From Candidatus Eiseniibacteriota bacterium (GTDB taxonomy: Bacteria > Eisenbacteria > RBG-16-71-46): 64,000 nucleotides of DNA. The notes beneath the pieces are model-generated. The model saw only the letters and a program-made list of their open reading frames with translations. It ran no database searches and was not told the DNA's origin. The stretch's first letter is position 1, and every line of letters starts with the position of its first letter. Positions 1 through 64,000 of this stretch are shown one piece after another. The DNA lies in contig DASXQT010000075.1 in NCBI GenBank assembly GCA_036507005.1, forward strand, positions 37,178-101,177, in the 5' to 3' direction. A program made the translations under genes and the position numbers.

Positions 1-197
1 AGGCGCGGGAGGCTCTGCTGCGCGCGATCGCCGGGCGCGGCGCGTTCCGCTACTTCAAGGACGTGCTTCACGACCGCGGCATGACGGACGCCTGGTACGC
101 GTTCCGCCACAAGGCCCTGGAAGAGATCGCGGCCGCCTGGCTCGACGAGAACGGGATCGCCTACACCCGCGAGAGCCCGTCCCCCGGCGGGGCGTGA
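1..197 (+). CDS. C-terminal fragment of a hypothetical protein (5' end outside window)
   Basis: Open frame from the window edge to TGA at 195-197; translation ...EALLRAIAGRGAFRYFKDVLHDRGMTDAWYAFRHKALEEIAAAWLDENGIAYTRESPSPGGA. No family recognised. Confidence 0.4.
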   Translation, partial: AREALLRAIAGRGAFRYFKDVLHDRGMTDAWYAFRHKALEEIAAAWLDENGIAYTRESPSPGGA

Positions 198-988
198 GCC
201 CCCGCATGGCGCTGCTCGAAGTCGTCCGCGACGGCCCGGTCGCGCGCGCCTGGCTCAACCGCCCCGAGCAGCACAACGCGCTCTCGTCGGATCTGCTCGG
301 CGCGATCACCGAGGCGTTCCACGCGCTGGCCCACGAGGACGCGGTGCGCGTGGTGGTGCTGGGCGGGCGCGGGCCTTCGTTCTGCGCGGGCGCCGACATC
401 GCGACGATGAAGGCCTCGGCCAACGCCTCGTTCGACCAGAACCTCGCCGAGGCGAAGCGGCTCGCCGGCCTGTTCGCCGCGATCGCGGACTTCCCCAAGC
501 CGGTCGTGGCGCGGGTGCACGGCAACGTGCTGGGCGGCGGCATGGGCCTGGTATGCGCCTGCGACATCGTGGTGGCTGCGGACGACGCGCGCTTCGGGCT
601 CACCGAAGTGCGGCTCGGGATCCTGCCCGCGATCATCAGCCCCTACGTGATCCGCCGCCTGGGCGACGCGCGGGCGCGCGAGCTGATGCTCACCGGCGAG
701 CGCTTCGACGCCGCGACCGCGCTGCGCCTCCACCTCGTGCACCACGTGGAGCCCGCCGCGGGGCTCGACTCCCGGGTGGAGGAGCGCGTTCAGGCGCTGC
801 TCGCCGGGGCGCCGCACGCGCAACAGCGCGTCAAGATGCTGCTCGAGCTGTGGGGCGAGGTGAGCTGGGAGGAGTACCGGTCCGCGCTCCCGCGCACGCT
901 CGCCGAGGTGCGCTCCGGTGAGGAGGCGCGCGACGGGCTCGCCGCGTTCTTCGAGAAGCGCAAGCCGCGCTGGCAGGCGGGCGGCTGA
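194..988 (+). CDS. enoyl-CoA hydratase/isomerase (crotonase) family protein
   Basis: 264-aa ORF. Crotonase-fold motifs are present (VVVLGGRGPSFCAGADI, oxyanion-hole GGGMGLVCACDIVVAA, LTGERFDAATA). Start could be ATG 194 or 206. Lies next to a biotin carboxylase, as in methylglutaconyl-CoA hydratase / MCC loci. Confidence 0.85.
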   Translation: MSPRMALLEVVRDGPVARAWLNRPEQHNALSSDLLGAITEAFHALAHEDAVRVVVLGGRGPSFCAGADIATMKASANASFDQNLAEAKRLAGLFAAIADFPKPVVARVHGNVLGGGMGLVCACDIVVAADDARFGLTEVRLGILPAIISPYVIRRLGDARARELMLTGERFDAATALRLHLVHHVEPAAGLDSRVEERVQALLAGAPHAQQRVKMLLELWGEVSWEEYRSALPRTLAEVRSGEEARDGLAAFFEKRKPRWQAGG

Positions 989-1037
989 TGGGACGCTCGC
1001 CGGCGCCGCGAGCAGGCCCGAGGGCGGGCCTCACGCG

Positions 1038-2551
<1,514 letters not shown>

Positions 2552-2552
<1 letters not shown>

Positions 2553-3067
2553 TGCGCCTCGCCTTCCGCGATCGCGACCGCGTGCGCGAGGTCGAGGTCG
2601 CCCCGCTCGCACCGGGGAGATTCCGCGTCGTCCTGGACGGCGCTCCGGTCGAGATCGGCGTCGAGGACCTGGGCGGCGGCCGCCTGCGCATCCACACGCC
2701 GCAGGGCGCGGTGCTCGCCGAGGTGACGGCGGCGGGCAGCGCGCGCTTCGTGCGCGTCCACGGCATGGACTTCGTGCTGGAGCGCGAGGTCTCGGCGCGC
2801 CCGCGCGCGCGCGGGCGGGGTACCCACGCGAAGCGTGGGTCCGGCGGCCTCGAGGCGCCGATGCCGGGCGTGGTGACACGCGTGCTGGTGCAGGCCGGCG
2901 AGGCGGTCCGCCAGGGCCAGCCGTTGGTGGCGATCGAGGCGATGAAGATGGAGCACGTGCTGCGCGCGCCGCGCGATGGAAAGGTGCGCGCGGTCGCGGC
3001 GCGCAAGGGCGAGATGGTCGCGGGCGGCACGGCGCTGGTCGAGCTGGAGGAGACGGAGGGGTCTTGA
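2552..3067 (+). CDS. biotinyl/lipoyl carrier domain protein (BT-like linker plus BCCP with AMKM motif)
   Basis: GTG 2552 overlaps the BC stop as TAGTG. The 171-aa product ends ...GQPLVAIEAMKMEHVLRAPRDGKV, with the biotin-attachment lysine in EAMKM. It corresponds to the C-terminal half of a PCC/MCC-type alpha subunit, encoded in a different frame. Confidence 0.75.
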
Positions 3068-5439
3068 GCGGCGGGCCCGCGCCGGGACCGAAGCCACCGC
3101 CCGCGCCGGGAGCGCCGCGCGCCGGCGCCGTGAAGCCCGCGGGTGCCCCCGCCACCGGCGCCGCGGGCGATGGCGCGCGGCTTCGCGCCGCCGCGCTCGC
3201 CGCGGCGCTCGCGATCGCGCTCGGGCTCCGTCTCTGGAAGATCGGCCACGGGCTTCCCGACTTCCTCGACGAGGCGCTTCCGTTCCGCTGGGCGCTCGCG
3301 ATGTGGGACGATCCCGCGGGGCGCATCGACTGGAACCCGCACCTCTTCCACCACCCGTCGCTCGCCACCTACCTCCATCTCTTCGTCCAGTTCGCGCACT
3401 ACGGTCTCGGCCGCGTGCTCGGCCGCTACCACGGCCCGGCCGACTTCCACCTCGCCTTCCTCGTGGATCCGACGCCGATGGCGCTCGCGGCGCGCTCGGT
3501 CGGCGTCCTCGCCGACCTCGCGACCGTGGTGCTGGTGGCGCGCATCGGCGAGCGCCTGAGAAGCGGTGCCGGCTCGCTCGCCGCGCTCCTGACCGCGTGC
3601 TCGCCCACGCTCATCGTCGCCGCGCGCTCGATCTGCTCCGACACGGTGATGGCCACGCTCGCGATCGCGGCGGTGGAGCGCATGCTGGCGTACCGCGAGC
3701 GCGGCGGCACCGGCCGGCTCGTGGCCGCGGCGGCGCTCGCCGGGCTCACCGCCTCCGCCAAGTACCCGGCCGCGGCGCTGCTCGCGCCGCTCGCCCTCGC
3801 GCTGTGGCTCCGGGGCGGGGCGCGCGCTCTCCGGCTCTGGCCGCCCGCGGCCGCGATCGCCGCCGCGGCGTTCCTCGTCACCACGCCGTTCGCCGCGCTG
3901 GATTTCGCCACCTTCCGCCGCGACCTCGGGTTCGTCCGCGGGCTCGCGCAGGAGGGCCACCTCGGAAACCTGGCCGAGAGCGGATTCCTCTTCCATCTCC
4001 GCAACCTCGCGCGCGATCTCTCGTGGGCCGACGTCGCGCTGCTGCCGGTGTCGCTGGCGTGGACCGCGCGCCGCCTGCGCGCGCGCCAGGGCGAGGCGAT
4101 CCTGTGGCTCGCGCTGCTGGCGTTCGGTCTCCCGATCGCGCTCGCCCGAGTCGAGGCGGAGCGCTATCTCGTGGCCGTCCTCCCGCTCGCCGCGCTGCTC
4201 GCGTCGGACATGGCCCTGGCGGCGGCGGGCCGGCTCCCGGCGCGCGCCCGCGCCGCGGGCTTGGCCGCGGCCGCCCTGGTGCTGGCGGTGCCGGCGCTCG
4301 CGGCGGGCCTGCGGGCCGCGGCGGCGGGCGGCGACGAGACCCGCATCGAGGCGCGGCGCTGGATCGAGAGCCACCTCGGCACCGGCGACCTCGTGGTGCA
4401 GGAGACCTACGGCGCGCCGCTGCTGCGGCACATGGAGTGGCTCACCGTGCGCAGCGGGCCGATGTACCGCGCGGCGAGCGCGGAGTGGCGGCGGCGCTAC
4501 GACGCGCGGCGCTGGCGCGCGAGCGTGACGCTCCCGCTCGAGGTGGTGGGCAGCCCCACCAACCGCGTGCAGCCCCGGTCCAGGCCGGCGGTCGAGATCC
4601 GGGTGGCGCCGCACGTCGCGGACCTGAACCAGGCGGCCTACGACCCGCGGCTCTTCCAGGGTGTCGACTGGTTCGTCACGAGCAGCGCCGTGCGCGGCCG
4701 CTTCGCTGCCGACCCCTTGCGCTACGCCGCGGAGAATCGCTTCTACGCCCTGCTCGATTCCGCCGCCGAGGACGTCGCCCGCCTCCGCCCGCGCGGCGCG
4801 GGTGGCGGTCCCGAGATCAGGTTCTATCGCCTCGGTCCGCGCGCCCAGCGCGCGCTCGCGGCCTCAGGCCCGCTCGATCCGCTGTGGTGGGCGGAGACGA
4901 TCCCCGCCGCCTATCGCGAGGAGGCGGAGCGGCTGCTCGAGCCGGCTGAGCCGGGGGCGGCGGGGGCGCGACTCGCTCCGGAGCGAGCGGGCTCGCCTCC
5001 GGGCGCCACCGCGGTGCGCCGCGCGGACGGATCGCCCGCGGCGTGGGTGACGAGCCTGCGCCCCATCTATCGCTTCCAGTTCTCGGAGTTCGCGGTTGCG
5101 ATGGGCGCCGAGCTCGCCGAACGCGGCCGGTTGGCGGAGGCCCGCCGCTTCGCCGAGGCCACGCTGCTCATGACGGCGGACGACATCCAGGCCTGCGTGC
5201 TCCACGCCCTGTGCTCCGAGCGGCTGGGCGAGTGGGACGCCGCCGAGCGCGTGACCGTGCGCACGCTGGCGGTGCTCGACGCGGAGGGCGACACCTCACC
5301 GACGCTGCGCCTCCAGCTCGCGGAAATCCTCGCGCATCGCGGGGACCGCGCGGGCGCGCGCCGCGAGCTCGAGACGGTCGCGGCCGCGGGAGGCGAGATC
5401 GCCGCCGAGGCGCGGCGGAGGCTCGAGACCCTGCGCTGA
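3064..5439 (+). CDS. GT39/ArnT/PMT-like membrane glycosyltransferase with C-terminal TPR region
   Basis: 791 aa. TTG start overlaps the BCCP stop as TTGA. The N-terminal multi-TM region has the ArnT/PMT-like signature (early DE motif FLDEALPF, many TM helices). The C-terminus has TPR-like repeats (LAEARRFAEATLLMTADDIQA...). Confidence 0.7.
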   Translation: MSGGPAPGPKPPPAPGAPRAGAVKPAGAPATGAAGDGARLRAAALAAALAIALGLRLWKIGHGLPDFLDEALPFRWALAMWDDPAGRIDWNPHLFHHPSLATYLHLFVQFAHYGLGRVLGRYHGPADFHLAFLVDPTPMALAARSVGVLADLATVVLVARIGERLRSGAGSLAALLTACSPTLIVAARSICSDTVMATLAIAAVERMLAYRERGGTGRLVAAAALAGLTASAKYPAAALLAPLALALWLRGGARALRLWPPAAAIAAAAFLVTTPFAALDFATFRRDLGFVRGLAQEGHLGNLAESGFLFHLRNLARDLSWADVALLPVSLAWTARRLRARQGEAILWLALLAFGLPIALARVEAERYLVAVLPLAALLASDMALAAAGRLPARARAAGLAAAALVLAVPALAAGLRAAAAGGDETRIEARRWIESHLGTGDLVVQETYGAPLLRHMEWLTVRSGPMYRAASAEWRRRYDARRWRASVTLPLEVVGSPTNRVQPRSRPAVEIRVAPHVADLNQAAYDPRLFQGVDWFVTSSAVRGRFAADPLRYAAENRFYALLDSAAEDVARLRPRGAGGGPEIRFYRLGPRAQRALAASGPLDPLWWAETIPAAYREEAERLLEPAEPGAAGARLAPERAGSPPGATAVRRADGSPAAWVTSLRPIYRFQFSEFAVAMGAELAERGRLAEARRFAEATLLMTADDIQACVLHALCSERLGEWDAAERVTVRTLAVLDAEGDTSPTLRLQLAEILAHRGDRAGARRELETVAAAGGEIAAEARRRLETLR

Positions 5440-5482
5440 GCGCGGCGCGCGGCCGGCGCGGGGCGGCTCCCGCCCGCCCGCG

Positions 5483-5815
5483 TCAGGAAGGGATCGCCCG
5501 GCGCGACGAGCGCGCCGGCCTGCGGGACTCCCCGAGCGTGCGCTCGATGGTATGAAGCTGCATGGCCTGCTCGGCCACGAGAGCGCGCAGTCGCGCGTTC
5601 TCCTCGCGCAGCCGCCCCATGAGCGCCCGATCGAGCGGCTTCGTCCCCGCGAGCCGGGCCTTCCAGCGGAAGTAGGTCCGGCGGCTGATCCCGTGCGCCC
5701 GCAGGAAATCAGACCGGTCCACGGCCATCTCGATCTCGCGGAGCAGGGCGACGATCTGCTCCGGGGTGCGTCGCGGCCTCTTCAAGGTCGGACCGGCTCC
5801 TCCGGCCCGGGGCAT
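5483..5815 (-). mobile_element. isolated IS3-family transposase OrfA-like HTH protein (IS remnant, no OrfB/DDE partner)
   Basis: 111-aa minus-strand ORF from ATG 5815: MPRAGGAGPTLKRPRRTPEQIVALLREIEMAVDRSDFLRAHGISRRTYFRWKARL...LREENARLRALVAEQAMQLHTIERTL. This is the typical IS3/IS911 OrfA helix-turn-helix plus leucine zipper. No integrase-core ORF follows. Confidence 0.55.
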
Positions 5816-6076
5816 GGGAATCTCCGCCGTCGCCTGTCCCGGTCGAGCGCCCCGGCTCCTCGTCCAGGTCGCGGCTGGCGGGGTGGTCGGCAGACGCCGC
5901 CGGGCGGGAATCGGCTCGGCACGTCGATTCCCACCCGATTCGGTCGTCTGATTCGCGCTCAATCTACACAAGTGCGGTTGAGCCGTTCTTGAGGCACCTC
6001 CGTAGCGGGTTGGGCCGCAGCGAGATCGCGGGCTTGAGCGGCGGCGCCCGCGGGGGGGACGCGGGCGCCGGGATGC

Positions 6077-6751
6077 CTACCGATAGAGCGCCTTGAGCAT
6101 GCCCCAGGTCGCGCGGGCGCTCGGGGTCGAGCAGACCACGTCGCTGTGGGCGGTGGAGAGAATCACCTCCTCGCCGGTGCCCAGGATCAGGTGCAGCGCG
6201 TTGACCGTGATGTCGATCGAGTTCGGCACCGTGATCTGCTCGTTGATGATCAGGGTCGCGACGTTCGCGATCACCACGGTCTGGTTGGGCTGGCCGGTCA
6301 CGGTGACGGAGCTGCCGCCAAAGGTCAGATCCGTGACCACGCTCGACCCGCTGGCCCCCGAGCAGTCGGCGTGCGAGTCGGCGCGCACCACGGAGGCCGT
6401 CACCTGGGCGGGCTGGCCCGGGAACGCCACCACGTTCTCCTGAGAAGCGGAGCTGTTGGCCACGCCGCTGCCGCCGCTGGTGCTCGCCGTGATGGTGTGC
6501 GAGCTGAGCGTGTTCTGGAGCTGGATGGTGAGCAGCGTCGCTGAGAGCGAGCCCCCCTGGGGGGGGAGGTCGCCGGTGTCGGCGAAGACCAGGATGTTGG
6601 GGCCGGGGTTGACCAGCTTGACTGTGGCGCCAGTCGCCCGGCCGCTGTAAGCGGTCGCGCCGGACGTGGACACCAGGCTGGCGAGCAGCAGCGCGGCCGC
6701 CACGCCCCCCGTGATGAGACGCTGCAGTGGAGTCGTACGAGTGTGCTTCAT
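6077..6751 (-). CDS. secreted hypothetical protein (signal peptide, Ser/Thr/Gly-rich beta-rich)
   Basis: 224 aa. RBS GGAGG 8 nt before ATG 6751. N-terminus MKHTRTTPLQRLITGGVAAALLLASLVSTSGATA reads as a Sec signal peptide. No conserved catalytic motif recognised. Confidence 0.6.
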   Translation of the reverse strand: MKHTRTTPLQRLITGGVAAALLLASLVSTSGATAYSGRATGATVKLVNPGPNILVFADTGDLPPQGGSLSATLLTIQLQNTLSSHTITASTSGGSGVANSSASQENVVAFPGQPAQVTASVVRADSHADCSGASGSSVVTDLTFGGSSVTVTGQPNQTVVIANVATLIINEQITVPNSIDITVNALHLILGTGEEVILSTAHSDVVCSTPSARATWGMLKALYR

Positions 6752-6842
6752 GGCCGAAACCTCCCTCGGCGCGCGGCGCCGGTGCGGGAACGGGGGATGT
6801 CTCGCTTCCTATATTGTAGCGCAGCGAGCGTCTCCCGGGGCG

Positions 6843-6872
6843 CTTGAGTGCCACTTGAGTGCCACTTGAGTC
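6843..6872. repeat. tandem 11-bp direct repeat (cttgagtgcca x2 plus cttgagtcc)
   Basis: Read directly in the sequence. Lies in the 615-bp non-coding divergent region between the minus-strand secreted-protein gene and ybeZ. Confidence 0.6.
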
Positions 6873-7293
6873 CGGTCCGCCCGGGGCCGGCTCGCGCACG
6901 GCGATCGCGTTGCTGGATCGCGAATTGGCACAGGCAAACCGAATTGCTGGATCCGCACGGCGCCGTCGCGACATGTGCCGCGGAAGTGTCACTAGAGCGG
7001 CGCTACATCGAGGCCCGGGGGCGCCGATTCGGCGCGGGCGCCGGGCCCCTGCGGGGCACCGGCGGTCGCCCTCAACCGCCCGCGCGGGGGCGCCGATAAC
7101 CCCCGCGGAGGCAGGGTTCGGCGCAATCATCGCCCACAAATTGACGGTGGGCATGGCCTGTGCTAGCTTGAGTTCGCCGTTGGGGATCGAGGCGGTGAGC
7201 ATGCCGAGCCCGCGATCACGCAACGGGAGAGCAAGTCTCTGGACCCTATCGGGTTGAACCAAAAACCACCAGCCGTCACGCCAGTCGCTCATG

Positions 7294-7344
7294 CTCTTGA
7301 CCTGGCCCTTCCCGGGGCCCCCACGGTCAAGAGTTTTGCGTTTT
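7294..7344 (+). terminator. hairpin plus T-tract (intrinsic-terminator/attenuator-like) 23 nt upstream of the ybeZ start
   Basis: Perfect 9-bp inverted repeat CTCTTGACC ... GGTCAAGAG (7294-7302 and 7325-7333) with a 22-nt GC-rich loop, followed by TTTTGCGTTTT (7334-7344). Confidence 0.35.
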
Positions 7345-7366
7345 ACCCGGCCGCGAGGTTGCTCCC

Positions 7367-8458
7367 TTGATCGTTCGAAAGTTCCCGGTCGAACACGTCG
7401 AGCCGGTGTCGCTGCTCGGCCAGAACGACGCCAACCTCCGGCAGATCGAGCGCGCGCTCCCGGTGCGCATCACGCTCCGCGACGGGACCATCACCGTGGC
7501 GGGCGAGGACGAGGCGGTGAACTCCGCCGCGCGCGCCCTGCGCGAGCTGCTCGACCTGGCCGAGCGCGGCAAGGTGATCGAGGAGGCGGACGTCATGACC
7601 GCGCTCGGCCAGTCGCGCCGCAACGGCAACGCCCCGCGACTCGCGGACGCCTACGAGGGCGCGCCCGGCTACAGCTTCGACCGCAAGGGCGTGCGCGCCC
7701 GCACCCCGACCCAGGCCGAGTACCTGAAGGCCCTCGAGGAGCACGACGTGGTGTTCGCGATCGGCCCGGCCGGCACCGGCAAGACGTATCTCGCGGTGGC
7801 GGCCGCGGTGAACGCGCTGCGCACCCGCAAGGTGGACCGCATCGTGCTCGTGCGCCCCGCCGTCGAGGCGGGCGAGAGCCTGGGCTTCCTGCCCGGCGAC
7901 ATGCAGGAGAAGGTGGATCCCTACCTGCGCCCGATGTACGACGCGCTCTCCGACCTGATGTCGTTCGACAAGATGCGCCGCTACATCGAGCTGGGCGTGA
8001 TCGAGATCGCGCCGCTCGCCTTCATGCGCGGGCGCACGCTCCACAACTCGTACGTGATCCTCGACGAGGCCCAGAACACCACGGTGCGCCAGATGAAGAT
8101 GTTCCTCACCCGCATGGGCGTGAACTCGCGCGCCGTGATCACCGGCGACGTCACGCAGATCGACCTGCGCGATCCCGACAGCTCGGGGCTGGTGAAGATC
8201 CAGACCATCCTCTCGGGTGTGCCGGGCGTGCAGTTCGTCTACTTCCACCCCGAGGACGTGGTGCGCCACCGCCTGGTGCGCGAGATCATCCGCGCCTTCG
8301 AGGCCTTCCACGCCCGCCAGAACGGCAAGGTCGAGGACGGCGTGGGCACCGCGCTCGATCCCCGCGAGGCGGAGGACGCCGCCGAGCCGACGCGCGCCGA
8401 ACCGCAGCCTCCCGGGGCCGCGGAAGGCGGCGAGACCGGGCGCGGACCCTCGATCTGA
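7367..8458 (+). CDS. ybeZ: PhoH-like ATPase (YbeZ family)
   Basis: 363 aa, TTG start. Walker A VVFAIGPAGTGKTYLAVAAAV and the PhoH signature VILDEAQNTT. Conserved operon partner of the 7TM-HD protein and ybeY. Confidence 0.9.
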   Translation: MIVRKFPVEHVEPVSLLGQNDANLRQIERALPVRITLRDGTITVAGEDEAVNSAARALRELLDLAERGKVIEEADVMTALGQSRRNGNAPRLADAYEGAPGYSFDRKGVRARTPTQAEYLKALEEHDVVFAIGPAGTGKTYLAVAAAVNALRTRKVDRIVLVRPAVEAGESLGFLPGDMQEKVDPYLRPMYDALSDLMSFDKMRRYIELGVIEIAPLAFMRGRTLHNSYVILDEAQNTTVRQMKMFLTRMGVNSRAVITGDVTQIDLRDPDSSGLVKIQTILSGVPGVQFVYFHPEDVVRHRLVREIIRAFEAFHARQNGKVEDGVGTALDPREAEDAAEPTRAEPQPPGAAEGGETGRGPSI

Positions 8459-8488
8459 TCCGGCCCGCGCCGGATCGCCCCTGACGCC

Positions 8489-10714
8489 ATGACCGAAACG
8501 GACGTCGCCCCGCTGCCCGCCCTGCCCGATCGCGCGCGATCGGTGCGTTGGGGCTACTACGCGGTTCGCGCCCTGCTCGTAATCGTGCTGCTCGCGCTCG
8601 CGGGCGCGCTGCCGCGCGGCCCGCGCACCCCCGAGCGCTACCGCTACCGCGAGGGGGAGATCGCGCGCGAGCGCGTGGTCGCGCCCTACGACTTCCGGGT
8701 CGAGAAGGACGAGCCCACGCTGCGCCGCGAGCAGCAGCAGGCGGCGGCCGCCGTGCCTCCGGTGTTCATGGTGGACGCGCGCGCCTCTTCCGAGATGCTG
8801 AGCCGCTTCGCCGCGTTCCAGCAGCAGGCGCTCGCCGCGGTGCTCGACTCCGCGCTTCCGCCCGCCGGGCGCGCGGCGCGGCTCGGGGCGCTGGGCGTCC
8901 CGCTCACCGAGGAGAGCGCGGCGGCGCTCGCGGCCCCCGGCCGCGCGCGGCGCACCCTCGAGCTGCTCGGCGAGTGGCTGCGGGCGGTGTACGAGTCCGG
9001 CATCGTGGTCGAGAAGCGCGGCGACCAGCTTCTCGGCTACGACACCGTGAACGTGCGCGAGGGCGAGCGTGAGACACCGCGCACGGCGAGCGGGCTCTAC
9101 GACCGGCGCGAGGCGCTGGCCTTCATCGAGCGCCGCGCGCACAGCGCGTTCTCCGGCGACGCGCAGGGCCAGAAGCTGGTGGGCGAGATGGCCGCGCCCT
9201 TCGTCCAGCCCAGCGTGCTCTACGACCGCGCCGAGACCGAATGGCGGCGGGTGCAGGCCCAGTCCCAGGTGCCGGCCACCATCGGGTTCGTGCAGAAGGA
9301 CGAGCTGCTGGTGGACGCGAACCAGCGGGTCACGCACGATGCGCTGCTCAGGCTGCGCTCGCTGCGCAACCTCGAGGAGGCCCGCCGCGGGCGCAGCGAT
9401 CACCTCTACCCGCCGCTCGCGCGCATGCTGCTCATCCTGCTCTTCATCGCCGTGTTCTCGAGCTACCTGCGCATGGAGCTGCCGGGCGTCTACCGCGACA
9501 ACGCCATGCTCGCCATGTTCACCCTGCTCACCGCGGTGGTGATGGTGGTGAGCGAGGCTCTGGTGGGCGTGCTCGGGGTCTCCGAGTTCACGGTGCCGCT
9601 GGCGCTCGCGCCCCTGGTGGTGGCCTCGCTGCTCGAGAAGCGGCCGGCGCTGGTGTTCACGCTGGTGCTCGCGGTCGCGGTCTCCGCCGTGGGCGAGATG
9701 CACGCGCCGTTCGCTCCGGTCGCGGCGCTGAGCGGCGTGACCGCCGTGTACTCGGTGTCGCGCCTGCGCCACCGCTGGCACTTCGCGCGCGCCACGCTCA
9801 CCATCGCCGGCGCCACGCTCGCTGCCATCCTGGCCTGGGACCTGGCGCGGGCGGTGCCGCTCTCCACCCTGGCGCGCGACGCGCTGTGGGGCGGGCTCAA
9901 CAGCTTCCTCTCGGTGTCGATCGCGTTCCTGCTGCTGCCGCCGGTCGAGCACCTCTTCGGCCTCACCTCCGACATCACGCTGCTCGAGCTGTCCGACCTC
10001 AACCGCCCGCTCCTCAAGCGCCTGCAGCTCGAGGTGCCCGGCACCTACCACCACAGCATGGTGGTGGGGAGCCTGGCCGAGGCCGCGGCCGAGGCGCTGG
10101 GCGCCAACTCGCTGCTGGCGCGGGTGTCGGCCTACTACCACGACATCGGCAAGCTCTCGAAGCCCGAGTACTTCGCCGAGAACGAGCCGGTCTCCTCGCG
10201 CAGCCGCCACGAGAAGCTCGCGCCCAGCATGAGCGCGCTGGTGGTGCGCTCGCACATCAGCGAGGGCCTGGAGCTGGCGCGCAAGGAGCGCCTGCCCCGC
10301 GCGGTGCAGAACGCGATCCCCGAGCACCACGGCACCATGGTGATGGCGTTCTTCTACGTGAAGGCGCAGGAGCTTGACGCCGCCGTGCGCCGCGAGGACT
10401 ACTGCTACCCCGGCCCCAAGCCGCGCTCGCGCGAGACCGCGATCCTGATGCTCGCCGACGGCGTCGAGGGCGCCTCGCGCGCGCTCGCCGAGCCCACGCC
10501 GAGCCGCATCCGCGGCCTCGTCACGCGCATCATCGAGGAGCGCGTGCAGGAGGGCCAGCTCGACGACTGCGGGCTCACGCTCCAGGAGCTGGCCAAGATC
10601 CGCGAGGCCTTCATCCCGGTGCTGACCGCGATCTTCCACGTGCGCGCGCCCTACCCCGAAGATCCGCGCAAGCGCGCGCGCGCCGACGCCGAGGCGCGCC
10701 GCGAGCCCTCGTAG
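8489..10714 (+). CDS. pgpH: 7TM receptor with intracellular HD hydrolase (PgpH/YqfF family, HDIG domain)
   Basis: 741 aa. Multi-TM central region followed by the HD domain HHSMVVGSLAEAAAEALGANSLLARVSAYYHDIGK. Confidence 0.85.
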   Translation: MTETDVAPLPALPDRARSVRWGYYAVRALLVIVLLALAGALPRGPRTPERYRYREGEIARERVVAPYDFRVEKDEPTLRREQQQAAAAVPPVFMVDARASSEMLSRFAAFQQQALAAVLDSALPPAGRAARLGALGVPLTEESAAALAAPGRARRTLELLGEWLRAVYESGIVVEKRGDQLLGYDTVNVREGERETPRTASGLYDRREALAFIERRAHSAFSGDAQGQKLVGEMAAPFVQPSVLYDRAETEWRRVQAQSQVPATIGFVQKDELLVDANQRVTHDALLRLRSLRNLEEARRGRSDHLYPPLARMLLILLFIAVFSSYLRMELPGVYRDNAMLAMFTLLTAVVMVVSEALVGVLGVSEFTVPLALAPLVVASLLEKRPALVFTLVLAVAVSAVGEMHAPFAPVAALSGVTAVYSVSRLRHRWHFARATLTIAGATLAAILAWDLARAVPLSTLARDALWGGLNSFLSVSIAFLLLPPVEHLFGLTSDITLLELSDLNRPLLKRLQLEVPGTYHHSMVVGSLAEAAAEALGANSLLARVSAYYHDIGKLSKPEYFAENEPVSSRSRHEKLAPSMSALVVRSHISEGLELARKERLPRAVQNAIPEHHGTMVMAFFYVKAQELDAAVRREDYCYPGPKPRSRETAILMLADGVEGASRALAEPTPSRIRGLVTRIIEERVQEGQLDDCGLTLQELAKIREAFIPVLTAIFHVRAPYPEDPRKRARADAEARREPS

Positions 10715-10805
10715 TCGGGCCCGGCCGCCGGGTGCGCCGCGCGCGCGCAGCACGATCACGCTGAAGGCGCCGCGCGGGCTCGCGGGGCTCGCCCCGCCGC
10801 TGCGG

Positions 10806-11258
10806 ATGCTGGTGCGCGCCGCGCTCGCCGCGGAGGGCCGGCGGGCGGGCGAGATCGGCGTGGTGCTCGCCGCCGACGCCGAGCTGCGCGCCCTCAATCG
10901 CCGCTGGCGCGGCATCGACCGCGCGACCGACGTGCTGAGCTTCGAGTACGGCGAGCGCGACGGGCGCCGCGTCTCCGGCGATCTCGTGATCTCGATGGAT
11001 CGCGTGGGCGAGCAGGCGCGGCGCTTTCGGGTGACCGAGGGGCGGGAGCTGGCGCGGCTCGCCGTCCACGGCGCGCTCCATCTCGCGGGGCTCGATCACG
11101 CAAGGCCCGGCGAGCGGCGCCACATGCGGCTGCGCGAGGACCGGGCGCTGCGCGCCGCGGCCGCCGCGGTGCGGGCGCTCGAGCGCGCGCTCGCGCGCGG
11201 GCGCGGACGACAACAGGGCGTGGTCTCGGCGTCACTTTCGCGCGCAACCCAAACCTGA
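10806..11258 (+). CDS. ybeY: endoribonuclease YbeY (rRNA maturation factor)
   Basis: [11 protein letters not shown] zinc-binding motif. The conserved YbeY N-terminal residues (STITLKAPRG...) lie upstream of the first ATG/GTG/TTG, in frame, at about 10746-10805. The true start is probably non-canonical or upstream. Confidence 0.8.
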
Positions 11259-11316
11259 TAGAACCCGCATCATGCTACGCGGCGCCGCCATCATTCCTGC
11301 CGAACGCATCCAGTCC

Positions 11317-11793
11317 ATGATTCTCCTCATTCGAGGAGAGAAGGTGATGCTCGACCAGGACCTTGCCAATCTCTACGGAACGACTACCAAGAGGCTCAAC
11401 GAGGCCGTGAAGCGTAACCGAAGGCGCTTCCCGCCCGATTTCATGTTCGAGCTTACGCATCAAGAGGTTGCGGGTTTGAGGTCGCAGATTGCGACCTCAA
11501 AGCTCTCAGCCCGCGGGGGCCGCCGCTACCTGCCGCACGTGTTCACCGAGCAGGGAGTCGCGATGCTCTCCTCGGTTCTCAATAGCGAACGCGCCGTCCA
11601 GGTCAACATCCTCATCATGCGTGCTTTCGTGAAGCTCAGGCGACTTCTGGCCACGCACGCGGAGCTGGCCCGGAAGCTCGACGCGCTCGAGCGAGAATAC
11701 GACGCGCAGTTCAAGATCGTTTTCGATGCCATCCGAGAACTCATGGAGCCGCCCGAGCCCAAGAAGCGCCGGCTCGGATTCCGCAGCGACTGA
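11317..11793 (+). CDS. ORF6N (KilA-N-like) domain protein
   Basis: [47 protein letters not shown] is the ORF6N signature. GC is clearly lower than the flanks. Start taken at ATG 11317 (the track's ORF begins at 11272). Confidence 0.7.
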
Positions 11794-11857
11794 GCGCGTG
11801 GCCTGCGTCGAGCGACGACCGAGATCGAGATCGCTTCCGAGCGGGCGGGAGAAGACC

Positions 11858-12694
11858 ATGCGCCGATTCCTGCTCGCCGCGATCGCCGCGCTCGCAACGC
11901 TCGCCGCCGCCGGCGCGGCGGCCGCGGCCGATCTCAACGCCGGGATCGAGCACCGCATCCTGAGGGCCGACAGCGTTCGCGTGGCGCGGATCCGCGAGCC
12001 GGTCTCGGGCGAGTCGGGCGTGGCGGGCGACGACCGCCTCGACGACTTCATCGTCGAGCGCCCGGGGAGCGCCGACCCCGCCTGGAAGGCCGCCATGGCC
12101 GAGCTGCTGGCGCGCGCGATGCGCCGCTACCCGGAGCCCGCGGTCTGCCGCCGCGAGCCGCGCCCGCGACAGGTCCTCTTCGGCCTCCAGTTCTTCACCG
12201 GCGACCTGCGCACGTCGTTCATCGTCTATCTCTCCGACCGCTGCATCGAGTTCTGGACCGCGCGCGTCTTCGAGGGCTCCACCGAGATGCACGACTTCTC
12301 CCCCCGCTTCCTTGCGCTGCTCAAGCAGGTGTTCCCGTCGGACACCACGGTCCGCCATCTGGACCTCTCGGGCACCATCTCGTGCGAGGACTACCACCGC
12401 GAGCACCCGGAGGCGGCCGTCGTCGAGCAGCTTCCGGAGGCCACCCGGCGCGTGCCGCCCGCGTACCCGAGGGCGGCGAAGAAGGCGAAGATCGAAGGCG
12501 AGGTGGTGCTGGAGGCCATGGTCGGAGCGGACGGCGCCGTGGGCGAAGTGCGGGTCTCGAAGTCCGTGCCCGAGCTCGACGCCGCGGCCATCGCCTCGGT
12601 GCTCGAGTGGCGCTTCGCGCCCGCGCTCGACTGCCGGGGGCAGCCGGTCGCCTGCCGGATCGTGATCCCGGTACAGTTCACGCTGAGCCGGTAG
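11858..12694 (+). CDS. secreted protein with C-terminal TonB-C (energy transducer) domain
   Basis: RBS GGGAG upstream. Signal peptide MRRFLLAAIAALATLAAAGAAAAADL. C-terminus PAYPRAAKKAKIEGEVVLEAMVGADGAVGEVRVSKS...VPVQFTL matches the TonB C-terminal fold. Confidence 0.7.
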   Translation: MRRFLLAAIAALATLAAAGAAAAADLNAGIEHRILRADSVRVARIREPVSGESGVAGDDRLDDFIVERPGSADPAWKAAMAELLARAMRRYPEPAVCRREPRPRQVLFGLQFFTGDLRTSFIVYLSDRCIEFWTARVFEGSTEMHDFSPRFLALLKQVFPSDTTVRHLDLSGTISCEDYHREHPEAAVVEQLPEATRRVPPAYPRAAKKAKIEGEVVLEAMVGADGAVGEVRVSKSVPELDAAAIASVLEWRFAPALDCRGQPVACRIVIPVQFTLSR

Positions 12695-12789
12695 ATCCCG
12701 CGCCCATCCGCGCGACGTGACCGCCGCACCCCGGACGCGCTACATTTGCCTCGGCTACTCACCCCATCTCCGAGGAGAGAGATCGACCG

Positions 12790-13536
12790 ATGACGCCCCC
12801 CCAGAAAAAGCGCGCCCGTGGCCCCGGGGTCATGGGCCGGATGCGCAACTACCTGCTCGCCGGGATCCTGGTGCTGCTGCCCTCGGCGCTCACGGTCTGG
12901 GTGCTGCTCCTGCTCTTCAACCGGGTGGACAACCTGCTCGGCCGCTACCTGCGCTTCGAGTTCCTCGACTACCGGCGCATCCCGGGGCTCGGACTGCTCG
13001 CCACGGTGCTGCTGCTCATGCTCGTGGGCTGGGTGGCGTCGTGGATCGGCGCCCGCCCGCTGGTGCGCATGTGGGACCGGCTGTTCACCCGCATCCCCGG
13101 CATCGGGATCGTCTACGGCTCGACCAAGTCGCTGGGCGAGGCGTTCCTGAACCAGCAGGAGCAGGCGTTCCGCCAGGTCGTGCTCGTGCCCTGGCCGCAC
13201 CCCGGCATGTGGCGCATCGGGTTCGTCACCGGGCCCCCGGGCCCGGACGTGCGCGGGCTGCTCTCGAGCGACATCGAGGTGGTGTTCGTGCCGCACACGC
13301 CCAATCCGGCGTCGGGGTTCGTCCACTACGTCCCGCGCAAGGACATCATCTACCTCGACTGGCCGATCGAGGACGGGCTCAAGGTGATCGTCTCGGGGGG
13401 CGTCGTGCAGCCCGACATGGAGCGCGTGAACGCCACGCGAGCCGCGCGCGGTCTCGAGCCGGCCGCCCCGCACCCGCTGGCGTCGGGGCAGGCGGGGCCG
13501 GAGGGCGCTCCGGCCTCCGGAGCCGCCGAGGGCTGA
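12790..13536 (+). CDS. DUF502 family membrane protein
   Basis: 248 aa. RBS GAGGAG. Two N-terminal TM helices then the DUF502 core ([18 protein letters not shown]...[13 protein letters not shown]). Confidence 0.8.
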
Positions 13537-13538
13537 CC

Positions 13539-14314
13539 GTGGCGCTGGTCCAAAGCGAAGGGATCGTCCTCAAGACTCACGCGCTCGGCGACACCAGCCG
13601 GATCGCGGTGGTCTACACCCGCGAGCGCGGGATGGTGAAGCTGGTGGCGAAGGGCGCGCGCAAGACGCCGAGCCGCTTCGGCTACGCGCTCGAGCCGCTG
13701 ACCCGCGGGCGCTACGTCTACTACTGGAAGCCCGACCGCGACCTCCACCTGCTCTCGCAGGCCGACACGATCGCGCCCACCGGGAGCCGGCTCACGGAGC
13801 TCACGCGGCTCGCGCACGCCGAGGCGGCGATCGAGCTGATCGACCGCCTGGTGTGGGGCGAGGAGCCGCACGCCGAGCTGTTCGATCTGCTCGCCGTGAC
13901 CCTCGAGGCGGTGACCGCGGCCCCGGCCGAGGGGCTCGCGGCGCTCACCATCGCCTTCGAGCTCCAGGTCGCGAGCCTGCTCGGCTACCGCCCGCGGCTC
14001 GACGCCTGCGCGCGCTGCGGCGGGGCGCTCTCGCCGCGGCGCCTGTTCTCGCCGGCGATCGGCGGGTTGCTGTGCGACCGCTGCGCCGCGACCGAGGCCA
14101 CCGTGACGCTCTCGGCCGACGCGCTCGCGGGCCTCGCGCTTCTGCTCACGCGGCCGGTGGCGGAAGCCGGCGCCTACCTCGAGGTGCGGCGCACGGGCGA
14201 GATCCTGCGGGTGGTGGATGCGTTCCTCCGGCATCACTTCCAGCGCTTCCGCGGGCTGCGCTCGCTCGACATGCTGCGCGCCCTGCCCCGCGCGCGCTCC
14301 GACGAGGAGACGCC

Positions 14315-14327
<13 letters not shown>
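13539..14327 (+). CDS. recO: DNA repair protein RecO
   Basis: GTG 13539 is 2 nt after the DUF502 stop. N-terminal OB fold ([36 protein letters not shown]) and the C-terminal zinc motif CARCGG...CDRC. The long 12717..14327 ORF is only an upstream open extension. Confidence 0.85.
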
Positions 14328-15267
<940 letters not shown>

Positions 15268-15271
<4 letters not shown>

Positions 15272-17598
15272 GCCGGCGCGCGAGCCCGCCCCGGGCGCGC
15301 GCCCCGCGCGTGGGCACGCCGCGGGCGGCGCGCCGGGCCGGGCAGGAGACGCGGGGAGCGAGCGCGAGCTCCCGCCGCGCGTCCGGCGCTGACGCAACGC
15401 CCGCGCCACGGCGCGCGCCCGGCGACAAGCCCGCGCCTCGCCCCGCGCGTGCGGAAGGCGCGAGCCTCGACCTCCTGCTCGAGATCGGCGTCGAGGAGCT
15501 GCCCGCGGGCTACGTGCCCCCGGCGCTCGAGCAGCTCGAGCGCGGCGCGGCCGCGATGCTGGCCGAGCTGAGGCTCGCGTGCGGCGAGATCCGCACGCTC
15601 GGCACGCCGCGGCGGCTCGCGCTCGTCGCGCACGGGCTCGCCGCGCGCCAGACCGACGCGAGCGAGGAGGTCCAGGGCCCCGCGGTGCGGGTGGCGTACG
15701 ACGCGGAGGGCAAGCCGACGCGGGCGCTGCTCGGGTTCTGCGCGGCGCGCGGGGTCGACCCCGCGGCGGTGCGCCGGGTCGCGACGCCGAAGGGCGAGTA
15801 CGTCGCGGTCACGGTGCGCCACGAAGGCAAGCCCGCGCTCGAGGTGCTGCCGGGACCGCTCGCCGCGCTGGCCCAGCGGCTCTCGTTCCCCAAGATGATG
15901 CGCTGGCTCGCGGACGAGACCCGCTTCGCCCGGCCGGTGCGATGGCTCTCGGCGCTGCTCGGAGGCGAGATCGTGGCGGTGCGCGCCTTCGCGCTCGAGG
16001 CGGGGCGCGAGTCGCGCGGCCACCGGTTCCTGGCACCCGAGCCGGTCGAGATCGCGGGCCCGGCGAGCTACGTCGAGGCGCTGGAGAAGCGCCGCGTCGT
16101 GGCCGACCACCGCGACCGGGCCGCGCGCCTCGGCGGGCAGATCGAGGCCGCGGCGCTCGAGGCGGGCGGGCGCGTGGTGGCGGACGAGGAGCTGGCCGGG
16201 ATCGTGAATTTCATGGTCGAGTGGCCCACCGCTTTCTCCGGGCGGTTCGAGGAGCGCTACCTCGACCTGCCGCGCGAGGTGATCGTCACCGCGCTGCGCG
16301 AGCACCAGCGCTTCTTCGCGGTCGAGGACGAAGCGGGCCGCCTGCTGCCGGCCTTCGTCGCGGTGCGCGATGGCGACGAGCGCGGGCTCGACCAGGTGCG
16401 CAAGGGGAACGAGGACGTGCTGATCGCGCGGCTCCAGGACGCGCGCTTCTACTGGCAGACCGACCTCAAGCATCCGCCCGCGGAGCGGGTGGATGCGCTC
16501 GCGGCCGTGGTGTGGATCGAGGGGCTCGGGACGCTGCGCGACAAGGCGGCGCGGCTGGAGTCGCTGTGCGACTGGCTCGCGGCGCGCTTTGCGCCCGGTG
16601 CGGCCGCCGACGCGCGGCGCGCGGCGCTGCTGTGCAAGACCGACCTGCTCTCCGAGATGATCGGGAGCGGCAAGGAGTATGCGAGCCTCGAAGGCGTGAT
16701 GGGCGGGCACTACGCGCGGCGCGCGGGCGAGCCCGAGGCGGTGGCGGCCGCGATCGCCGAGCACTACCGGCCGCGCGGCCCCGGCGACGCGCTCCCGGCG
16801 ACCGAGGCGGGGGTGGTGCTGGCGCTCGCGGACAAGCTCGACCACGTGGCGGGGGCGTTCGTGGCCGGCAAGGTTCCGAGCGGGAGCGAGGATCCCTACG
16901 GCGTGCGGCGGGCCGCGAACGGCGTGGTGCGGATCGCGATCGAGCGCGACCTCCGGCTCGACCTGCGGGAGGCGACCCTGCAGGCCACCGCCCCCTTCTT
17001 CGCCGCCGACATGGAGCTGCCGCAGGCCGAGATCGTGCGCACGCTCGGCGAGTTCTGGCGCGGGCGGGTCGAGGCGGCGCTCGAGGAGCGCGGCGTTCCC
17101 TACGACGCGCGCGAGGCGGCGCTCGAGGCGCGCCTCGTGCTCGACGGCGTTGCCCGCGGGCGGCCGGGCTGGATCGACCCCGGCGACTGCCTGGAGCGCG
17201 CCCGCACGCTCACCGGCTTCCGCGGCGACGCGCGCTTCGAGCCGCTCGTGATCCTCTTCAAGCGCGTCGGCAACATCCTCAAGGCCGCGCCCGAGACCCT
17301 GCCCGACGCGCTCGACCGTGCGCGCCTGACCGAGGCCGCGGAGCACGAGCTGCTGGCCGCGCTCGAGGCGGCGCGCGGGCGCACCGCGCCGCTGTGGCGC
17401 GAGCGCCGCTACGAGAAGATCCTGCCCGCACTGCTCGAGATGGAGCAGGCGATCCACGGCTTCTTCGACCGCGTGCTGGTGAACGCCGACGACCTGCCGA
17501 CCCGCCTGAACCGCCTGCGCCTTCTCACCGAGGTGCGCGAGCTGTTCGTGCGTGGCTGGGACCTGTCGCGCGTCGTCGTGGAAGGGGAGAAGGGCTGA
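15268..17598 (+). CDS. glyS: glycine--tRNA ligase beta subunit (with Arg/Ala/Pro-rich N-terminal extension if GTG 15268 is used)
   Basis: GTGA overlap with the glyQ stop. The conserved core begins at [13 protein letters not shown] (about 15466). The only in-frame starts upstream are GTG 15268 and GTG about 15310. Confidence 0.8.
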
Positions 17599-17659
17599 GG
17601 CGCCCCCGCGATTCCAGGGTGCAGTCCGGCACGGCGGCGGACGAAGACAGGAGGGCGTC

Positions 17660-18265
17660 ATGCGCATGATCTTGCCGGCACGAGCTCTCCGATCGGTGCT
17701 GGCCGCGGCTTTGCTCGCCGGCGCGGCCCTCCTCGCGGACGCGGCGCTCGCCCAGCGCTACGTCGAGAGCGAGCACCCCGACTTTCCCAGGATCAAGTAC
17801 GCCGATTCGCTGGTCTCGGTGAACGCCCGCTGCATCGTCAAGCAGTCGAAGCTCAACCTCAAGGTGCGGCCGGTGTACGTGAACTGGAGGCCGATCGGGT
17901 TCTGCTGAGGGACCTGTCCTGGGGTCTTCGTGAAAGACCCGGAGCGTTATCTCAAGGCGCAGAAGACGGATCTCAGGTGCGTCGTGAACCCCGGCGGCCA
18001 CGCCGTGCTCGAGCCCAGCCGGCGGCTGTTCGTCAACTACGAGATCTTCTTCTTCTCGACCAAGGGCGCAATGGACCTGTTCCGCAGGAAGACGCTGGCC
18101 TACTGCGGGTGGCTCACCGATCCCGTGTCCGGCGAGCGCTTCAAGCCCACGGTCAGCTCGCCCAAGCTCGTCTATAAAGGTAGGCCCTACTACTTCTCGA
18201 CCATCTCCACCCGCATGAAGTTCGAAGCCATGCCCGACAGCTTCGCGGTGCGAAGGGGGATGTGA
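17660..18265 (+). CDS. secreted tandem YHS-like domain protein interrupted by an in-frame TGA (17906-17908): candidate selenoprotein or nonsense-disrupted gene
   Basis: RBS AGGAGG plus ATG 17660; signal peptide MRMILPARALRSVLAAALLAGAALLADAALA. ORFs 17660..17908 and 17930..18265 share one reading frame. Domain 1 (...RCIVKQ...VYVNWRPIGFC[TGA]GTCPGVFVKDPERYL) aligns to the YHS consensus DPVCGM...YYFCSxxCKxxFxxNPEKYL, with the UGA at the Ser position. Domain 2 is degenerate (DPVSG...YYFST). Confidence 0.5.
17922..17940 (+). promoter_or_regulatory. hairpin GGGTCTT-cgtga-AAGACCC starting 13 nt 3' of the in-frame UGA (bSECIS-like candidate)
   Basis: Perfect 7-bp stem with a 5-nt loop containing G and U. 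The placement resembles bacterial SECIS elements, which sit roughly 11 nt after the UGA. Confidence 0.25.
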
Positions 18266-18485
18266 GCGAGGTGGACGCCGGCGTGAACAACGGGGTCGCC
18301 CGGCGCCGGTAGCGCGGCGGCCGCGGCGCGCCAACCCGCGTCCGCACCGCGTTCCGCACCTCGATGCGTGCCGGCACGCTCCGTGCCCGCGCCCTCTCCC
18401 AAGCCCGGCGCGCTCGATCGCACCTGACGTCGCCGGGAACGCACGGGGCGCTCCGGAAACGGAGCCGGGGGGATGGGAGGGGGCG

Positions 18486-19304
18486 ATGAGGCGTCTCGCA
18501 GCGGTCGTGTGGGCTGGCGTCGTCGTGACGGCGTGGATCTTCGCCGCAGCGGTACCCGCCGCGGCTCAGTGCTGGGCCTGCTACACGGGATGCACTCCCG
18601 CCGGCCAGGGCTATCTGTACTGCACCGCGGGCAGCGTGGGAGGCGTTCCGTACTGCGCGGTTGGCGGTGCCTGCAGCAATCCCGGTGGCGATGGCAACGA
18701 CATCCCGCCCAAGCTGCGCCGGCCCATCCTGGCCGCCGCGGCGTCCCCGCTCCGCGTCTACGAGCTGCTCTTCCGCTGCCCGCGGAGCGGGCGACGGTTC
18801 TTCGAGACGGAAGAGACCTCCCGCGTGCTCCCCGGAGCGGCGCGGCCGTTCGGGGTTCCGGCCGTGCTCGACGCGCTGAAGCAGCTCTCGCCCGGTGCCG
18901 CCGGCCGGCTCGCGGTCGCGGCCGGTCTGGTGTCGGTGGGCCCGGGATTCATCGACGGCGCGTACCTCGGCGTGGACGGCTCGGGCTTCGGCATGAGGCT
19001 CGCGGCCGAGGGAGCCGGCGTGCGGATGAGCCTCTGCTCGGTGCGCAACGAGGCTCCGGGCGGGTTGCTCGCGGAGGCCGTGCTCGCCGCGGGCGACCTG
19101 CTCGTGGTCCAGGTCGTGATCGGGGGCGAGAGCTTCGTGTGCGTGCTCTCGCCGACGCCGGTCGGGAGCGGGGCCGCCACGGCGGAGGACGAGGCGGCGG
19201 GCCTCAGGAGCGCCTTCCTCGACCAGGTGGACTCGGCCTGGCGCGTTCACCGCGATCCCGGGCTCAGCCTCGAGTTCGTTCCGCTCATCGGATCCTGCCC
19301 GTAG
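18486..19304 (+). CDS. Cys-rich secreted hypothetical protein
   Basis: RBS GGGAGGGGG. Signal peptide MRRLAAVVWAGVVVTAWIFAAAVPAAA. The mature N-terminus QCWACYTGCTPAGQGYLYCTAGSVGGVPYCAVGGACSNPGGDG has 8 Cys in 40 residues. Confidence 0.6.
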   Translation: MRRLAAVVWAGVVVTAWIFAAAVPAAAQCWACYTGCTPAGQGYLYCTAGSVGGVPYCAVGGACSNPGGDGNDIPPKLRRPILAAAASPLRVYELLFRCPRSGRRFFETEETSRVLPGAARPFGVPAVLDALKQLSPGAAGRLAVAAGLVSVGPGFIDGAYLGVDGSGFGMRLAAEGAGVRMSLCSVRNEAPGGLLAEAVLAAGDLLVVQVVIGGESFVCVLSPTPVGSGAATAEDEAAGLRSAFLDQVDSAWRVHRDPGLSLEFVPLIGSCP

Positions 19305-19309
19305 CGGCC

Positions 19310-19385
19310 GACGGCGGCCGCGTCGCCGCCGCGTCGCCGCTGCGTCGCCGCCACGTCGCCGCGTCGCCGCTCCGCCGCGCCGCGC
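19310..19385. repeat. degenerate ~11-bp tandem repeat (gccgcgtcgcc-like units, 5-6 copies)
   Basis: gccgcgtcgccgccgcgtcgccgctgcgtcgccgccacgtcgccgcgtcgccgc, intergenic. Confidence 0.5.
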
Positions 19386-19725
19386 GCAACGCCGCACTCG
19401 TCCGCGCACATCGCAAGGTCCGCCGCGGGATTCGCGCGGTCGCGGGATTGCGGGATGCGATGCCCGTCGGATCGCGCGGAGCGCCCACCCGTCGCGAGGG
19501 GGTCCTGCGACCTCCGTTCCCGGAACGGCTTGGGTTTTTCGGCGCCCCGATCCTGCGTCCCGCACGATCCTCCGGCATGGGCGATGCTGCGTACCGCACC
19601 TCGGCGTTTCTACGCCACCAGTACGGGCCCACACTCGACGCGTTTGACGCCGATCCCTGGGCCCCCGGCACCGACTCAGGAGTGACCGGGAGCGCCCGTT
19701 CTGGAAAACGGACGGATCACGCGAG

Positions 19726-23519
<3,794 letters not shown>

Positions 23520-23545
23520 CGAGGGCCCGGCCGCAGGGAGGCAGA

Positions 23546-23803
23546 ATGTCCGACGTGGAGATGCGCGCGGAGCTCGAACGCCTGCGCAAGGAGAACGAGA
23601 CGCTGAAGGCCCGCACCGAGCGCGGGGTCAGCCTCAAGGTCAGCGGCAAGGGGGCGGTCTCCGTCTACGGCCTCCAGAGGTTCCCCATTACTCTCTACCG
23701 GGAGCAGTGGACGAGGCTCCTGGACATGGGGAAGGAGATCCGGCAGTTCATCGAGGAGCACGCGTCCGAGCTGAAGACGCGGGAGGATCGGGCGGGCCGC
23801 TGA
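23546..23803 (+). CDS. small hypothetical coiled-coil protein (85 aa)
   Basis: RBS GGGAGG 7 nt upstream. Lower GC than the flanks. MSDVEMRAELERLRKENETLKARTERG... Followed by a GC-rich hairpin. Confidence 0.45.
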   Translation: MSDVEMRAELERLRKENETLKARTERGVSLKVSGKGAVSVYGLQRFPITLYREQWTRLLDMGKEIRQFIEEHASELKTREDRAGR

Positions 23804-23932
23804 GCGGGCGCAGCGGTCGGCGGCCGGCGTGGCCTCGCCTCGCGAGAGCCGGCCGGTTGCGGCGGCGCCGGGCCCGATAACTCCGCAAGATTCGGCGCGA
23901 CGCCCATCCCCGTTCGCCGTAGTGTTGCGCCC

Positions 23933-24571
23933 ATGACGACCGCCCTCTCCATCGCCTCCGCCCCTCGCCCCGGCGCGCGGCTCACCCGCGCCGAGATGTG
24001 GGCCGCCTTCGCCGGCAGCGACCGGCGCTACGACGGGCGCTTCGTCACCGCCGTGCGCACCACCGGGATTTTCTGCCGGCCCTCCTGCACCTGCCGCAAG
24101 CCGCGCCCCGACCGCGTCGCGTTCTTCCCCACGCCCGAGGCCGCGGCCGGCGCGGGCTTCCGCCCCTGCAAGCGCTGCCGCCCCGAGCTCGCGGGCGGGG
24201 CGGCCGAGGCCGAGCGCCGCATGGCGGAGCGGGCGCTCGAATTCATGCGCGCGCACTGCGGGGAGCGCCTGGCGCTCGCCGACCTCGCCCGCGCCGTGGC
24301 GATGAGCCCCTCTCACTTCGCGCGGCGCTTCCGCGCCGCGACCGGCGATTCGCCGATGAGAACGCTCGCCGCGGTCCGGGCCGAGCGCGCCGGGCGTCTG
24401 CTCGCGCGCGCGGGCACCGGCGTGCTCGAGGTCGCGCTGGCCGTGGGCTTCGGCAGCGCCGCGGCGCTGGTGCGCGCCTTCCGCCGCCGCACCGGCACCA
24501 CCCCGTCGCGCTGGCGCGCCCGGCGTCCCGTGGGGCCGCGCCACGCGCGGCGAATCACAGGAGGTGCATGA
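23933..24571 (+). CDS. ada: Ada-type regulator (Ada N-terminal zinc methylphosphotriester domain plus AraC-type HTH)
   Basis: FVTAVRTTGIFCRPSCTCRKPRPDRV...FRPCKRCRPE is the Ada Zn-Cys4 motif. The C-terminal half has the AraC HTH (LADLARAVAMSPSHFARRFRAATGDSPMR). Confidence 0.8.
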   Translation: MTTALSIASAPRPGARLTRAEMWAAFAGSDRRYDGRFVTAVRTTGIFCRPSCTCRKPRPDRVAFFPTPEAAAGAGFRPCKRCRPELAGGAAEAERRMAERALEFMRAHCGERLALADLARAVAMSPSHFARRFRAATGDSPMRTLAAVRAERAGRLLARAGTGVLEVALAVGFGSAAALVRAFRRRTGTTPSRWRARRPVGPRHARRITGGA

Positions 24572-25062
24572 TGGATCGTGCAGTCGTGACGACGGATCTC
24601 GGCCGCTTCGAGCTCGCGGCCGGCGAGCGCGGACTGTGCTCGGCCGTGCTTCTCGCGGACGACGCGCCGGCCGGGTGCCAGGCGGCCGCGGCGACCTCGC
24701 CGCGTCTCGCCGAGGCGGTGGATTGGCTCCAGGCCTACGCCGCCGGCGACCGGCGCCCCTTCGCCGGCGCGCTCGACCCCGGCGGGTCCGAGTTCCAGCG
24801 CCGCGTTTGGCAACGGCTCATGGAGCTTCCCTTCGGCGCGCGCGCCACCTACGGAGAGATCGCGGCGTCCCTGGGCGCGCCCGGAGCCGCGCGCGCGGTG
24901 GGTGCGGCTGCGGCGGCCAATCCGCTCGCGGTGTTCATTCCCTGCCACCGGCTGGTGGGGGCGCGGGGAAGCCTGGGCGGCTACGCCTGGGGGAAGGAAA
25001 GAAAGCGCGCCCTGCTCTCCCACGAGGGCGCGGCCGGCGCGGGGCGCCTGCCCCTGGGCTAG
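24568..25062 (+). CDS. ogt: methylated-DNA--protein-cysteine methyltransferase
   Basis: RBS AGGAGG. ATGA overlap with the ada stop. Active-site IPCHRLVG motif. Confidence 0.85.
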   Translation: MMDRAVVTTDLGRFELAAGERGLCSAVLLADDAPAGCQAAAATSPRLAEAVDWLQAYAAGDRRPFAGALDPGGSEFQRRVWQRLMELPFGARATYGEIAASLGAPGAARAVGAAAAANPLAVFIPCHRLVGARGSLGGYAWGKERKRALLSHEGAAGAGRLPLG

Positions 25063-25090
25063 GTCGCCCCGCGCGCGGACCGGGGAACGG

Positions 25091-25627
25091 CTACTTGTTC
25101 TCGGTCGCCGCCGCCGCCGCGCTCTGCATCGCGCTCATGGACAGCGTCTCCTGGTGGTACATGGCCATCCACTTGCCGCCGCGCATCACGTAGACGCTCG
25201 AGCAGTAGACCGGCCCCGCGGGCATCGGCTGGCCCTTGTACGTGGCCGTCGCGTTCGTGGTGTAGGTGAGGACCGCGGCGTCCTTGTCCAGCTTGACGAT
25301 CTTGAAATCCGAGAGCGTGTAGCTCTGCACCGCGTAGTCCTTCATCATGGACTCCATGTCCTTGGAGCTCGTGAGCCCGTTCATGTCGACCGACATCGCG
25401 TCCGGCGCCATCGTTTCCGAGAAGGCTTTGAAGTCCTGGGCCTTGAACGCCTCCCAGCCCTTGCGCTCGATCGCCTCGAGCTTCTGCTGGAGCGCGGCGT
25501 CGCCCTTCATGGAGGTGGACGACATTCCGGACATCTTCTCGTCACCCGACGCCGGGGACGTGCGAGCGGCCAGCGAGCCCGCCGCCAGCGCACAGAGCAC
25601 AGCGACCGCGAATCCCATCTTCCGCAT
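25091..25627 (-). CDS. secreted hypothetical protein (SnoaL/NTF2-like fold suspected)
   Basis: RBS AGGAGG. Signal peptide MRKMGFAVAVLCALAAGSLAA. 178 aa. Convergent with ogt. Confidence 0.55.
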   Translation of the reverse strand: MRKMGFAVAVLCALAAGSLAARTSPASGDEKMSGMSSTSMKGDAALQQKLEAIERKGWEAFKAQDFKAFSETMAPDAMSVDMNGLTSSKDMESMMKDYAVQSYTLSDFKIVKLDKDAAVLTYTTNATATYKGQPMPAGPVYCSSVYVMRGGKWMAMYHQETLSMSAMQSAAAAATENK

Positions 25628-25825
25628 GTTGGTGTCCTCCTCGTGTTGGACCGTTCACCACCGATCGCGCGCGGCGCGAGGCGCCGACGCACCGATCGAA
25701 AGCACTGCAGGTGGGGCAGACTACTCTTTCGCTCGCCCCCGGGGTCAAGCCGCTGTGATTTTCTGGCCCCGGCCCTTGATTTCCCGGCACTCCACGGCTA
25801 CACTGTGTTCAGCAAGTCGCAGCGA

Positions 25826-25862
25826 TTCCCTTTAACGCGGCCCGGCGAGGTCGCAAAGGAGA
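25826..25862 (+). promoter_or_regulatory. candidate PyrR-binding RNA element overlapping the pyrB RBS
   Basis: cccTTTAAcgcggcCCGGCGAGGtcgcAAAGGAGag resembles the PyrR binding-loop consensus (UUUAA ... CCAGAGAGG ... AAAGG). It can fold as a CCUUU/AAAGG stem enclosing a GCGGCC/GGUCGC hairpin that sequesters the RBS. Confidence 0.3.
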
Positions 25863-25866
25863 GCGA

Positions 25867-26862
25867 ATGAATCGCACGAGCCTGATCGACGCAGCCCCGG
25901 CGCCTCCCGGCGCGGGGGCTTTTTTGCAGGCGCGCGACCCGCGCCACCTGCTCGGGCTCGAAGGCCTCCCGCGCGAGACCCTGCTCGGCCTGCTCGATTC
26001 GGCCGCCCGCTACCGCGAGCATCTGCGGACGCCGCGCTGGACCTCGGACGAGCTGCGCGGCATTGCAGTCTGCAACGCCTTCTTCGAGGACTCGACCCGC
26101 ACCCGGCTCTCCTTCGAGCTGGCCGAGCAGCGCCTGGGCGCGATCCACACCACCTTCACGGTCTCCGGCTCCTCGCTCTCCAAGGGCGAGACCATGCTCG
26201 ACACCCTCAAGGTGCTGACCGCGATGCACGTCGACCTGATCGTGGTGCGCCACCGCTCGGCGGGCTCGTCGGCGTTCCTCGCCCGCCACCTCGAGGCCGG
26301 CGTGATCAACGCCGGCGACGGCGAGCACGAGCACCCCACCCAGGGCCTGCTCGACCTCCTCACGCTCTCCGACGCCTGGAGCGGGCGCTTCGAGGGCCGG
26401 CGCCTCGCGATCGTGGGCGACATCGCGCACTCGCGCGTGGCGCGCTCGGCGATCTTCGGGACCCTCGCGCTGGGCGCGGAGGTCGTGATCGCCGGACCGG
26501 CCACGCTGGTCCCGGCCGAAGCCGAATCGCTCGGCTGCGCGGTGGCCACGACGGTGGAGGAGGCCCTGCACGGCGCGGACGGCGTGATCGCGCTCCGCCT
26601 GCAACGCGAACGGATGGAGAGCGGGCTCCTCGCCTCGCTCGGCGAGTACAGCCGGGTGTGGGGGATCACGCGCGAGCGCATCGCCCTGATGCACCCGGGC
26701 GCGGTCGTGCTCCACCCCGGCCCCATGAACCGCGGGGTCGAGATCGCCCCCGACGTCGCCGACGGCGGCGAGTCGCGGGTCTTGAGGCAGGTCGAGAACG
26801 GACTGGCGGTGCGGTGCGCGGTGCTCGCGCGCTCGGCCGCCGCACTCACGGAGGGGTCATGA
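25867..26862 (+). CDS. pyrB: aspartate carbamoyltransferase catalytic subunit
   Basis: RBS AAGGAG. STRTR and HPTQ motifs. 331 aa. Confidence 0.9.
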   Translation: MNRTSLIDAAPAPPGAGAFLQARDPRHLLGLEGLPRETLLGLLDSAARYREHLRTPRWTSDELRGIAVCNAFFEDSTRTRLSFELAEQRLGAIHTTFTVSGSSLSKGETMLDTLKVLTAMHVDLIVVRHRSAGSSAFLARHLEAGVINAGDGEHEHPTQGLLDLLTLSDAWSGRFEGRRLAIVGDIAHSRVARSAIFGTLALGAEVVIAGPATLVPAEAESLGCAVATTVEEALHGADGVIALRLQRERMESGLLASLGEYSRVWGITRERIALMHPGAVVLHPGPMNRGVEIAPDVADGGESRVLRQVENGLAVRCAVLARSAAALTEGS

Positions 26863-28193
26863 ACGGCGCCACGGTGATCCGGAACGCCCGTCACTGGCGG
26901 ACGGGGGAGAGCATCGACCTCGCCTTCGACCGCGGCGTGATCCTGGCCTCGCCGCTGCGCGACGGATCGCGGGTCCTGGACGCGCGCGGCCTGGTGCTCG
27001 CCCCGGGGCTCGTGGACCTCCACGTGCACCTGCGCGAGCCCGGCCAGTCGGCGCGCGAGACCATCGAGCACGGCACGCGCGCGGCCGCGGCGGGGGGCTT
27101 CACGGCGGTGGCGTGCATGCCCAACACCGAGCCGGTGCTGGATTCGGCGGCCTGGATCGAGTGGGTGCGGTCCCGCGCCGAGGCGCGCGGCTACTGCCGC
27201 GTGCACCCGATCGGGGCGGTCACGGTGGGGCAGAAGGGCGAGCAGCTCACCGAGTTCTCGGCCCTCCAGTCGGCGGGCGCGGTGGCGCTCTCGGACGACG
27301 GCCGGCCGATCATGAGCGCTTCGGTGATGCGCCGCGCGCTCGAGCACGCCCGCGCCCTCGGGCTCCCCATCGTGGCCCACGAGGAGGATCTCACCCTCTC
27401 GGGCGAGGGGCAGGTGAACGAGGGGCGGGTCGCCACGCGGCTCGGGCTGCGCGGCCTGCCGGCCGCGGCCGAGAGCGTGATGGCGCGGCGCGACGTCGAG
27501 CTGGCGGCGCTCACCGGCGGCCACGTCCACCTCGCGCACCTCTCGTGCGCCGGGGCGCTCGACGCGCTGCGCGACGCGCGCGAGCGCGGGCTCCCGGTGA
27601 CGGGCGAGACCTGCCCGCACTACTGGACGCTCACCGAGGAGGCGGTCGGCGACTACGACACCCACGCGAAGATGAAGCCGCCGCTCCGCTCGGAGCGCGG
27701 CCGCGCCGCGGTGATCGCGGCGATCCGCGACGGCGTGATCGACTGCCTCGCCACCGACCACGCGCCTCACACCCAGGAGGACAAGCGCCAGCCCTTCGAT
27801 CACGCCCCGTTCGGGATCGTGGGGCTCGAGACCGCGCTCGCCCTCACGATCACCCACCTGGTGCGGCCGGGCCACGTGCCGCTCGCGCGCGCGCTCGAGC
27901 TGTGGACCGAGGCGCCGCGGCGGGTGTTCGGGCTGCCCGAGGTGAGGCTCGAAGCCGGCTTCCCCGCCGACCTCGTGCTGATCGATCCCGAGGTGGAGTG
28001 GGTCGTCGAGCCCGCGGCGTTCCAGTCGAAGGGGCGCAACACGCCGTTCGCGGGCTGGACGCTCGCGGGCCGCGCGCTCGCCACCATCTGCGACGGCGAG
28101 ATCACGCACCTCGATTCGGGGCTCGTGGTCGAGGGCGCAGGCTCGAGGCGGCGGGAGGCCTTCCGCCCGGACTCGGTCGCCACGCCTCGGTAA
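26859..28193 (+). CDS. pyrC: dihydroorotase
   Basis: ATGA overlap with the pyrB stop. DLHVHLREPG metal-binding motif; 444 aa amidohydrolase. Confidence 0.9.
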   Translation: MNGATVIRNARHWRTGESIDLAFDRGVILASPLRDGSRVLDARGLVLAPGLVDLHVHLREPGQSARETIEHGTRAAAAGGFTAVACMPNTEPVLDSAAWIEWVRSRAEARGYCRVHPIGAVTVGQKGEQLTEFSALQSAGAVALSDDGRPIMSASVMRRALEHARALGLPIVAHEEDLTLSGEGQVNEGRVATRLGLRGLPAAAESVMARRDVELAALTGGHVHLAHLSCAGALDALRDARERGLPVTGETCPHYWTLTEEAVGDYDTHAKMKPPLRSERGRAAVIAAIRDGVIDCLATDHAPHTQEDKRQPFDHAPFGIVGLETALALTITHLVRPGHVPLARALELWTEAPRRVFGLPEVRLEAGFPADLVLIDPEVEWVVEPAAFQSKGRNTPFAGWTLAGRALATICDGEITHLDSGLVVEGAGSRRREAFRPDSVATPR

Positions 28194-28499
28194 TCCCGCG
28201 CGCGGTTGCGGCTGGGACCTCACCGCCACGCGGGCAAGCGCGCTCGTCAGGCCGGGGAAGCCCGTGCTACCCTGCCCTGGCTTCCCGAAACAGGATGCGG
28301 TGCCCGTGCGCCTGCCGATACCCGCGGGGGGCGCTGCGGGCGGCGAACCCGGATTCGGCCGAGGAGCGGCCGGCGCTCCTCCCGCCTCGGACCTGCGGCT
28401 GCCATCGGCCGGGCGACCGCGGGCCTCCACGGCCACAGCGAGCGCTCCCTCGACGATGGATCGGAGGAATCCCCGGAGCCGGGGTATGGAACGACGGCG

Positions 28500-30794
28500 A
28501 TGCGAATGAGGGCGCAACTCCCAGGGCCGGGCCGGCGGGCGGGTACGCCCCGCCCTCCCGGCGCGCGCGCCTTCGCACTCCGGCTCGCCGCGCTGGCCGC
28601 GGCGCTGGCCGCGCTCTCCTCCTGCGCCTACTACAACACCTACTACCTGGCGCGGAAGTACTACTACCGCGGCACCAGCGGCGAGCCCTACTCGGTGGAA
28701 GGCCCGTCTCAGGCGAACGCCTCGCAGTTCAACAAGGCGATCGACTACTCCAAGAAGGTGCTGGCGCAGTATCCCAAGTCGAAGTGGGTGGACGACGCCT
28801 ACCTGATGTGGGCGCGCTCGCTGCTCGGCAGGGACGACCCGATCCAGACCGTGAACATGCTTCAGGACTTCACCACGCGCTTCCCCAAGAGTCCGCTGGG
28901 CTCGGAGGCGATGTTCTACCTGGGCGTGGCCAACCGCCAGGCGCGGCGCTATGCGGATGCGCTCACCGCGCTCGACGAGTTCCTGCGCCGCGCTCCGCGC
29001 CACGCGCTCGCGCCCCACGCGTACCTCGAGCGCGCGCGCACCTTGGTGGCGCTCGAGCGCCCGGCGGAGGCGGCGGAGGCCGCCACCCGGCTGCTCGAGC
29101 GCTATCCCAAGAGCCCGCTCGTGCCCCGGGCGCTCGCCCTGCGCGCGGAGGCGCGGCTCGCCAACGGCGACTACGAGCTGGCGCGCGCCGACTTCCACGC
29201 CCTGGGCACGCGGGCGCTGAGCGACGAGGAACGCCTCGGGTTCCTCCTGCGCGAGGCGGATTGCATCGAGGCCGCCCGCCAGTACGAGAAGGAGCTGGCC
29301 CTGCTGCGCGACGCGCTCTCGCACGAGCACGAGCCCGTGGCGCCCGACACCACCGGCGGGAAGCCCGCCGTCGGGCCCACCACGCCGGCCGCGCAGCACT
29401 GGGGGCGCCTCATGCTGCGCGTCGGCAGCGCCCAGCTCCTGGCGGGGCGCGTCCCCGATGCGCTCTCGGCCTACGAGCGCGTGGTCCACGCGTATCCCAA
29501 GACCGAGCTGGGCGCCGAGGCGCAGTACCGGCAGGGGTTCGCCTACGAAACCGCGGCCGAGGACTTCGACAAGGCGCGCGACCAGTACCGGAAGGTCCGG
29601 GACCATCTGGCCTCGGGGCCGTCCTTCAACCTCGCCTCCGAGCGGCTGGGCAATCTCGACCGGCTCGCCCAGTACCGCAAGGCGGGCGGCGACTCGCTGC
29701 AGAAGGGAGCCGAGGCGGATTTCCTCCTCGCCGAGCTGTACCTGTTCACGCACGACAAGCCCGAGCGCGCGCTCGAGGAGTACCGCCGCATCGCGAAGAC
29801 CTATCGAGGCACGCCGTACGCGGCCAAGGCGATGAATGCCGAGGCCTGGGTGCTGAGCCGGAAGCTGGACCGCAAGGCCGAGGCCGAGAGCCTGTTCTGG
29901 CGGGTGGTGCGCGAGTATCCCGCGACCGACGAGCAGCTCGCCGCGCGCGATTACCTGGAGATCGCCGGGCAGAAGGTGCCGGACAAGCTCATCAAGCGGC
30001 CGGCGCCCAAGCCGCCTCCGAAGCCCGCGCCGCGCGACACGCTGGGGCAGGCGCCCGCGCCACGCGACACGCTGCCGAAGGCGCCGGCGCCCCAGGCGCC
30101 GGCCGTCCTGGGTCCCGCGGTCCGCCCGCCGCTCGTCGCCGGTCCCGACTCGCTGCGGCTCGGGATCCGGCATCCGGGCGTGGGCCTGCAGGTGCCGGCC
30201 GGACCCGTGCCGTTCCCGGTCCCGCCGCCCACGCGGTCCGCAGGCGACAGCGGCGCGACTCGCGACACCGCCACCGCGCGCAGAGTCGCGCCGCCCGACA
30301 CGGCGGCCCGGCGCGCGCCGGTGCTTCCGGCGGCCCGGGACACGGCGCCTGCTCGCCCGCGATTCGGCCTGCCGCGGCCCACCCCGGCGCCGTGGACGGT
30401 CGCGCGCGACACGGCGCGTTCGATCGCGCGCGCGGACAGCGTGCGGCGTCCCGCGGCGCGCGACACGGGGCGCTCGGCGGCGCGGCCGGACACGGCGCGG
30501 CGGGCGATGGTGCGCGACACGGTGCGCTCGATCGCGCGCGCGGACAGCGTTCGGCGTCCCGCCATGCGCGACACGGCGCGGCGGGCGATGGTGCGCGACA
30601 CCTCGCGCTCGGCGGCGCGGCCGGACACGGCGCATCGCGTCGCGGCGAAGCGCGCGCCGCGCGACACGGCGCACGCCGCGCGGCCCGATACCACGCGGCG
30701 GCGCACCGGCAAGCCGGCGCGCCGAGACACCACGCATTCGGGCGCCCGGCCGGATACCGCGGCCCCGGCGCCCGCGCGCGACACGAGGGAGTGA
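28500..30794 (+). CDS. TPR-repeat lipoprotein with Arg/Asp/Thr-rich repetitive disordered C-terminal tail
   Basis: ATG 28500. Lipoprotein signal ...LAALAAALAALSSC|AYY. BamD/YfiO-like TPR repeats through about residue 500. Then a Pro-rich linker and a tail of ARDTARSIARADSVRRPAARDTGRSAARPDTARRAMVRDT... repeats. Confidence 0.7.
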   Translation: MRMRAQLPGPGRRAGTPRPPGARAFALRLAALAAALAALSSCAYYNTYYLARKYYYRGTSGEPYSVEGPSQANASQFNKAIDYSKKVLAQYPKSKWVDDAYLMWARSLLGRDDPIQTVNMLQDFTTRFPKSPLGSEAMFYLGVANRQARRYADALTALDEFLRRAPRHALAPHAYLERARTLVALERPAEAAEAATRLLERYPKSPLVPRALALRAEARLANGDYELARADFHALGTRALSDEERLGFLLREADCIEAARQYEKELALLRDALSHEHEPVAPDTTGGKPAVGPTTPAAQHWGRLMLRVGSAQLLAGRVPDALSAYERVVHAYPKTELGAEAQYRQGFAYETAAEDFDKARDQYRKVRDHLASGPSFNLASERLGNLDRLAQYRKAGGDSLQKGAEADFLLAELYLFTHDKPERALEEYRRIAKTYRGTPYAAKAMNAEAWVLSRKLDRKAEAESLFWRVVREYPATDEQLAARDYLEIAGQKVPDKLIKRPAPKPPPKPAPRDTLGQAPAPRDTLPKAPAPQAPAVLGPAVRPPLVAGPDSLRLGIRHPGVGLQVPAGPVPFPVPPPTRSAGDSGATRDTATARRVAPPDTAARRAPVLPAARDTAPARPRFGLPRPTPAPWTVARDTARSIARADSVRRPAARDTGRSAARPDTARRAMVRDTVRSIARADSVRRPAMRDTARRAMVRDTSRSAARPDTAHRVAAKRAPRDTAHAARPDTTRRRTGKPARRDTTHSGARPDTAAPAPARDTRE
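30405..30640. repeat. nested direct repeats (units of about 64, 29 and 22 bp, roughly 90% identical copies) encoding the RDT-repeat tail
   Basis: cgcgacacggcgcgttcgatcgcgcgcgcggacagcgtgcggcgtcccgc... recurs 115 bp later. gcgctcggcggcgcggccggacacggcgc and ggcgggcgatggtgcgcgacac are each duplicated. Confidence 0.6.
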
Positions 30795-30800
30795 TCCCCG

Positions 30801-31673
30801 ATGGCCGAGCTGGCTCTCTGGACACAGGCCCGGGCCACGGTCGCGCGCCATCTCGACTACGGCGCGGGCCACCGCTGGCTCGACCTCGACCTTCCCGACC
30901 CTTTCGCGGCTCCCGAGCCCGGCCAGTTCGTGCAGCTCCTGCTCGCCCCGCCCTCGCCCGTTCTGCTGCCGCGGCCGATGAGCGTCGCCGCGGTGGGCCC
31001 GGGCGCGGGCGGGCTCACGCTCGGCTTCCTCTACGCGGCGGTCGGAAGCGGGACGCGCGCGCTCGCGGCGCTCGCGCCGGGAGCCGGAGTGGACGTGCTG
31101 GGCCCGCTCGGCCGCGGCTTCCCGCTCTCGCGCCCCGGCACGCCCGTGCTGGTCGCGGGCGGCCGCGGGGTGGCGCCGCTGCTGTTCGCCGCTGCGGCGC
31201 TGGCGCGCGCGGGACGGCGGAGCGAGTTCCTGTTCGGTGCGCGCGATCGTGCGCGGCTCGTGGGGCTCGATCGGGCGCGCGCGGAGATCGCGGCGATGGG
31301 CGGCCGGCTCCACCTCTCGACCGACGACGGAAGCGAGGGCGAAGAGGGCGACGTGGTGCACCTGCTCGACCGGCTCGCGCCCGGCTTCCGCGCGCCGCTC
31401 GTGATCCACGCCTGCGGCCCGCACGCGATGCTCAAGGCGGTGGCGGAGTGGAGCGCCCGGGGCGGCGCCGAGGCGCACGTGGCGATGGAGTCGGTGATGG
31501 CGTGCGGCACCGGGGTGTGCCGCGGCTGCCCGCTCCCGCGCAGCGCCGGGGCGCGCGCCGCGTTCCGGAACGGCGACACTCCCTCGCTGCTCGGCAACCG
31601 CGAGTTCGCGATGTGCTGCACCGAGGGGCCGGTGTTCGAGGCGCGCGCGCTCGACTGGGAGCGCATCGAATGA
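30801..31673 (+). CDS. pyrK: dihydroorotate dehydrogenase electron-transfer subunit
   Basis: 290 aa. FAD/NAD-binding ferredoxin-reductase fold and the C-terminal 2Fe-2S Cys cluster CGTGVCRGC. Confidence 0.85.
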   Translation: MAELALWTQARATVARHLDYGAGHRWLDLDLPDPFAAPEPGQFVQLLLAPPSPVLLPRPMSVAAVGPGAGGLTLGFLYAAVGSGTRALAALAPGAGVDVLGPLGRGFPLSRPGTPVLVAGGRGVAPLLFAAAALARAGRRSEFLFGARDRARLVGLDRARAEIAAMGGRLHLSTDDGSEGEEGDVVHLLDRLAPGFRAPLVIHACGPHAMLKAVAEWSARGGAEAHVAMESVMACGTGVCRGCPLPRSAGARAAFRNGDTPSLLGNREFAMCCTEGPVFEARALDWERIE

Positions 31674-32752
31674 GCCCGCGCCGCGTGACGGCGGGGACCG
31701 TCGGCAGGGGCGCGCGGGGCGCCAAGCCCGGCGCGCCGCGGCTCGGCGCTTCGCGTGCCCCCGGGCCCGACGGCACCGGGCTCGACCTGTCGGTGCGGAT
31801 CGGGCCCGCGAGGCTCGCGAACCCGGTGCTCACCGCCTCCGGCACCTTCGGCTACGGCGACGAGTACGCCCACGTCGTGGATCCGGCGCGGCTCGGCGCC
31901 GTGATCACCAAGACCGTGACGCTCGCGCCGCGTGCCGGGAATCCCCCGCAGCGCATCGCGGAGACCGCGGGCGGCATGCTCAACTCGATCGGCCTCGAGA
32001 ACGTCGGGCTCGAGCGCTTCCGAAGCGAGAAGCTGCCGCGCCTGCGCGCGCTCGGCGCGGTCGTCATCGCCTCGATCGGCGGCGAGACGCCGCGCGATCT
32101 CGAGCGCCTGCTCGAGGCGCTGGGCGCGGAGCCCGGCGTGGCGGGCTTCGAGATCAACTTCTCCTGCCCCAACGTGGCGCGCGGGGGCGCGCGCTACTGG
32201 GCGGTGCCGCGGAGGCTCGAGCGCACGCTCGCGCGCCTGCGCCCGCTCACCCGCGCCGCGCTGGTCGCCAAGCTCTCGCCCGACGTCACCTCGATGGCCG
32301 ACCTGGCCGTGGCGTGCGAGCAGGGCGGAGCGGACGCGCTGACCGCGGTCAACACCTTCGTGGGGATGGCGGTGGACCTCGAGGCCATGGGGTCCAGGCT
32401 CGGGCGCGCGACCGGCGGGCTCTCGGGCCCCGCGACCAAGCCGCTCGCCCTCGCGCGCTGCCACGAGGCCGCCGCGGCGGTGCGCATCCCGGTGATCGGC
32501 TCGGGCGGGATCATGAGCGGGCGCGACGCGCTCGAGTTCATCGCCGTGGGCGCCGCCGCGGTCCAGGTCGGGACCCTGTCGTTCGTGCGCCCGCAGGCGG
32601 CGCTCGAGGTGCTGGAGGAGATGCGCGAGCTGCTCGCGAAGCGCGGGATCCGGAGCCTCGACGAGTGGCGCGGCTGCCTCGCGGGCCTGGAGCGAGGCGA
32701 TCGCGACGCGCGAGCGGTCGCGGCGCCTGCGCGCGCGGTGCGGCGCGCGTGA
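31670..32752 (+). CDS. pyrD: dihydroorotate dehydrogenase catalytic subunit (class 1B)
   Basis: ATGA overlap with the pyrK stop. LANPVLTASGTFGYGDEY ... GGIMSGRDALEFIAVGAAAVQVGT. Confidence 0.9.
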   Translation: MSPRRVTAGTVGRGARGAKPGAPRLGASRAPGPDGTGLDLSVRIGPARLANPVLTASGTFGYGDEYAHVVDPARLGAVITKTVTLAPRAGNPPQRIAETAGGMLNSIGLENVGLERFRSEKLPRLRALGAVVIASIGGETPRDLERLLEALGAEPGVAGFEINFSCPNVARGGARYWAVPRRLERTLARLRPLTRAALVAKLSPDVTSMADLAVACEQGGADALTAVNTFVGMAVDLEAMGSRLGRATGGLSGPATKPLALARCHEAAAAVRIPVIGSGGIMSGRDALEFIAVGAAAVQVGTLSFVRPQAALEVLEEMRELLAKRGIRSLDEWRGCLAGLERGDRDARAVAAPARAVRRA

Positions 32753-33462
32753 GCGAGATCGCGATCGCCTACGACGTCGGCTCGCTCGCCGAGGCGCTTG
32801 CGCTCGACGAGCGCCTCGGGCCGGGCCCCGAGATCGCCAAGGTCGGGCTCGAGCTCTTCACCGCGGCCGGCCCCGAGGCGGTGCACGCGCTCGCGGGCCG
32901 CGGCCGGCGCGTGTTCCTCGACCTCAAGCTGCACGACATCCCGAACACGGTGCGGGGCGCCGCCACCGCGGCCGCACGGCTCGGGGCGGAGCTCCTGACC
33001 GTGCACGCGATGGGCGGCGGCGAGATGCTGCGCGCCGCGGTCGAGGGCGCCGCGAAGGGCGGCGGGAGGACCGGCGTGATCGCGGTCACCGTGCTCACCA
33101 GCCTCAACGCGTTCAACGCCCCGCCGGGGTTCACGAGCCCGCTCTGGGTCCCGACGGTCGCCGGGCAGCTGCTCGAGCTGGCCGAGCGCTCGGGAGCGCG
33201 CGGCATCGTGTGCGCGGCGGGCGACCTCGCGGCCCTGCGCGGCATGCATCGCGCGCCGTTCTACGCGGTCACGCCCGGGATCCGGCCGGCCGGCTCCCCG
33301 GCCCACGATCAGAAGCGGGTCGCGACGGTGGCTGAGGCGGTGCGCCTGGGGGCGAGCCTGATCGTGCTCGGCCGCGCCGTGACCGCGGCCGCCGACCCGC
33401 GGGTGGCGCTCGAGGCCGCGCGCGCCGAATGCGATGCGGCAGCGGCGCTGGCGCAAACCTAG
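32749..33462 (+). CDS. pyrF: orotidine 5'-phosphate decarboxylase
   Basis: GTGA overlap with the pyrD stop. FLDLKLHDIPNTV motif. Confidence 0.85.
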   Translation: MSEIAIAYDVGSLAEALALDERLGPGPEIAKVGLELFTAAGPEAVHALAGRGRRVFLDLKLHDIPNTVRGAATAAARLGAELLTVHAMGGGEMLRAAVEGAAKGGGRTGVIAVTVLTSLNAFNAPPGFTSPLWVPTVAGQLLELAERSGARGIVCAAGDLAALRGMHRAPFYAVTPGIRPAGSPAHDQKRVATVAEAVRLGASLIVLGRAVTAAADPRVALEAARAECDAAAALAQT

Positions 33463-33511
33463 CGGGCGCTTGAGTTTGACAGCGGCCCAGCCAAGGGGGT
33501 AGCGGTCGGGA

Positions 33512-34108
33512 ATGAACACGGCCCCGCGGCGTACCGAGTGGATGGAGCCCGGAGAGGAGTCCGACCGGGTTCGCGAGGCGCAGGGCGGCAACACCCAGGC
33601 CTTCGGCCGGATCGTGCGCTGCTACCAGCGCGCCGTCCATCGCGTGGCCTACGGCGTGACGCGCAACGTGGGCGACGCCGACGACGTGACGCAGGAGACG
33701 TTCCTGCGCGCATGGCAGGCGATCGGGCGGTTCCGCGTGGGCGAGCCGCTCTACCCGTGGCTCGCGCGCATCGCGCTGAACGTCTCGTTCTCGCTGCTGC
33801 GGCGCCGCAAGCGGCGGCCCGAGACCGCGCTCGAGCCGCTGGTCGAGGCCGGAGCGCAGTGGTCCGGGTCGGACGATCCGGTCGAGAACGCGGCCGCGGG
33901 CGAGCGGGACGAGAGGATCGCGAGGGCCTACGCCGGGCTCTCGGAGGAGCACCGCGCGGTGCTGGCGCTGCGCGTGGTGGAGGACCTCTCGTACGAGGAG
34001 ATCGCGCGCACGCTGCGGATTCCCGTGGGCACCGTGATGTCGCGGCTGTCGCGGGCGCGCGCGGAGCTGAGGTCCCGCCTCGGGACCGTGACCGGGGAGA
34101 GCCAGTGA
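33512..34108 (+). CDS. ECF (sigma-70 family) RNA polymerase sigma factor
   Basis: Region 2 (DADDVTQETFLRAWQAIGRF) and region 4 (LSYEEIARTLRIPVGTVMSRLSRAR). A TTGACA-N17-TAGCGG promoter-like sequence lies at 33475-33505. Confidence 0.85.
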   Translation: MNTAPRRTEWMEPGEESDRVREAQGGNTQAFGRIVRCYQRAVHRVAYGVTRNVGDADDVTQETFLRAWQAIGRFRVGEPLYPWLARIALNVSFSLLRRRKRRPETALEPLVEAGAQWSGSDDPVENAAAGERDERIARAYAGLSEEHRAVLALRVVEDLSYEEIARTLRIPVGTVMSRLSRARAELRSRLGTVTGESQ

Positions 34109-35847
34109 AGCACCTGAATGCAGACGAGCTGAGCGCGCTCCACGACGGAGCGCTCGATCCGGAGACGCGCGCGCGCGCCGAGCGGCACCTCGGCGAGTGC
34201 GCCGAGTGCCGCGCCGCGCTCGAGACCCTCGGGCGCCTGGACGAATCGCTCGCGGCCGCCCTCGCGCACGATCCAGGCGACGCCCACTTCGAGTCGCTGG
34301 CGGCGCGCATCGAGGAGCGCATCGCCGCAGCGGGCGCGCCCGAGGCGCGGGCCGCGCGCGGGTGGCTGGGCGGCCTCGGCGCTTCACTCCGCAGGCCGCG
34401 CACGCTGGCGTGGGTGGGGAGCGCGCTCGCGCTGGTCGTCGTTGCGGGCGTGGTGCTCATCAACCTGCAGAGCGGGGAGAACGCGGCGCTGCGGGACCGC
34501 ATGCTCGCGCAGCGCGCCGGGCAGGCGGCCGGCCGGGAGCGCGCGGACGAGACGGGGCGGGCTCAGCACGCCGAGGAGCGGGCGGGAGCGCCCGCGCCCG
34601 TGCCCGAGCCGGCGCCGGTGCCCGCGCCGGGCGCGGCGTCGGGCGCGGCGTCGGCGCCGATCCCGGGTGCGGGGCCCGCGTCGGAGAACGCGCAGGCCGT
34701 AGTGCCGGCGACGGACAAGACCAGGGCGAGCGCGCCCGCGGCCGGCGGCGCCGAGGGAAGCGCGACTCCGTCCGCGGCGCTGCGCGCGCGCGAGGAGGGC
34801 GGGAAGCCCTCGCCGGCCCAGGCGACGACGCCCGCGCCCGGGGCACCCGCGCCCCATCGCGAGGCCGCGCCGCGCCGCGCCTACGAGGTCAAGCGTGGGC
34901 CGTCGGGAGAGGATGTGCCCGCCCGGAAGCCCGAGGGGAGGTTCGCGCAGCCGCCCCCCCCGGCTCCGCGCGCGGCCTCGGGGGACGTGACGCAGAGTGC
35001 CAAGCCGCGCCTCGCGCTGCCGCTCGACGGCCAGCCCGCGCCCCGACTGGACGAGGAGTCCAAGAAGGATCTGAGCGCGGCGACCCCTGAATCCACGCCG
35101 CCGCCTCTGGGAAAAACCCTCGCTGGGCGGCGCACCGCCGAGCTTCCGCCCGAGCCGGAGAAGCCCAAGGTCGAAGCCGGCGCGCAGGCGGCCGGGCTCC
35201 TCGTGTGCGGCGACGTGAAGGACGCGCTCGGGCGGCCGGTGGCGTCCGCCACGGTGACGCTCGTGACCTTCGGGCGCGGGGTGTCGACCGACGCGGGTGG
35301 CCACTTCTGCCTGGAGGTCCCGCCCGGCGACCAGACGCTCTCCGTGATCGCGGTGGGCTACAAGCCGCTGCGCCGCGAGGTGCACGCCGCGCCGGAGGTG
35401 CCCGCGCTCGCGCTCACGCTCGAAGCCGTGTCGGCTCTCGACCAGGGACGGAGCGGCTCCGTGTCCTGGTTCCGCGGCCCGCCGCAGGCCACCTTCCCGC
35501 AGGAGGAATCCGCCGACGACGCGTTCCGCACGGCTCCCCGCGCGCTGCAGGCGGCCGCGAGCGGCGCGGCGCGGCTCACCGAGGCGGCCGTGCGCTCGAA
35601 ATCGGCCCCGAGGTTCGAGGCCGCGGCGGCCGATTGGGAGCGGGTGCGCGCGCGAGCAAAGGACGGCCCGTTCGAGGTCGCGGCCCGCTACCGCATCGCC
35701 GAGGCGCGCTTCCGCGCCTGGGAGCTCGAGCCGACGGCGAATCGCGCCTTCGCCGCAACCGACGCGCTGACCTCGTTCCTGGTGCGCGCGCCGATCGGCG
35801 TGGAGCGCGACCGGGCCGCGGTCTGGCTCGACCGCGTGCGGCGGTAG
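34105..35847 (+). CDS. anti-sigma factor (zinc-finger, single TM) with Pro/Ala-rich linker and C-terminal CarbopepD_reg-like domain
   Basis: GTGA overlap with the sigma-factor stop. HLGECAECRAAL zinc motif, one TM helix (WVGSALALVVVAGVVLI), a long low-complexity linker, then VTLVTFGRGVSTDAGGHFCLEVPPGDQTLSVIAVGY. Confidence 0.65.
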   Translation: MKHLNADELSALHDGALDPETRARAERHLGECAECRAALETLGRLDESLAAALAHDPGDAHFESLAARIEERIAAAGAPEARAARGWLGGLGASLRRPRTLAWVGSALALVVVAGVVLINLQSGENAALRDRMLAQRAGQAAGRERADETGRAQHAEERAGAPAPVPEPAPVPAPGAASGAASAPIPGAGPASENAQAVVPATDKTRASAPAAGGAEGSATPSAALRAREEGGKPSPAQATTPAPGAPAPHREAAPRRAYEVKRGPSGEDVPARKPEGRFAQPPPPAPRAASGDVTQSAKPRLALPLDGQPAPRLDEESKKDLSAATPESTPPPLGKTLAGRRTAELPPEPEKPKVEAGAQAAGLLVCGDVKDALGRPVASATVTLVTFGRGVSTDAGGHFCLEVPPGDQTLSVIAVGYKPLRREVHAAPEVPALALTLEAVSALDQGRSGSVSWFRGPPQATFPQEESADDAFRTAPRALQAAASGAARLTEAAVRSKSAPRFEAAAADWERVRARAKDGPFEVAARYRIAEARFRAWELEPTANRAFAATDALTSFLVRAPIGVERDRAAVWLDRVRR

Positions 35848-36027
35848 GAAGCTCGCCCCGAGGCGCAGGTGGCGCGGGCGCTCGCGCCCGCCGGCCTGCA
35901 GCGCCGCCGCGGTTCGACTCCCGCGCCCCGGCTCACAAAACCCCTTGAGCCGAGCGCGCTTCTCGTCCAACCTTGGGGCTTTCCGTGGGACGCCGCCCCA
36001 ACGTCCCCTCCATCGCGAGGAGAGACC

Positions 36028-38001
36028 GTGGCCACCGAAACGATTCCTGCGGCCGAAGCGCCGCGCACCGCCGAAGAGATCGAGCGCGAGTGGTTCGAGA
36101 CCGTCTACGCCGGCGACCGCATGCCGCAGCTCACCCCGCGGGCGGTCGTGATGGGCATGCTGCTCGGCATGCTCATGGCGTGCTCCAACGTCTACGTGGG
36201 CCTCAAGGCGGGGTGGAGCCTGGGGGTGGGGATCACCTCGTGCATCCTCGCCTACAGCATCTTCGCCACGCTCCACCGGACGATGCCGCGGCTCTTCCCG
36301 CCCTTCAGCATCCTCGAGAACAACTGCATGCAGTCGTGCGCCTCGGTCGCGGGCGTGATGACGAGCGGAGGGCTCGTGAACGCCATCCCCGCGCTCATGA
36401 TGCTCAACGCCACGGCCCTGCCCCTCGACTTCAGGCAGCGCTGCCTGTGGCTGATCCCGTGGATCGTCTGCATCTGCTGGATGGGCGTGTTCCTGGCCGT
36501 GCCGGCCAAGCGCCAGATGATCAACGTCGAGAAGCTCCCGTTCCCGACCGGGACCGCGGCGGCGGCCACGCTGCGCGCGCTCCACACCAAGGGCGAGACC
36601 GCCGCGCGCCAAGCGTCCTCGCTCGGCATCGCGGGGCTGATCGGGGCGGTCATCACCTGGATGCGGGACGCCGAGTTCAGCTTCCTCAAGATCACCACAC
36701 TCGCGGGCGCGCCGGACTGGTCCCCGGTCAAGGGGCTGGTCACCCCGGCCTGGGGCTGGTGGCAGGGCCATCTCCCGTGGCTGGGCTATCCCAAGATCGA
36801 GTCGGTATGGGGCACGAGCTGGATCAAGCTCGGGCAGTACAAGGACAAGCTGCTCGGCTTGAACCAGGTCACGATGTCGCTCGAGGGCTCGCTGCTGTTC
36901 GTCGCCGCGGGCGCGATCATCAGCTTCCGCCAGGCGTGGAGCATGCTGCTCGGGGCGGTGATCAACTACGGCGTGCTGGCCCCGTACTTCCTGCGGGCCG
37001 GGGTGATCGAGGCCCCGAGCTTCCGCAAGATCTCCTCCTGGAGCCTGTGGATCGGGGTCCCGATGATGGTGACCTCGGGCCTGCTGCTCTTCTTCATGAA
37101 CTGGAGGACCGTGCTGCGCGCCTTCAGCACCATCACGGCGTTCCTCAAGCGCAAGGCCGGCGTCGACCCCATGGACCGCATCGAGGTGCCCGGATCGTGG
37201 TTCCTGGGCGGATTCGCCGCGCTGGGGGTGGTGATCGTGATCCTCGGCCACGGCCTGTTCCACATCACCTGGTGGATGGGCGCGATCGCGGTGCTCGCCA
37301 CTTTCCTGCTGGTGGTGGTCGCGGCGCGCGCCACCGGCGAGACCGACGTCACGCCGGTCGGCCCCTTGAGCAAGATCACCCAGCTCACCTTCGGCGCGAT
37401 CAAGCCGGGCGACATCACCGTGAACCTGATGACCGCCAACATCACGGCCGGAGCCACGGGCTGCGCCGCCGAGCTGCTCACGGACCTGAAGAGCGGCTAC
37501 CTCCTGGGCGCCAAACCGCGGCAACAGTTCTTCGCGCAGCTGTTCGGCGTGCTCGCGGGCGGCCTGATCGTCGTGCCGGTCTACTTCATCCTGATTCCGA
37601 CCGTGGACCTGCTCGGCACCGAGCGCTGGCCCGCGCCCGCGGCGCTGGTGTGGCGCGGCGTGGCCGAGCTGCTCGCCAAGGGCGTGGGCGCGCTGCCGGT
37701 CTCGGCGCGCTGGGGGCTCCTGATCGGGGGCGTGATCGGGATCCTCCTGCCCCTGCTCGAGATGGCGTTCCCGAAGCACAAGAAGTTCATGCCGTCCGCG
37801 ACCGGGCTCGGGCTCGCGTTCACCATCAACGGCTTCAACTCGATCTCGTTCTTCCTCGGCGCCACCCTCGCCCTGTGGTTCAGGAAGGCGCGTCCCCAGC
37901 TCGCCGAGCAGTACACCATCCCGGTCTCCTCCGGCATCATCGCGGGCGAGAGCCTGATGGGCGTGCTGATCGCGCTCTTGACCATCGCCGTGGCGCGCTG
38001 A
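36028..38001 (+). CDS. OPT family oligopeptide transporter
   Basis: RBS GGAGAG plus GTG 36028. Roughly 16 TM helices. The N-terminus EIEREWFETVYAGDRMPQLTPRAVVMGMLLGMLMACSNVYVGLKAG is typical of the OPT family. Confidence 0.8.
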   Translation: MATETIPAAEAPRTAEEIEREWFETVYAGDRMPQLTPRAVVMGMLLGMLMACSNVYVGLKAGWSLGVGITSCILAYSIFATLHRTMPRLFPPFSILENNCMQSCASVAGVMTSGGLVNAIPALMMLNATALPLDFRQRCLWLIPWIVCICWMGVFLAVPAKRQMINVEKLPFPTGTAAAATLRALHTKGETAARQASSLGIAGLIGAVITWMRDAEFSFLKITTLAGAPDWSPVKGLVTPAWGWWQGHLPWLGYPKIESVWGTSWIKLGQYKDKLLGLNQVTMSLEGSLLFVAAGAIISFRQAWSMLLGAVINYGVLAPYFLRAGVIEAPSFRKISSWSLWIGVPMMVTSGLLLFFMNWRTVLRAFSTITAFLKRKAGVDPMDRIEVPGSWFLGGFAALGVVIVILGHGLFHITWWMGAIAVLATFLLVVVAARATGETDVTPVGPLSKITQLTFGAIKPGDITVNLMTANITAGATGCAAELLTDLKSGYLLGAKPRQQFFAQLFGVLAGGLIVVPVYFILIPTVDLLGTERWPAPAALVWRGVAELLAKGVGALPVSARWGLLIGGVIGILLPLLEMAFPKHKKFMPSATGLGLAFTINGFNSISFFLGATLALWFRKARPQLAEQYTIPVSSGIIAGESLMGVLIALLTIAVAR

Positions 38002-38054
38002 CCGGCGCCGAAAGCGCGCCAGTTCCGGCCCGGCCGCGCCGATACCGGGGGAGC

Positions 38055-39179
38055 ATGATCACGATCCTCCCGCTCCTGGTCCTGCTCGCCGCGTCGGGCG
38101 GCTCCGCGGAGACGCATCACTTCGAGCGCCTGTGCGCCCAGGTCGCGGCCGACTACGACAGCGCCCGCGGCGGCTTCGTCACCAAGGACGGCGCCCCGAT
38201 CGAGAGCGCGGTCGAGCTCGGCTTCGCCCTCGGCGGCGAGCGCGGCGACCCGCTGTGGCTCGCGCGCGCGCACCGCACCGCGGAGTGGATGCACGTGCTC
38301 TACGACTCGGCCGGCGGCGGCTTCTTCCTGCGGCTGCGGGATGCCGATCCGTCCTACGCCTCGTTCGAGAAGCCCACCCGGGCCAACGCCCGAAGGCTCG
38401 AGAACCTGATCGACGCCTGGCAGCACGGCGGCAGCGACGCCGACCGCCGCGCCGCCGCGCGCGTCGCCGACTACATGGACCGCGTGCTGCTCGACGCCCG
38501 CGGCGGGTTCGTGGCCGGGCAGGTCGGCGACCGGCAGCTCGTGCCCGAGGCCAACGGCTACGCGATCCGGGCCTGGCTGCGCTGGGCCGGGGCGAACGGC
38601 GACCCGCGCCTGCGCGAGTTCGCGTGGAAGAGCCTCGACCGCGTGTGGCAGGAATGCTGGGTCGAGGGCCTCGGGCTCATGCGCCTCGACATGTTCGGCC
38701 GGCGCGAGGGCTCGCCGCTGCTCGAGGACCAGTGCGAGATGGGGCGGGCGTTCATTCTGGCCGCCCACTTCGGCGGCCGCGAGGCCGACCTCGCGCGGGC
38801 GCGGGTTCTCGGCAACCTGGTGGTGGAGCGCTTCGAGGAGCCCGAGAAGGGCGGGTTCGCCCAGTACTCCCGGCCGCGCGGCGACGAGGGCAAGGCGAAG
38901 CGCGGCGGGCGCAAGTTCGACGAGAACGCGCGCGCCGTGCGCTTCCTGGCCGAGCTGGCCTCGGTCACCGGCAAGAACGAGTTCCGCGACGCCGCGCGCC
39001 GCGCCATACAGGTGTTCGAGCGCGACCTCGGCCGGGCGCGCGAGGACGCCGCCGACTGGGCGCTCGCGCTGCGCGCGCTCGAGGCGTCCGACCTGCCCTC
39101 GCGGCCGAAATGGAGCGAGCCTCCCAAGGCCGCGCCCGAATCGCCGCGCGTGTTCCGGATCCGGGGCCGGAGGCGGTAA
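38055..39179 (+). CDS. secreted hypothetical protein (DUF255/YyaL C-terminal six-hairpin glycosidase-like)
   Basis: RBS GGGGAG. Signal peptide MITILPLLVLLAASGGSA. 374 aa. Confidence 0.5.
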   Translation: MITILPLLVLLAASGGSAETHHFERLCAQVAADYDSARGGFVTKDGAPIESAVELGFALGGERGDPLWLARAHRTAEWMHVLYDSAGGGFFLRLRDADPSYASFEKPTRANARRLENLIDAWQHGGSDADRRAAARVADYMDRVLLDARGGFVAGQVGDRQLVPEANGYAIRAWLRWAGANGDPRLREFAWKSLDRVWQECWVEGLGLMRLDMFGRREGSPLLEDQCEMGRAFILAAHFGGREADLARARVLGNLVVERFEEPEKGGFAQYSRPRGDEGKAKRGGRKFDENARAVRFLAELASVTGKNEFRDAARRAIQVFERDLGRAREDAADWALALRALEASDLPSRPKWSEPPKAAPESPRVFRIRGRRR

Positions 39180-39189
39180 GGCGGGGGGG

Positions 39190-39240
39190 CGCGTCGGGAG
39201 GAATCGCTCGCCCGGCAGCGAGCACCCTCCGCGCGTCCGC
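39190..39240. terminator. GC-rich hairpin between convergent genes (bidirectional terminator candidate)
   Basis: gggaggaatcGCTCGCccggcaGCGAGCaccctcc has nested inverted repeats. It sits between the stop codons at 39179 (+) and 39245 (-). Confidence 0.35.
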
Positions 39241-39244
39241 CGGA

Positions 39245-40684
39245 TCACCTCGGAACCCACCCGGCGAGCTTGAACAGTTCCCCGCCCCCGGGGGCGATCG
39301 TTCCGGTAGCGAACGAGCCCGAGTTCGATGCGACGGGGATCAGGCGGCCGTCGAGCTTGCCGACACGATGGACGGTGCGAGCGACCCCCCTGAGCGTGAC
39401 GCGGAACGACTGTGCGAGCAGCGTATCCTTGTTCGCGATCAGGACGTAGTCACCCTCCCCGTCACGCGCCTTGAAATAGCCAGCCAACCCCTCGCTGGAA
39501 GCGCCCTCGAGGTCCGACACCGGGGTGAGCGCGCTCCCCGGACGCGAGGGCGTGTCGTCGCCGCGAGGCACGACGAATCGATTGCCGGCGGCGTGGAAGA
39601 CCGCCACCGGATCGACCTGCATGAGAGTGGGGCCGAGCCCGCGAAGCTCGGCATTGAGCGCGGCCAGCGAATCGTGCAGGGCCCCGTTCTCGGACCCATC
39701 CCTGGTGAGGAACGAAGCGCCGTAGCCCGGCTCCGACGGGGGACCATCCCGGGGGCGGAGCGTCCAGTACAGGATCCCCTTGGCGCCGTACGCAATGGAG
39801 ACGTAAGCCTGCCAGCGAATCTGCTGGAAGGTCGGCGTCGGCCGATACGGGGAGCGCATGTCCTCCCGGCGCGGGGCCGCTTGGATCACCGACCAGAACG
39901 GGATCCGGTAGTTGGGCCGGCTGTGCTGGGCCGCTTTCTCCCTGACCAGCGCGAGCTGCACGAAGTACAGGCGGAAATCGGCGGAGGGTGTCTCGAAGGG
40001 GTACTTGTCGAACGAGACGACCGGCGCCGGGAAGGAGTCGGAGTCGAACGGCGACAGGTACTGGTCCAGGTAGCATCCGTACGCGGCCAGCGTGTCCCGG
40101 CTGCAGGGGGGCTGGAACCATTCGTACGCCTGGATGGGAAGCAGGTTGACCAGGGCGAGCTTGTCGTGCGTGCCAGCTCCGTTCGTGGAGTCGCGAAGCA
40201 TGAGCGTCATCTCGTGGATCGTCGTGAAGACCCGATCCGCGGCGAGCTTCCGATGCGGCGGATAATAAAGAGGCGGCTCGTCCCACAGAATCCAGCCCGC
40301 CACGGACGGGCTGTTGAGCCCGGCGGAAGGCATCAGCTCGCCCAGGAGGGCGGCGCGGTTCGCGGCCGGGTTCGGGTTCTTGAACAGGCTCCGCGGGTCG
40401 CCGGTCTCCAGATACGCGAACTCCTGCATCCGGAATCCCGGCCGAGTCGCGCGCAGCGAATCGAGGCGCGCTGCGATCCGGCGCGCGAGCGCCGGGGTGG
40501 GGTTGTCGAACGGCACCACGAACTCCAGGCCGGCGTCGTTCAGCCGGATCAGGCTCATGGGGTCGCCGCCCACGCCGAAGCCGCCGATCACGAAAGTCGT
40601 CTGTCTCCAAGCTGCGGGCGCGTCCCGCGTCTGGCTCCCGAGAACAAGCAGGGCAGGAAGCAAACGGCAGAACATCCTGCCCAT
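39245..40684 (-). CDS. secreted hypothetical protein (479 aa)
   Basis: RBS AGGAGG. Signal peptide MGRMFCRLLPALLVLGS. No motif recognised. Confidence 0.6.
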   Translation of the reverse strand: MGRMFCRLLPALLVLGSQTRDAPAAWRQTTFVIGGFGVGGDPMSLIRLNDAGLEFVVPFDNPTPALARRIAARLDSLRATRPGFRMQEFAYLETGDPRSLFKNPNPAANRAALLGELMPSAGLNSPSVAGWILWDEPPLYYPPHRKLAADRVFTTIHEMTLMLRDSTNGAGTHDKLALVNLLPIQAYEWFQPPCSRDTLAAYGCYLDQYLSPFDSDSFPAPVVSFDKYPFETPSADFRLYFVQLALVREKAAQHSRPNYRIPFWSVIQAAPRREDMRSPYRPTPTFQQIRWQAYVSIAYGAKGILYWTLRPRDGPPSEPGYGASFLTRDGSENGALHDSLAALNAELRGLGPTLMQVDPVAVFHAAGNRFVVPRGDDTPSRPGSALTPVSDLEGASSEGLAGYFKARDGEGDYVLIANKDTLLAQSFRVTLRGVARTVHRVGKLDGRLIPVASNSGSFATGTIAPGGGELFKLAGWVPR

Positions 40685-40816
40685 CCATCCTCCTCTCCGC
40701 AGGGGTCCGTGCTGCCACCTTCGCCGTTGCGCGACGCTAGGGTTCGAGCTGGTCGGGGGTCAAACTCGCCGGGGAAGGTGCCGCGGCACGCTTCGGCGCG
40801 GGCCCGCGGCGCGAGC

Positions 40817-40846
40817 GTTGACCTCTCCGGCTTGAGCCCGTAGGTT
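40817..40846 (+). promoter_or_regulatory. promoter-like GTTGACC-N17-TAGGTT upstream of the GT4 gene
   Basis: Read in the sequence, 112 nt upstream of GTG 40958. Confidence 0.3.
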
Positions 40847-40957
40847 GACGCGCCGGCCGCCGGTGCAGGCGGCGCGAGATCGGCGGGGCGCGCGGCGAAG
40901 AGACGAGAGGCGCGAGATTCCGGACCGGCGCGAGGCGCGCGCAGGAGCGGGCACGCT

Positions 40958-42121
40958 GTGAGGATCGTTCACCTCTACAAGGACTACTACCCGCCCGTGG
41001 AGGGCGGCATCGAGCGCACGGTCTGGCGAATGGCGCGGGGGGCTGCGGCGGCCGGCGCGGACGTGACCGTGCTCACCTCGGCGCACGGCGCCCGCCATAC
41101 GTCGGAGGAGAGGCTCGATGGCGTCCGGATCGTCCGCTGCGCCGAGTGGGCCCGTTTTCTCTCGACGCCGTTCTGCCCCGGCATGCCGGGCCGCCTCGCT
41201 TCGCTCGAAGCCGACATCCTCCATCTCCAGTTCCCGAGCCCCCCCGGCGAGATCAGCACGCTGATCGCCAAGCGCTCGGTGCCTGTGGTCGTGACCTATC
41301 AGTCCGACATCGTCCGGCAGGCCGCCCTGCTCCCAGTCTACGGGCCGGTGGTGCGCGCCATCCTCGCCCGGGCGCGGGTGATCATGACAACCTCTCCTCA
41401 GTACCTGGATCATTCCCCGTTTCTGCAGCCCCACCGCGCCAAGTGTGTCGTGATCCCGCTCGGAATCGAGCTCGAGGGCTTCAGCGGGAACGGCGCGGTG
41501 GACGCCGCCGCAGCCGACCTGCGCGCGCGCCACGGGACGCCGCACATCCTCTTCGTGGGCCGATTCCGCTACTACAAGGGGCTCGACGTCCTGATCGACG
41601 CGATGCCCGCGGTGCGCGCGCGGCTGGTCCTCGTGGGGGCGGGTCCCGAGGAGGCCCGGCTCCGCGCGCAGTGCGCGCGCCTCGGGCTCGGCGAGCGGGT
41701 GGTCTTCGCCGGCTCGGTCGAAGACCGAATGCTGGCCGCTCACTACCGCGCCGCCGACCTCTTCGTGCTGCCTTCGACTCACCCGAGCGAGGCGTTCGGC
41801 CTGGTCATGGTAGAAGCCCAGGCGAGTGGCCGGGCGGTGGTCTCGACCGAGCTCGGCACCGGCACGTCGTACGTGAACGTTCACGGGGAGACCGGCCTCG
41901 TCGTGCCTCCGCGGAATCCGGCGGCCCTCGCGGCGGCCATCAACCGCCTGCTCGAGGATTTGCCGCTGCGAACCAGGATGGGCGATGCGGCTCGCCGCCG
42001 TTGCCGCCAGCTGTTCTCCTCCGAGCACATGGTGTCCTCGGTGCTGCGGGTCTACGAGTCCGTCGTGGGCTCTCCGGCGGCGGGCGAACGGGGGGTTCGC
42101 GCCGGCGCCTCCGCGTCTTGA
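40958..42121 (+). CDS. GT4 family glycosyltransferase
   Basis: 387 aa. C-terminal GT4 signature with the E..E motif region (FVLPSTHPSEAFGLVMVEAQASGRAVVST). Confidence 0.85.
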   Translation: MRIVHLYKDYYPPVEGGIERTVWRMARGAAAAGADVTVLTSAHGARHTSEERLDGVRIVRCAEWARFLSTPFCPGMPGRLASLEADILHLQFPSPPGEISTLIAKRSVPVVVTYQSDIVRQAALLPVYGPVVRAILARARVIMTTSPQYLDHSPFLQPHRAKCVVIPLGIELEGFSGNGAVDAAAADLRARHGTPHILFVGRFRYYKGLDVLIDAMPAVRARLVLVGAGPEEARLRAQCARLGLGERVVFAGSVEDRMLAAHYRAADLFVLPSTHPSEAFGLVMVEAQASGRAVVSTELGTGTSYVNVHGETGLVVPPRNPAALAAAINRLLEDLPLRTRMGDAARRRCRQLFSSEHMVSSVLRVYESVVGSPAAGERGVRAGASAS

Positions 42122-42281
42122 GGGCCGCGGGCCGCGACGCCCACCCTCTGCTTCACGCCCCGCGAGCGGCAATTATGCCGTTGCCGGAAAGGAATGTGCG
42201 AGAGAGAATGATTCAATGGGTCGCTGCCGGAGACGCCGGGGGACCAGCCGCCGCGAACGATCCCACGGGGAGGTTTCCAGC

Positions 42282-44762
42282 ATGCACCGACGCCCCTCGC
42301 CCGCGCTGTCTGCCGCCATCGTCTCTCTGCTCTTGATCGCTGCGCTTCCGCGCGTGACCCGCGCCGCGTGGCCTCACGATCCCTTCGCCAACATCCAGCT
42401 CGGCCCGTCCGCCGCCGACCAGCTCGTCGGCTCGGTGATCTCCGACGGGGCGGGCGGTGCCATCGTCGCCTGGGCGGATTCCCGCTCCGGAGGGCTCGAC
42501 ATCTACGCCCAACACATCACCGCCCAGGGCACCGTGGCCGCAGGCTGGCCGGGGAGCGGGCTCGCGGTATGCAAGGCCACCGGCGACCAGTCGGATCCGG
42601 TCATGATCTCCGATGGCGCCGGCGGAGCCATCATCGCGTGGGCCGACGGCAGAGTCGGTGCTGGAAATCGCGACATCTTCGTCGAGCGCGTGGACGGCTC
42701 GGGAGCCGTCCCCGCGGGCTGGCCGGAGAACGGCCGGCAGCTCTCGGCCGTGAACCTCACGAAGGACGAGCAGAATCCGGTCATCGTCAGCGATGGGGCA
42801 GGCGGCGCGATCGTCGTGTGGGAGCTGATCTTTGCCATCGGCACCGATATCGACATCTGCGGCGGCCGGGTCGACGGGAGCGGGAACGTTCTGTGGTCTG
42901 GCCCGGAGTACGAACCGGGATCGATTCAGGAAGCCCCTGCCGTGGTGCCGGACGGAGCAGCGGGAGCCATGGTGGCCTTCGAGGACAACCAGTCCGGCAA
43001 CTTCGACATCCGGGAGCTTCGCTTCGGCCCGAGTGGGTTCCATATCTGGGGCGCGAACATCGTGTGCAACGACCCGAACCCGCAGACCGCTCCTGTCGCC
43101 GCCGGTGACGGTGCCGGAGGAGCCATCATCGCATGGCAGGATCTCCGAAACGGGGACAACGACATCTTCGCATCGCGGATGACCTCGACCGGAGCCCGGT
43201 CGCCGGGCTGGACCAGCAACGGGAATCCCGTGGCCGTCTTCGCCTCCGGCCAGAGCGGTCCCCTCGCCATCTCCGACGGGAGCCAGGGCGCGTTCATCGC
43301 CTGGGCCGACTCCCGAACCGGGAACGCCAAGGTCTTCGCCCAGCACCTGCTGCCCAGCGGGGCGGCGGATTCGGTCTGGCCGGCCAACGGTCTCGGGCTG
43401 TGCAGCGCCGTGGGAAACGAGTTCTTGGGCGCGATCGCGCCGGACGGCTCCGGAGGCGCGATCGTGTGTTGGAGCGACGACAGGACCGGCCAGCTCGACG
43501 CCTACGCCACCCGCGTCACGGCCGGAGGCGTTCTCCCCACGCCCTGGCCGGCCGTGGGTGATCCGATCTCCCTGGCTCCCGGGAACGTGCAGCCTTCCCT
43601 TCTCGCCGCGGACGGGAACGGCGGCGCCGTGGTGGCCTGGTCGGATCTGCGCGACGGCTCCTTCCAGGCGGCCTTCGCCCAGAACGTGGATCATTTCGCC
43701 CAGCTCGGCGACGCCACGCCTTCGATCGCCAGCATCCGCGACGTCACCGGCGATCAGGGCGGCAGGGTGCGGATGGTGTGGAACGCCAGCTATCTCGACG
43801 TCGACCCTCAGTACGCCATCGGGGAATACTGGATCTGGCGCCAGTCGCCGGCCTCGCTGGCGGAGGCCGCCGTGAAGGGCGGCGCGCGCTGGCTCGATGC
43901 GGGCCTCGAGGCCGAGGCGCGCAGGATGAGCGCCGGCGAGTGGAACGCGCTCGCGCGTCGAGGGCTCTTCATGCGGGCGGATGTGTACGCTGCGAGCTAC
44001 GCCTGGGAGTTCGTAGCCTCTCAGCCTGCCAGCGGCTTCGGGCAGTACAGCTACGTCGCCGGGACGACGCGCGACTCGCTGGGATCGGGAAATCCACAGA
44101 CCGTCTTCATGGTGCAGGCGCGGTACACGTCGGGCGTCGCGTTCTGGAACTCGTCGCCCGACTCGGGCTACTCGGTCGACAATCTCGCACCCGTGTCGCC
44201 CTCGCCCTTCACCGCTCTCTACCAGGCGGGAGCCACCCGGCTCCACTGGGGCGCCAACGGCGAGGCGGATCTCGGCGGCTACCGGCTCTACCGCGGCAGC
44301 TCCGCCGGCTTCGTTCCCGGCCCGGACAATCTGGTGGTCGCTCAGCCCGATACCGGCTATGACGATGTCGGCCCCGCGGGCAGCTACTACAAGCTCTCGG
44401 CCGTGGACGTGCACGGCAACGAGAGCCTCTTCGCGCTGGTGACCCCGTCAGGCACCGTGGATGTGGGATTCGCTGCGCTTCCGCGCGAGCTCGCGCTCGG
44501 CTCCGCCGCGCCGAACCCGGCGCGCGTGGGGACCGCGCTGATGTACGCCCTTCCCGCCCGCGCACGGGTCTCGCTCACGGTCTGCGACGCGGCCGGCCGG
44601 CGGGTGCGGACGCTCGTGGACGCCGACCTCGAGGCCGGCGAGCGCGTCCAGCGCTGGGATGGAAGCGACGACGCCGGTCGCGCAATGCCGAACGGGCTCT
44701 ACTTCGTGCGCCTGAGCGCCCTGGGACGGACGCTGGTGCGGCGGGTCGTCATCGCGCGTTGA
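42282..44762 (+). CDS. secreted repeat protein (at least 9 tandem ~55-aa DGAGGAI-AW-D-R-G repeats, beta-propeller-like) with T9SS/FlgD-Ig-like C-terminal domain
   Basis: RBS GGGGAGG plus ATG 42282. Signal peptide. Repeats such as ISDGAGGAIVAWADSRSGGLDIYAQHI and ISDGAGGAIIAWADGRVGAGNRDIFVERV. C-terminus LALGSAAPNPARVGTALMYAL...VSLTVCDAAGRRVRTLV...GLYFVRL. Confidence 0.75.
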   Translation: MHRRPSPALSAAIVSLLLIAALPRVTRAAWPHDPFANIQLGPSAADQLVGSVISDGAGGAIVAWADSRSGGLDIYAQHITAQGTVAAGWPGSGLAVCKATGDQSDPVMISDGAGGAIIAWADGRVGAGNRDIFVERVDGSGAVPAGWPENGRQLSAVNLTKDEQNPVIVSDGAGGAIVVWELIFAIGTDIDICGGRVDGSGNVLWSGPEYEPGSIQEAPAVVPDGAAGAMVAFEDNQSGNFDIRELRFGPSGFHIWGANIVCNDPNPQTAPVAAGDGAGGAIIAWQDLRNGDNDIFASRMTSTGARSPGWTSNGNPVAVFASGQSGPLAISDGSQGAFIAWADSRTGNAKVFAQHLLPSGAADSVWPANGLGLCSAVGNEFLGAIAPDGSGGAIVCWSDDRTGQLDAYATRVTAGGVLPTPWPAVGDPISLAPGNVQPSLLAADGNGGAVVAWSDLRDGSFQAAFAQNVDHFAQLGDATPSIASIRDVTGDQGGRVRMVWNASYLDVDPQYAIGEYWIWRQSPASLAEAAVKGGARWLDAGLEAEARRMSAGEWNALARRGLFMRADVYAASYAWEFVASQPASGFGQYSYVAGTTRDSLGSGNPQTVFMVQARYTSGVAFWNSSPDSGYSVDNLAPVSPSPFTALYQAGATRLHWGANGEADLGGYRLYRGSSAGFVPGPDNLVVAQPDTGYDDVGPAGSYYKLSAVDVHGNESLFALVTPSGTVDVGFAALPRELALGSAAPNPARVGTALMYALPARARVSLTVCDAAGRRVRTLVDADLEAGERVQRWDGSDDAGRAMPNGLYFVRLSALGRTLVRRVVIAR

Positions 44763-44796
44763 CGAGTCCACGCCGCGCGCGCGGCTCGTTCAGGGT

Positions 44797-47022
44797 CTAG
44801 CCGAGCACGACCAGCTTGCGCACGATGCTCTGGCCCGCCACGCGCAAGCGGTAGATATACAGTCCGCTGCGCCGCCCGACCGCCGACCACCTCACCGTGT
44901 GGCGGCCCGCCGCGCGCGTTTCGTCGACCAGGGTCGCGACCGTACGGCCGCCGACATCGAACACGTCCAGCTGCACGGGGCCTGCGCTCGGCAGTGTGAA
45001 CTCGATGGTGGTGCCCTCGTGCAGGGGATTGGGTCCTGCCTTCGCCGTCAGCAGCAGGCCTGGAGCTGGATCAACCCCCACGTTGCTGTCGATGTGTCCG
45101 TGCAGCACCACGCTCTGCGCCACCATCTCGGAGCTGCTCTGCTGCACCACGTACAGGCGCGAGTCCACCGCCCCTCCCTCCACCGGGCTGTAGGTCACCT
45201 GCACCAGCGTCGTCTCGTCCGGCGCCAGCGTCACCGGCAGCGGGCCGCTCACCAATGTCGCACTGAAGGTGCTGTCGGTGGTACGCAGGCAATCGATACT
45301 GATCGTCTGATTCCAGTGGTTCCACACCTTCAGCAACATGACACCGCTGCTGCCCACCGCGGGCGCACCGATGTCCATGCTCTGCCGGTCGGTCAGAATG
45401 CGGTTCGTGCGCCACGGGAAGCGGAACGCGCGGTAGTTCACCAGCCCGGACGGGAATTGCAACTCCGCCGCGATCGTGCCGTCGGCGAGAAGGTCGGTCA
45501 TCTGCGGATTGCTGAACGTGCCGCCCCAGCCGATCGTCACGCCGCCGTCGGGGTGCACCTGAACGTTCCCCATGAAGCCGCCGTACACATCGGGCACGTG
45601 CCGATACTCCCACACCTTGGTCGCCACGAAGTTCTGCTCGTCGACCACGAACTCCAAGGCACGGCTGTACCGGGGCGAGAGGTTGTTGCCGTTGTCGAAC
45701 AACGTCAGGTGACCGTTGGGCTGGACGCGCGCATCGTGCTGATGCGACCAGCCGCGCGTCTCGTTGGGAAACTTGAACATGTTGTTCAACGCGTTGAGCC
45801 CCATGCGCCACAGGACCGCGCCACTCTGCCGGTCGATCTTGGTGAGCTCGTTCAGGTGCCGGCTCGAGATGAGCAGATTGCCGTCCGGCATCATCTCCAC
45901 CGAGTTGCCGTGCACGTAGTCGATCCCGCTGGCCAGCAGGTTAATGTCCGGCGACGACCTGGCGTCGGTGATCTTGAAGTGGTCCCAGCTGCGCCACTGG
46001 AAGACCACGTCCTTGTTCTCGTCCAGCTCCTGCACGATCAGCCCGATCACGATGCAGTTGGGGTTGCCACCCGACACCACGGTGTCCATGCCCACGGGCT
46101 CAGGGTCGTACGACATGATGAGCGCGTGGCCGTTGGGCAAGATTTGGAGGTCGTGCAGGTCTGGCGAATAGCCGTTGCCGGTGGTGAAGCTGTCGACGCG
46201 GGCATACGCGCTATCCAGCACGAGGAACTTGAAGGCGCCGTTCATCCAGAACGAGAGCCGGCCGTCGGGCTGCACCTTGAAATCGAAAGGTATCGAATTG
46301 GCGTCGTAGCTCGCCTCATAGAGCGGTTGCCCGCGGTCATCCATGATCTCGAAATCCGCGCGATTCGAGGGTCCGAGCACCCACGGTGCGATGAAGAAGA
46401 CGCCGGGCTGGGAATTGCTGACGTTCACCAGATGGAGCGCCGGGAATCCCGGCAGGAGCGTGTCGCATGGCTCCCCGCTGTCCTGAATGGCGACCCCCGG
46501 CCGCAGCCACGACGGGTTGTCCGCGGGCGGGTCCGGCATCCGCTCGGACGCAGGCCGCGGCATGAGCCTGGGGTCGACGGTCGAGACCCGGAACTCGTAG
46601 GCGAGCTCCGGCAGCGTCGTGCCCGCAAGCGTGCGCGTTCCGGCGGCCAGGCGCACGCGCACCCTCTCACCCAGGGCGTAGGGCTGGTCGGGTGTGAACA
46701 GGATCGTCTGGCCGTCGCTCGCGAGCCTGAGCCGGCCGGCGTGCGGGCCGCTCTCGCCGCCCACGACCGACAGCCGGCGAGCGTCCAGGCTGGCGGGATC
46801 CAGGGCGCTGGCCTGCCTTATCACCAGATTGTTCCAGCGCGACACCTTGTCGGCGCCGGGAACGGGCGAGAGATACAGAAAAGCACGAGGCGCGGCCGCC
46901 GCGGGCGGCCCGAAGCTGGCGATGAGCGCGAGGATTGCGAAACTGATCGACGGAGGGCTGGAGCGCACGACGGCCCCCTTTCTCGGTCCGACGTCCTGCG
47001 GAGCCGTTCTCGTTGGGGACAT
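44797..47022 (-). CDS. arylsulfotransferase (ASST) family protein with T9SS C-terminal sorting domain
   Basis: Signal peptide after ATG 47022 (the ORF could extend to 47067). ASST-like beta-propeller region. C-terminus NPLHEGTTIEFTLPSAGPVQLDVFDVGGRTVATLV...GLYIYRL. Confidence 0.7.
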   Translation of the reverse strand: MSPTRTAPQDVGPRKGAVVRSSPPSISFAILALIASFGPPAAAAPRAFLYLSPVPGADKVSRWNNLVIRQASALDPASLDARRLSVVGGESGPHAGRLRLASDGQTILFTPDQPYALGERVRVRLAAGTRTLAGTTLPELAYEFRVSTVDPRLMPRPASERMPDPPADNPSWLRPGVAIQDSGEPCDTLLPGFPALHLVNVSNSQPGVFFIAPWVLGPSNRADFEIMDDRGQPLYEASYDANSIPFDFKVQPDGRLSFWMNGAFKFLVLDSAYARVDSFTTGNGYSPDLHDLQILPNGHALIMSYDPEPVGMDTVVSGGNPNCIVIGLIVQELDENKDVVFQWRSWDHFKITDARSSPDINLLASGIDYVHGNSVEMMPDGNLLISSRHLNELTKIDRQSGAVLWRMGLNALNNMFKFPNETRGWSHQHDARVQPNGHLTLFDNGNNLSPRYSRALEFVVDEQNFVATKVWEYRHVPDVYGGFMGNVQVHPDGGVTIGWGGTFSNPQMTDLLADGTIAAELQFPSGLVNYRAFRFPWRTNRILTDRQSMDIGAPAVGSSGVMLLKVWNHWNQTISIDCLRTTDSTFSATLVSGPLPVTLAPDETTLVQVTYSPVEGGAVDSRLYVVQQSSSEMVAQSVVLHGHIDSNVGVDPAPGLLLTAKAGPNPLHEGTTIEFTLPSAGPVQLDVFDVGGRTVATLVDETRAAGRHTVRWSAVGRRSGLYIYRLRVAGQSIVRKLVVLG

Positions 47023-47161
47023 GGCGATCTCCGGACACCGGCATCCGTACCGGGCCGTGTATCCCATTAATAGAGTATATCGGCGCGAACGGGAACCGTC
47101 GAGATGCGTTTATTAGGGCTGTCCGCCCTCGGGTTGCATTTTCCGCGGCGCGATTCGGAGT

Positions 47162-47189
47162 GTTGACCCTACTCGGCCGAGGCTTTAAC
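47162..47189 (+). promoter_or_regulatory. promoter-like GTTGACC-N15-TTTAAC upstream of the gmd-like gene
   Basis: Lies in the AT-richer divergent region 47023-47235. The same architecture recurs at 50940-50967. Confidence 0.35.
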
Positions 47190-47235
47190 GTCGCGAACCT
47201 TGTCCACCCACTCGCGCTCTCCCCTGGGGCCTCCC

Positions 47236-48189
47236 ATGCGACGCGTTCTCGTCACGGGCGTCACCGGTTTCGCCGGCAGCCACCTCGTGGACTACATGCT
47301 CACCCGGAACGACTGTCAGATCTTCGGCATCCAGCGCTGGAGATCGCGCACGGAGAACGTTGAGCACTTCCTGGATCGGATCACGATGCTCGAGTGCGAC
47401 TTGCGCGACGCCTCCTCCACGCGCGACACGCTCGAGAAGGTGAAGCCGGACTGGATCTTCCACCTCGCCGCCCAGTCGTTCGTGCCCACCTCGTGGATCG
47501 CGCCCACCGAGTCGCTCACCACCAACGTGCTGTGCCAGGTGAACCTCTTCGAGGCGGTGCGGCGCCTCGGGCTAAAATGCCGGATCCAGCTCGCCTGCTC
47601 GAGCGAGGAGTACGGCCTGGTGCTTCCGGACGAGCTGCCGATCCGGGAGACCAACCCGCTCCGGCCGCTCTCGCCCTACGCGGTGAGCAAGGTCGCGCAG
47701 GACCTCCTCGGCTACCAGTACTGGATGTCGTGGAAGGTGGACAGCGTGCGCACCCGCGGATTCAACCACGAAGGTCCACGCCGCGGGCCGGTGTTCGTGG
47801 CCTCGGACTTCGCCAAGCAGATCGCCGACGCCGAGAAGGGCCGGCGGCCGCCGGTGCTCTCGGTCGGGAACCTGGAGGCGAAGCGCGACTTCACCGACGT
47901 GCGCGACATGGTGCGCGGCTACTGGCTCGCGCTCGAGAAGTGCGAGCCCGGCGAGGTCTACAACCTGTGCCGCGGCCGGTCGTGGAGCATCCAGGAGGTG
48001 CTCGACATGCTGCTCGGCATGACGAAGCTGAAGCTCGAGGTACGCAAGGACCCCGCGCGGCTCAGGCCCAGCGACGTCCCGGTGCTGCTGGGCGATCCTT
48101 CCAAGTTCGCCAAGGCCTCGGGCTGGGAGCCCACCATCCCGTTCGAGCAGACGCTGCGCGACATGCTGGACTACTGGCGCGCGCGCTGA
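47236..48189 (+). CDS. gmd: GDP-mannose 4,6-dehydratase-like NAD-dependent dehydratase
   Basis: TGVTGFAGSHL Rossmann motif, SSEEYGLV, SPYAVSK, FNHEGPRRG (Gmd-type), LLGDPSKFAKASGWEP. Confidence 0.75.
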   Translation: MRRVLVTGVTGFAGSHLVDYMLTRNDCQIFGIQRWRSRTENVEHFLDRITMLECDLRDASSTRDTLEKVKPDWIFHLAAQSFVPTSWIAPTESLTTNVLCQVNLFEAVRRLGLKCRIQLACSSEEYGLVLPDELPIRETNPLRPLSPYAVSKVAQDLLGYQYWMSWKVDSVRTRGFNHEGPRRGPVFVASDFAKQIADAEKGRRPPVLSVGNLEAKRDFTDVRDMVRGYWLALEKCEPGEVYNLCRGRSWSIQEVLDMLLGMTKLKLEVRKDPARLRPSDVPVLLGDPSKFAKASGWEPTIPFEQTLRDMLDYWRAR

Positions 48190-48192
48190 CCC

Positions 48193-49758
48193 GTGACGGA
48201 GCCCGCCCGACGAACCAGCAGCTCCGGGCTCGGCCGTCGACTGGTCACGAACACGTTGCACGCGGCGACCGGCCGCTTCGTGGCGCTTCTGGTCTGGCTC
48301 GTTTTCACGCCGGCCATCCTTCGTTCTCTCGGACCTCAAGCGTTTGGGGTATGGGCCCTCTTCTACGTTCTCACGGGCTATTTCGCCGCTCTCGATTTTG
48401 GCCTCGTGCAGAGCACCTTGAGGTACGTCGCCGCAGCTCGCGAAAAAGGCGCCGACGCCGAGGCGGGGGCCTACGCCACGCTCGGCGTTCTGGGCTACCT
48501 CCTGCTCGCGATCCTGTGGTTCCTGGTGGCCCTCGGCGCCGGAAACGCCGCGATCGCCTGGCTTCGCATTCCGGCGACCGAGGTGCAGGCGGCCCATGTG
48601 GCGGTGTTCGCCGGGGCAGGAGTGTTCGTGCTGGCAGGCGTGGCGAACGTGACGATTGCCGTTCTCCAGGGATATGGACGCTTCGACCTCGCGAACCTGA
48701 TGGTGCTGGCGATGGCGTCTGTGCAAACCGTGGGGTTCCTCCTGGCGCTCCGCCTTCACTCCGGCTTCAATGGTTTCGTGGTGGCCGTCGTCGTCGCGTG
48801 GTCGCTCACCGGACTCCTGGGTCTGGGAATCGTTCCCCTGGCGGCGCCGCGCTTCCGGTGGGCCACACCGATGGCCATTCGAGCGCACGTCCGGGAGATG
48901 TGGCGTTTCGGAGGGCCGGTTCAAATCACGAACTTGCTGGGCGTACTCCACTCACACGCGGACAAGATCCTGCTGTCCCGGTTCGTCGCGCTCGCCTCCA
49001 TCGTTCCCTATGAACTCGGCTCGCGAGTGTCGCTCACGGTCTGCGCGCTGCCGCAACTGATGCTGATGGCCGTGCTACCGGAGGCCTCCGCGATTTTCGT
49101 CGCAGGTGACCGCGACCGCCTCCGCCTGCTCTATGAGCGTGGAAGTCGCCATGTGATGACGGCCGTGGCGGTGACGCTGGCTCCAGTGCTCGGCGCGGCA
49201 GACAGAATCTTCGCCGTGTGGCTGGGCCCGGGGCATGGCGACGCGGCGCTGGTGACGAGAGTCGTGACATCCACGATCTGGTTCACGATGACGACGGGGA
49301 TGGGGACGACGTTGGGACGAGCCATCGCGCGCACCGAACTGGAGACCTGGTATGCCACCGTGACCGTGGCGGTCCACCTGACTCTGAGCTGGCTGCTGCT
49401 GCCGCGACTGGGGCTTCCGGGTGCACTCATCGGGTACGCGGCAGGCGGGGTGTGCGGCGTGGCGCTGTTCTTCATCGTGTTCGCACGGGCACTGGGGTGG
49501 TCGCTGGGCTTCGTGCTCGCGTCGTGCGGCCGACCCCTGGTGGCAACGCTGGGGGGGAGCACCGCCGGCTGGCTCGTGGATCGCCTGCTGCCGGTCTCGG
49601 CGGGGGGGGCACTGGGGTGGCTGCTTCTTTGTCTGTCCGCGGTAGCGGCCTCGGCCACGGCGTTCGCTCTGGTGTTGGCCACCCAATACCTGAGGTGGTC
49701 GGACGTGCGAACGGGGTTCGCGGCCGTCGTGCGGACACTCCGCGTGCAGGCGGGGTAA
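48193..49758 (+). CDS. wzx: MOP-superfamily polysaccharide flippase (Wzx-like)
   Basis: 521 aa with roughly 14 TM helices; polysacc_synt-type topology. Confidence 0.75.
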   Translation: MTEPARRTSSSGLGRRLVTNTLHAATGRFVALLVWLVFTPAILRSLGPQAFGVWALFYVLTGYFAALDFGLVQSTLRYVAAAREKGADAEAGAYATLGVLGYLLLAILWFLVALGAGNAAIAWLRIPATEVQAAHVAVFAGAGVFVLAGVANVTIAVLQGYGRFDLANLMVLAMASVQTVGFLLALRLHSGFNGFVVAVVVAWSLTGLLGLGIVPLAAPRFRWATPMAIRAHVREMWRFGGPVQITNLLGVLHSHADKILLSRFVALASIVPYELGSRVSLTVCALPQLMLMAVLPEASAIFVAGDRDRLRLLYERGSRHVMTAVAVTLAPVLGAADRIFAVWLGPGHGDAALVTRVVTSTIWFTMTTGMGTTLGRAIARTELETWYATVTVAVHLTLSWLLLPRLGLPGALIGYAAGGVCGVALFFIVFARALGWSLGFVLASCGRPLVATLGGSTAGWLVDRLLPVSAGGALGWLLLCLSAVAASATAFALVLATQYLRWSDVRTGFAAVVRTLRVQAG

Positions 49759-49882
49759 TGCGCCCCGGCGATCGAATGCCGGTATCGGGTCCGGGTGACA
49801 GGAGAACATTGGTAACGTGCCGGGACCGAGGAGGAGGTAGGGGGGGTGGGGGACGATCGTTCGAAGCTCTGAGGAGCCGGGG

Positions 49883-50833
49883 ATGATCAGACAGAGGATC
49901 CTCGTCACCGGAGCCAACGGCTTCGTGGGTCCGCACCTCACGCGCGCGCTCGCCGCGCGCGGCGCGCGGGTGCACGGCGCGGCACTGGGGGCGGCGCCGC
50001 CGGGTCTCGCGCTCGACGGCTGGCACGCGGCGGACGTGCGCGCGCCCGAGTCGCTCGCGGCCGCGATCGCGGCCGCGCGGCCCGACGCCATCGTTCACCT
50101 CGCGGGCCAGAGCAGCGCCGCCCTCTCCTTCGAGGACCCGGTCGCCACCTTCCAGGTCAACGCGCTCGGCACCTGGCACCTACTCGAGGCGGTGCGGCGC
50201 GCCGCCCCCCGCGCGCGCGTCCTCGTCGTCGGCACGAGCGAGGCCTACGGCCCGCGGCCGGAGGGAACGCGGGTCGCAGAGGACGCGCCGTTCATGCCGG
50301 TGAGCCCGTACGCGCTCTCCAAGGCCGCGGCCGACGCCCTGGCCGAGGTCGCGCACCGCACGTGGGGGACCGACGTGGTGCGCACTCGCTCGTTCGCACA
50401 CGCCGGGCCGGGGCAGACCACGCGCTTCGCGATCCCGTCGTTCGCGGAGCAGATCGCGTCGATCGAGGCCGGGAAGGCGGACCCGGTGCTGCGGGTGGGC
50501 AACCTGGAGGTGACCCGCGACCTCACCGACGTGCGGGACGTGGCCGAGGCCTACGCGACGCTGATCGAGCGCGGGCGATCGGGCGCGGCCTACAACGTGT
50601 GCCGCGGGGAGGGCGTGCGGCTCCGCGACGTCGCCCAGGCGCTGGCATCGCGGTCGAAGGTCCCGGTGCGGATCGAGGTGGACCCGGCGCGCTTCCGCCC
50701 CGCCGACGTCCCATATCTTGTGGGGGACCCTTCCGCCATCGCGCGCGACTGCGGATGGCGCGCGACCACCCCGCTCGAGCGCACGCTGGACGAGCTGCTC
50801 GACGAGTGGCGCGCGCGGGCGCGGCCCGCGTGA
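49883..50833 (+). CDS. rmd: GDP-6-deoxy-D-mannose reductase-like NAD-dependent epimerase/reductase
   Basis: VTGANGFVGPHL, SPYALSK, FAHAGPGQ, YNVCRGEGVRLRDV. The pattern matches Rmd across its length. Confidence 0.75.
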   Translation: MIRQRILVTGANGFVGPHLTRALAARGARVHGAALGAAPPGLALDGWHAADVRAPESLAAAIAAARPDAIVHLAGQSSAALSFEDPVATFQVNALGTWHLLEAVRRAAPRARVLVVGTSEAYGPRPEGTRVAEDAPFMPVSPYALSKAAADALAEVAHRTWGTDVVRTRSFAHAGPGQTTRFAIPSFAEQIASIEAGKADPVLRVGNLEVTRDLTDVRDVAEAYATLIERGRSGAAYNVCRGEGVRLRDVAQALASRSKVPVRIEVDPARFRPADVPYLVGDPSAIARDCGWRATTPLERTLDELLDEWRARARPA

Positions 50834-50939
50834 AGCGCGGGACGCGCGACGGCACCGGACCGACGCGCCGCGTCGCCCGCGCCGCGCATCGGGGCTTCAC
50901 CGGAGGCGCGCTTGCGCGTTTCGCCTGCGCTCGGTTGCG

Positions 50940-50967
50940 GTTGACCGCTCCGTGACGAGCCTCTAAC
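50940..50967 (+). promoter_or_regulatory. promoter-like GTTGACC-N15-TCTAAC upstream of ugd
   Basis: Read in the sequence, 90 nt upstream of TTG 51057. Confidence 0.35.
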
Positions 50968-51056
50968 CTGACTCGCCCGTCTGCTCCACCTCCCTGCGGG
51001 ACCGCGTGCGCTTCGCGGGACACGCCGCACGACCTCGGCGCGAAAGGACCTTCTCG

Positions 51057-52436
51057 TTGGACAAGATCACCGTGGTGGGCACCGGCTACGTGGGGCTCGT
51101 GACCGGCGCCTGCCTCGCCGATTTCGGCAGTCGCGTGGTGTGCGCGGACAGCGACGCCGCGAAGATCGAGCGCGCGAAAGCCCTCGAGCTGCCCTTCTTC
51201 GAGCCCGGCCTGCCGGAGCTCGTGCGCCGCAACCTGAGCGAAGGCCGGCTCGCCTTCTCGAGCGACGTCGAGGGGGCGATCCGGGGCGCGGCGGTGGTGT
51301 TCATCACGGTCGGCACCCCGCGTCACACCGACGGGAGCGCCGACACCAGCGCCATCTTCGAGGTCGCGAGGATCGTGGCGCGGAACCTCGGCGCCCGCAA
51401 GCTCGTGGTCCAGAAGAGCACCGCGCCGGTGGGCACAGCGCGCAAGCTGATGGAGTTCCTGGGCAAGCACGCGCCGCGCGGCGCCGACTTCGAGGTCGCC
51501 TCGAACCCCGAGTTCCTGCGCGAGGGCGCGGCGATCGAGACCTTCATGCGCCCCGACCGCGTGGTCATCGGGGCCGAGACCCGGCGCGGCGCCCGCATGC
51601 TCAAGAAGCTCTACGATCCGCTGTTCCTGATCGAGACCCCGCTGGTCGTGACCTCGCTCGAGACCGCGGAGCTGATCAAGTACGCGGCCAACTGCTTCCT
51701 CGCGACCAAGATCTCCTTCATCAACGAGATCGCCAACCTGTGCGAGGCCCAGGGCGCCGACGTCCAGGTGGTGGCGAAGGGCCTGGGGATGGACCGGCGC
51801 ATCGGCAACAAGTTCCTGCACGCCGGCCCCGGCTTCGGCGGATCGTGCTTCCCCAAGGACACGCACGCGCTGGTGGCGATGGCGCGCGGGCTGGGCGTGA
51901 AGGCGGGGATCGTGGAGGCGACGATTGCCGCGAACGAGCGGCAGATGGACCTGATGGTGGAGAAGATCCGCGCCGCGGTCGGGGGCCGGCGCGGCGCGCG
52001 CGCCGCCGTCCTCGGCCTCTCCTTCAAGCCCAACACCGACGACCTTAGGGAGGCTCCGGCGCTCCACATCGTCGCCGGGCTCAAGCGCCGCGGCTTCGCG
52101 GTCTCGGCCTTCGATCCGGTGGCCGCGGAGCCCGCGAGCCGCCTGCCGGTGATGAGCGGGGTGAGAATCGCCGCCGACGCCTACGACGCCGCGCGCGGGG
52201 CGGACGCGGTCGCGATCGTGACCGAGTGGAACGAGTTCCGGAACCTGAACCTGGGCGAGCTCAAGCGCATCATGCGCAAGCCGGTGCTGTGCGATCTCCG
52301 GAACATCTACGACCGCGAGGAGGTCGAGGCCGCCGGTTTCACCCACGTGGGCGTCGGGCGCGGCCGCATCGCGAAGGCGCGCGCGGCCCGTCCCCGGATG
52401 CGGGTCGCCGCCGCGCGGCGCAGGAGGCCAGCGTGA
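51057..52436 (+). CDS. ugd: UDP-glucose 6-dehydrogenase
   Basis: TTG start in frame. ITVVGTGYVGLVTGACLA NAD-binding motif and catalytic GFGGSCFPKD. Confidence 0.85.
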   Translation: MDKITVVGTGYVGLVTGACLADFGSRVVCADSDAAKIERAKALELPFFEPGLPELVRRNLSEGRLAFSSDVEGAIRGAAVVFITVGTPRHTDGSADTSAIFEVARIVARNLGARKLVVQKSTAPVGTARKLMEFLGKHAPRGADFEVASNPEFLREGAAIETFMRPDRVVIGAETRRGARMLKKLYDPLFLIETPLVVTSLETAELIKYAANCFLATKISFINEIANLCEAQGADVQVVAKGLGMDRRIGNKFLHAGPGFGGSCFPKDTHALVAMARGLGVKAGIVEATIAANERQMDLMVEKIRAAVGGRRGARAAVLGLSFKPNTDDLREAPALHIVAGLKRRGFAVSAFDPVAAEPASRLPVMSGVRIAADAYDAARGADAVAIVTEWNEFRNLNLGELKRIMRKPVLCDLRNIYDREEVEAAGFTHVGVGRGRIAKARAARPRMRVAAARRRRPA

Positions 52437-52888
52437 TCGAAGGCGTCCGGATCAAGCGGCTCAAGGTCATTCCCGACGAGCGCGGCTACCTGATGGAGAT
52501 GATGCGCGACGACGACGAGTTCTTCCAGAAGTTCGGCCAGGTCTACCTCTCGGTGGTCTACCCGGGCGTGGTCAAGGGCTGGCACTACCACAGGAAGCAG
52601 ACCGACCACTTCGTCTTCGTGAAGGGCATGGCCAAGGTCGTGCTCTTCGACAACCGCGAGGGCAGCCGGACCAAGGGCGAGATCAACGAGTTCTTCATGG
52701 GCGAGGCCAACCCGATCCTGCTCGTGATCCCGCCGCTCGTCCTCCACGGCATGAAGGGCGTGGGGGTGGAGCCGGCGTACCTGGTCAACACGCCGACCGA
52801 GCACTACGTGTACGACCAGCCCGACGAGTTCCGCATCCCGCCCCACAGCCCCGAGATCCCCTACGACTGGAGCCGCAAGGATGGCTGA
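52433..52888 (+). CDS. RmlC-like cupin (dTDP-4-dehydrorhamnose 3,5-epimerase / sugar ketoisomerase family)
   Basis: GTGA overlap with the ugd stop. 151 aa. GWHYHRKQTDHFVFVKG cupin motif. Confidence 0.7.
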   Translation: MIEGVRIKRLKVIPDERGYLMEMMRDDDEFFQKFGQVYLSVVYPGVVKGWHYHRKQTDHFVFVKGMAKVVLFDNREGSRTKGEINEFFMGEANPILLVIPPLVLHGMKGVGVEPAYLVNTPTEHYVYDQPDEFRIPPHSPEIPYDWSRKDG

Positions 52889-53933
52889 CCGCGCCGCGCT
52901 CGACGGCAGCCGGGTGCTGGTGACGGGCGGGGCCGGGTTCATCGGCTCGAACTTCGTCCACTTCCTGCTGCAGCGCCATCCCTCGTGCCAGGTCGTGGTG
53001 CTGGACGCGCTCACCTACGCCGGGCGGCGCGAGAACCTCGCCGGCCTGCCGGAGCGGTCGGTCACGTTCGTCCACGGCGACATCCGCGAGCCGGAGGACG
53101 TGGCGCGCGCCATGGCGGGCTGCGACTACGTGCTCAACTTCGCGGCCGAGTCCCACGTGGACCGCTCGATCGAGGCGCCGGGCGAGTTCATCCGCACCGA
53201 CGTCTTCGGCGTGTTCGTGCTGTGCGAGGAGGCGCGCCGCCAGGGCGTGCGGCGCTTCCTCCAGGTCTCGACCGACGAGGTCTACGGCGAGGTGCTCGAG
53301 GGCCGCGCCACCGAGGACTGGCCGCTGGTGCCGAGGAGCCCCTACGCCGCGAGCAAGGCGGGCGGCGACCGCCTGGCGTACGCGTACTTCGCGACCTGGG
53401 GCCTGCCGGTCGTCGTCACGCGGTGCTCCAACAACTACGGGCCGCGCCAGTATCCCGAGAAGCTCGTCCCGCTGTTCGTCACGAACGCGATCGAAGGCGA
53501 GCCGCTGCCGGTCTACGGCACCGGGAAGAACCTGCGCGACTGGATCCACGTCGAGGACCACTGCGCGGCGCTGGCCGAGCTGCTCGCGCATCCCGGCATC
53601 GAGGGCGAGACCTTCAACATCGGCGCCGGGCGCGAGCTCGACGTGCTCGCGATCACCGACGCCATCCTGCGGCTGCTCGGCAAGCCCCGCACCCTGATCC
53701 GCCACGTCGAGGACCGCCCCGGCCACGACCGGCGCTACGCGCTCGACGTCGGAAAGCTCGAGCGCCTGACGGGCTGGAAACCCGCGATCGCGTTCGAGGA
53801 CGGCATCCGGCGCACGGTCGAGTGGTACCGCGCGAACGAATCGTGGTGGCGCCCGATCAAGCAGGGCGAGTTCCGCGAGTACTACGAGCGCATGTACGGG
53901 CGGCGCCGCGTGCTCAAGGAGGTGCGGGGATGA
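52881..53933 (+). CDS. rfbB: dTDP-glucose 4,6-dehydratase
   Basis: VLVTGGAGFIGSNFV, catalytic YAASK, CSNNYGPRQYPEKLVP. Confidence 0.9.
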   Translation: MADRAALDGSRVLVTGGAGFIGSNFVHFLLQRHPSCQVVVLDALTYAGRRENLAGLPERSVTFVHGDIREPEDVARAMAGCDYVLNFAAESHVDRSIEAPGEFIRTDVFGVFVLCEEARRQGVRRFLQVSTDEVYGEVLEGRATEDWPLVPRSPYAASKAGGDRLAYAYFATWGLPVVVTRCSNNYGPRQYPEKLVPLFVTNAIEGEPLPVYGTGKNLRDWIHVEDHCAALAELLAHPGIEGETFNIGAGRELDVLAITDAILRLLGKPRTLIRHVEDRPGHDRRYALDVGKLERLTGWKPAIAFEDGIRRTVEWYRANESWWRPIKQGEFREYYERMYGRRRVLKEVRG

Positions 53934-55570
53934 GGTGGCTCCGCGTGGCCGCTTGCGCCGTTCTGTCGCTCGTGCTGGCGACGTCGTCGCGGGCCCAGCA
54001 GACCTTCGCGCCCCAAGCGGAGGGCCAGCCCCAGGTGCAGATCGACACGGGCGATCAAAACGGCGCCTCGAGCGAGAGGACCGCCGCTGCGGGCACAGAG
54101 GAGACGTCGGGGCTCGCGTCGCTGGCTAGGAACCTCCTCCAGCTCCCGGGGGCAGTGGATCCCGACATCTACCGCCTGGGTCCAGGCGATCTGCTGCTCC
54201 TCCAGCTCTGGGGTCGCGTGTCGCGCAGCCTGCCGCTGGAGATCGGCCCGGAAGGTATGGTGCTGGTTCCGGGGGCGGGGCCGGTGCGGGTCGACGGTCT
54301 CACCCTGAGCCGCGCGCGCCAGATGCTTCTGGACCGGATGGCGACCCAGTTCAAGGGAGTCCACATGGATCTGCGCCTGGCGCGACCCAGGACGTTCATC
54401 GTCTACATGACCGGCCAGGTGCGCGCGCCCGGGCCCGTCGCCGCCACCGGCACGAGCCGCGTCGCGGACGTCCTCCGGCCCGACGTCCTGCTCGAGGACG
54501 CTTCCCGGCGCGCCATCGAGGTGCTCCACCGCGACGGCAGTCGGGAGCTCGCGGACCTGGACCTCTTTCATCGCATCGGGGACGCATCCGGCAACCTGTG
54601 GCTGCGCGACGGGGACGTGCTCAACGTGCCGGTGGCCACCGAGTTCGTGTTCGCCGAGGGCGCCGTGGCCCGGCCCGAGCGCATCGAGCTCGGCGCGCGG
54701 GACAGCCTCCTCAACCTGCTCCGCTTGGCGGGCGACCCGATCCCCGCGGCGGACGCGGCGCGGGTCCTGCTTGTGCATTTCCGGATGCCGTTCCAGCCCG
54801 AGTCCCTGTGGCTGACCCTCGACGACATCTACTCCCGGCGCAACAACCCGCGGCTCCACGACGGCGACCGGCTATACGTCTATTTCGTTCCGCAGTACCA
54901 TCTGCAGCACGAGGCGACCCTCCTCGGCGAGGTCGGCCGTCCCGGGGTCTACCCCATCGCGGAGGGCATGACGCGGCTCTCCCACTTGGTGCAGGCGGCG
55001 GGCGGGTTCCTGAACTCGGCGGACCTGTCGGCCATACGGGTTCACCGGCGGAACGTGGGGACGGGCGAGAAGGATCCGGAGCTGGACCGGCTGCTGAGGC
55101 TGTCGCGGAACGACCTGACCGCCACGGAGTACGTGGTGTTGCGCACCAGGCTCGCGGGCCTTCGCGAAGACTACCGGGTGGACTGGAGGCGGCTCACGGC
55201 CGGCAACGAGCTGGATCTCCTGATGCGGAACGGCGACCTGGTGCAGGTCGACCGGTTGGTTTCCTCGATCCGCGTCGACGGGGAAGTGAAGCGTCCGGGG
55301 GTTCTGAACTACATCAAGGGACAGCGCATCGACGACTACGTAAAGCAGGTGGGCGGGTACACCGGCCGCGCCTGGCGCGGGAAGGTGCGCGTGACGCGGG
55401 CGGTGACGGGCCAGACCATCCTCGCTCGCAACGTCCAGACCCTCAACCCCGGCGATTTCGTGTGGGTTCCCGAGAAGCCCGACGTCACGATCTGGCAGCA
55501 GACCCGGGACGTGCTGACCGGGCTCGCGGAGGTCGCCACCATCATCATCGCGATCCGGAGCGTGCGGTGA
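53930..55570 (+). CDS. wza: polysaccharide export protein (Wza-like, Poly_export plus SLBB domains)
   Basis: ATGA overlap with the rfbB stop. Signal peptide. YRLGPGDLLLLQLWGR (Poly_export) and repeated SLBB-like segments. Confidence 0.8.
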   Translation: MRWLRVAACAVLSLVLATSSRAQQTFAPQAEGQPQVQIDTGDQNGASSERTAAAGTEETSGLASLARNLLQLPGAVDPDIYRLGPGDLLLLQLWGRVSRSLPLEIGPEGMVLVPGAGPVRVDGLTLSRARQMLLDRMATQFKGVHMDLRLARPRTFIVYMTGQVRAPGPVAATGTSRVADVLRPDVLLEDASRRAIEVLHRDGSRELADLDLFHRIGDASGNLWLRDGDVLNVPVATEFVFAEGAVARPERIELGARDSLLNLLRLAGDPIPAADAARVLLVHFRMPFQPESLWLTLDDIYSRRNNPRLHDGDRLYVYFVPQYHLQHEATLLGEVGRPGVYPIAEGMTRLSHLVQAAGGFLNSADLSAIRVHRRNVGTGEKDPELDRLLRLSRNDLTATEYVVLRTRLAGLREDYRVDWRRLTAGNELDLLMRNGDLVQVDRLVSSIRVDGEVKRPGVLNYIKGQRIDDYVKQVGGYTGRAWRGKVRVTRAVTGQTILARNVQTLNPGDFVWVPEKPDVTIWQQTRDVLTGLAEVATIIIAIRSVR

Positions 55571-56673
55571 GTGGCCTTTCCATCGAGCGCTCGTCGGTCC
55601 CGGACATCGGGCCGTCCGGGCTCGACCTGCGCCGGCTGTTCTCCGAAGCCGTCCGCGAGTCGAGGCGGATCGCGGTGGTGACCCTGACGGCGACGCTGGT
55701 CACCCTCGGGATCGCGTTCCTGCTGCCCCGGTGGTACCGCGCGACCGCCGTGATCCTGCCGCCCGAGCAGACGGATCTGTTCTCCAACGTGAGCATGGCG
55801 CAGCGGGCGCTCTCGAAGTTCCCGGCCTTCGGTGTGCTGCCCGATTTCTTCACCCCGGCGGACATCTTCAAGGCCATCCTCGAGAGCCGCACGACGCAGG
55901 AGGAGGTGATCCGCACCCTCGACCTGCAGCGCGTGTACCGACAGAAGAGCGCGGAGAAGACGATCCGGGAGCTCAAGAACCACTACAAGGTGACTCTGCG
56001 GAACAACGGCACGATCAGGATCGACGCCGAGGACCGCGATCCCAGGAGGGCCGCGGCGATGGCGAACACCTTCCTGGTGGCGCTCGACCGCTACAACATC
56101 GAGAACCGCAACACCCAGGCCCGGCGGACCCGTTTGTTCCTCGAGCGGCGGGTGGGCGAGACCGACTCGCTCCTGCGGGACAGCGAAGTGCGTCTGAAGG
56201 AATACCAGGAGGCACATCATGCGGTCGCCGCGACCTCGGTGGGAAGCGCCGATGTCTCCGCCTCGGCGAACGTGATGGCGCGGAAGCTCGTGCTTGAGGT
56301 GCGGCTCGGGCTGCTGCGCAGCTACCTGCTGGAGAACAACGAGCAGGTGATCCAAGCCCGCAACGAGCTGGACCAGCTCAACCAGCGGATCGCCTCGCTC
56401 CCGGCGCTACAGACCGACCTCCAGCGTCTGGTTCGCAACAACAAGGTTCAGGAGCAGCTCTACCTGCTGCTCACCGCCGAGCTGGAGCAGGCGCGGATCC
56501 GGGAGACCATGGACACGCCGACCGTCCAGATCCTCGACCCCGCCCGGCCTCCCGAGCGACACTCGCGTCCTCGCCGCATTCTCCTCGCTCTGGGCGCCGG
56601 CGCGCTGGCGTTCCTCGGCTCGATGGTGTGGATCGCGGTCCGGCAAGCCGGGGCCGTGGTCCCGGAGGGATGA
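55567..56673 (+). CDS. wzz: polysaccharide co-polymerase / chain-length determinant (Wzz-like, no kinase domain)
   Basis: GTGA overlap. N-terminal TM helix ([18 protein letters not shown]), long coiled-coil periplasmic region, C-terminal TM helix (ILLALGAGALAFLGSMVWIAV). Confidence 0.7.
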   Translation: MSGLSIERSSVPDIGPSGLDLRRLFSEAVRESRRIAVVTLTATLVTLGIAFLLPRWYRATAVILPPEQTDLFSNVSMAQRALSKFPAFGVLPDFFTPADIFKAILESRTTQEEVIRTLDLQRVYRQKSAEKTIRELKNHYKVTLRNNGTIRIDAEDRDPRRAAAMANTFLVALDRYNIENRNTQARRTRLFLERRVGETDSLLRDSEVRLKEYQEAHHAVAATSVGSADVSASANVMARKLVLEVRLGLLRSYLLENNEQVIQARNELDQLNQRIASLPALQTDLQRLVRNNKVQEQLYLLLTAELEQARIRETMDTPTVQILDPARPPERHSRPRRILLALGAGALAFLGSMVWIAVRQAGAVVPEG

Positions 56674-58280
56674 GCGGGCCGCCGGGTCACCCTGCCGGGA
56701 CCGCCTCGCGCGGTGACGGGACGCGGGGCATTCCGCAACTCGATCGGCTGATCGCGCGAAACACCGCGTTCACGCTGCTCGGCCGCTTCGCCTACGTGGC
56801 GGGATGGATCCTGATCGCGCCCTTCATGGTCGCCGGCCTGGGAGCCGAGCGCTTCGGCCTGTGGTCCCTGCTCACCGTCGTCTCCGGGGTCTACCTCACC
56901 TTCGATTTTGGACTCCAGAGCGCGCTCACCAAGTTCGTCGCCGAGTTCCACGCCACCGGGGATCGCGCCTCGCTGCGGGGCATCTTCACGCTCGGGATCC
57001 TGCTCTACGGCGGGCTGAGCCTGGCCTTCTTCCTCGCGATCGCGGCGTTGCGCGAGCCCCTGCTTGGTTTCTTCCGGGTCGCCCCCGGACTCCACGCGGA
57101 GGCCGCCTGGGCCCTGGTCGGCGCCGCCGCCGTCTACGGCGTAATGAACTTCTACATGCTCCTGTCCTCCGTGCTGAGCGGTCTCCAGCGCCTCGACCTC
57201 TGGAACCGAATCGCCATCGCCACGACGCTGCTGCAGATACTCGGCGTGGCGATCGTGATCTCCCTGGGCGGAGGACTGCGCTGGCTGGTGGTGAACACCG
57301 GGATCTCCATGGCCCTCGCGGCGCTGTGGTGCCGCTGGAGCGTGAGGCGCCTTGCCCCGGAGATCCGCTTCGAGCTGCCTGTGGCAGTGCCGGGCCTGAT
57401 GCGGCGGCTGACGCGCTACGGCGCGGCGCTGCAGATCATCAACCTGGGGGGCCTGGTTCAGTTCCAGCTCGACAAGGTGCTGTTCGGACGGTTCGTGTCG
57501 CTCACCGCTTCGGGCGACTACGAGCTGGGCTACCGTGTGGCATCGGCCTTGTGGTCGCTGCCGGCGCTGCTGCTGCCGGCGCTGCTGCCGGCCGTGGCGC
57601 ACCTGGATGCGTCGGCCGACCACGCCCGCATCACGCGGCTCTACCTGCGTGCGAGCCGCTACGTGATCGGGGTGGCCTTCCCGCTCGCGACCGGGATCAT
57701 CGTGCTGTCCCCGGTGCTGTTCACCGCCTGGCTCGGCCCCGGGCATCCGGATGCGGCGCGCGCCGCGATCGCCCTCGGCGCGTTGATGGGGGTGAACATC
57801 CTGACCGGTGTCGGGGGGAGCGTGGCCCGCGGCGTCGGGAGGCCGGGTCTCGAGGCCGAATACCACGTGCTCGCGATCCTCCTGCACTTCGCGCTCAGCC
57901 TCTCGCTGATCCCTCGTCTCGGCTTCACGGGCGGGCTGTGGGCGCTCTTCCTGTCCGGAGCGGTGGGCTCGATCTACTTCCTGGTGCGCTTCCACCTGAG
58001 TCAGAGGATTCCCCTCGGGCGCTACGTGCTCGAGGTGCTGGCGCGGCCGGCCGCCGCCGCCGCGCTTGGCGGGCTCGCGGGACACTCGGTCTCCCTTTGG
58101 GCCGTGTGGAGTCTCGTGCCCGAGGGGCGAGCGCAGGGGATCGCCCGTCTAGTCGCGGGAGGCGTCGCGTTGATCGGGGTCGCGGCGGCCGTGCTGATGG
58201 CCAGCCGCTACGTGTCGCTGTCCGAGGTGCGGGCGATCGTGGGTCCGGCCGGCGGGCGCCCGCGGGAAGCCGCGGGATGA
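56670..58280 (+). CDS. second MOP-superfamily flippase (Wzx-like)
   Basis: ATGA overlap with the wzz stop (alternative start 56628). Roughly 14 TM helices. A paralogue of the gene at 48193. Confidence 0.7.
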   Translation: MSGPPGHPAGTASRGDGTRGIPQLDRLIARNTAFTLLGRFAYVAGWILIAPFMVAGLGAERFGLWSLLTVVSGVYLTFDFGLQSALTKFVAEFHATGDRASLRGIFTLGILLYGGLSLAFFLAIAALREPLLGFFRVAPGLHAEAAWALVGAAAVYGVMNFYMLLSSVLSGLQRLDLWNRIAIATTLLQILGVAIVISLGGGLRWLVVNTGISMALAALWCRWSVRRLAPEIRFELPVAVPGLMRRLTRYGAALQIINLGGLVQFQLDKVLFGRFVSLTASGDYELGYRVASALWSLPALLLPALLPAVAHLDASADHARITRLYLRASRYVIGVAFPLATGIIVLSPVLFTAWLGPGHPDAARAAIALGALMGVNILTGVGGSVARGVGRPGLEAEYHVLAILLHFALSLSLIPRLGFTGGLWALFLSGAVGSIYFLVRFHLSQRIPLGRYVLEVLARPAAAAALGGLAGHSVSLWAVWSLVPEGRAQGIARLVAGGVALIGVAAAVLMASRYVSLSEVRAIVGPAGGRPREAAG

Positions 58281-58284
58281 TGGC

Positions 58285-59463
58285 ATGGGCCGACCCGTCG
58301 TGATGGTGGACGCGCTCGCCGGCCTGTTCCCCGGCGGGGGGATCGGCCGATACGTGCGCGACCTCGCCGACGCGCTGACCGACATGCCCGATGCGCCGCC
58401 GGTCTGCTTCGTCTATCCGCGGAACCTGCGGGTCCGTGCCCGGGCGCGGTTCCGACCCGAGCATCTTCACGAGCTCCCCTGGTCCTGGCTCCAGCTCCGT
58501 CTCGTCCTCGTCGCCGGCCGCGCCGTGGGCGCCCGATACGACTGGGCCTACGGCGAGCCCGCCGTGATGCACTCTCCGCTCGGCTACGGCCCGAGCTTCC
58601 GGCGGACCCGTCTCATCAACCACGTTCACGACCTGACGACCCTCGAGCATCCCGAATGGCACCCGCGCAGGACGAGCTGGTTCTACCGCGTCATGCTGCC
58701 CGCGGCGGTGCGGGACGCGGACGTCGTCCTCACCCACTCCCGGTACATGGGGAGGCGGGTGGTCGAGGCGCTGGGAGGCGATCCGGCCCGCACGGTCACC
58801 ATCCCGCCGCCGCTCAGCCGGGGCTTCGAGCCCGTCCCGGCGGAGGAGGCGCGGACTCACGTGCGGCGGCGCTTCGGCATCGGGGGAGACTTCATCCTGC
58901 ACGTCGGCACGATCGAGCCCCGCAAGAACCACGTGAGGCTCATGGGCGCCTTCGAGCGCCTGCGGCGCGCAGGCTTCCCCGGACCGCTGGTGCTGGTGGG
59001 ACAGGACGGCTGGCTCGTGCGCCCGATCCTGCGCCGATTGGAGACATCGCCCGAGTCGGCGGCGGTGCAACGAATCCGCGACGCGGATGACCGCGATCTG
59101 GTGGCGCTCTACGGAGCATGCACCCTGTGCGCCTTTCCCTCACTGGAAGAAGGCTTCGGTATGCCGCTGCTCGAATCGATGGCCTGCGGTGCCGCGTGCG
59201 TGACCAGCCAGCACGAAGCCCTCACCGAGCTCGGTGCCGGGTGCTCGCTGGCGGTTCCGGCCACCGACGAGGCGGCCCTGGCAGACGCCCTTCTCCGGCT
59301 CTGGCGCGATCCCGATCTGCGGCGCGAGGTCGCCCGGGCCGGGCCCGCGCGCGCCGCGGCCTACCGCTTCGAGCGCTGGGCGGAGCGGATCTTCGCGCTC
59401 TATCGCGGCCAGCTCGTGGCCGCCGGCGTGCAGGGAGACGCGATCCCGGGTGAAGCTCGATGA
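58285..59463 (+). CDS. GT4 family glycosyltransferase
   Basis: 392 aa. ILHVGTIEPRKNHVRLMGAFERL ... AFPSLEEGFGMPLLESMACGAACV. Confidence 0.8.
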   Translation: MGRPVVMVDALAGLFPGGGIGRYVRDLADALTDMPDAPPVCFVYPRNLRVRARARFRPEHLHELPWSWLQLRLVLVAGRAVGARYDWAYGEPAVMHSPLGYGPSFRRTRLINHVHDLTTLEHPEWHPRRTSWFYRVMLPAAVRDADVVLTHSRYMGRRVVEALGGDPARTVTIPPPLSRGFEPVPAEEARTHVRRRFGIGGDFILHVGTIEPRKNHVRLMGAFERLRRAGFPGPLVLVGQDGWLVRPILRRLETSPESAAVQRIRDADDRDLVALYGACTLCAFPSLEEGFGMPLLESMACGAACVTSQHEALTELGAGCSLAVPATDEAALADALLRLWRDPDLRREVARAGPARAAAYRFERWAERIFALYRGQLVAAGVQGDAIPGEAR

Positions 59464-60623
59464 CCCCGCCGCCCGCGTCCTCCGCCGGGCCCGGGCTGCT
59501 TCTGGACGTCTTCCCCGGCCTCTTCCCGGGCGGCGGAATCGGTCGCTATGTGCGGGACCTCGCTGACCTGCTGCTCACGCGGGCGGACGCGCCCCCGGCG
59601 CGCTTCGTCTATCCCCGCTTCGTCGATGGGATCCAGGTGCCCTACCCGGCGGAGCGCTTGAGGCCGCTTCCGCTCGGGTGGCGTCGCATGCGCGTGCTTC
59701 TGGTGGCGAGCGCGCTCTGTGGCCTGCGGCCCGATCGCCTCTACGGGTGCCCGGCCCTGGTGCACTCGCCCATGGGATATGGCCCCTTGTTCTCGAAGGC
59801 CAAGCTCCTGATCACCATTCACGACCTCAACGCGATCCACCACCCCGAATGGCATCCGCTCCGCACCCGGTTCCTCGTGCAGGCGACGATGCCCTCCGCG
59901 GCGCGGCACGCCGACCTCGTCGTGTGCGACTCCGAGTTCGTGCGCGGCCAGGTGATGGAGGCCTTCGGCGTGGACCCGGCACGCATCACCACGGTCCCGC
60001 TCGCCGTCGGGCCAGCGTTCCGGCGACTGCCCCCGGGGGCGGCGCGGGACCACATGGCGCGGCGCTTCGGCATCGAAGGCGAGTTCTTCCTCCACGTGGG
60101 CACGCTCGAGCCCCGCAAGAATCACGTTGGTCTCGTTGCCGCATTCGAGCGCGTGCGGCGGGCCGGGTTCCCCGGGCCGCTGGTGCTGGTCGGCCACGAC
60201 GGGTGGCTCATGAACCCGATCGCGGCGCGGATCGAGTCCTCACCGGACTCCGGCGCGATCGTTCGGATCCGCGACGCCGACGAGGATGATCTGGTCGCCC
60301 TCTACTCCGCCTGCACCGCGTTCGCGTTCCCTTCGCTCGATGAGGGCTTCGGCCTCCCGCCGCTCGAGGCGATGGCGTGCGGCGCCCCCTGCATCTCGAG
60401 CAACCGTTCCTCCCTTCCGGAGGTGGTGGGGGATGCGGCCGTGTCCCTCGATCCCGGCGACGTGGAGGCGTGGGCCGAGACCCTGCGCGGGCTGTGGCGG
60501 GACGCCGATCGCCGCGCCACCATGGCCGCCGCGTCGGTCGCGCGCGCCCAACGATTCACGCGCGACCGCTGGATCGCACGGATGCTCGAGATCTACCGGG
60601 TGCTGCTCGCCGGGGCGTCCTGA
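59460..60623 (+). CDS. GT4 family glycosyltransferase (tandem paralogue)
   Basis: ATGA overlap. FLHVGTLEPRKNHVGLVAAFERV ... AFPSLDEGFGLPPLEAMACGAPCI. Confidence 0.8.
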   Translation: MTPPPASSAGPGLLLDVFPGLFPGGGIGRYVRDLADLLLTRADAPPARFVYPRFVDGIQVPYPAERLRPLPLGWRRMRVLLVASALCGLRPDRLYGCPALVHSPMGYGPLFSKAKLLITIHDLNAIHHPEWHPLRTRFLVQATMPSAARHADLVVCDSEFVRGQVMEAFGVDPARITTVPLAVGPAFRRLPPGAARDHMARRFGIEGEFFLHVGTLEPRKNHVGLVAAFERVRRAGFPGPLVLVGHDGWLMNPIAARIESSPDSGAIVRIRDADEDDLVALYSACTAFAFPSLDEGFGLPPLEAMACGAPCISSNRSSLPEVVGDAAVSLDPGDVEAWAETLRGLWRDADRRATMAAASVARAQRFTRDRWIARMLEIYRVLLAGAS

Positions 60624-61981
60624 GCCGGAGCCCGGGACCGCGCGCCTCGGGACATCGAGTAGTAGCCGAGGTATCCGCCCATGATCCAGAAGAACACGAA
60701 CTGGTACTGCTCACCCTGGAAGGTTGGCTCGACCAGGGTGTGCAGTTGACCGAGACAGAAGCTCACCATCAGGGCCCGTCCAACGCCCTGCCAATCCGGG
60801 TCGGACGCCAGCGCTGAGAGCCGGCGCCAGAGAAGGACGAGCACGCTGAGCCAGCCCGCCACCCCGAGCAGGCCGAGCTCGGAGGAAAGGGCGAGCCAGT
60901 AGTTGTGCGGATCCCGGTCGAAGAGGCGGTCCGGATACGTCCAGCCCTGATTCAGGCCCATTCCCCAGGGAAAGTGATCGACGGTGCGCTGCCATGCCAC
61001 CCGGAAGTACCAGATCCTCACTGCGATGCTGGCCAGCTCACGGGAACTGGTGAAGCGCGACAGGAAGCTCTGACCCAGGGGGCTGATCACGAATCCGAAC
61101 AGCGCGGCCGTGATCAGGAGCGCCCCGATCAGCTTGCGCGAGCGGTTGGCGAACGCCTGCACCGCGGTTCCGAAAACAAAGAGGAGAGCCGCGGCGCGTG
61201 AAGCGATGAGTCCCTGCATGAGCGCGATGAGCACGAGCGCGAGCCACGACGGCAGCCGCAGCCAACGCTGGCGCGAGTGCATCGCGGCTTCGAGCAGCAG
61301 GGGAGAAAGCAGCAGCAGCAGAGTGGCGATGTAGTTGGCCGTGCCCCAACCGAGATCCGTTGCAGCGGCCCGGTGAAAGGCGGTCTGCTCCACGTTCCAG
61401 CCGGTCGACAGCCACTTGCCGAGGGCCGCCAGCGACAAGGCCAGGGCCCCGAGGAGCAGGCCCACCTCGAACGTCGATCTCGGAACCACGCGCGCCAGGC
61501 GGTTCGCGACCCAGAAGGCGGCGAAGCCCTCCAGCAGCCGGCGGACTCCATGCACGTACCACGCGAAGTCGAAGCACCAGAACCCGGTGAACACCGCCCA
61601 GGCGATGAACCCCAGGTTGGCCGCCTCGATCCACTCCAGGCGGACCATCCACGCTGCACGCCGACGGATTCCCTGAAGACCGAGGATCAGCGCGAGCGCC
61701 GCGAAGGAGAACTCGAAGGGGAAGAAGATCGAGACCACCGTCCCGAGCGGGAGCAGGGCCGGGGTCACGACCACCAACACCTCCGGCGCGGCGTACAGCA
61801 GGGCAGCCAGCACCGCGGTCGCGAGCACGGCGCTGATCGCCAGGCCCGGGATCGAGAGGACCCCGACGCCGAAGATGGCGTAGACCAGCGAGACCACGGC
61901 GATCACGACCGCCGCGTCGGGCACATGGCGCTCGAGGACCGCGGGGACGCGCGCTAGCGCGATGGGCGCCCGGCTGCTCAC
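60593..61981 (-). CDS. O-antigen ligase/polymerase-like membrane protein (Wzy/WaaL family)
   Basis: 462 aa, minus strand, about 11 TM helices with a large periplasmic loop. The only antisense gene in the cluster; its 3' end overlaps the GT4 stop by about 30 nt. Confidence 0.7.
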   Translation of the reverse strand: MSSRAPIALARVPAVLERHVPDAAVVIAVVSLVYAIFGVGVLSIPGLAISAVLATAVLAALLYAAPEVLVVVTPALLPLGTVVSIFFPFEFSFAALALILGLQGIRRRAAWMVRLEWIEAANLGFIAWAVFTGFWCFDFAWYVHGVRRLLEGFAAFWVANRLARVVPRSTFEVGLLLGALALSLAALGKWLSTGWNVEQTAFHRAAATDLGWGTANYIATLLLLLSPLLLEAAMHSRQRWLRLPSWLALVLIALMQGLIASRAAALLFVFGTAVQAFANRSRKLIGALLITAALFGFVISPLGQSFLSRFTSSRELASIAVRIWYFRVAWQRTVDHFPWGMGLNQGWTYPDRLFDRDPHNYWLALSSELGLLGVAGWLSVLVLLWRRLSALASDPDWQGVGRALMVSFCLGQLHTLVEPTFQGEQYQFVFFWIMGGYLGYYSMSRGARSRAPAQDAPASSTR

Positions 61982-62067
61982 TGCGTGGGCCGGGAGACGG
62001 GCAGCGGGAGGCGAATCACGCGGAAAGGTTAGCGCGCGTTCCCCGGGCTCGCAATCCCACCGGGCGC

Positions 62068-62991
62068 TTGGTGCGTTTGGACAGCCGTCCTCCCGGTGCC
62101 TATCATGCCCGCACGCATGTCGCTGCCTCGTGTCACCGCCTGCGAGAGGCCCTCAACCCCGATTTCGGAGGAAAATTGAAGCCTCAGACCGTCTCCGAGG
62201 CGCAGGAGCGGGAGCGTCAATTCTGGCGAACGACGCGGGACGAGGGGCCCCAGTCCAACACGGTCGACCTCCTGGCCCACAAGCTGAGCGAAGCACGCTC
62301 ATTCCTCGAATGCATGAGGCTGTTTCGCGACGTCTTCGAGCGCGCCCGGGACATCCTGGAGCTCGGCGGCGGGGAGGGCTGGGCCGCGTGCATCCTCAAG
62401 CGCGAGCTCCCAGGGTCTCGCAGGATCGTCAGCTCCGACATCAGCGCTGAGGCGGTCGCGGCACTGCCCCGATGGGAGCGAATCTTCGAGGTGTCTCTCG
62501 ACCGGGCCTTCCCATGCCTGAGTTACGAGATCCCCCTCGACAACGAGACCCTGGATCTTGTCTTCACCTTTCAGGCGGCGCACCACTTTCTGGCACACCG
62601 CAGGACCTTCGCCGAGATCTGGAGAGTGCTCCGCCCCGGGGGCACGTGCCTCTATCTCCACGAGCCCACGTGCCGCGCATTCTTCTATCCCCTCTACCGC
62701 GCCCGTGCGACCCGGGTCCGCGACTCGGCCCCCGAGGACGTCCTGGACTTCCCCAAGCTCATCCGCGTCGCCCGCCGACAGGGCTTCGAGGCCACCTATC
62801 GCTTCGACCTTTCCCTCACGAATCGCTCCCCGGTAGCGACTCTCTACTACATGGCTCAGCGAGCCGTGCCTTTGATCCGCCACGTCCTGCCTGGCACGAA
62901 GCACCTGCTCTTCCGGAAGCACGCGTCGGATCGCTCGGCGACGGTCGCGAAGCGGTGGTTCCCCGCCGCCGGAGGCGGCCCTCCGGCGTGA
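62068..62991 (+). CDS. class I SAM-dependent methyltransferase
   Basis: ILELGGGEGWAACIL (motif I) and LRPGGTCLY (post-I). TTG/GTG start at 62068/62071. Confidence 0.7.
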   Translation: MVRLDSRPPGAYHARTHVAASCHRLREALNPDFGGKLKPQTVSEAQERERQFWRTTRDEGPQSNTVDLLAHKLSEARSFLECMRLFRDVFERARDILELGGGEGWAACILKRELPGSRRIVSSDISAEAVAALPRWERIFEVSLDRAFPCLSYEIPLDNETLDLVFTFQAAHHFLAHRRTFAEIWRVLRPGGTCLYLHEPTCRAFFYPLYRARATRVRDSAPEDVLDFPKLIRVARRQGFEATYRFDLSLTNRSPVATLYYMAQRAVPLIRHVLPGTKHLLFRKHASDRSATVAKRWFPAAGGGPPA

Positions 62992-63001
62992 TCGCACCCG
63001 C

Positions 63002-64000
63002 GTGACGATCGCTTACGACCTGCGCTATGCCTGCGACCACTTCGTCGGCATCGCCACCTACGCCCACGCCGTGCTCGACGCCCTGCTCACGCTGCCGGGA
63101 GACGAGCGCTACGTCGTGCTCTGGGATCCGCGCCAGCGCCAGTCGCGCTTCGAGCTGTCGGGTCTGCGCTCCCACCCGCGCGTGGCCTGGGTCGAGAAGC
63201 CTTTCGCGCCGCTCGGGCTGCTCGCCATGGCGCGGGTCGGCGCCTGGCTCCGCGCGCTCGGGCCCGCGGCCTACTTCAGCCCGTTTCACCTGCTCCCGTT
63301 CCGGCCGGCGTGCCCCTGCATCGTCACCATTCACGACGTGCGTCCCCTACGGTACATCTCCGAGCTGTCTCCATGGCGGCTTGCGCCGTACCGCTGGGGC
63401 CTGGTCCGCGCGACGCGCGCGCGGGTCATCGTGACCGTGAGCGAGTTCAGCCGGCAGGAGGTGCTGGCGATGCTCCCCGCGGTTCCCGATCGGGTGCGCA
63501 CCGTGCACCCCGGCGTGCACCAGGGGCTGCGGCGGGCCGAGCCCCGCAGGCCCGACGGAATGCCCTCCCGTGAGTTCGGTCTGGTGGTCGGGGACAATCG
63601 CCCGCACAAGAACCTCTCGGTTCTGGCGCGGGCGTGGTCCCGGCTCGGAGATCCGCCGCCGCTCGAGTTGGTCGCCGTGGGTCCCACCCACGGCCGCTAT
63701 CCAGGGCTAACAGAGCTCGCTCGCCGCTCGGGGGCCCGCGCAGTTCACCTGGGACGGCGGACCGATGCGGAGCTGGCCTGGCTCTACGCCAACGCCACAA
63801 TCATGCTGTTCCCAAGCCTCTACGAGGGATTCGGCTCACCCCTGGTCGAAGCCCTCCAGCAGGGGGTCCCCGCGGTCGTCTCGGACATCCCCGCGTTCCG
63901 GGAGATCGCGGACGGCGCGGCGCGATTCGTGCCGCCCCATTCGCCGGAAGCATGGGCTGCCGAGGTGCGGCGCCTGCTCGCGGACGGGGACGAGCGCGTG
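63002..64000 (+). CDS. GT4 family glycosyltransferase (3' end outside window)
   Basis: GTG 63002. Frame is open to the window end. ...NLSVLARAW...IMLFPSLYEGFGSPLVEALQQGVPAVVSD is the GT4 C-terminal signature. Confidence 0.7.
   Translation, partial: MTIAYDLRYACDHFVGIATYAHAVLDALLTLPGDERYVVLWDPRQRQSRFELSGLRSHPRVAWVEKPFAPLGLLAMARVGAWLRALGPAAYFSPFHLLPFRPACPCIVTIHDVRPLRYISELSPWRLAPYRWGLVRATRARVIVTVSEFSRQEVLAMLPAVPDRVRTVHPGVHQGLRRAEPRRPDGMPSREFGLVVGDNRPHKNLSVLARAWSRLGDPPPLELVAVGPTHGRYPGLTELARRSGARAVHLGRRTDAELAWLYANATIMLFPSLYEGFGSPLVEALQQGVPAVVSDIPAFREIADGAARFVPPHSPEAWAAEVRRLLADGDERV

What the first reader, a model, noticed from the sequence alone, without database searches (positions are those of the whole stretch)
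6752..7366. 615-bp non-coding divergent region with tandem 11-mers, palindromes and a terminator-like hairpin just upstream of ybeZ: possible sRNA or leader attenuator
No credible ORF lies in this region, although it is the longest non-coding stretch in an otherwise tightly packed window. It contains (a) the tandem repeat cttgagtgcca x2.7 (6843-6872); (b) two copies of GCGCCGAT, one inside the perfect palindrome GCGCCGAtTCGGCGC (about 7035 and 7090); (c) direct repeats of TTGCTGGATC (6909 and 6945); (d) a sigma70-like TTGACG-N17-TAGCTT at about 7150-7178; and (e) a 9-bp perfect inverted repeat CTCTTGACC/GGTCAAGAG followed by TTTTGCGTTTT ending 23 nt before the ybeZ TTG start. Elements (d) and (e) would delimit a transcript of roughly 170 nt. 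Alternatively (e) is an attenuator in the ybeZ leader.
Basis: seen in the sequence. Interest (0 to 1): 0.55.

Follow-up and report, generated by a model that had tools for sequence, protein, structure and literature searches.

The report
Conserved phoH leader with terminator hairpin
The last 300 bases before the phoH/ybeZ gene hold two promoter-like motifs and a roughly 170-base untranslated leader ending in a terminator-like hairpin, all conserved in every related Eisenbacteria locus examined and absent from the RNA family database, so this is a real but still uncharacterised control element for a ribosome-maturation operon.

Summary
They do not form one element.

**phoH leader (7141-7345).** The promoter (d) and hairpin (e) are strongly conserved.
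- In 79 of 82 Eisenbacteria-type phoH loci, a TTGAC-N17/18-TGnTAnnnT promoter is followed about 170 nt later by the hairpin GCUCUUGACC...GGUCAAGAG plus a U tract. The other three loci lack upstream DNA.
- The hairpin sits 33-39 nt before the start codon in most loci.
- The inner stem covaries. U·G pairs place the structure on the + strand.
- The element is absent from 78 phoH loci of other phyla, and Rfam has no match.

**Second promoter-like motif (7071-7099).** Its right half equals the sigma-28 -10 consensus, and its internal spacing is fixed.

**Other features.** The tandem 11-mers are CTCAAG direct repeats that belong to the divergent choice-of-anchor-P gene and are conserved upstream of its homologues. 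The TTGCTGGATC repeats and the palindrome are not conserved.

**Best reading.** This is a cis-acting phoH-pgpH-ybeY leader with an attenuator-type hairpin whose effector is unknown and probably a protein. No RNA-only antiterminator, upstream ORF, aptamer-like core or 16S mimicry was found. An sRNA by-product remains possible. It would be a new member of a known kind, of moderate interest.

The parts
6843..6872 (-). Three direct repeats of CTCAAG (read on the - strand) with an 11-bp period, 92-121 nt upstream of the ATG (6751) of the divergent choice-of-anchor-P gene. This is a cis-regulatory element of that gene, not of phoH.
   Evidence: TRF finds 2.6 copies. In the closest relative L081 the hexamers are kept while the spacers vary. 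CTCAAG-N5-CTCAAG lies about 95-115 nt upstream of the ATG in 4 of 4 further homologue loci, L161-L164. The gene family is NF040603.
7071..7099 (+). Promoter-like bipartite motif CTCAAC (7071-7076)-N15-GCCGATAA (7092-7099). It is of the sigma-28/FliA type by its -10 half. The inferred start site is about 7107.
   Evidence: It is present with fixed internal spacing in 56 of 63 leaders. Its distance to the sigma-70 -10 varies from 46 to 88 nt. Under a strict pattern, 43 of 44 occurrences in 843 kb of loci are upstream of Eisenbacteria phoH. The -10 consensus GCCGATAA, and the 21-nt start-to-start distance to the -35 in P. aeruginosa fliC, come from PMC12784957.
7141..7169 (+). Sigma-70-type promoter with an extended -10: TTGACG (7141-7146), a 17-nt spacer, TG (7161-7162) and TAGCTT (7164-7169). 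The inferred start site is about 7176.
   Evidence: In 62 distinct leaders TG is at 98-100% and T1, A2 and T6 of the hexamer are at 100%. The TTGAC spacer is 17 nt in 45 of 63 leaders and 18 nt in 14.
7176..7345 (+). Leader RNA of about 170 nt (inferred transcript from the sigma-70 promoter to the U tract).
   Evidence: Alignments A4 and A5. Model R1 hits 79 of 82 related loci, 0 of 78 phoH loci of other phyla, and no second site in the window. Rfam has no match.
7177..7226 (+). P1, a variable 5' hairpin. The base stem pairs 7177-7182 with 7221-7226.
   Evidence: MFE fold. RNAalifold on 37 type-1 leaders gives 6 pairs with several pair types, paired in 62-84% of sequences on an imperfect alignment. 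In a second lineage it is replaced by two hairpins.
7239..7257 (+). Conserved blocks CTGGACC (7239-7245) and GGGTTGA (7251-7257), possibly forming a short hairpin P2.
   Evidence: GGGTTG is nearly invariant in 61 leaders. The P2 pairs are mostly invariant, so they are untested by covariation.
7258..7292 (+). Linker of about 35 nt that is C-rich and G-poor, with no consistently predicted pairing.
   Evidence: Mean composition is C 41%, G 18%, A 26%. C exceeds G in 60 of 61 leaders. No consensus pairing was found.
7293..7334 (+). Conserved hairpin. The outer 10-bp stem pairs 7293-7302 with 7325-7334. There is a 1-nt 5' bulge. The inner stem pairs 7304-7309 with 7314-7319. There is a 5-nt 3' bulge at 7320-7324.
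   Evidence: -29.8 kcal/mol, z = -4.08. On 61 sequences, 94.7% of cells are paired, 8 pairs show double changes, and 52 cells are compensatory against 18.7 in shuffles. Slid controls pair at 27-57%. The + strand folds 4-11 kcal/mol better than the - strand.
7334..7344 (+). Interrupted U tract, TTTTGCGTTTT.
   Evidence: In 56 distinct short-spacer leaders the mean is 3.7 U in the first 4 nt and 6.8 U in 10 nt. It is eroded in 12 long-spacer leaders.
7355..7369 (+). Shine-Dalgarno GAGG (7355-7358) and the phoH TTG start (7367-7369).
   Evidence: Read directly from the sequence. Relatives have GTG at the same place and the same N-terminus, M-I-V-R-K-F-P.
7367..8458 (+). phoH/ybeZ, the first gene of the phoH, 7TM-HD (pgpH-like, 8489-10714), ybeY (10806-11258) operon.
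   Evidence: Pfam PhoH E = 6e-93, 7TMR-HDED/HD, and YbeY.

Best explanation
Bases 7141-7366 are the promoter and 5' leader of the phoH-pgpH-ybeY operon.

A sigma-70-type extended -10 promoter (7141-7169) starts a leader of about 170 nt. A second motif at 7071-7099, of the alternative-sigma (sigma-28) type, would add a longer leader under some condition.

The leader consists of:
- a lineage-variable 5' hairpin;
- two short conserved blocks (CUGGAC, GGGUUGA);
- a C-rich, unpaired linker of about 35 nt;
- a very stable hairpin followed by UUUUGCGUUUU, ending 22 nt before the start codon and 10 nt before the Shine-Dalgarno sequence.

Every phoH transcript must pass this hairpin. I infer that it acts as an intrinsic-terminator-type attenuator: most transcripts stop at about 7340-7345, and read-through sets operon expression.

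No conserved RNA-only antiterminator exists. The outer stem sequence is frozen while the inner stem is free to covary. I therefore infer that the switch is operated by a protein that recognises the 5' arm or the hairpin itself.

Shown: conservation, covariation, strand, promoter signatures and linkage to phoH. Inferred: transcription start sites, termination and the effector.
For: - **Conservation of the layout.** The element is in 79 of 82 related loci, and the other 3 lack upstream DNA. The upstream genes differ between loci.
- **Promoter signature.** TG, T1, A2 and T6 are 98-100% conserved, with 17/18-nt spacing to TTGAC.
- **Hairpin pairing.** 94.7% of cells are paired, 8 pairs carry double changes, and the slid controls collapse. 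The hairpin is the only helix with about 0.9 mean pairing probability.
- **Strand.** U·G pairs and a better fold on the + strand.
- **Hairpin strength.** Mean -25.8 kcal/mol with 6.8 U in the next 10 nt across 56 leaders.
- **Position.** In most loci only 33-39 nt separate the 3' arm from the start codon, which leaves no room for another promoter.
- **Specificity.** Absent from 78 phoH loci of other phyla, and there is no second copy in the window.
Against: - There are no RNA data, so start sites and termination are inferred.
- The U tract is interrupted after 4 U.
- Twelve long-spacer leaders keep the hairpin, although weakened, and have poorer U tracts. The hairpin may therefore have a function other than termination.
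- No conserved alternative partner for the 5' arm was found.
- Changes in GGGUUGA are not compensated in the arm.
- The effector is unknown.
- The sigma-28 assignment rests on the -10 half only. The -35 is CTCAAC, not TAAA. No sigma-28 gene or flagellar gene was seen in the parts of the window I annotated.
Confidence: 0.55

Rival explanations
1. The unit is mainly a trans-acting small RNA of about 170 nt, made from its own promoter and ended by its own terminator. Its conserved unpaired blocks (GGGUUGA and the C-rich linker) would pair with targets elsewhere. phoH would be expressed only by read-through.
For: - It has a complete promoter plus a terminator-like hairpin.
- It has conserved single-stranded blocks and a C-rich linker next to the terminator, as in many sRNAs.
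- No antiterminator was found, which fits an efficient terminator.
Against: - It is always fused to phoH at a fixed short distance and never occurs elsewhere.
- phoH has no other promoter, so the unit is in any case the phoH 5' UTR.
- No targets were sought or are known.
Confidence: 0.2
2. The hairpin does not terminate transcription. It would be a sequence-specific protein-binding or processing site in the phoH mRNA. Possible roles are autoregulation by PhoH (KH-like N-terminus) or YbeY, an RNase III site, a 5' stabiliser, or a BoxA-like NusB/NusE site coupled to Rho acting on the C-rich linker.
For: - The outer stem sequence and the 1x5 internal-loop geometry are conserved far beyond what pairing requires.
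- The hairpin persists where the U tract is eroded.
- The 5' arm GCUCUU matches the first six positions of the gamma-proteobacterial BoxA consensus GYTCTTTAANA (PMC5725501).
- The linker is rut-like: C-rich and G-poor.
- The PhoH N-terminus gives a weak KH_1 hit, E = 0.008.
Against: - The BoxA match fails at positions 7, 9 and 11, and the sequence is buried in a stem.
- The KH hit is below Pfam's cut-off.
- Most leaders do have 4 U directly after a hairpin of -26 kcal/mol.
- Nothing here tests protein binding.
Confidence: 0.2
3. The leader is a riboswitch. A small molecule would bind the 5' part and flip the terminator. Candidates are c-di-AMP or (p)ppGpp, given the PgpH-like gene downstream.
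For: The length and layout, a structured 5' part followed by a terminator, resemble riboswitches. The downstream gene is a 7TM-HD protein.
Against: - The 5' half is the least conserved part and differs in architecture between lineages.
- There is no conserved multi-helix core and no alternative pairing with the terminator arm.
- No Rfam riboswitch matches, even at E up to 10.
Confidence: 0.04

Closest known systems
Intrinsic-terminator attenuators in 5' leaders of bacterial operons (protein-dependent types such as the BglG/SacY, PyrR or TRAP systems)
   Same: A promoter, then a leader of about 170 nt, then a GC-rich hairpin plus U tract just upstream of the first gene's ribosome-binding site. 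All transcripts of the operon must pass it.
   Different: None of those systems' RNA motifs is present, since Rfam gives no hit. No antiterminator helix overlapping the terminator was found. The effector is unknown.
BoxA/Nus-factor-controlled leaders (rrn leaders and the suhB 5' UTR in E. coli; PMC5725501)
   Same: The hairpin's 5' arm begins GCUCUU, like BoxA (GYTCTTTAANA). A C-rich, G-poor stretch lies next to it. The regulated genes act in ribosome maturation.
   Different: Only 7-8 of 11 consensus positions match. The sequence is the arm of a stable stem rather than single-stranded. The Eisenbacteria BoxA is unknown.
[quoted passage not shown]
   Same: The same gene pair, phoH/ybeZ followed by ybeY. 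[quoted passage not shown] Here a second, alternative-sigma-type motif precedes the housekeeping promoter.
   Different: The -10 half here equals the sigma-28 consensus GCCGATAA, not the sigma-32 one. To my knowledge, no structured leader is described for the E. coli operon.
Sigma-28 (FliA/SigD/WhiG) promoters
   Same: GCCGATA(A/C/T) lies at a fixed 21-22 nt from an upstream hexamer, the same geometry as P. aeruginosa fliC (PMC12784957).
   Different: The upstream hexamer is CTCAAC rather than TCTAAAG/TAAA. The gene is not a motility gene. No sigma-28 gene was identified.

Membership tests
Intrinsic (Rho-independent) terminator / attenuator | Stable GC-rich hairpin on the transcribed strand | tested here: met
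   -29.8 kcal/mol, z = -4.08. Mean -25.8 kcal/mol in 56 leaders. Covariation. The + strand folds better than the - strand.
Intrinsic (Rho-independent) terminator / attenuator | U-rich tract directly 3' of the stem | tested here: met
   UUUUGCGUUUU. Mean of 3.7 U in the first 4 nt and 6.8 U in 10 nt. It is interrupted, and weaker in 12 long-spacer leaders.
Intrinsic (Rho-independent) terminator / attenuator | Mutually exclusive antiterminator structure | tested here: not met
   In folds truncated before the 3' arm, no partner of the 5' arm exceeds 0.14 mean probability. The GGGUUGA/arm pairing is weak and not compensated.
Intrinsic (Rho-independent) terminator / attenuator | Transcripts end at the U tract in vivo or in vitro | not testable with these tools
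   No RNA data are available.
Sigma-70 promoter (extended -10) | TTGACa, 17±1 nt, TGnTAnnnT | tested here: met
   Window 7141-7169.
Sigma-28 (FliA-type) promoter | -10 element GCCGATAA | tested here: met
   7092-7099. G-CCGATA is kept in 56 of 63 leaders. The consensus is from PMC12784957.
Sigma-28 (FliA-type) promoter | -35 element TAAA/TCTAAAG at the right distance | tested here: inconclusive
   The distance fits, 21-22 nt start to start. The conserved hexamer is CTCAAC, which shares only the central AA.
Sigma-28 (FliA-type) promoter | The organism encodes the sigma factor, and the motif recurs at other regulon genes | not tested
   Only 64 kb of the genome is held. There is one site in the window, and none of the window genes I annotated is flagellar.
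Riboswitch | Conserved aptamer core with covarying helices, coupled to an expression platform | tested here: not met
   The 5' half varies in architecture. Only the terminator is a consensus helix. Rfam gives no hit.
6S RNA | Long rod with a central bubble; match to the Rfam 6S models | tested here: not met
   No hit at E up to 10. The fold is two separate hairpins rather than a rod, and the z-score of the whole leader is only -1.39.
BoxA (NusB/NusE site) | Match to the BoxA consensus in a single-stranded context | tested here: inconclusive
   GCTCTTGACCT against GYTCTTTAANA: positions 1-6, 8 and 10 fit, and 7, 9 and 11 do not. The sequence is a stem arm. The consensus varies between phyla.
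BoxA (NusB/NusE site) | Same sequence in the organism's own rRNA leader | not testable with these tools
Independent trans-acting sRNA gene | Own promoter and terminator | tested here: met
Independent trans-acting sRNA gene | Genomic independence from the downstream gene | tested here: not met
   It is always 33-104 nt upstream of phoH and never elsewhere.

The most novel reading that the evidence does not exclude
The leader is a new protein-responsive attenuator. The frozen outer stem (GCUCUUGACC/GGUCAAGAG) would be read by a ribosome-biogenesis factor, for example a BoxA-type NusB/NusE complex or the KH-like N-terminus of PhoH itself. Synthesis of the 16S-maturation machinery (PhoH, YbeY) would then be tied to the state of ribosome assembly, with a second, alternative-sigma promoter adding stress or developmental input.
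Probability: 0.15. Interest if true: 0.7.

Novelty: new member of a known kind. Interest (0 to 1): 0.45.

Why it matters
PhoH/YbeZ and YbeY are near-universal ribosome-maturation factors, and their regulation is poorly understood outside E. coli. This element gives a sharply defined, clade-wide conserved control region in an uncultivated phylum. It comprises two promoter-type motifs, a leader of about 170 nt and a sequence-frozen hairpin, and it is not in Rfam. It could be added as a new cis-regulatory RNA family. It is small enough to test in vitro for termination and for protein binding. It also shows that the 615-bp gap is three unrelated regulatory modules plus filler, which matters for annotating such regions.

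Tried and rejected
- **Known RNA family.** Rfam at gathering threshold on the window, at E up to 10 on 6600-7500, and at E up to 5 on 14 homologous loci found nothing on the leader.
- **6S RNA.** No model hit, and the fold is not a rod.
- **Leader peptide.** The frame from the TTG in GGGTTGA to the TGA overlapping the phoH start is open in the window. It is closed or out of frame in 33 of 61 leaders.
- **Mimicry of the 16S 3' end (h45/anti-SD).** Local alignment gives a mean z of 0.0 over 61 leaders.
- **RNA-only antiterminator.** No consistent partner for the 5' arm. The GGGUUGA/arm helix has 3 G·U pairs, and variants are not compensated.
- **Long-range pairing of CUCAACC (7071) with GGGUUGA (7251).** One compensatory case (L100) but several mismatching lineages. 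The fixed spacing to GCCGATAA favours a promoter.
- **Hairpin GCGCCGA...TCGGCGC (7090-7124) as a conserved structure.** TCGG lies downstream in only 24 of 54 loci.
- **A promoter inside the hairpin using its TTGACC.** There is no -10 at the right distance.
- **Sigma-54 reading of the 11-mers (TGGCAC-N5-TGGCA on the - strand).** Not kept in L081 or L161-L164, where only CTCAAG is conserved.
- **Second copies.** GCTCTTGACC at 37974 is inside a coding region. The other GCCGATA sites lack the bipartite context.
- **Spread beyond the clade.** Nothing in 78 phoH loci of other phyla.
- **Literature.** No paper links phoH to an RNA motif, or Eisenbacteria to non-coding RNAs of this kind.

Full report
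**Observation**

The region was read directly, and every listed feature is there.
- The 11-mer CTTGAGTGCCA occurs 2.6 times at 6843-6871.
- GCGCCGAT occurs at 7021 and 7090. The first copy is inside the palindrome 7021-7035, and both lie in a 16-nt repeat.
- TTGCTGGATC occurs at 6910 and 6944.
- The 9-bp inverted repeat occupies 7294-7302 and 7325-7333 and is followed by TTTTGCGTTTT.

The hairpin folds at -29.8 kcal/mol with z = -4.08. The simple consensus scans missed both the promoter and the hairpin because of their own rules.

**Setting**

The flanking genes are a divergent secreted choice-of-anchor-P family protein (6077-6751, - strand) and phoH/ybeZ (7367-8458). phoH is followed by a 7TM-HD (PgpH-like) gene, ybeY, an ORF6N gene, a TonB_C gene, recO and glyS. 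PhoH is 77% and 72% identical to two Candidatus Eisenbacteria genomes, and a homologue of the neighbouring protein carries that organism name.

**What is conserved**

A metagenome scan with the PhoH N-terminus gave 80 further loci with 59-90% identity. In all loci with enough upstream DNA the same layout precedes phoH, although the upstream genes differ.

A covariance model of the 3' two-thirds of the leader (R1) gave these results:
- It hits 79 of 82 such loci at E ≤ 1e-6. The other three have under 20 nt of upstream sequence.
- It hits none of 78 phoH loci from other phyla.
- It finds no second site in the 64-kb window.

Rfam has nothing on the window or on 14 homologous loci.

**Promoter**

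Across 62 distinct leaders, the TG and the T1, A2 and T6 of the -10 hexamer are 98-100% conserved. TTGAC lies 17 nt (45 leaders) or 18 nt (14 leaders) upstream, and the spacer varies freely. This is the signature of an extended -10 sigma-70 promoter. I infer a start site near 7176.

**Hairpin**

- On 61 leaders, 94.7% of cells pair. Eight of 16 pairs show changes on both sides.
- 52 cells are compensatory against 18.7 ± 3.4 in shuffles.
- Sliding the partner by one to three columns drops pairing to 27-57%.
- The variation is unevenly distributed. The inner stem carries many pair types, whereas the outer stem GCUCUUGACC/GGUCAAGAG is almost invariant, with a constant 1-nt 5' bulge and 5-nt 3' bulge.
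- U·G pairs and energies 4-11 kcal/mol better on the + strand place the structure on the phoH-sense RNA.
- In 56 distinct leaders with a short spacer, the stem averages -25.8 kcal/mol and is followed by 6.8 U in 10 nt.
- In 12 leaders an insertion puts 63-104 nt between the 3' arm and the start codon. In these, both stem and U tract are weaker, but the hairpin is still present.

**Rest of the leader**

The 5' part forms a hairpin whose base covaries within one lineage (7177-7182 with 7221-7226) and is replaced by two hairpins in another. Two short blocks, CUGGAC and GGGUUGA, are conserved. They are followed by a linker of about 35 nt with 41% C and 18% G in 60 of 61 leaders. Averaged pairing probabilities recover only the terminator as a consensus helix.

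**Mechanism**

In most loci only 33-39 nt lie between the hairpin's 3' arm and the start codon, and these hold the Shine-Dalgarno sequence. phoH therefore has no other promoter, and every operon transcript must traverse the hairpin. The most economical reading is an attenuator of the intrinsic-terminator type.

I looked for the usual switches and did not find them:
- no conserved alternative partner for the 5' arm;
- no compensated pairing with GGGUUGA;
- no conserved upstream ORF;
- no aptamer-like core;
- no resemblance to the 16S 3' end.

The frozen outer stem next to a free inner stem argues for sequence-specific recognition, most likely by a protein. Two leads remain untested.
- The 5' arm shares GCUCUU with the BoxA consensus GYTCTTTAANA (PMC5725501), and BoxA is known to vary between phyla (PMC7665894).
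- The PhoH N-terminus gives a weak KH hit (E = 0.008, below the cut-off).

A stable sRNA by-product of termination is equally compatible with the data.

**Second promoter-like motif**

Upstream of the sigma-70 promoter, nearly all loci carry CTCA(A/T)(C/T)-N15/16-GCCGATA(A/C/T). Its internal spacing is fixed, and its distance to the sigma-70 -10 varies from 46 to 88 nt. Under a strict pattern, 43 of 44 occurrences in 843 kb of loci are at this place.

GCCGATAA is the sigma-28 -10 consensus, and the 21-nt start-to-start distance equals that of the P. aeruginosa fliC promoter (PMC12784957). The -35 half differs from that consensus.

I read this as an alternative-sigma promoter, with about even confidence. 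It fits the stress-inducible character of ybeY in E. coli (PMC5101352).

**Other listed features**

The tandem 11-mers read CTCAAG ×3 on the - strand. In the closest relative the hexamers are kept while the spacers change. CTCAAG-N5-CTCAAG recurs about 95-115 nt upstream of the ATG in four of four further homologues of the choice-of-anchor-P gene, which sit in unrelated neighbourhoods. The repeats therefore belong to the divergent gene. Their one-turn phasing suggests a site for a transcription factor that binds direct repeats.

The stretch 6876-7068, which holds the TTGCTGGATC repeats and the palindrome, does not align even with the closest relative. I regard it as unconstrained spacer.

**Verdict**

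The finding is real. The element is a new, clade-specific member of a familiar class, and its mechanism is still open.

Noticed in passing
window 5977-5993 (read on the - strand): A second CTCAAG-N5-CTCAAC direct repeat lies just upstream of the HTH_Tnp_1 ORF (5483-5971, - strand), next to the choice-of-anchor-P gene. An HTH_Tnp_1 gene also lies near the homologous gene in L161. The HTH protein might be the regulator that binds these repeats.
   Followed up: partly
L094, L098, L101, L106, L118, L123, L126-L130, L137, L141, L147 (between hairpin and phoH start): A subgroup of leaders has 63-104 nt between the conserved hairpin's 3' arm and the start codon, against 33-39 nt in most other loci. 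In the members I read (for example L118, L123, L126) the extra stretch appears to hold a second GC-rich hairpin. In these leaders the conserved hairpin and its U tract are weakened.
   Followed up: partly
window 7013-7028 and 7082-7097: A 16-nt repeat (GCCCGGGGGCGCCGAT / GCGCGGGGGCGCCGAT) places a degenerate copy of the GCCGAT -10-like element 69 bp upstream of the conserved one. The upstream copy is not conserved in the closest relative.
   Followed up: partly
window 7258-7292 and the same position in 60 of 61 leaders: The linker before the hairpin is C-rich and G-poor (41% C against 18% G), like a Rho-loading site. This is unusual in a genome where G and C are otherwise balanced.
   Followed up: partly
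window 6077-6751 (- strand): The public gene call for this protein is 208 aa (P0001, 100% identical, on a 196-kb contig) and starts 16 codons downstream of the ATG at 6751. Relatives of 224-226 aa align over the full length, so the longer start looks right.
   Followed up: no
window 11272-11793 (+ strand): An ORF6N-domain gene sits between ybeY and the TonB_C gene, inside an otherwise widely conserved phoH...ybeY...recO...glyS arrangement. It may be an insertion.
   Followed up: no
window 12717-14327 (+ strand): The recO reading frame is 536 aa, but the RecO domains cover only residues 277-510. Either the true start is far downstream or there is an unannotated N-terminal part or a separate gene.
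   Followed up: no
upstream of CTCAAC in L143-L159, L127, L129, L147: A further conserved block, GTGTnnCAACAC (or GTCAAC), lies about 40-100 nt upstream of the sigma-28-like motif in several lineages but not in the window. It could be a factor site or the -35 of a divergent promoter.
   Followed up: no
window 44797-47067 (- strand) and 19726-22734 (+ strand): Two large secreted proteins carry domains associated with secreted proteins: Por_Secre_tail, a secretion-system C-terminal sorting domain, on one and FlgD_ig on the other. None of the window genes I annotated is flagellar.
   Followed up: no

What the first reader, a model, noticed from the sequence alone, without database searches (positions are those of the whole stretch)
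42282..44762. Secreted protein made of at least 9 tandem ~55-aa repeats centred on DGAGGAI(V/I)AW-D-R-G--DI(Y/F)AQ, ending in a T9SS sorting domain
The periodicity and the Trp/Asp/Gly pattern suggest a beta-propeller built from a repeat I cannot assign to WD40, YVTN, Kelch or PQQ by eye. The protein is followed convergently by an arylsulfotransferase that also carries a T9SS C-terminal domain. Together with the 1002-aa protein this makes three T9SS-type cargo genes in the window.
Basis: partly seen in the sequence, partly recalled or inferred. Interest (0 to 1): 0.5.

Follow-up and report, generated by a model that had tools for sequence, protein, structure and literature searches.

The report
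Eight-bladed propeller protein with secretion tail
The gene encodes a secreted protein whose head is an eight-bladed beta-propeller built from an unnamed 56-residue repeat and whose tail is a type IX secretion signal; the family is very large in little-known soil and sediment bacteria, but it is an ordinary kind of protein with no known function.

Summary
The gene (42282-44762, +, 826 aa) is real and identical to GenBank HEY2956108.1 from a Candidatus Eisenbacteria MAG. It has 8 repeats, not "at least 9". A blade HMM built from homologs, query excluded, finds exactly 8 (i-E 3e-11 to 4e-24).

No Pfam propeller family matches. The only repeat hit is NCBIfam TIGR04275 at 44 bits, below its cutoff of 85. 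No solved structure shares the repeat.

After the propeller come a beta-sandwich with a helical insert, an FN3 domain and an Ig-like C-terminal domain. That last domain scores as FlgD_ig and marginally as the T9SS type A sorting domain, and it resembles solved T9SS C-terminal domains.

The repeat occurs in about 26,000 protein clusters, in modules of 8, 16 or 24 blades. Members come from Eisenbacteria, Krumholzibacteriota, Latescibacterota, Ignavibacteriota, Bacteroidota and others, often in tandem paralog arrays. Gene neighbourhood is not conserved.

Most likely it is a non-catalytic, T9SS-exported binding protein whose specificity lies in hypervariable loops on one face. T9SS machinery could not be checked. 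Interest is modest.

The parts
42267..42273 (+). Shine-Dalgarno-like GGGGAGG, 8 nt before the ATG
   Evidence: Read directly.
42282..42365 (+). Sec signal peptide, aa 1-28. Basic n-region MHRR, hydrophobic core, TRA|AW cleavage site, no lipobox Cys.
   Evidence: Sequence. The family consensus keeps about 25 residues followed by PAxAAWPH. The cleavage site is inferred.
42369..42542 (+). Propeller blade 1 (aa 30-87)
   Evidence: Blade HMM i-E 9.9e-21. Strands in the AF2 model.
42546..42716 (+). Propeller blade 2 (aa 89-145)
   Evidence: Blade HMM i-E 4.3e-24.
42720..42890 (+). Propeller blade 3 (aa 147-203)
   Evidence: Blade HMM i-E 1.2e-17.
42894..43037 (+). Propeller blade 4 (aa 205-252). This is the most divergent blade, with a shortened first strand region.
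   Evidence: Blade HMM i-E 3e-11 over aa 215-252. W205 is conserved in 98% of the family.
43047..43205 (+). Propeller blade 5 (aa 256-308)
   Evidence: Blade HMM i-E 1.1e-20. The best TIGR04275 stretch, aa 261-296, lies here.
43209..43373 (+). Propeller blade 6 (aa 310-364)
   Evidence: Blade HMM i-E 4.8e-20.
43377..43535 (+). Propeller blade 7 (aa 366-418)
   Evidence: Blade HMM i-E 5.4e-23.
43545..43712 (+). Propeller blade 8 (aa 422-477). It ends in the family-specific (R/H)FGxLG linker.
   Evidence: Blade HMM i-E 1.2e-15. Blade-8-specific consensus.
43722..44177 (+). Middle beta-sandwich domain with a helical insertion (aa about 481-632). It starts with the conserved D(V)xxDQGGxV...W motif.
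   Evidence: AF2 model of aa 468-826, pLDDT 92.9. Invariant D487, D491, G493, G494. The domain also occurs without a propeller in about 300-aa proteins that carry a Por_Secre_tail. No family name was found.
44208..44441 (+). Fibronectin type III-like domain (aa about 643-720)
44508..44753 (+). C-terminal Ig-like sorting domain (aa 743-824). It scores as FlgD_ig and as a T9SS type A C-terminal domain.
44797..47067 (-). Convergent neighbour: an ASST-like protein with a T9SS type A C-terminal domain. It is context only and is not part of the propeller protein. JGI calls a 723-aa product starting at 46968.
   Evidence: PF05935 82.1 bits, PF14269 75.2 bits, TIGR04183 37 bits. Its last roughly 150 aa are 33.5% identical to aa 674-824 of the target.

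Best explanation
The gene encodes a modular, non-catalytic extracellular or cell-surface binding protein.

Export route (inferred). A Sec signal peptide takes it to the periplasm. The C-terminal Ig-like domain is a type A T9SS sorting signal. By analogy with Bacteroidota cargo, it would be recognised at the outer-membrane translocon. It would then be removed by the PorU sortase, leaving the protein released or attached to a surface glycolipid.

Architecture (predicted). The middle beta-sandwich and FN3 domains act as a stalk. The N-terminal head is a closed 8-bladed beta-propeller built from a 56-57-aa, four-strand repeat: W-P-x-x-G ... C ... Q-x-x-P ... S-D-G-A-G-G-A-I-V-x-W-x-D-x-R ... D-I-Y-A-Q ... 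G.

Binding (inferred). The conserved residues are the same in all eight blades and most likely hold the fold together. The hypervariable positions sit in the A-B and C-D loops, which by blade topology lie on one face of the disc, and that face is proposed as the ligand-binding, specificity-determining surface. The family has diversified by paralog expansion, often in tandem, and by module duplication to 16 or 24 blades. The ligand is unknown; a polysaccharide or another surface polymer is the most plausible guess.

Shown here: the ORF, eight repeats, the propeller fold, the FN3 and C-terminal-domain folds, the size and spread of the family, and the lack of conserved context. Inferred: Sec cleavage, T9SS export and processing, and the binding function and its face.
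For: Fold.
- AF2 pLDDT 95.5, pTM 0.93.
- Exactly 8 blades by an independent HMM.

No sign of a unique active site.
- Every invariant or nearly invariant propeller column in 50-101 homologs is a repeat-consensus position shared by all blades: W1, G5, Q15, D23, G24, G26, G27, W32, D34, R36, D42, Y44, A45, G52.
- No blade-specific invariant residue was found.

Variability clusters in two loops.
- Majority-residue frequency is 0.17-0.45 at blade positions 12-14, 16-17 and 19 (A-B loop).
- It is also 0.17-0.45 at positions 33, 35, 37 and 39-41 (strand C outward positions and C-D loop).
- The B-C turn scores 0.93-1.0 at four of its five positions, D23-G24-x-G26-G27 (position 25 is 0.68).

Fusion partners in other architectures.
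- Partners are Ig-like or lectin-like surface modules: Big_12 x7, TIG, BACON_2, Laminin_G_3, HYR, LTD and DUF7619.
- No enzyme domain was seen in the 13 long proteins scanned; one carried a TIR_2 domain.

Family size and modularity.
- 25,976 clusters at E<=1e-3 and 7,991 at E<=1e-30.
- Repeat counts are quantised at 8, 16 and 24.
- 16 of 81 genomic loci carry 2-3 tandem copies.

C-terminal domain.
- HMM hits.
- 48 of 50 family members hit TIGR04183.
- Fold match to the PorU and mirolase C-terminal domains.
- NCBI names close homologs 'T9SS type A sorting domain-containing protein'.
[quoted passage not shown] Another places T9SS in the FCB superphylum (PMC11205867).
- Family members come from Eisenbacteria, Krumholzibacteriota, Latescibacterota, Ignavibacteriota, Bacteroidota, Fibrobacteraceae and Gemmatimonadota.
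Against: - No ligand, and no direct evidence of binding.
- Model coordinates could not be inspected, so exposure of the conserved Asp, Arg, Trp, Gln and Tyr residues is unknown. They could form eight equivalent functional sites rather than a purely structural network.
- The TIGR04183 score is only 0.5 bit above its cutoff, and PF18962 does not hit this protein.
- No T9SS machinery gene is in the 64-kb window. The only TPR candidate is YbgF/BamD-like, with PorW/SprE at 42 bits against a cutoff of 250.
- One review describes T9SS as restricted to Bacteroidota.
- NCBI taxonomy does not place Eiseniibacteriota in the FCB group.
- Foldseek ranks some carbohydrate-active propeller enzymes among its top hits.
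Confidence: 0.55

Rival explanations
1. The propeller is an enzyme, for example a polysaccharide lyase or glycoside hydrolase of the propeller type. It would act on an extracellular glycan, perhaps the product of the adjacent polysaccharide gene cluster.
For: Foldseek top hits include PL42 L-Rha-alpha-1,4-GlcA lyase (7esn/7esl, E 7e-9 to 3e-8), GH145 (5mvh, 5mul), PL24/PL25 ulvan lyases and the alkylating enzyme CylK (E 4e-10, TMq 0.61). The gene sits at the edge of a surface-polysaccharide cluster, next to an ASST-like gene.
Confidence: 0.15
2. The protein is a structural coat or matrix component. Many paralogs would be exported and attached to the outer surface as an S-layer-like or capsule-associated protein shell, with the propeller mediating self-association or binding to the cell's own surface polysaccharide.
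For: The family has very high copy number with tandem arrays. The same residues are strongly conserved on the B-C/D-A face in all blades and all paralogs, which could be a common docking surface. This copy sits in a surface-polysaccharide cluster. From my own knowledge, not tested here, the T9SS component PorZ combines propeller domains with a type A C-terminal domain and binds anionic LPS.
Confidence: 0.15
3. The C-terminal domain is only a FlgD-type Ig fold and not a secretion signal. The protein would stay in the periplasm or on the inner face of the outer membrane, like the propeller proteins TolB or BamB.
For: FlgD_ig is the stronger HMM hit, at 38.5 bits against 23.5 for TIGR04183. BamB and TolB appear among the fold matches. 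No T9SS genes are in the window.
Against: There is no FlgD N-terminal domain and no flagellar context. The domain is at the extreme C-terminus and shows PNP, GLYFVRL and basic C-terminal motifs, judged by eye against the type A motif pattern I recall. The ASST-like neighbour shares them and scores 37 bits on TIGR04183. 48 of 50 relatives hit TIGR04183, and some longer relatives carry an unambiguous Por_Secre_tail, for example P0234 at 36.7 bits. The fold matches solved T9SS C-terminal domains.
Confidence: 0.1

Closest known systems
NCBIfam TIGR04275 'beta_prop_Msarc' beta-propeller repeat
   Same: It is the only curated repeat model that recognises the blades. The query scores 44.1 bits (E 1.2e-11), with the best stretch at aa 261-296 against model positions 4-34 of 40. 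48 of 50 family members hit it, best E 1.3e-22.
   Different: The score is far below the curated cutoff of 85 bits. The model is 40 positions long against a 56-57-aa period here, so it covers only the core of the blade. NCBI does not name these proteins from it. The relationship to Pfam SBBP and delta-60 type repeats is my recollection and was not tested; TIGR02608 delta_60_rpt was hit by only 5 of 50 members.
Eight-bladed WD40 and BamB-type propellers (Rsa4 4wjv, Cdc4 1nex, Sif2 1r5m, BamB 4pk1; designed Ika8 6g6o)
   Different: Identity is 8-12%. No WD40 or PQQ Pfam model is hit. The repeat is longer (56 aa against about 40-44). The protein is extracellular, bacterial and attached to a T9SS C-terminal domain.
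T9SS type A cargo proteins of Bacteroidota (e.g. RgpB, mirolase, PorU, PorZ)
   Different: The host is a Candidatus Eisenbacteria MAG, not Bacteroidota. The HMM score is marginal and FlgD_ig scores higher. The machinery, cleavage and anchoring are untested. The head domain is not a known enzyme or adhesin family.
Propeller lectins with one site per blade (PLL 5c9o, CV39L 6gxs, BP39L 6gxr)
   Different: To my knowledge (not checked here) they are seven-bladed. Identity is 10-12%, and no shared motif was seen. Sugar binding was not tested for this family.

Membership tests
Beta-propeller fold (8-bladed) | Closed ring of four-stranded antiparallel blades, one per sequence repeat | tested here: met
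WD40 / Kelch / PQQ / YVTN / other Pfam propeller repeat families | Pfam HMM match at or above the gathering score | tested here: not met
   The query has no Pfam hit other than FlgD_ig at E<=1. Among 50 relatives at E<=0.1, only stray hits appear: Beta-prop_WDR35 in 3 and ANAPC4_WD40 in 1.
NCBIfam TIGR04275 beta_prop_Msarc repeat protein | Whole-protein score at or above the curated cutoff of 85 bits | tested here: not met
   44.1 bits for the query. The best family member reaches E 1.3e-22, and the family is not named from this model by NCBI.
T9SS type A cargo | C-terminal domain matching TIGR04183 / PF18962 at the extreme C-terminus | tested here: inconclusive
   TIGR04183 23.5 bits against a cutoff of 23, aa 743-824 of 826. 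PF18962 is not hit by the query. 48 of 50 relatives hit TIGR04183 at E<=0.01 and 28 of 50 hit PF18962 at E<=0.1.
T9SS type A cargo | C-terminal domain folds as a compact Ig-like seven-strand sandwich like solved T9SS C-terminal domains | tested here: met
T9SS type A cargo | N-terminal Sec signal peptide | tested here: met
   The n-h-c organisation and TRA|AW site were read from the sequence and are conserved in the family. No dedicated signal-peptide predictor was available.
T9SS type A cargo | Genome encodes the T9SS core (SprA/Sov, PorV, PorU, PorK/L/M/N) | not testable with these tools
   None was found among the window genes scanned. The rest of the 195-kb contig and of the MAG could not be searched.
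T9SS type A cargo | T9SS-dependent export and removal of the C-terminal domain | not testable with these tools
   This needs an experiment.
FlgD flagellar hook-capping protein | FlgD N-terminal domain plus the Ig-like domain, in a flagellar gene context | tested here: not met
   Only the Ig-like part matches: PF13860 at aa 753-813, and the NCBIfam FlgD equivalogs score 20-34 bits against cutoffs of 230-383. The neighbours are polysaccharide-synthesis genes. The database name 'FlgD immunoglobulin-like domain containing protein' describes only the tail.
Arylsulfotransferase (ASST) family, for the neighbouring gene | Pfam PF05935 / PF14269 at or above the gathering score | tested here: met
   82.1 and 75.2 bits against cutoffs of 24.2 and 27. 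Catalytic residues and activity were not examined.

The most novel reading that the evidence does not exclude
The residues conserved identically in all eight blades may not be merely structural. These are the ring of Asp-Gly-x-Gly-Gly turns, the W-x-D-x-R and D-I-Y-A-Q strands, and a Cys on the innermost strand of most blades in most family members. They could form eight equivalent ligand sites or a metal- or cofactor-binding central channel. In that case this family of about 26,000 clusters would be a new class of multivalent extracellular lectin or metalloprotein, specific to T9SS-bearing candidate phyla.
Probability: 0.12. Interest if true: 0.55.

Novelty: new variant of a known kind. Interest (0 to 1): 0.3.

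Why it matters
The repeat has no Pfam model and no solved structure, and the databases name it only after its tail ('FlgD Ig-like domain containing protein').

It is nonetheless present in about 26,000 clusters at 50% identity. It is one of the most expanded predicted secreted protein families in Eisenbacteria and also occurs in Krumholzibacteriota, Latescibacterota and Ignavibacteriota, and these are phyla with few or no cultured members.

Defining it as an 8-blade module would improve annotation of thousands of 'hypothetical' surface proteins. It would also give a handle on how these soil and sediment bacteria interact with their surroundings.

It is not a surprise in kind. Propeller heads on T9SS tails are expected, and nothing here points to a new mechanism.

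Tried and rejected
- Ninth repeat. The extra regular-expression match at aa 122 is inside blade 2, and the HMM finds 8 repeats only.
- Recent DNA amplification. TRF finds nothing.
- Additional copies in the window. tblastn finds only the gene itself, plus the shared C-terminal region of the ASST-like neighbour.
- Sequence link to a solved structure. The whole-family profile hits only FlgD and PorU Ig domains and an FN3 domain. The single-blade profile hits nothing.
- AlphaFold-database fold search. The library was not available.
- Operon or neighbourhood inference. It was rejected because seven related loci examined have unrelated neighbours.
- PorW/SprE candidate in the window (866-aa TPR protein). 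Rejected: 42 bits against a cutoff of 250; it is YbgF/BamD-like.
- Walking along the contig beyond the window. This failed because the look-up needs an exact gene product.
- Search with the middle domain alone. It returned only 8 hits because of the word index. It still showed that the domain exists without the propeller.
- Literature searches for Eisenbacteria plus T9SS, FlgD Ig-like plus T9SS, and PF13860. They found nothing specific.
- Disulfide-pairing idea for the conserved inner-strand Cys. It is not supported: counts per protein run from 1 to 7, odd as often as even.
- Precomputed Pfam labels on relatives (Mtf2_C, Lipoprotein_15, DUF1491, BiPBP_C, SH3_19 and others). They are cumulative repeat artefacts with 0 significant stretches.
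Full report
**Observation**

The ORF at 42282-44762 (+) encodes 826 aa. The ATG is preceded at 8 nt by GGGGAGG. The product is 100% identical, over its full length, to a protein called independently in NCBI (HEY2956108.1, 'FlgD immunoglobulin-like domain containing protein', Candidatus Eisenbacteria MAG), JGI and Logan assemblies. The window has about 72% G+C, and the frame shows the expected GC3 bias.

The N-terminus, MHRRPSPALSAAIVSLLLIAALPRVTRA|AW, has the layout of a Sec signal peptide. The family consensus keeps this layout immediately before the first blade.

**Repeat count**

The core DGxxG motif begins at aa 55, 111, 171, 224, 276, 332, 388 and 444. One further pattern match at aa 122 lies inside repeat 2.

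I built a 57-position blade HMM from the blades of 49 homologs, leaving the query out. It finds exactly eight units in the query, with i-E from 3e-11 to 4e-24, and nothing downstream of aa 477. The query's own blades are on average 33% identical. There is no repeat at the DNA level, so the repeats are ancient.

**Fold of the head**

AlphaFold2 on aa 28-486, with a 101-sequence alignment, gives pLDDT 95.5 and pTM 0.93. The model is all-beta with four strands per repeat.

**Sequence family of the repeat**

In Pfam the query hits nothing except FlgD_ig at E<=1. Fifty relatives hit no propeller family consistently. Profiles of the whole family and of the single blade find no propeller in PDB sequences.

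The only curated model that sees the blades is NCBIfam TIGR04275 (beta_prop_Msarc). The query scores 44.1 bits, and 48 of 50 relatives hit it with best E 1.3e-22. All of this is under the model's cutoff of 85 bits. The repeat is thus an unnamed sequence family with a sub-threshold similarity to one curated propeller-repeat model.

**The rest of the protein**

AlphaFold2 on aa 468-826 gives pLDDT 92.9. The model shows three parts:
- A beta-sandwich with a helical insertion, about aa 481-632. It starts with the invariant D..DQGG motif. The domain also occurs on its own with a Por_Secre_tail in about 300-aa proteins.
- A terminal Ig-like domain, aa 743-824.

The protein is not FlgD. There is no FlgD N-terminal domain, and the FlgD equivalog scores are tenfold below their cutoffs.

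**Family and distribution**

The word-indexed search returned more than 6,200 relatives. Most are 800-830 aa and 40-58% identical over the full length, and almost all are annotated only for the tail.

The exhaustive blade-profile search of 1.84 billion representatives finds 25,976 clusters at E<=1e-3 and 7,991 at E<=1e-30. Repeat numbers are quantised at 8, 16 and 24, in proteins of 491 to more than 5,000 aa (motif counts).

A scan of one genome per species found at least 568 loci. They come from Eisenbacteria, Krumholzibacteriota, Latescibacterota, Ignavibacteriota, Bacteroidota, Fibrobacteraceae and Gemmatimonadota MAGs. A few records labelled Saccharimonadia or Udaeobacter are probably mis-binned, which is my judgement. 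Sixteen of 81 loci hold two or three tandem copies.

**Context**

Positions 40.9-64 kb of the window form a surface-polysaccharide cluster. It contains:
- four GT4 glycosyltransferases;
- NDP-sugar epimerases/dehydratases and a UDP-glucose dehydrogenase;
- two flippases;
- a Wza-like exporter and a Wzy-like protein.

The propeller gene and the convergent ASST-like gene sit between the first GT4 and the first epimerase. This placement is not conserved. The closest homologs (53-58% identity) and more distant paralogs lie next to unrelated genes. I therefore give the neighbourhood no functional weight.

No T9SS machinery gene was found among the window genes scanned. The 866-aa TPR protein is YbgF/BamD-like, not PorW.

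**Mechanism**

All invariant and nearly invariant propeller columns are repeat-consensus positions, and they recur in every blade: W1, G5, Q15, D23, G24, G26, G27, W32, D34, R36, D42, Y44, A45 and G52. No blade carries a residue of its own that is conserved across the family. This argues against a single active site.

The least conserved positions have a majority frequency of 0.17-0.45. They are blade positions 12-14, 16-17 and 19 in the A-B loop, and 33, 35, 37 and 39-41 around the C-D loop. In a four-strand meander these two loops lie on the same face. The opposite face carries the DGxGG turn, invariant or nearly so at four of its five positions, and the G...WPxxG blade connector.

In longer architectures the module is joined to Big_12, TIG, BACON, Laminin_G, HYR, LTD and DUF7619 domains. 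None of the 13 long proteins scanned carried an enzyme domain; one carried a TIR_2 domain.

Together with the paralog arrays, this fits a diversifying, non-catalytic binding head on an FN3/Ig stalk. The head would be exported by Sec and then by T9SS, and released or anchored after removal of the C-terminal domain. The export steps are inferred from what is established for Bacteroidota type A cargo (PMC10202324; PMC11285876) and from the statement that T9SS occurs in the FCB superphylum (PMC11205867). The binding function is inferred and the ligand is unknown. I put this explanation at about 0.55.

**Rivals**

- An enzymatic propeller, 0.15. It rests on generic Foldseek hits and a non-conserved neighbourhood.
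- A structural coat or self-polysaccharide-binding protein, 0.15.
- A periplasmic propeller whose tail is not a secretion signal, 0.10. This is weakened by the structural and family-wide T9SS C-terminal-domain evidence.

**Comparison with the known, and novelty**

In fold the head is like 8-bladed WD40 and BamB propellers. In architecture the protein is like T9SS type A cargo. It fails the membership test for every named repeat family that I could test. It passes the C-terminal-domain tests only marginally by HMM, but clearly by fold. It is best described as an undescribed sequence family (a variant) of a known kind.

A specialist would not be surprised by a propeller on a T9SS tail. The main value is for annotation: a very large family with no Pfam model and no structure.

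**Unexplained**

A Cys on the inner strand of most blades is conserved in 66-92% of family members. The count per protein is odd as often as even, so the Cys residues are not obligate disulfide pairs, and the query keeps only three.

Noticed in passing
window 40958-64000: A large surface-polysaccharide (EPS or O-antigen type) gene cluster. It holds four GT4 glycosyltransferases, three to four NDP-sugar epimerases/dehydratases, a UDP-glucose dehydrogenase, a dTDP-sugar isomerase, two Wzx-like flippases, a Wza-like exporter (53945-55567) and a Wzy-like protein (60596-62152, minus strand).
   Followed up: partly
window 6077-6808 (-): A small secreted 'choice-of-anchor P' protein (NF040603, 93.6 bits) that ends in ...ATWGMLKALYR. 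The C-terminal motif and its sorting route were not examined.
   Followed up: no
window 19648-22734 (+): A roughly 1000-aa protein with a Big_1-like Ig domain and a FlgD_ig-type C-terminal domain (37.7 bits). That domain aligns with those of the propeller protein and the ASST-like protein. Its large N-terminal part has no family hit.
   Followed up: partly
window 42282-43712; family alignments A1 and A3: A Cys on the innermost strand (blade position 9) is conserved in 66-92% of family members for blades 1-7. The number per protein ranges from 1 to 7, odd and even alike, so these are not obligate disulfide pairs. The query retains only three. Its role is unknown; a lining of the central channel is possible.
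   Followed up: partly
window 43722-44177 (aa 481-632): The conserved middle domain, which starts D(V)xxDQGGxV..W and has a helical insertion, has no Pfam or NCBIfam model. It also occurs alone with a Por_Secre_tail in about 300-aa proteins (P0125, P0126).
   Followed up: partly
window 38055-39176 (+) and 39245-40684 (-): Two genes just upstream, of 374 aa and 479 aa, have no Pfam or NCBIfam match. Both are called as genes in the JGI record.
   Followed up: no
window 28194-30791 (+): An 866-aa TPR protein of the YbgF/BamD type (TIGR02795, 109 bits). It resembles T9SS PorW/SprE only through generic TPR similarity (42 bits against a cutoff of 250).
   Followed up: yes
P0129, P0130, P0143, P0181 (representative library): Giant proteins of 4,286-5,506 aa carry 24-35 copies of the same blade. 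A separate 1,977-aa protein with 16 blades carries a TIR_2 domain.
   Followed up: no

What the first reader, a model, noticed from the sequence alone, without database searches (positions are those of the whole stretch)
47023..64000. Surface-polysaccharide cluster with GDP-D-rhamnose (gmd plus rmd), UDP-glucuronate and dTDP-sugar branches, two Wzx flippases, Wza/Wzz without a Wzc kinase, tandem GT4 paralogues and an antisense Wzy
The gene content implies a Wzx/Wzy-dependent heteropolymer containing 6-deoxyhexose and uronic acid. Several features are unusual. Two MOP flippases lie in one cluster (48193 and 56670). A Wzz-type co-polymerase lacks the tyrosine-kinase domain, and no Wzc/Wzb is nearby. 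The polymerase/ligase is the only antisense gene and overlaps the preceding GT4 by about 30 nt. A SAM methyltransferase sits between Wzy and a third GT4. rmlA and rmlD are missing from the window. Two operon starts (upstream of gmd and of ugd) share the architecture GTTGACC-N15-T(T/C)TAAC, with a CGAG(G/C)C box before the -10-like hexamer (47162-47189 and 50940-50967). A third GTTGACC-N17-TAGGTT precedes the GT4 at 40958. This suggests a common promoter type for the cluster.
Basis: partly seen in the sequence, partly recalled or inferred. Interest (0 to 1): 0.5.

Follow-up and report, generated by a model that had tools for sequence, protein, structure and literature searches.

The report
Conserved Eisenbacteria surface-polysaccharide gene cluster
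This is an ordinary Wzx/Wzy-type surface-polysaccharide gene cluster from an uncultured Candidatus Eisenbacteria bacterium; its "unusual" features are either shared by the cluster's relatives across that phylum or already known in other bacteria, and its promoters are the organism's general housekeeping type.

Summary
The cluster runs at least 6.6 kb past the window, where it encodes a WcaJ-type priming transferase, more GTs, a TylF-type methyltransferase, an Fcl-like SDR and a Wzy_C+GT4 fusion. The contig is from Ca. Eisenbacteria.

The core order is gmd-like, rmd-like, ugd, cupin, rmlB, wza, wzz. It recurs in dozens of Eisenbacteria, Latescibacterota and Krumholzibacteriota MAGs. In two relatives with longer views, wzx2, GT4, antisense wzy, MT and GT4 follow as well.

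Corrections:
- "gmd" is a non-canonical short dehydratase. It scores below the TIGR01472 cutoff and is closer to Rmd and DmhA than to E. coli Gmd, but it carries dehydratase motifs.
- The two Wzx are same-family paralogues (31% identity), not MurJ. wzx1 is an insert found in only some relatives.
- The kinase-less 368-aa PCP is a large family. All 120 listed homologues lack a kinase, and one fully bounded relative cluster has none.
- The promoter motif is really TTGACC-N17-TAAC(G/C)T. It is conserved at orthologous positions but also precedes unrelated genes, so it is the general sigma-70-like promoter. The CGAG box is not conserved.

Verdict: new member of a known kind, low interest.

The parts
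47163..47191 (+). Sigma-70-like promoter of the gmd-like gene: TTGACC (47163-47168), 17-nt spacer, TAACGT (47186-47191). Predicted TSS about 47198, 5' UTR about 38 nt.
   Evidence: A TTGAC[CG]-N17/18-TAnnnT sits 67-123 nt upstream of the orthologous start codon in 36 of 48 related loci.
47236..48189 (+). sdr1: short (317 aa) Gmd/DmhA-like NDP-sugar 4,6-dehydratase, proposed GDP-mannose 4,6-dehydratase.
   Evidence: PF16363 264 bits. TIGR01472 161 bits, below the 415 cutoff. PDB matches: Rmd 2PK3 290 bits (44% identity), DmhA 7US5 205, E. coli Gmd 148. Dehydratase-type motifs SSE, YAVSK, NHEGPRRG and GIQRW (motif list from PMC3584063). 65-86% identical across many phyla.
48256..49758 (+). wzx1: PST-family (Polysacc_synt) flippase. 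An accessory insert between sdr1 and sdr2.
   Evidence: PF01943. 31% identical to wzx2 over the full length. Present in this slot in 11 of the related loci, absent in the others. GC3 is 0.81 against 0.94 in both flanking genes.
49883..50833 (+). sdr2: Rmd-like GDP-4-keto-6-deoxy-D-mannose 4-reductase.
   Evidence: Best PDB matches are the two characterised Rmds, 2PK3 (230 bits, 39% identity) and 6X3B (182 bits). AHAGPGQ motif as in Rmd NHIGPGQ; no RR loop.
50941..50969 (+). Sigma-70-like promoter of the ugd operon: TTGACC, 17-nt spacer, TAACCT. Predicted TSS about 50976, 5' UTR about 81 nt, with RBS CGAAAGGA before the TTG start.
   Evidence: Present 96-155 nt upstream of ugd in 15 of 15 closest Eisenbacteria loci. 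The alignment shows only the -35, the -10 and the RBS conserved.
51057..52436 (+). ugd: UDP-glucose 6-dehydrogenase.
   Evidence: Three UDPG_MGDP_dh domains. TIGR03026 442 bits, above the 190 cutoff. Best equivalog is TuaD at 501 bits, below its 700-bit cutoff.
52433..52888 (+). 151-aa RmlC-like cupin (dTDP-sugar epimerase or isomerase family), unusually conserved.
   Evidence: PF00908. TIGR01221 39 bits, below the 156 cutoff. Best PDB hit 3EJK, 84 bits. 72-88% identical in relatives.
52881..53933 (+). rmlB: dTDP-glucose 4,6-dehydratase.
   Evidence: TIGR01181 423 bits, above the 365 cutoff.
53945..55570 (+). wza: OPX outer-membrane polysaccharide export protein (541 aa). It has an SPI-type signal peptide and a conserved hydrophobic C-terminal helix.
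   Evidence: Poly_export plus SLBB domains. EpsE and PEP-CTERM export models as best NCBIfam hits. C-terminus conserved in L165 and L166.
55567..56673 (+). wzz: 368-aa polysaccharide co-polymerase with two TM helices, a 12-aa cytoplasmic tail and no kinase domain.
   Evidence: Wzz plus GNVR. TM helices at 35-53 and 338-356. All 120 listed homologues are 326-377 aa and have no kinase domain.
56670..58280 (+). wzx2: the conserved flippase of the locus.
   Evidence: PF13440, PF01943. Orthologues 48-55% identical at the same position in L165 and L166.
58285..59463 (+). gt4a: GT4 glycosyltransferase, orthologue of the single GT4 found at this position in relatives.
   Evidence: 67% and 57% identical to the L165 and L166 GT4.
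59460..60623 (+). gt4b: lineage-specific tandem duplicate of gt4a.
   Evidence: 51% identical to gt4a. 52-53% identical to the single-copy orthologues.
60593..61981 (-). wzy: Wzy_C-family polymerase (462 aa, at least 8 TM helices), convergent with gt4b with a 31-nt 3' overlap.
   Evidence: PF04932 26.6 bits, below the 31.7 gathering score. Antisense orthologues 49-53% identical in L165 and L166; the L166 one overlaps its GT4 by 76 nt. TM count.
62078..62106 (+). Promoter-like site TGGACA-17-TATCAT upstream of the methyltransferase operon.
   Evidence: 10 of 12 matches. Conservation not tested.
62176..62991 (+). Class I SAM methyltransferase (271 aa).
   Evidence: Methyltransf_11/25. 70% identical orthologue in L166.
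63002..64000 (+). gt4c: third GT4, cut by the window end (real end at 64102).
   Evidence: 52-56% identical orthologues in L165 and L166.

Best explanation
This is the 5' two-thirds of a conserved Wzx/Wzy-dependent secreted or capsular polysaccharide locus of an uncultured Ca. Eisenbacteria bacterium.

Proposed mechanism:
1. A WcaJ-type phosphoglycosyltransferase, just beyond the window, primes undecaprenyl phosphate with a hexose-1-phosphate.
2. Several GT4 enzymes and one GT2 build a repeat unit. The donors are made by a GDP branch, a UDP branch and a dTDP branch.
   - GDP branch: a short Gmd-like 4,6-dehydratase, an Rmd-like 4-reductase and an Fcl-like enzyme downstream, giving D-rhamnose or 6-deoxytalose and an L-fucose-like sugar.
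   - UDP branch: Ugd, giving glucuronate.
   - dTDP branch: RmlB plus a divergent RmlC-like cupin. RmlA and the final reductase are encoded elsewhere.
3. Two methyltransferases probably O-methylate sugars.
4. Wzx2 flips the unit and the antisense-encoded Wzy polymerises it.
5. A short PCP with no cytoplasmic domain and a Wza-type OPX take the polymer across the envelope without a locus-encoded tyrosine kinase.

Transcription starts at ordinary sigma-70-like promoters (TTGACC-N17-TAnnnT) upstream of the gmd-like gene and of ugd. The eight genes from ugd to gt4b are translationally coupled and form one operon.

Shown: gene families, synteny, promoter conservation, absence of a kinase. Inferred: sugar identities, operon structure, transcription start sites, kinase independence.
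For: - Family assignments.
- Cluster continuation with a WcaJ-type PGT (TIGR03023 467 bits, above the 411 cutoff), TylF-MT, GT4, an Fcl-like SDR (300 bits), GT2 and a Wzy_C+GT4 fusion.
- Organism and synteny: 584 relatives of sdr1, the best being Eisenbacteria MAGs. The core order sdr1, sdr2, ugd, cupin, rmlB, wza, wzz is conserved. Relatives L165 and L166 continue with wzx, GT4, antisense wzy, MT and GT4; L166 then has a WcaJ-type PGT and L165 a WecA-type PGT.
- Dehydratase and reductase motif split between sdr1 and sdr2: with motif definitions from PMC3584063.
- Operon: gaps or overlaps of -8 to +11 nt from ugd to gt4b.
- Promoters: 4 matches against 0.07 expected. Conserved at orthologous positions in 36 of 48 (sdr1) and 15 of 15 (ugd) loci.
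- Kinase absence.
Against: - sdr1 fails the curated Gmd equivalog threshold. It scores higher against a GDP-heptose dehydratase (7US5) and against Rmd than against canonical Gmd, so its substrate and even its reaction are inferred.
- Wzy_C is below the Pfam gathering score here.
- No rmlA, rmlD or manC is visible, so none of the three sugar branches is complete in the sequence seen.
- Two flippases and two Wzy_C proteins could mean two glycans rather than one.
- The rest of the genome could encode a stand-alone kinase or pseudokinase. A pseudokinase lacking a Walker A motif would escape the regex test, although every gene between 47 and 70.6 kb already has another family assignment.
- No transcript data.
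Confidence: 0.75

Rival explanations
1. Two glycan systems share one superlocus. wzx1, together with the downstream 803-aa Wzy_C+GT4 fusion acting as a ligase or second polymerase, serves a second glycoconjugate such as an O-antigen-like chain or protein glycan. wzx2, wzy, wza and wzz make the exported polymer.
For: Two flippases share only 31% identity. There are two Wzy_C proteins. wzx1 forms its own orthogroup, 39-49% identical in 11 MAGs, always next to sdr1 or sdr2, whereas relatives L165 and L166 manage with wzx2 alone.
Against: Only one priming transferase is seen. wzx1 is absent from many relatives that keep sdr1 and sdr2. The fusion protein's N-terminal part lies beyond the sequence available, so its role was not examined.
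Confidence: 0.25
2. sdr1 and sdr2 are a DmhA/DmhB-like pair acting on GDP-D-glycero-D-manno-heptose. They make a 6-deoxyheptose rather than D-rhamnose.
For: sdr1 matches the C. jejuni GDP-heptose 4,6-dehydratase 7US5 (205 bits) better than any canonical Gmd (148 bits or less). It shares DmhA's GxxRW variant of the GXXRR motif.
Against: No gmhA, hddA, gmhB or hddC-type domains (SIS, GHMP kinase, nucleotidyltransferase) appear in this cluster or in the fully bounded relative cluster L165. An Fcl-like enzyme downstream fits a GDP-4-keto-6-deoxymannose pool. sdr2's best matches are true Rmds.
Confidence: 0.12
3. The shared GTTGACC...TAAC motif with a CGAG(G/C)C box marks a cluster-specific promoter or regulon.
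For: Three instances lie upstream of glycan genes. The pattern is strongly over-represented.
Against: The same -35/-10 pattern precedes phoH, a DUF4440 gene and an unknown gene elsewhere in the window. The hexamers match the general sigma-70 consensus with a 17-nt spacer. The CGAG box is not conserved in 15 orthologous promoters.
Confidence: 0.07
4. There is no GDP branch. sdr1 and sdr2 are 4-reductases or epimerases that finish the dTDP-4-keto-6-deoxyhexose made by RmlB and the cupin, replacing the missing RmlD.
For: Both SDRs match a reductase (2PK3) best. rmlD is absent while sdr1, sdr2, cupin and rmlB always travel together.
Against: sdr1 carries the Glu and the Arg-Arg (NHEGPRRG) motifs that the literature ties to 4,6-dehydration (PMC3584063). 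The sdr1 plus sdr2-like pair also occurs in other phyla without rmlB or the cupin nearby (for example L053, L064, L072, L081).
Confidence: 0.08

Closest known systems
E. coli group 1 capsule / colanic acid Wzx/Wzy-dependent systems (Wza-Wzb-Wzc, WcaJ, Gmd, Fcl, Ugd)
   Same: OPX (Wza) plus PCP, a Wzx flippase, a Wzy polymerase, a WcaJ-type priming transferase, GDP-6-deoxyhexose and UDP-GlcA precursor genes, and a GT block.
   Different: There is no BY-kinase domain or Wzb phosphatase. The PCP is 368 aa with a 12-aa cytoplasmic tail. Wza has an SPI-type rather than a lipoprotein signal peptide. The Gmd is non-canonical.
Phosphorylation-independent PCP systems: M. xanthus EpsV/EcpK (PMC12004946) and P. 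aeruginosa PslD/PslE (PMC13434223); also Xanthomonas GumB/GumC (from my own knowledge, not checked here)
   Same: An OPX works with a PCP that has no active tyrosine kinase.
   Different: EpsV has a stand-alone pseudokinase encoded in the cluster, and PslE keeps a fused kinase-like domain. Here no kinase-like gene is visible in 70.6 kb, nor in the fully bounded relative cluster L165.
GDP-D-rhamnose pathway Gmd plus Rmd (P. aeruginosa A-band, A. thermoaerophilus S-layer glycan; PDB 1RPN, 2PK3, 6X3B)
   Same: An adjacent dehydratase-like and reductase-like SDR pair. sdr2 is 39% identical to A. thermoaerophilus Rmd and has its GPGQ motif.
   Different: sdr1 is 317 aa, is closer to Rmd (44%) and DmhA than to Gmd, has GIQRW instead of GXXRR, and fails TIGR01472. 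Whether the product is D-rhamnose or 6-deoxy-D-talose cannot be told from sequence.
C. jejuni DmhA GDP-D-glycero-D-manno-heptose 4,6-dehydratase (PDB 7US5)
   Same: It shares the GxxRW motif, SSE and the PRR(G/S) motif with sdr1. It is the best-scoring solved dehydratase.
   Different: No GDP-heptose synthesis genes are seen in the locus.
K-locus / O-antigen locus architecture of Enterobacteria (from my own knowledge)
   Same: A conserved export and precursor module at a fixed chromosomal site (after the OPT transporter gene, as in L166), with accessory inserts and GT changes between strains.
   Different: The GT, Wzy and MT part is more conserved here: 49-70% identical orthologues across three genomes.

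Membership tests
Wzx/Wzy-dependent polysaccharide pathway | Polyprenyl-phosphate phosphoglycosyltransferase | tested here: met
   TIGR03023 WcaJ_sugtrans 467 bits, above the 411 cutoff, at window-equivalent 64846-66246, just beyond the window.
Wzx/Wzy-dependent polysaccharide pathway | Wzx (PST/MOP) flippase | tested here: met
   PF01943 and PF13440 above gathering for both copies. No MurJ/MVIN hit.
Wzx/Wzy-dependent polysaccharide pathway | Wzy polymerase | tested here: inconclusive
   PF04932 26.6 bits, below the 31.7 gathering score. At least 8 TM helices. The L165 orthologue has an unmarked Wzy_C hit. Polymerase and ligase cannot be told apart by sequence.
Wzx/Wzy-dependent polysaccharide pathway | OPX plus PCP export pair | tested here: met
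   Poly_export plus SLBB; Wzz plus GNVR.
PCP-2a (Wzc) | C-terminal cytoplasmic BY-kinase domain with a Tyr-rich tail | tested here: not met
   The protein ends 12 residues after TM2. There is no kinase Pfam domain in it or in any of the 120 listed homologues.
PCP-2b | Stand-alone BY-kinase partner and a C-terminal cytoplasmic activating extension of the PCP | tested here: not met
   No Walker-A ORF except PhoH in 70.6 kb. None in 13 related loci or in the bounded cluster L165. The tail is only 12 aa. A partner elsewhere in the genome cannot be excluded.
PCP-1 (Wzz) | Two TM helices, a periplasmic helical domain, no kinase; works in O-antigen/ECA pathways without an OPX | tested here: inconclusive
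   The architecture fits. However, the gene is translationally coupled to wza, and its best NCBIfam hits are PEP-CTERM, EpsF and Wzc periplasmic domains.
GDP-mannose 4,6-dehydratase (Gmd) | Curated equivalog score (TIGR01472) | tested here: not met
   161 bits against a 415 cutoff.
GDP-mannose 4,6-dehydratase (Gmd) | GMD motifs listed in PMC3584063: GXXGXXG, GXXRR/RR loop, S/T plus YXXXK, catalytic Glu, Arg190-equivalent | tested here: inconclusive
   GVTGFAG, SSE, YAVSK and NHEGPRRG are present. GXXRR is replaced by GIQRW, as in DmhA, with a shorter loop.
GDP-mannose 4,6-dehydratase (Gmd) | Enzyme activity on GDP-mannose | not testable with these tools
   Needs a recombinant enzyme assay.
[quoted passage not shown] | Closest similarity to characterised Rmds and a reductase-type NH.GPGQ motif without an RR loop | tested here: met
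   2PK3 230 bits, 6X3B 182 bits. AHAGPGQ motif. The stereochemistry of the product is not testable.
dTDP-L-rhamnose pathway (RmlABCD) | RmlB | tested here: met
   TIGR01181 423 bits, above the 365 cutoff.
dTDP-L-rhamnose pathway (RmlABCD) | RmlC | tested here: not met
   TIGR01221 39 bits, below the 156 cutoff. The nearest structure is 3EJK, an uncharacterised 'dTDP sugar isomerase'.
dTDP-L-rhamnose pathway (RmlABCD) | RmlA and RmlD in the locus | tested here: not met
   No nucleotidyltransferase or RmlD equivalog in 70.6 kb or in L165/L166.
Sigma-70-type housekeeping promoter | -35 TTGACa and -10 TAnnnT with a 17 +/- 1 nt spacer, upstream of genes | tested here: met
   All 6 window matches are intergenic and co-oriented with the downstream gene.
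Sigma-70-type housekeeping promoter | Evolutionary conservation of the hexamers while the spacer and UTR diverge | tested here: met
Sigma-70-type housekeeping promoter | Mapped transcription start | not testable with these tools
   No transcript data available.

The most novel reading that the evidence does not exclude
In Ca. Eisenbacteria and neighbouring FCB candidate phyla, a Wza-type OPX is driven by a Wzz-sized co-polymerase that has no cytoplasmic domain at all and no kinase or pseudokinase partner. This would be a third mode of OPX/PCP coupling, independent of both phosphorylation and a kinase-like scaffold, and fixed phylum-wide. Alongside it, sdr1 would represent an uncharacterised, widely distributed clade of GDP-sugar 4,6-dehydratases that branches nearer to Rmd than to Gmd.
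Probability: 0.25. Interest if true: 0.45.

Novelty: new member of a known kind. Interest (0 to 1): 0.2.

Why it matters
This gives a first gene-level description of the surface-polysaccharide locus of an uncultured soil phylum, Ca. Eisenbacteria. It also gives a phylogenetically footprinted promoter consensus for that phylum (TTGAC[CG]-N17/18-TAnnnT, with a GAAAGGA ribosome-binding site). That is useful for annotation and for designing expression constructs. It does not change how Wzx/Wzy pathways are understood. The kinase-less short PCP family and the Rmd-like dehydratase clade are modest leads for biochemists working on PCP regulation and 6-deoxyhexose synthesis.

Tried and rejected
1. Extending the contig past the window. 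The look-up of encoding contigs reached +6.6 kb only. A metagenome scan with the Wzy_C+GT4 fragment did not return the source contig. The look-up with the methyltransferase returned only short Logan contigs. The 3' boundary of the cluster is therefore unknown.
2. Rfam scan of the whole window: no RNA family, so no riboswitch or leader in the 5' UTRs.
3. MurJ-like identity of the second flippase: rejected.
4. UDP-glucuronate decarboxylase or epimerase as the identity of the SDR after ugd: rejected, it passes the RmlB equivalog.
5. CGAG(G/C)C box as a regulatory element: rejected, it is not conserved.
6. Low GC3 of wza and wzz as a sign of foreign origin. This was an artefact of my crude frame plot; the true GC3 is 0.91.
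7. King et al. 2009 (PMC4381037) could not be read. The GMD motif definitions were taken from PMC3584063 instead.
8. Literature search for Eisenbacteria polysaccharide loci: nothing specific found.

Full report
**Source and organism**

The window is about 70% G+C. It is part of a 195-kb JGI metagenome contig, Ga0376049_0000037. The gmd-like protein has 584 confirmed relatives among GTDB species genomes. The best matches (77-86% identity) are almost all Candidatus Eisenbacteria MAGs, followed by Latescibacterota and Krumholzibacteriota. Positions 1-47000 of the window carry housekeeping genes and a few secreted proteins with T9SS-type C-terminal domains.

**Checking the observation**

| Gene | Coordinates | Note |
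|---|---|---|
| gmd-like SDR (sdr1) | 47236-48189 | |
| wzx1 | 48256-49758 | |
| rmd-like SDR (sdr2) | 49883-50833 | |
| ugd | 51057-52436 | |
| RmlC-like cupin | 52433-52888 | 151 aa |
| rmlB | 52881-53933 | passes its equivalog, 423 bits vs 365 cutoff |
| wza | 53945-55570 | |
| wzz | 55567-56673 | |
| wzx2 | 56670-58280 | |
| gt4a | 58285-59463 | |
| gt4b | 59460-60623 | 51% identical to gt4a |
| wzy | 60593-61981, minus strand | 31-nt convergent overlap with gt4b |
| SAM methyltransferase | 62176-62991 | |
| gt4c | from 63002 | cut by the window end |

From ugd to gt4b the eight genes are separated by -8 to +11 nt. This indicates one translationally coupled operon.

**Beyond the window**

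The contig continues with these genes:
- a TylF-type methyltransferase;
- a WcaJ-type undecaprenyl-phosphate glucose phosphotransferase (467 bits, above the 411 cutoff);
- a GT4;
- an antisense Fcl-like SDR (300 bits, below its 500 cutoff), which overlaps that GT4 by 26 nt;
- a GT2;
- an antisense 803-aa Wzy_C+GT4 fusion.

The cluster is therefore cut by the window. The priming enzyme exists, and wzy is not the only antisense gene. I could not get further than +6.6 kb.

**The GDP branch**

The first SDR is not a canonical Gmd. It scores 161 bits against the 415-bit TIGR01472 cutoff. Its best solved relative is the A. thermoaerophilus reductase Rmd (2PK3, 290 bits, 44% identity). Next come the C. 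jejuni GDP-heptose 4,6-dehydratase DmhA (7US5, 205 bits) and E. coli Gmd (148 bits).

It nevertheless carries most of the motifs that PMC3584063 lists for GMDs:
- GVTGFAG;
- an RR-loop-like segment (GIQRWRSR, the GxxRW variant also seen in DmhA);
- Ser-Ser-Glu with the dehydratase Glu;
- YAVSK;
- NHEGPRRG, which contains the Arg said to orient the substrate for dehydration.

The second SDR lacks the RR loop. It has AHAGPGQ, like the NHIGPGQ of both characterised Rmds, which are also its best matches.

The motif split, the adjacency of the two genes and the Fcl-like consumer downstream make "Gmd-like dehydratase plus Rmd" the best reading. Two points remain inferred: the substrate (mannose or heptose) and the product stereochemistry (rhamnose or 6-deoxytalose).

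**The dTDP and UDP branches**

- Ugd is solid.
- RmlB is solid.
- The cupin is only a weak RmlC relative (39 bits against a 156 cutoff; best structure 3EJK).
- rmlA and rmlD are absent from the 70.6 kb seen and from two related clusters.

**Comparative architecture**

A tblastn synteny map of 80 related loci shows a conserved order: sdr1, sdr2, ugd, cupin, rmlB, wza, wzz. It holds in Eisenbacteria, and in large part in Latescibacterota and Krumholzibacteriota.

Two relatives with longer views (L165, L166) continue with:
- wzx (48-55% identical to wzx2);
- a single GT4 (57-67% identical to gt4a, 52-53% to gt4b);
- an antisense wzy (49-53%; in L166 it overlaps the GT4 by 76 nt);
- methyltransferases;
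- a GT4 orthologous to gt4c;
- in L166, the same PGT (69%).

L165 is bounded by housekeeping genes. It contains no kinase, no rmlA and no rmlD.

So the antisense wzy, the kinase-less PCP and the missing rml genes are the norm for this locus, not peculiarities of this window. Two things are lineage-specific here:
- gt4b is a tandem duplicate.
- wzx1 is an insert between sdr1 and sdr2. It occupies that slot in 11 of the related loci. L165 has a methyltransferase there and L166 has nothing. Its GC3 is 0.81, against 0.94 in both flanking genes.

**The two flippases**

They align over their full length at 31% identity (E = 9e-48). Both hit the PST families and neither hits MurJ. wzx2 is the conserved flippase of the locus and wzx1 is accessory. 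Together with the second Wzy_C protein, wzx1 leaves open a second glycan. I treat that as a rival reading at about 0.25.

**The co-polymerase**

Wzz has TM helices at residues 35-53 and 338-356 and ends 12 residues later.
- No ORF with a Walker A motif other than PhoH exists in window 1-64000 plus 6.6 kb.
- None exists in 13 related loci.
- All 120 listed homologues (57-100% identity) are 326-377 aa, with at most the Wzz and GNVR domains (one lists GNVR alone) and no kinase domain.

Kinase-independent PCPs working with OPX proteins are already documented: EpsV with the pseudokinase EcpK (PMC12004946) and PslE with an inactive fused domain (PMC13434223). This is therefore a variant within a known theme. 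A partner encoded elsewhere in the genome cannot be excluded.

Wza has an SPI-type signal peptide. Its hydrophobic C-terminal helix is conserved in the orthologues.

**Promoters**

The two motif instances exist as described. The better register is:
- TTGACC-N17-TAACGT at 47163-47191;
- TTGACC-N17-TAACCT at 50941-50969;
- TTGACC-N17-TAGGTT at 40818-40846.

TTGAC-N18-TANNNT occurs 4 times in the window against 0.07 expected. With a variable gap (N16-20 after TTGAC) it occurs 6 times against 0.39 expected. All six matches are intergenic and co-oriented with the next gene. Three of them precede non-glycan genes: phoH, a DUF4440 gene and an unknown gene.

Phylogenetic footprinting supports real promoters:
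- 36 of 48 sdr1-orthologous loci carry the pattern 67-123 nt upstream of the start. The chance expectation is below 0.001 per locus, extrapolated.
- 15 of 15 closest ugd loci carry it 96-155 nt upstream.
- In the ugd alignment only the -35, the -10 (CTAACCT) and the RBS CGAAAGGA are conserved. The CGAG(G/C)C box is not.

These are genuine promoters of the general sigma-70 type, not a cluster-specific class. Predicted transcription starts are near 47198 and 50976.

**Verdict**

This is a conserved, conventional Wzx/Wzy-dependent polysaccharide locus of an uncultured phylum: a new member of a known kind, of low interest. Two minor leads remain: the short kinase-less PCP family and the Rmd-like dehydratase clade.

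Noticed in passing
window 52433-52888: The 151-aa RmlC-like cupin is far more conserved than its neighbours. It is 80-88% identical in the close Eisenbacteria relatives (those with sdr1 at 78% identity or more) and 72-76% in Latescibacterota and Krumholzibacteriota, where the flanking ugd and rmlB are only about 50%. Its best solved relative is the uncharacterised 3EJK 'dTDP sugar isomerase'. Its reaction is unknown.
   Followed up: partly
window 19648-22734 (+), 42282-44762 (+), 44797-46968 (-): Three large secreted proteins carry T9SS-type C-terminal domains (FlgD_ig or Por_Secre_tail). One is an arylsulfotransferase directly upstream of, and divergent from, the polysaccharide cluster. An ASST homologue (42% identity) sits at the same place in L004.
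   Followed up: no
window 7141-7169 (+), 25748-25718 (-), 40763-40734 (-): Further TTGAC-N16-20-TANNNT promoter-like sites lie upstream of phoH, a DUF4440 gene and an unknown 448-aa gene. Together with the cluster promoters they give a working promoter consensus for this Eisenbacteria genome.
   Followed up: partly
window 48256-49758: wzx1 has a GC3 of 0.81 while both flanking genes have 0.94. The slot between sdr1 and sdr2 holds wzx1 in some MAGs, a Methyltransf_9 gene in L165, and nothing in L166. It looks like an insertion hotspot.
   Followed up: partly
L002 16819-18877 (window-equivalent 66278-68336): A second convergent gene pair has overlapping 3' ends: GT4 and the antisense Fcl-like SDR overlap by 26 nt. 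This mirrors the 31-nt overlap of gt4b and wzy. L166 has a 76-nt GT4/wzy overlap.
   Followed up: no
L002 20005-21164 (window-equivalent 69464-70623 and beyond): An antisense 803-aa protein fuses an N-terminal Wzy_C (O-antigen ligase/polymerase) domain to a C-terminal GT4. Homologues of the GT4 half (43-76% identity) are common in soil and sediment metagenomes. Its role is unknown.
   Followed up: partly
window 11035-11793: An ORF with an ORF6N (KilA-N-like) domain lies next to a TonB C-terminal domain gene. It may be a remnant of a mobile element.
   Followed up: no
window 38055-39179 (+) and 39245-40591 (-): Two ORFs of 374 and 448 aa have no Pfam family. They lie between the OPT transporter gene and the upstream GT4 (40958-42121).
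   Followed up: no
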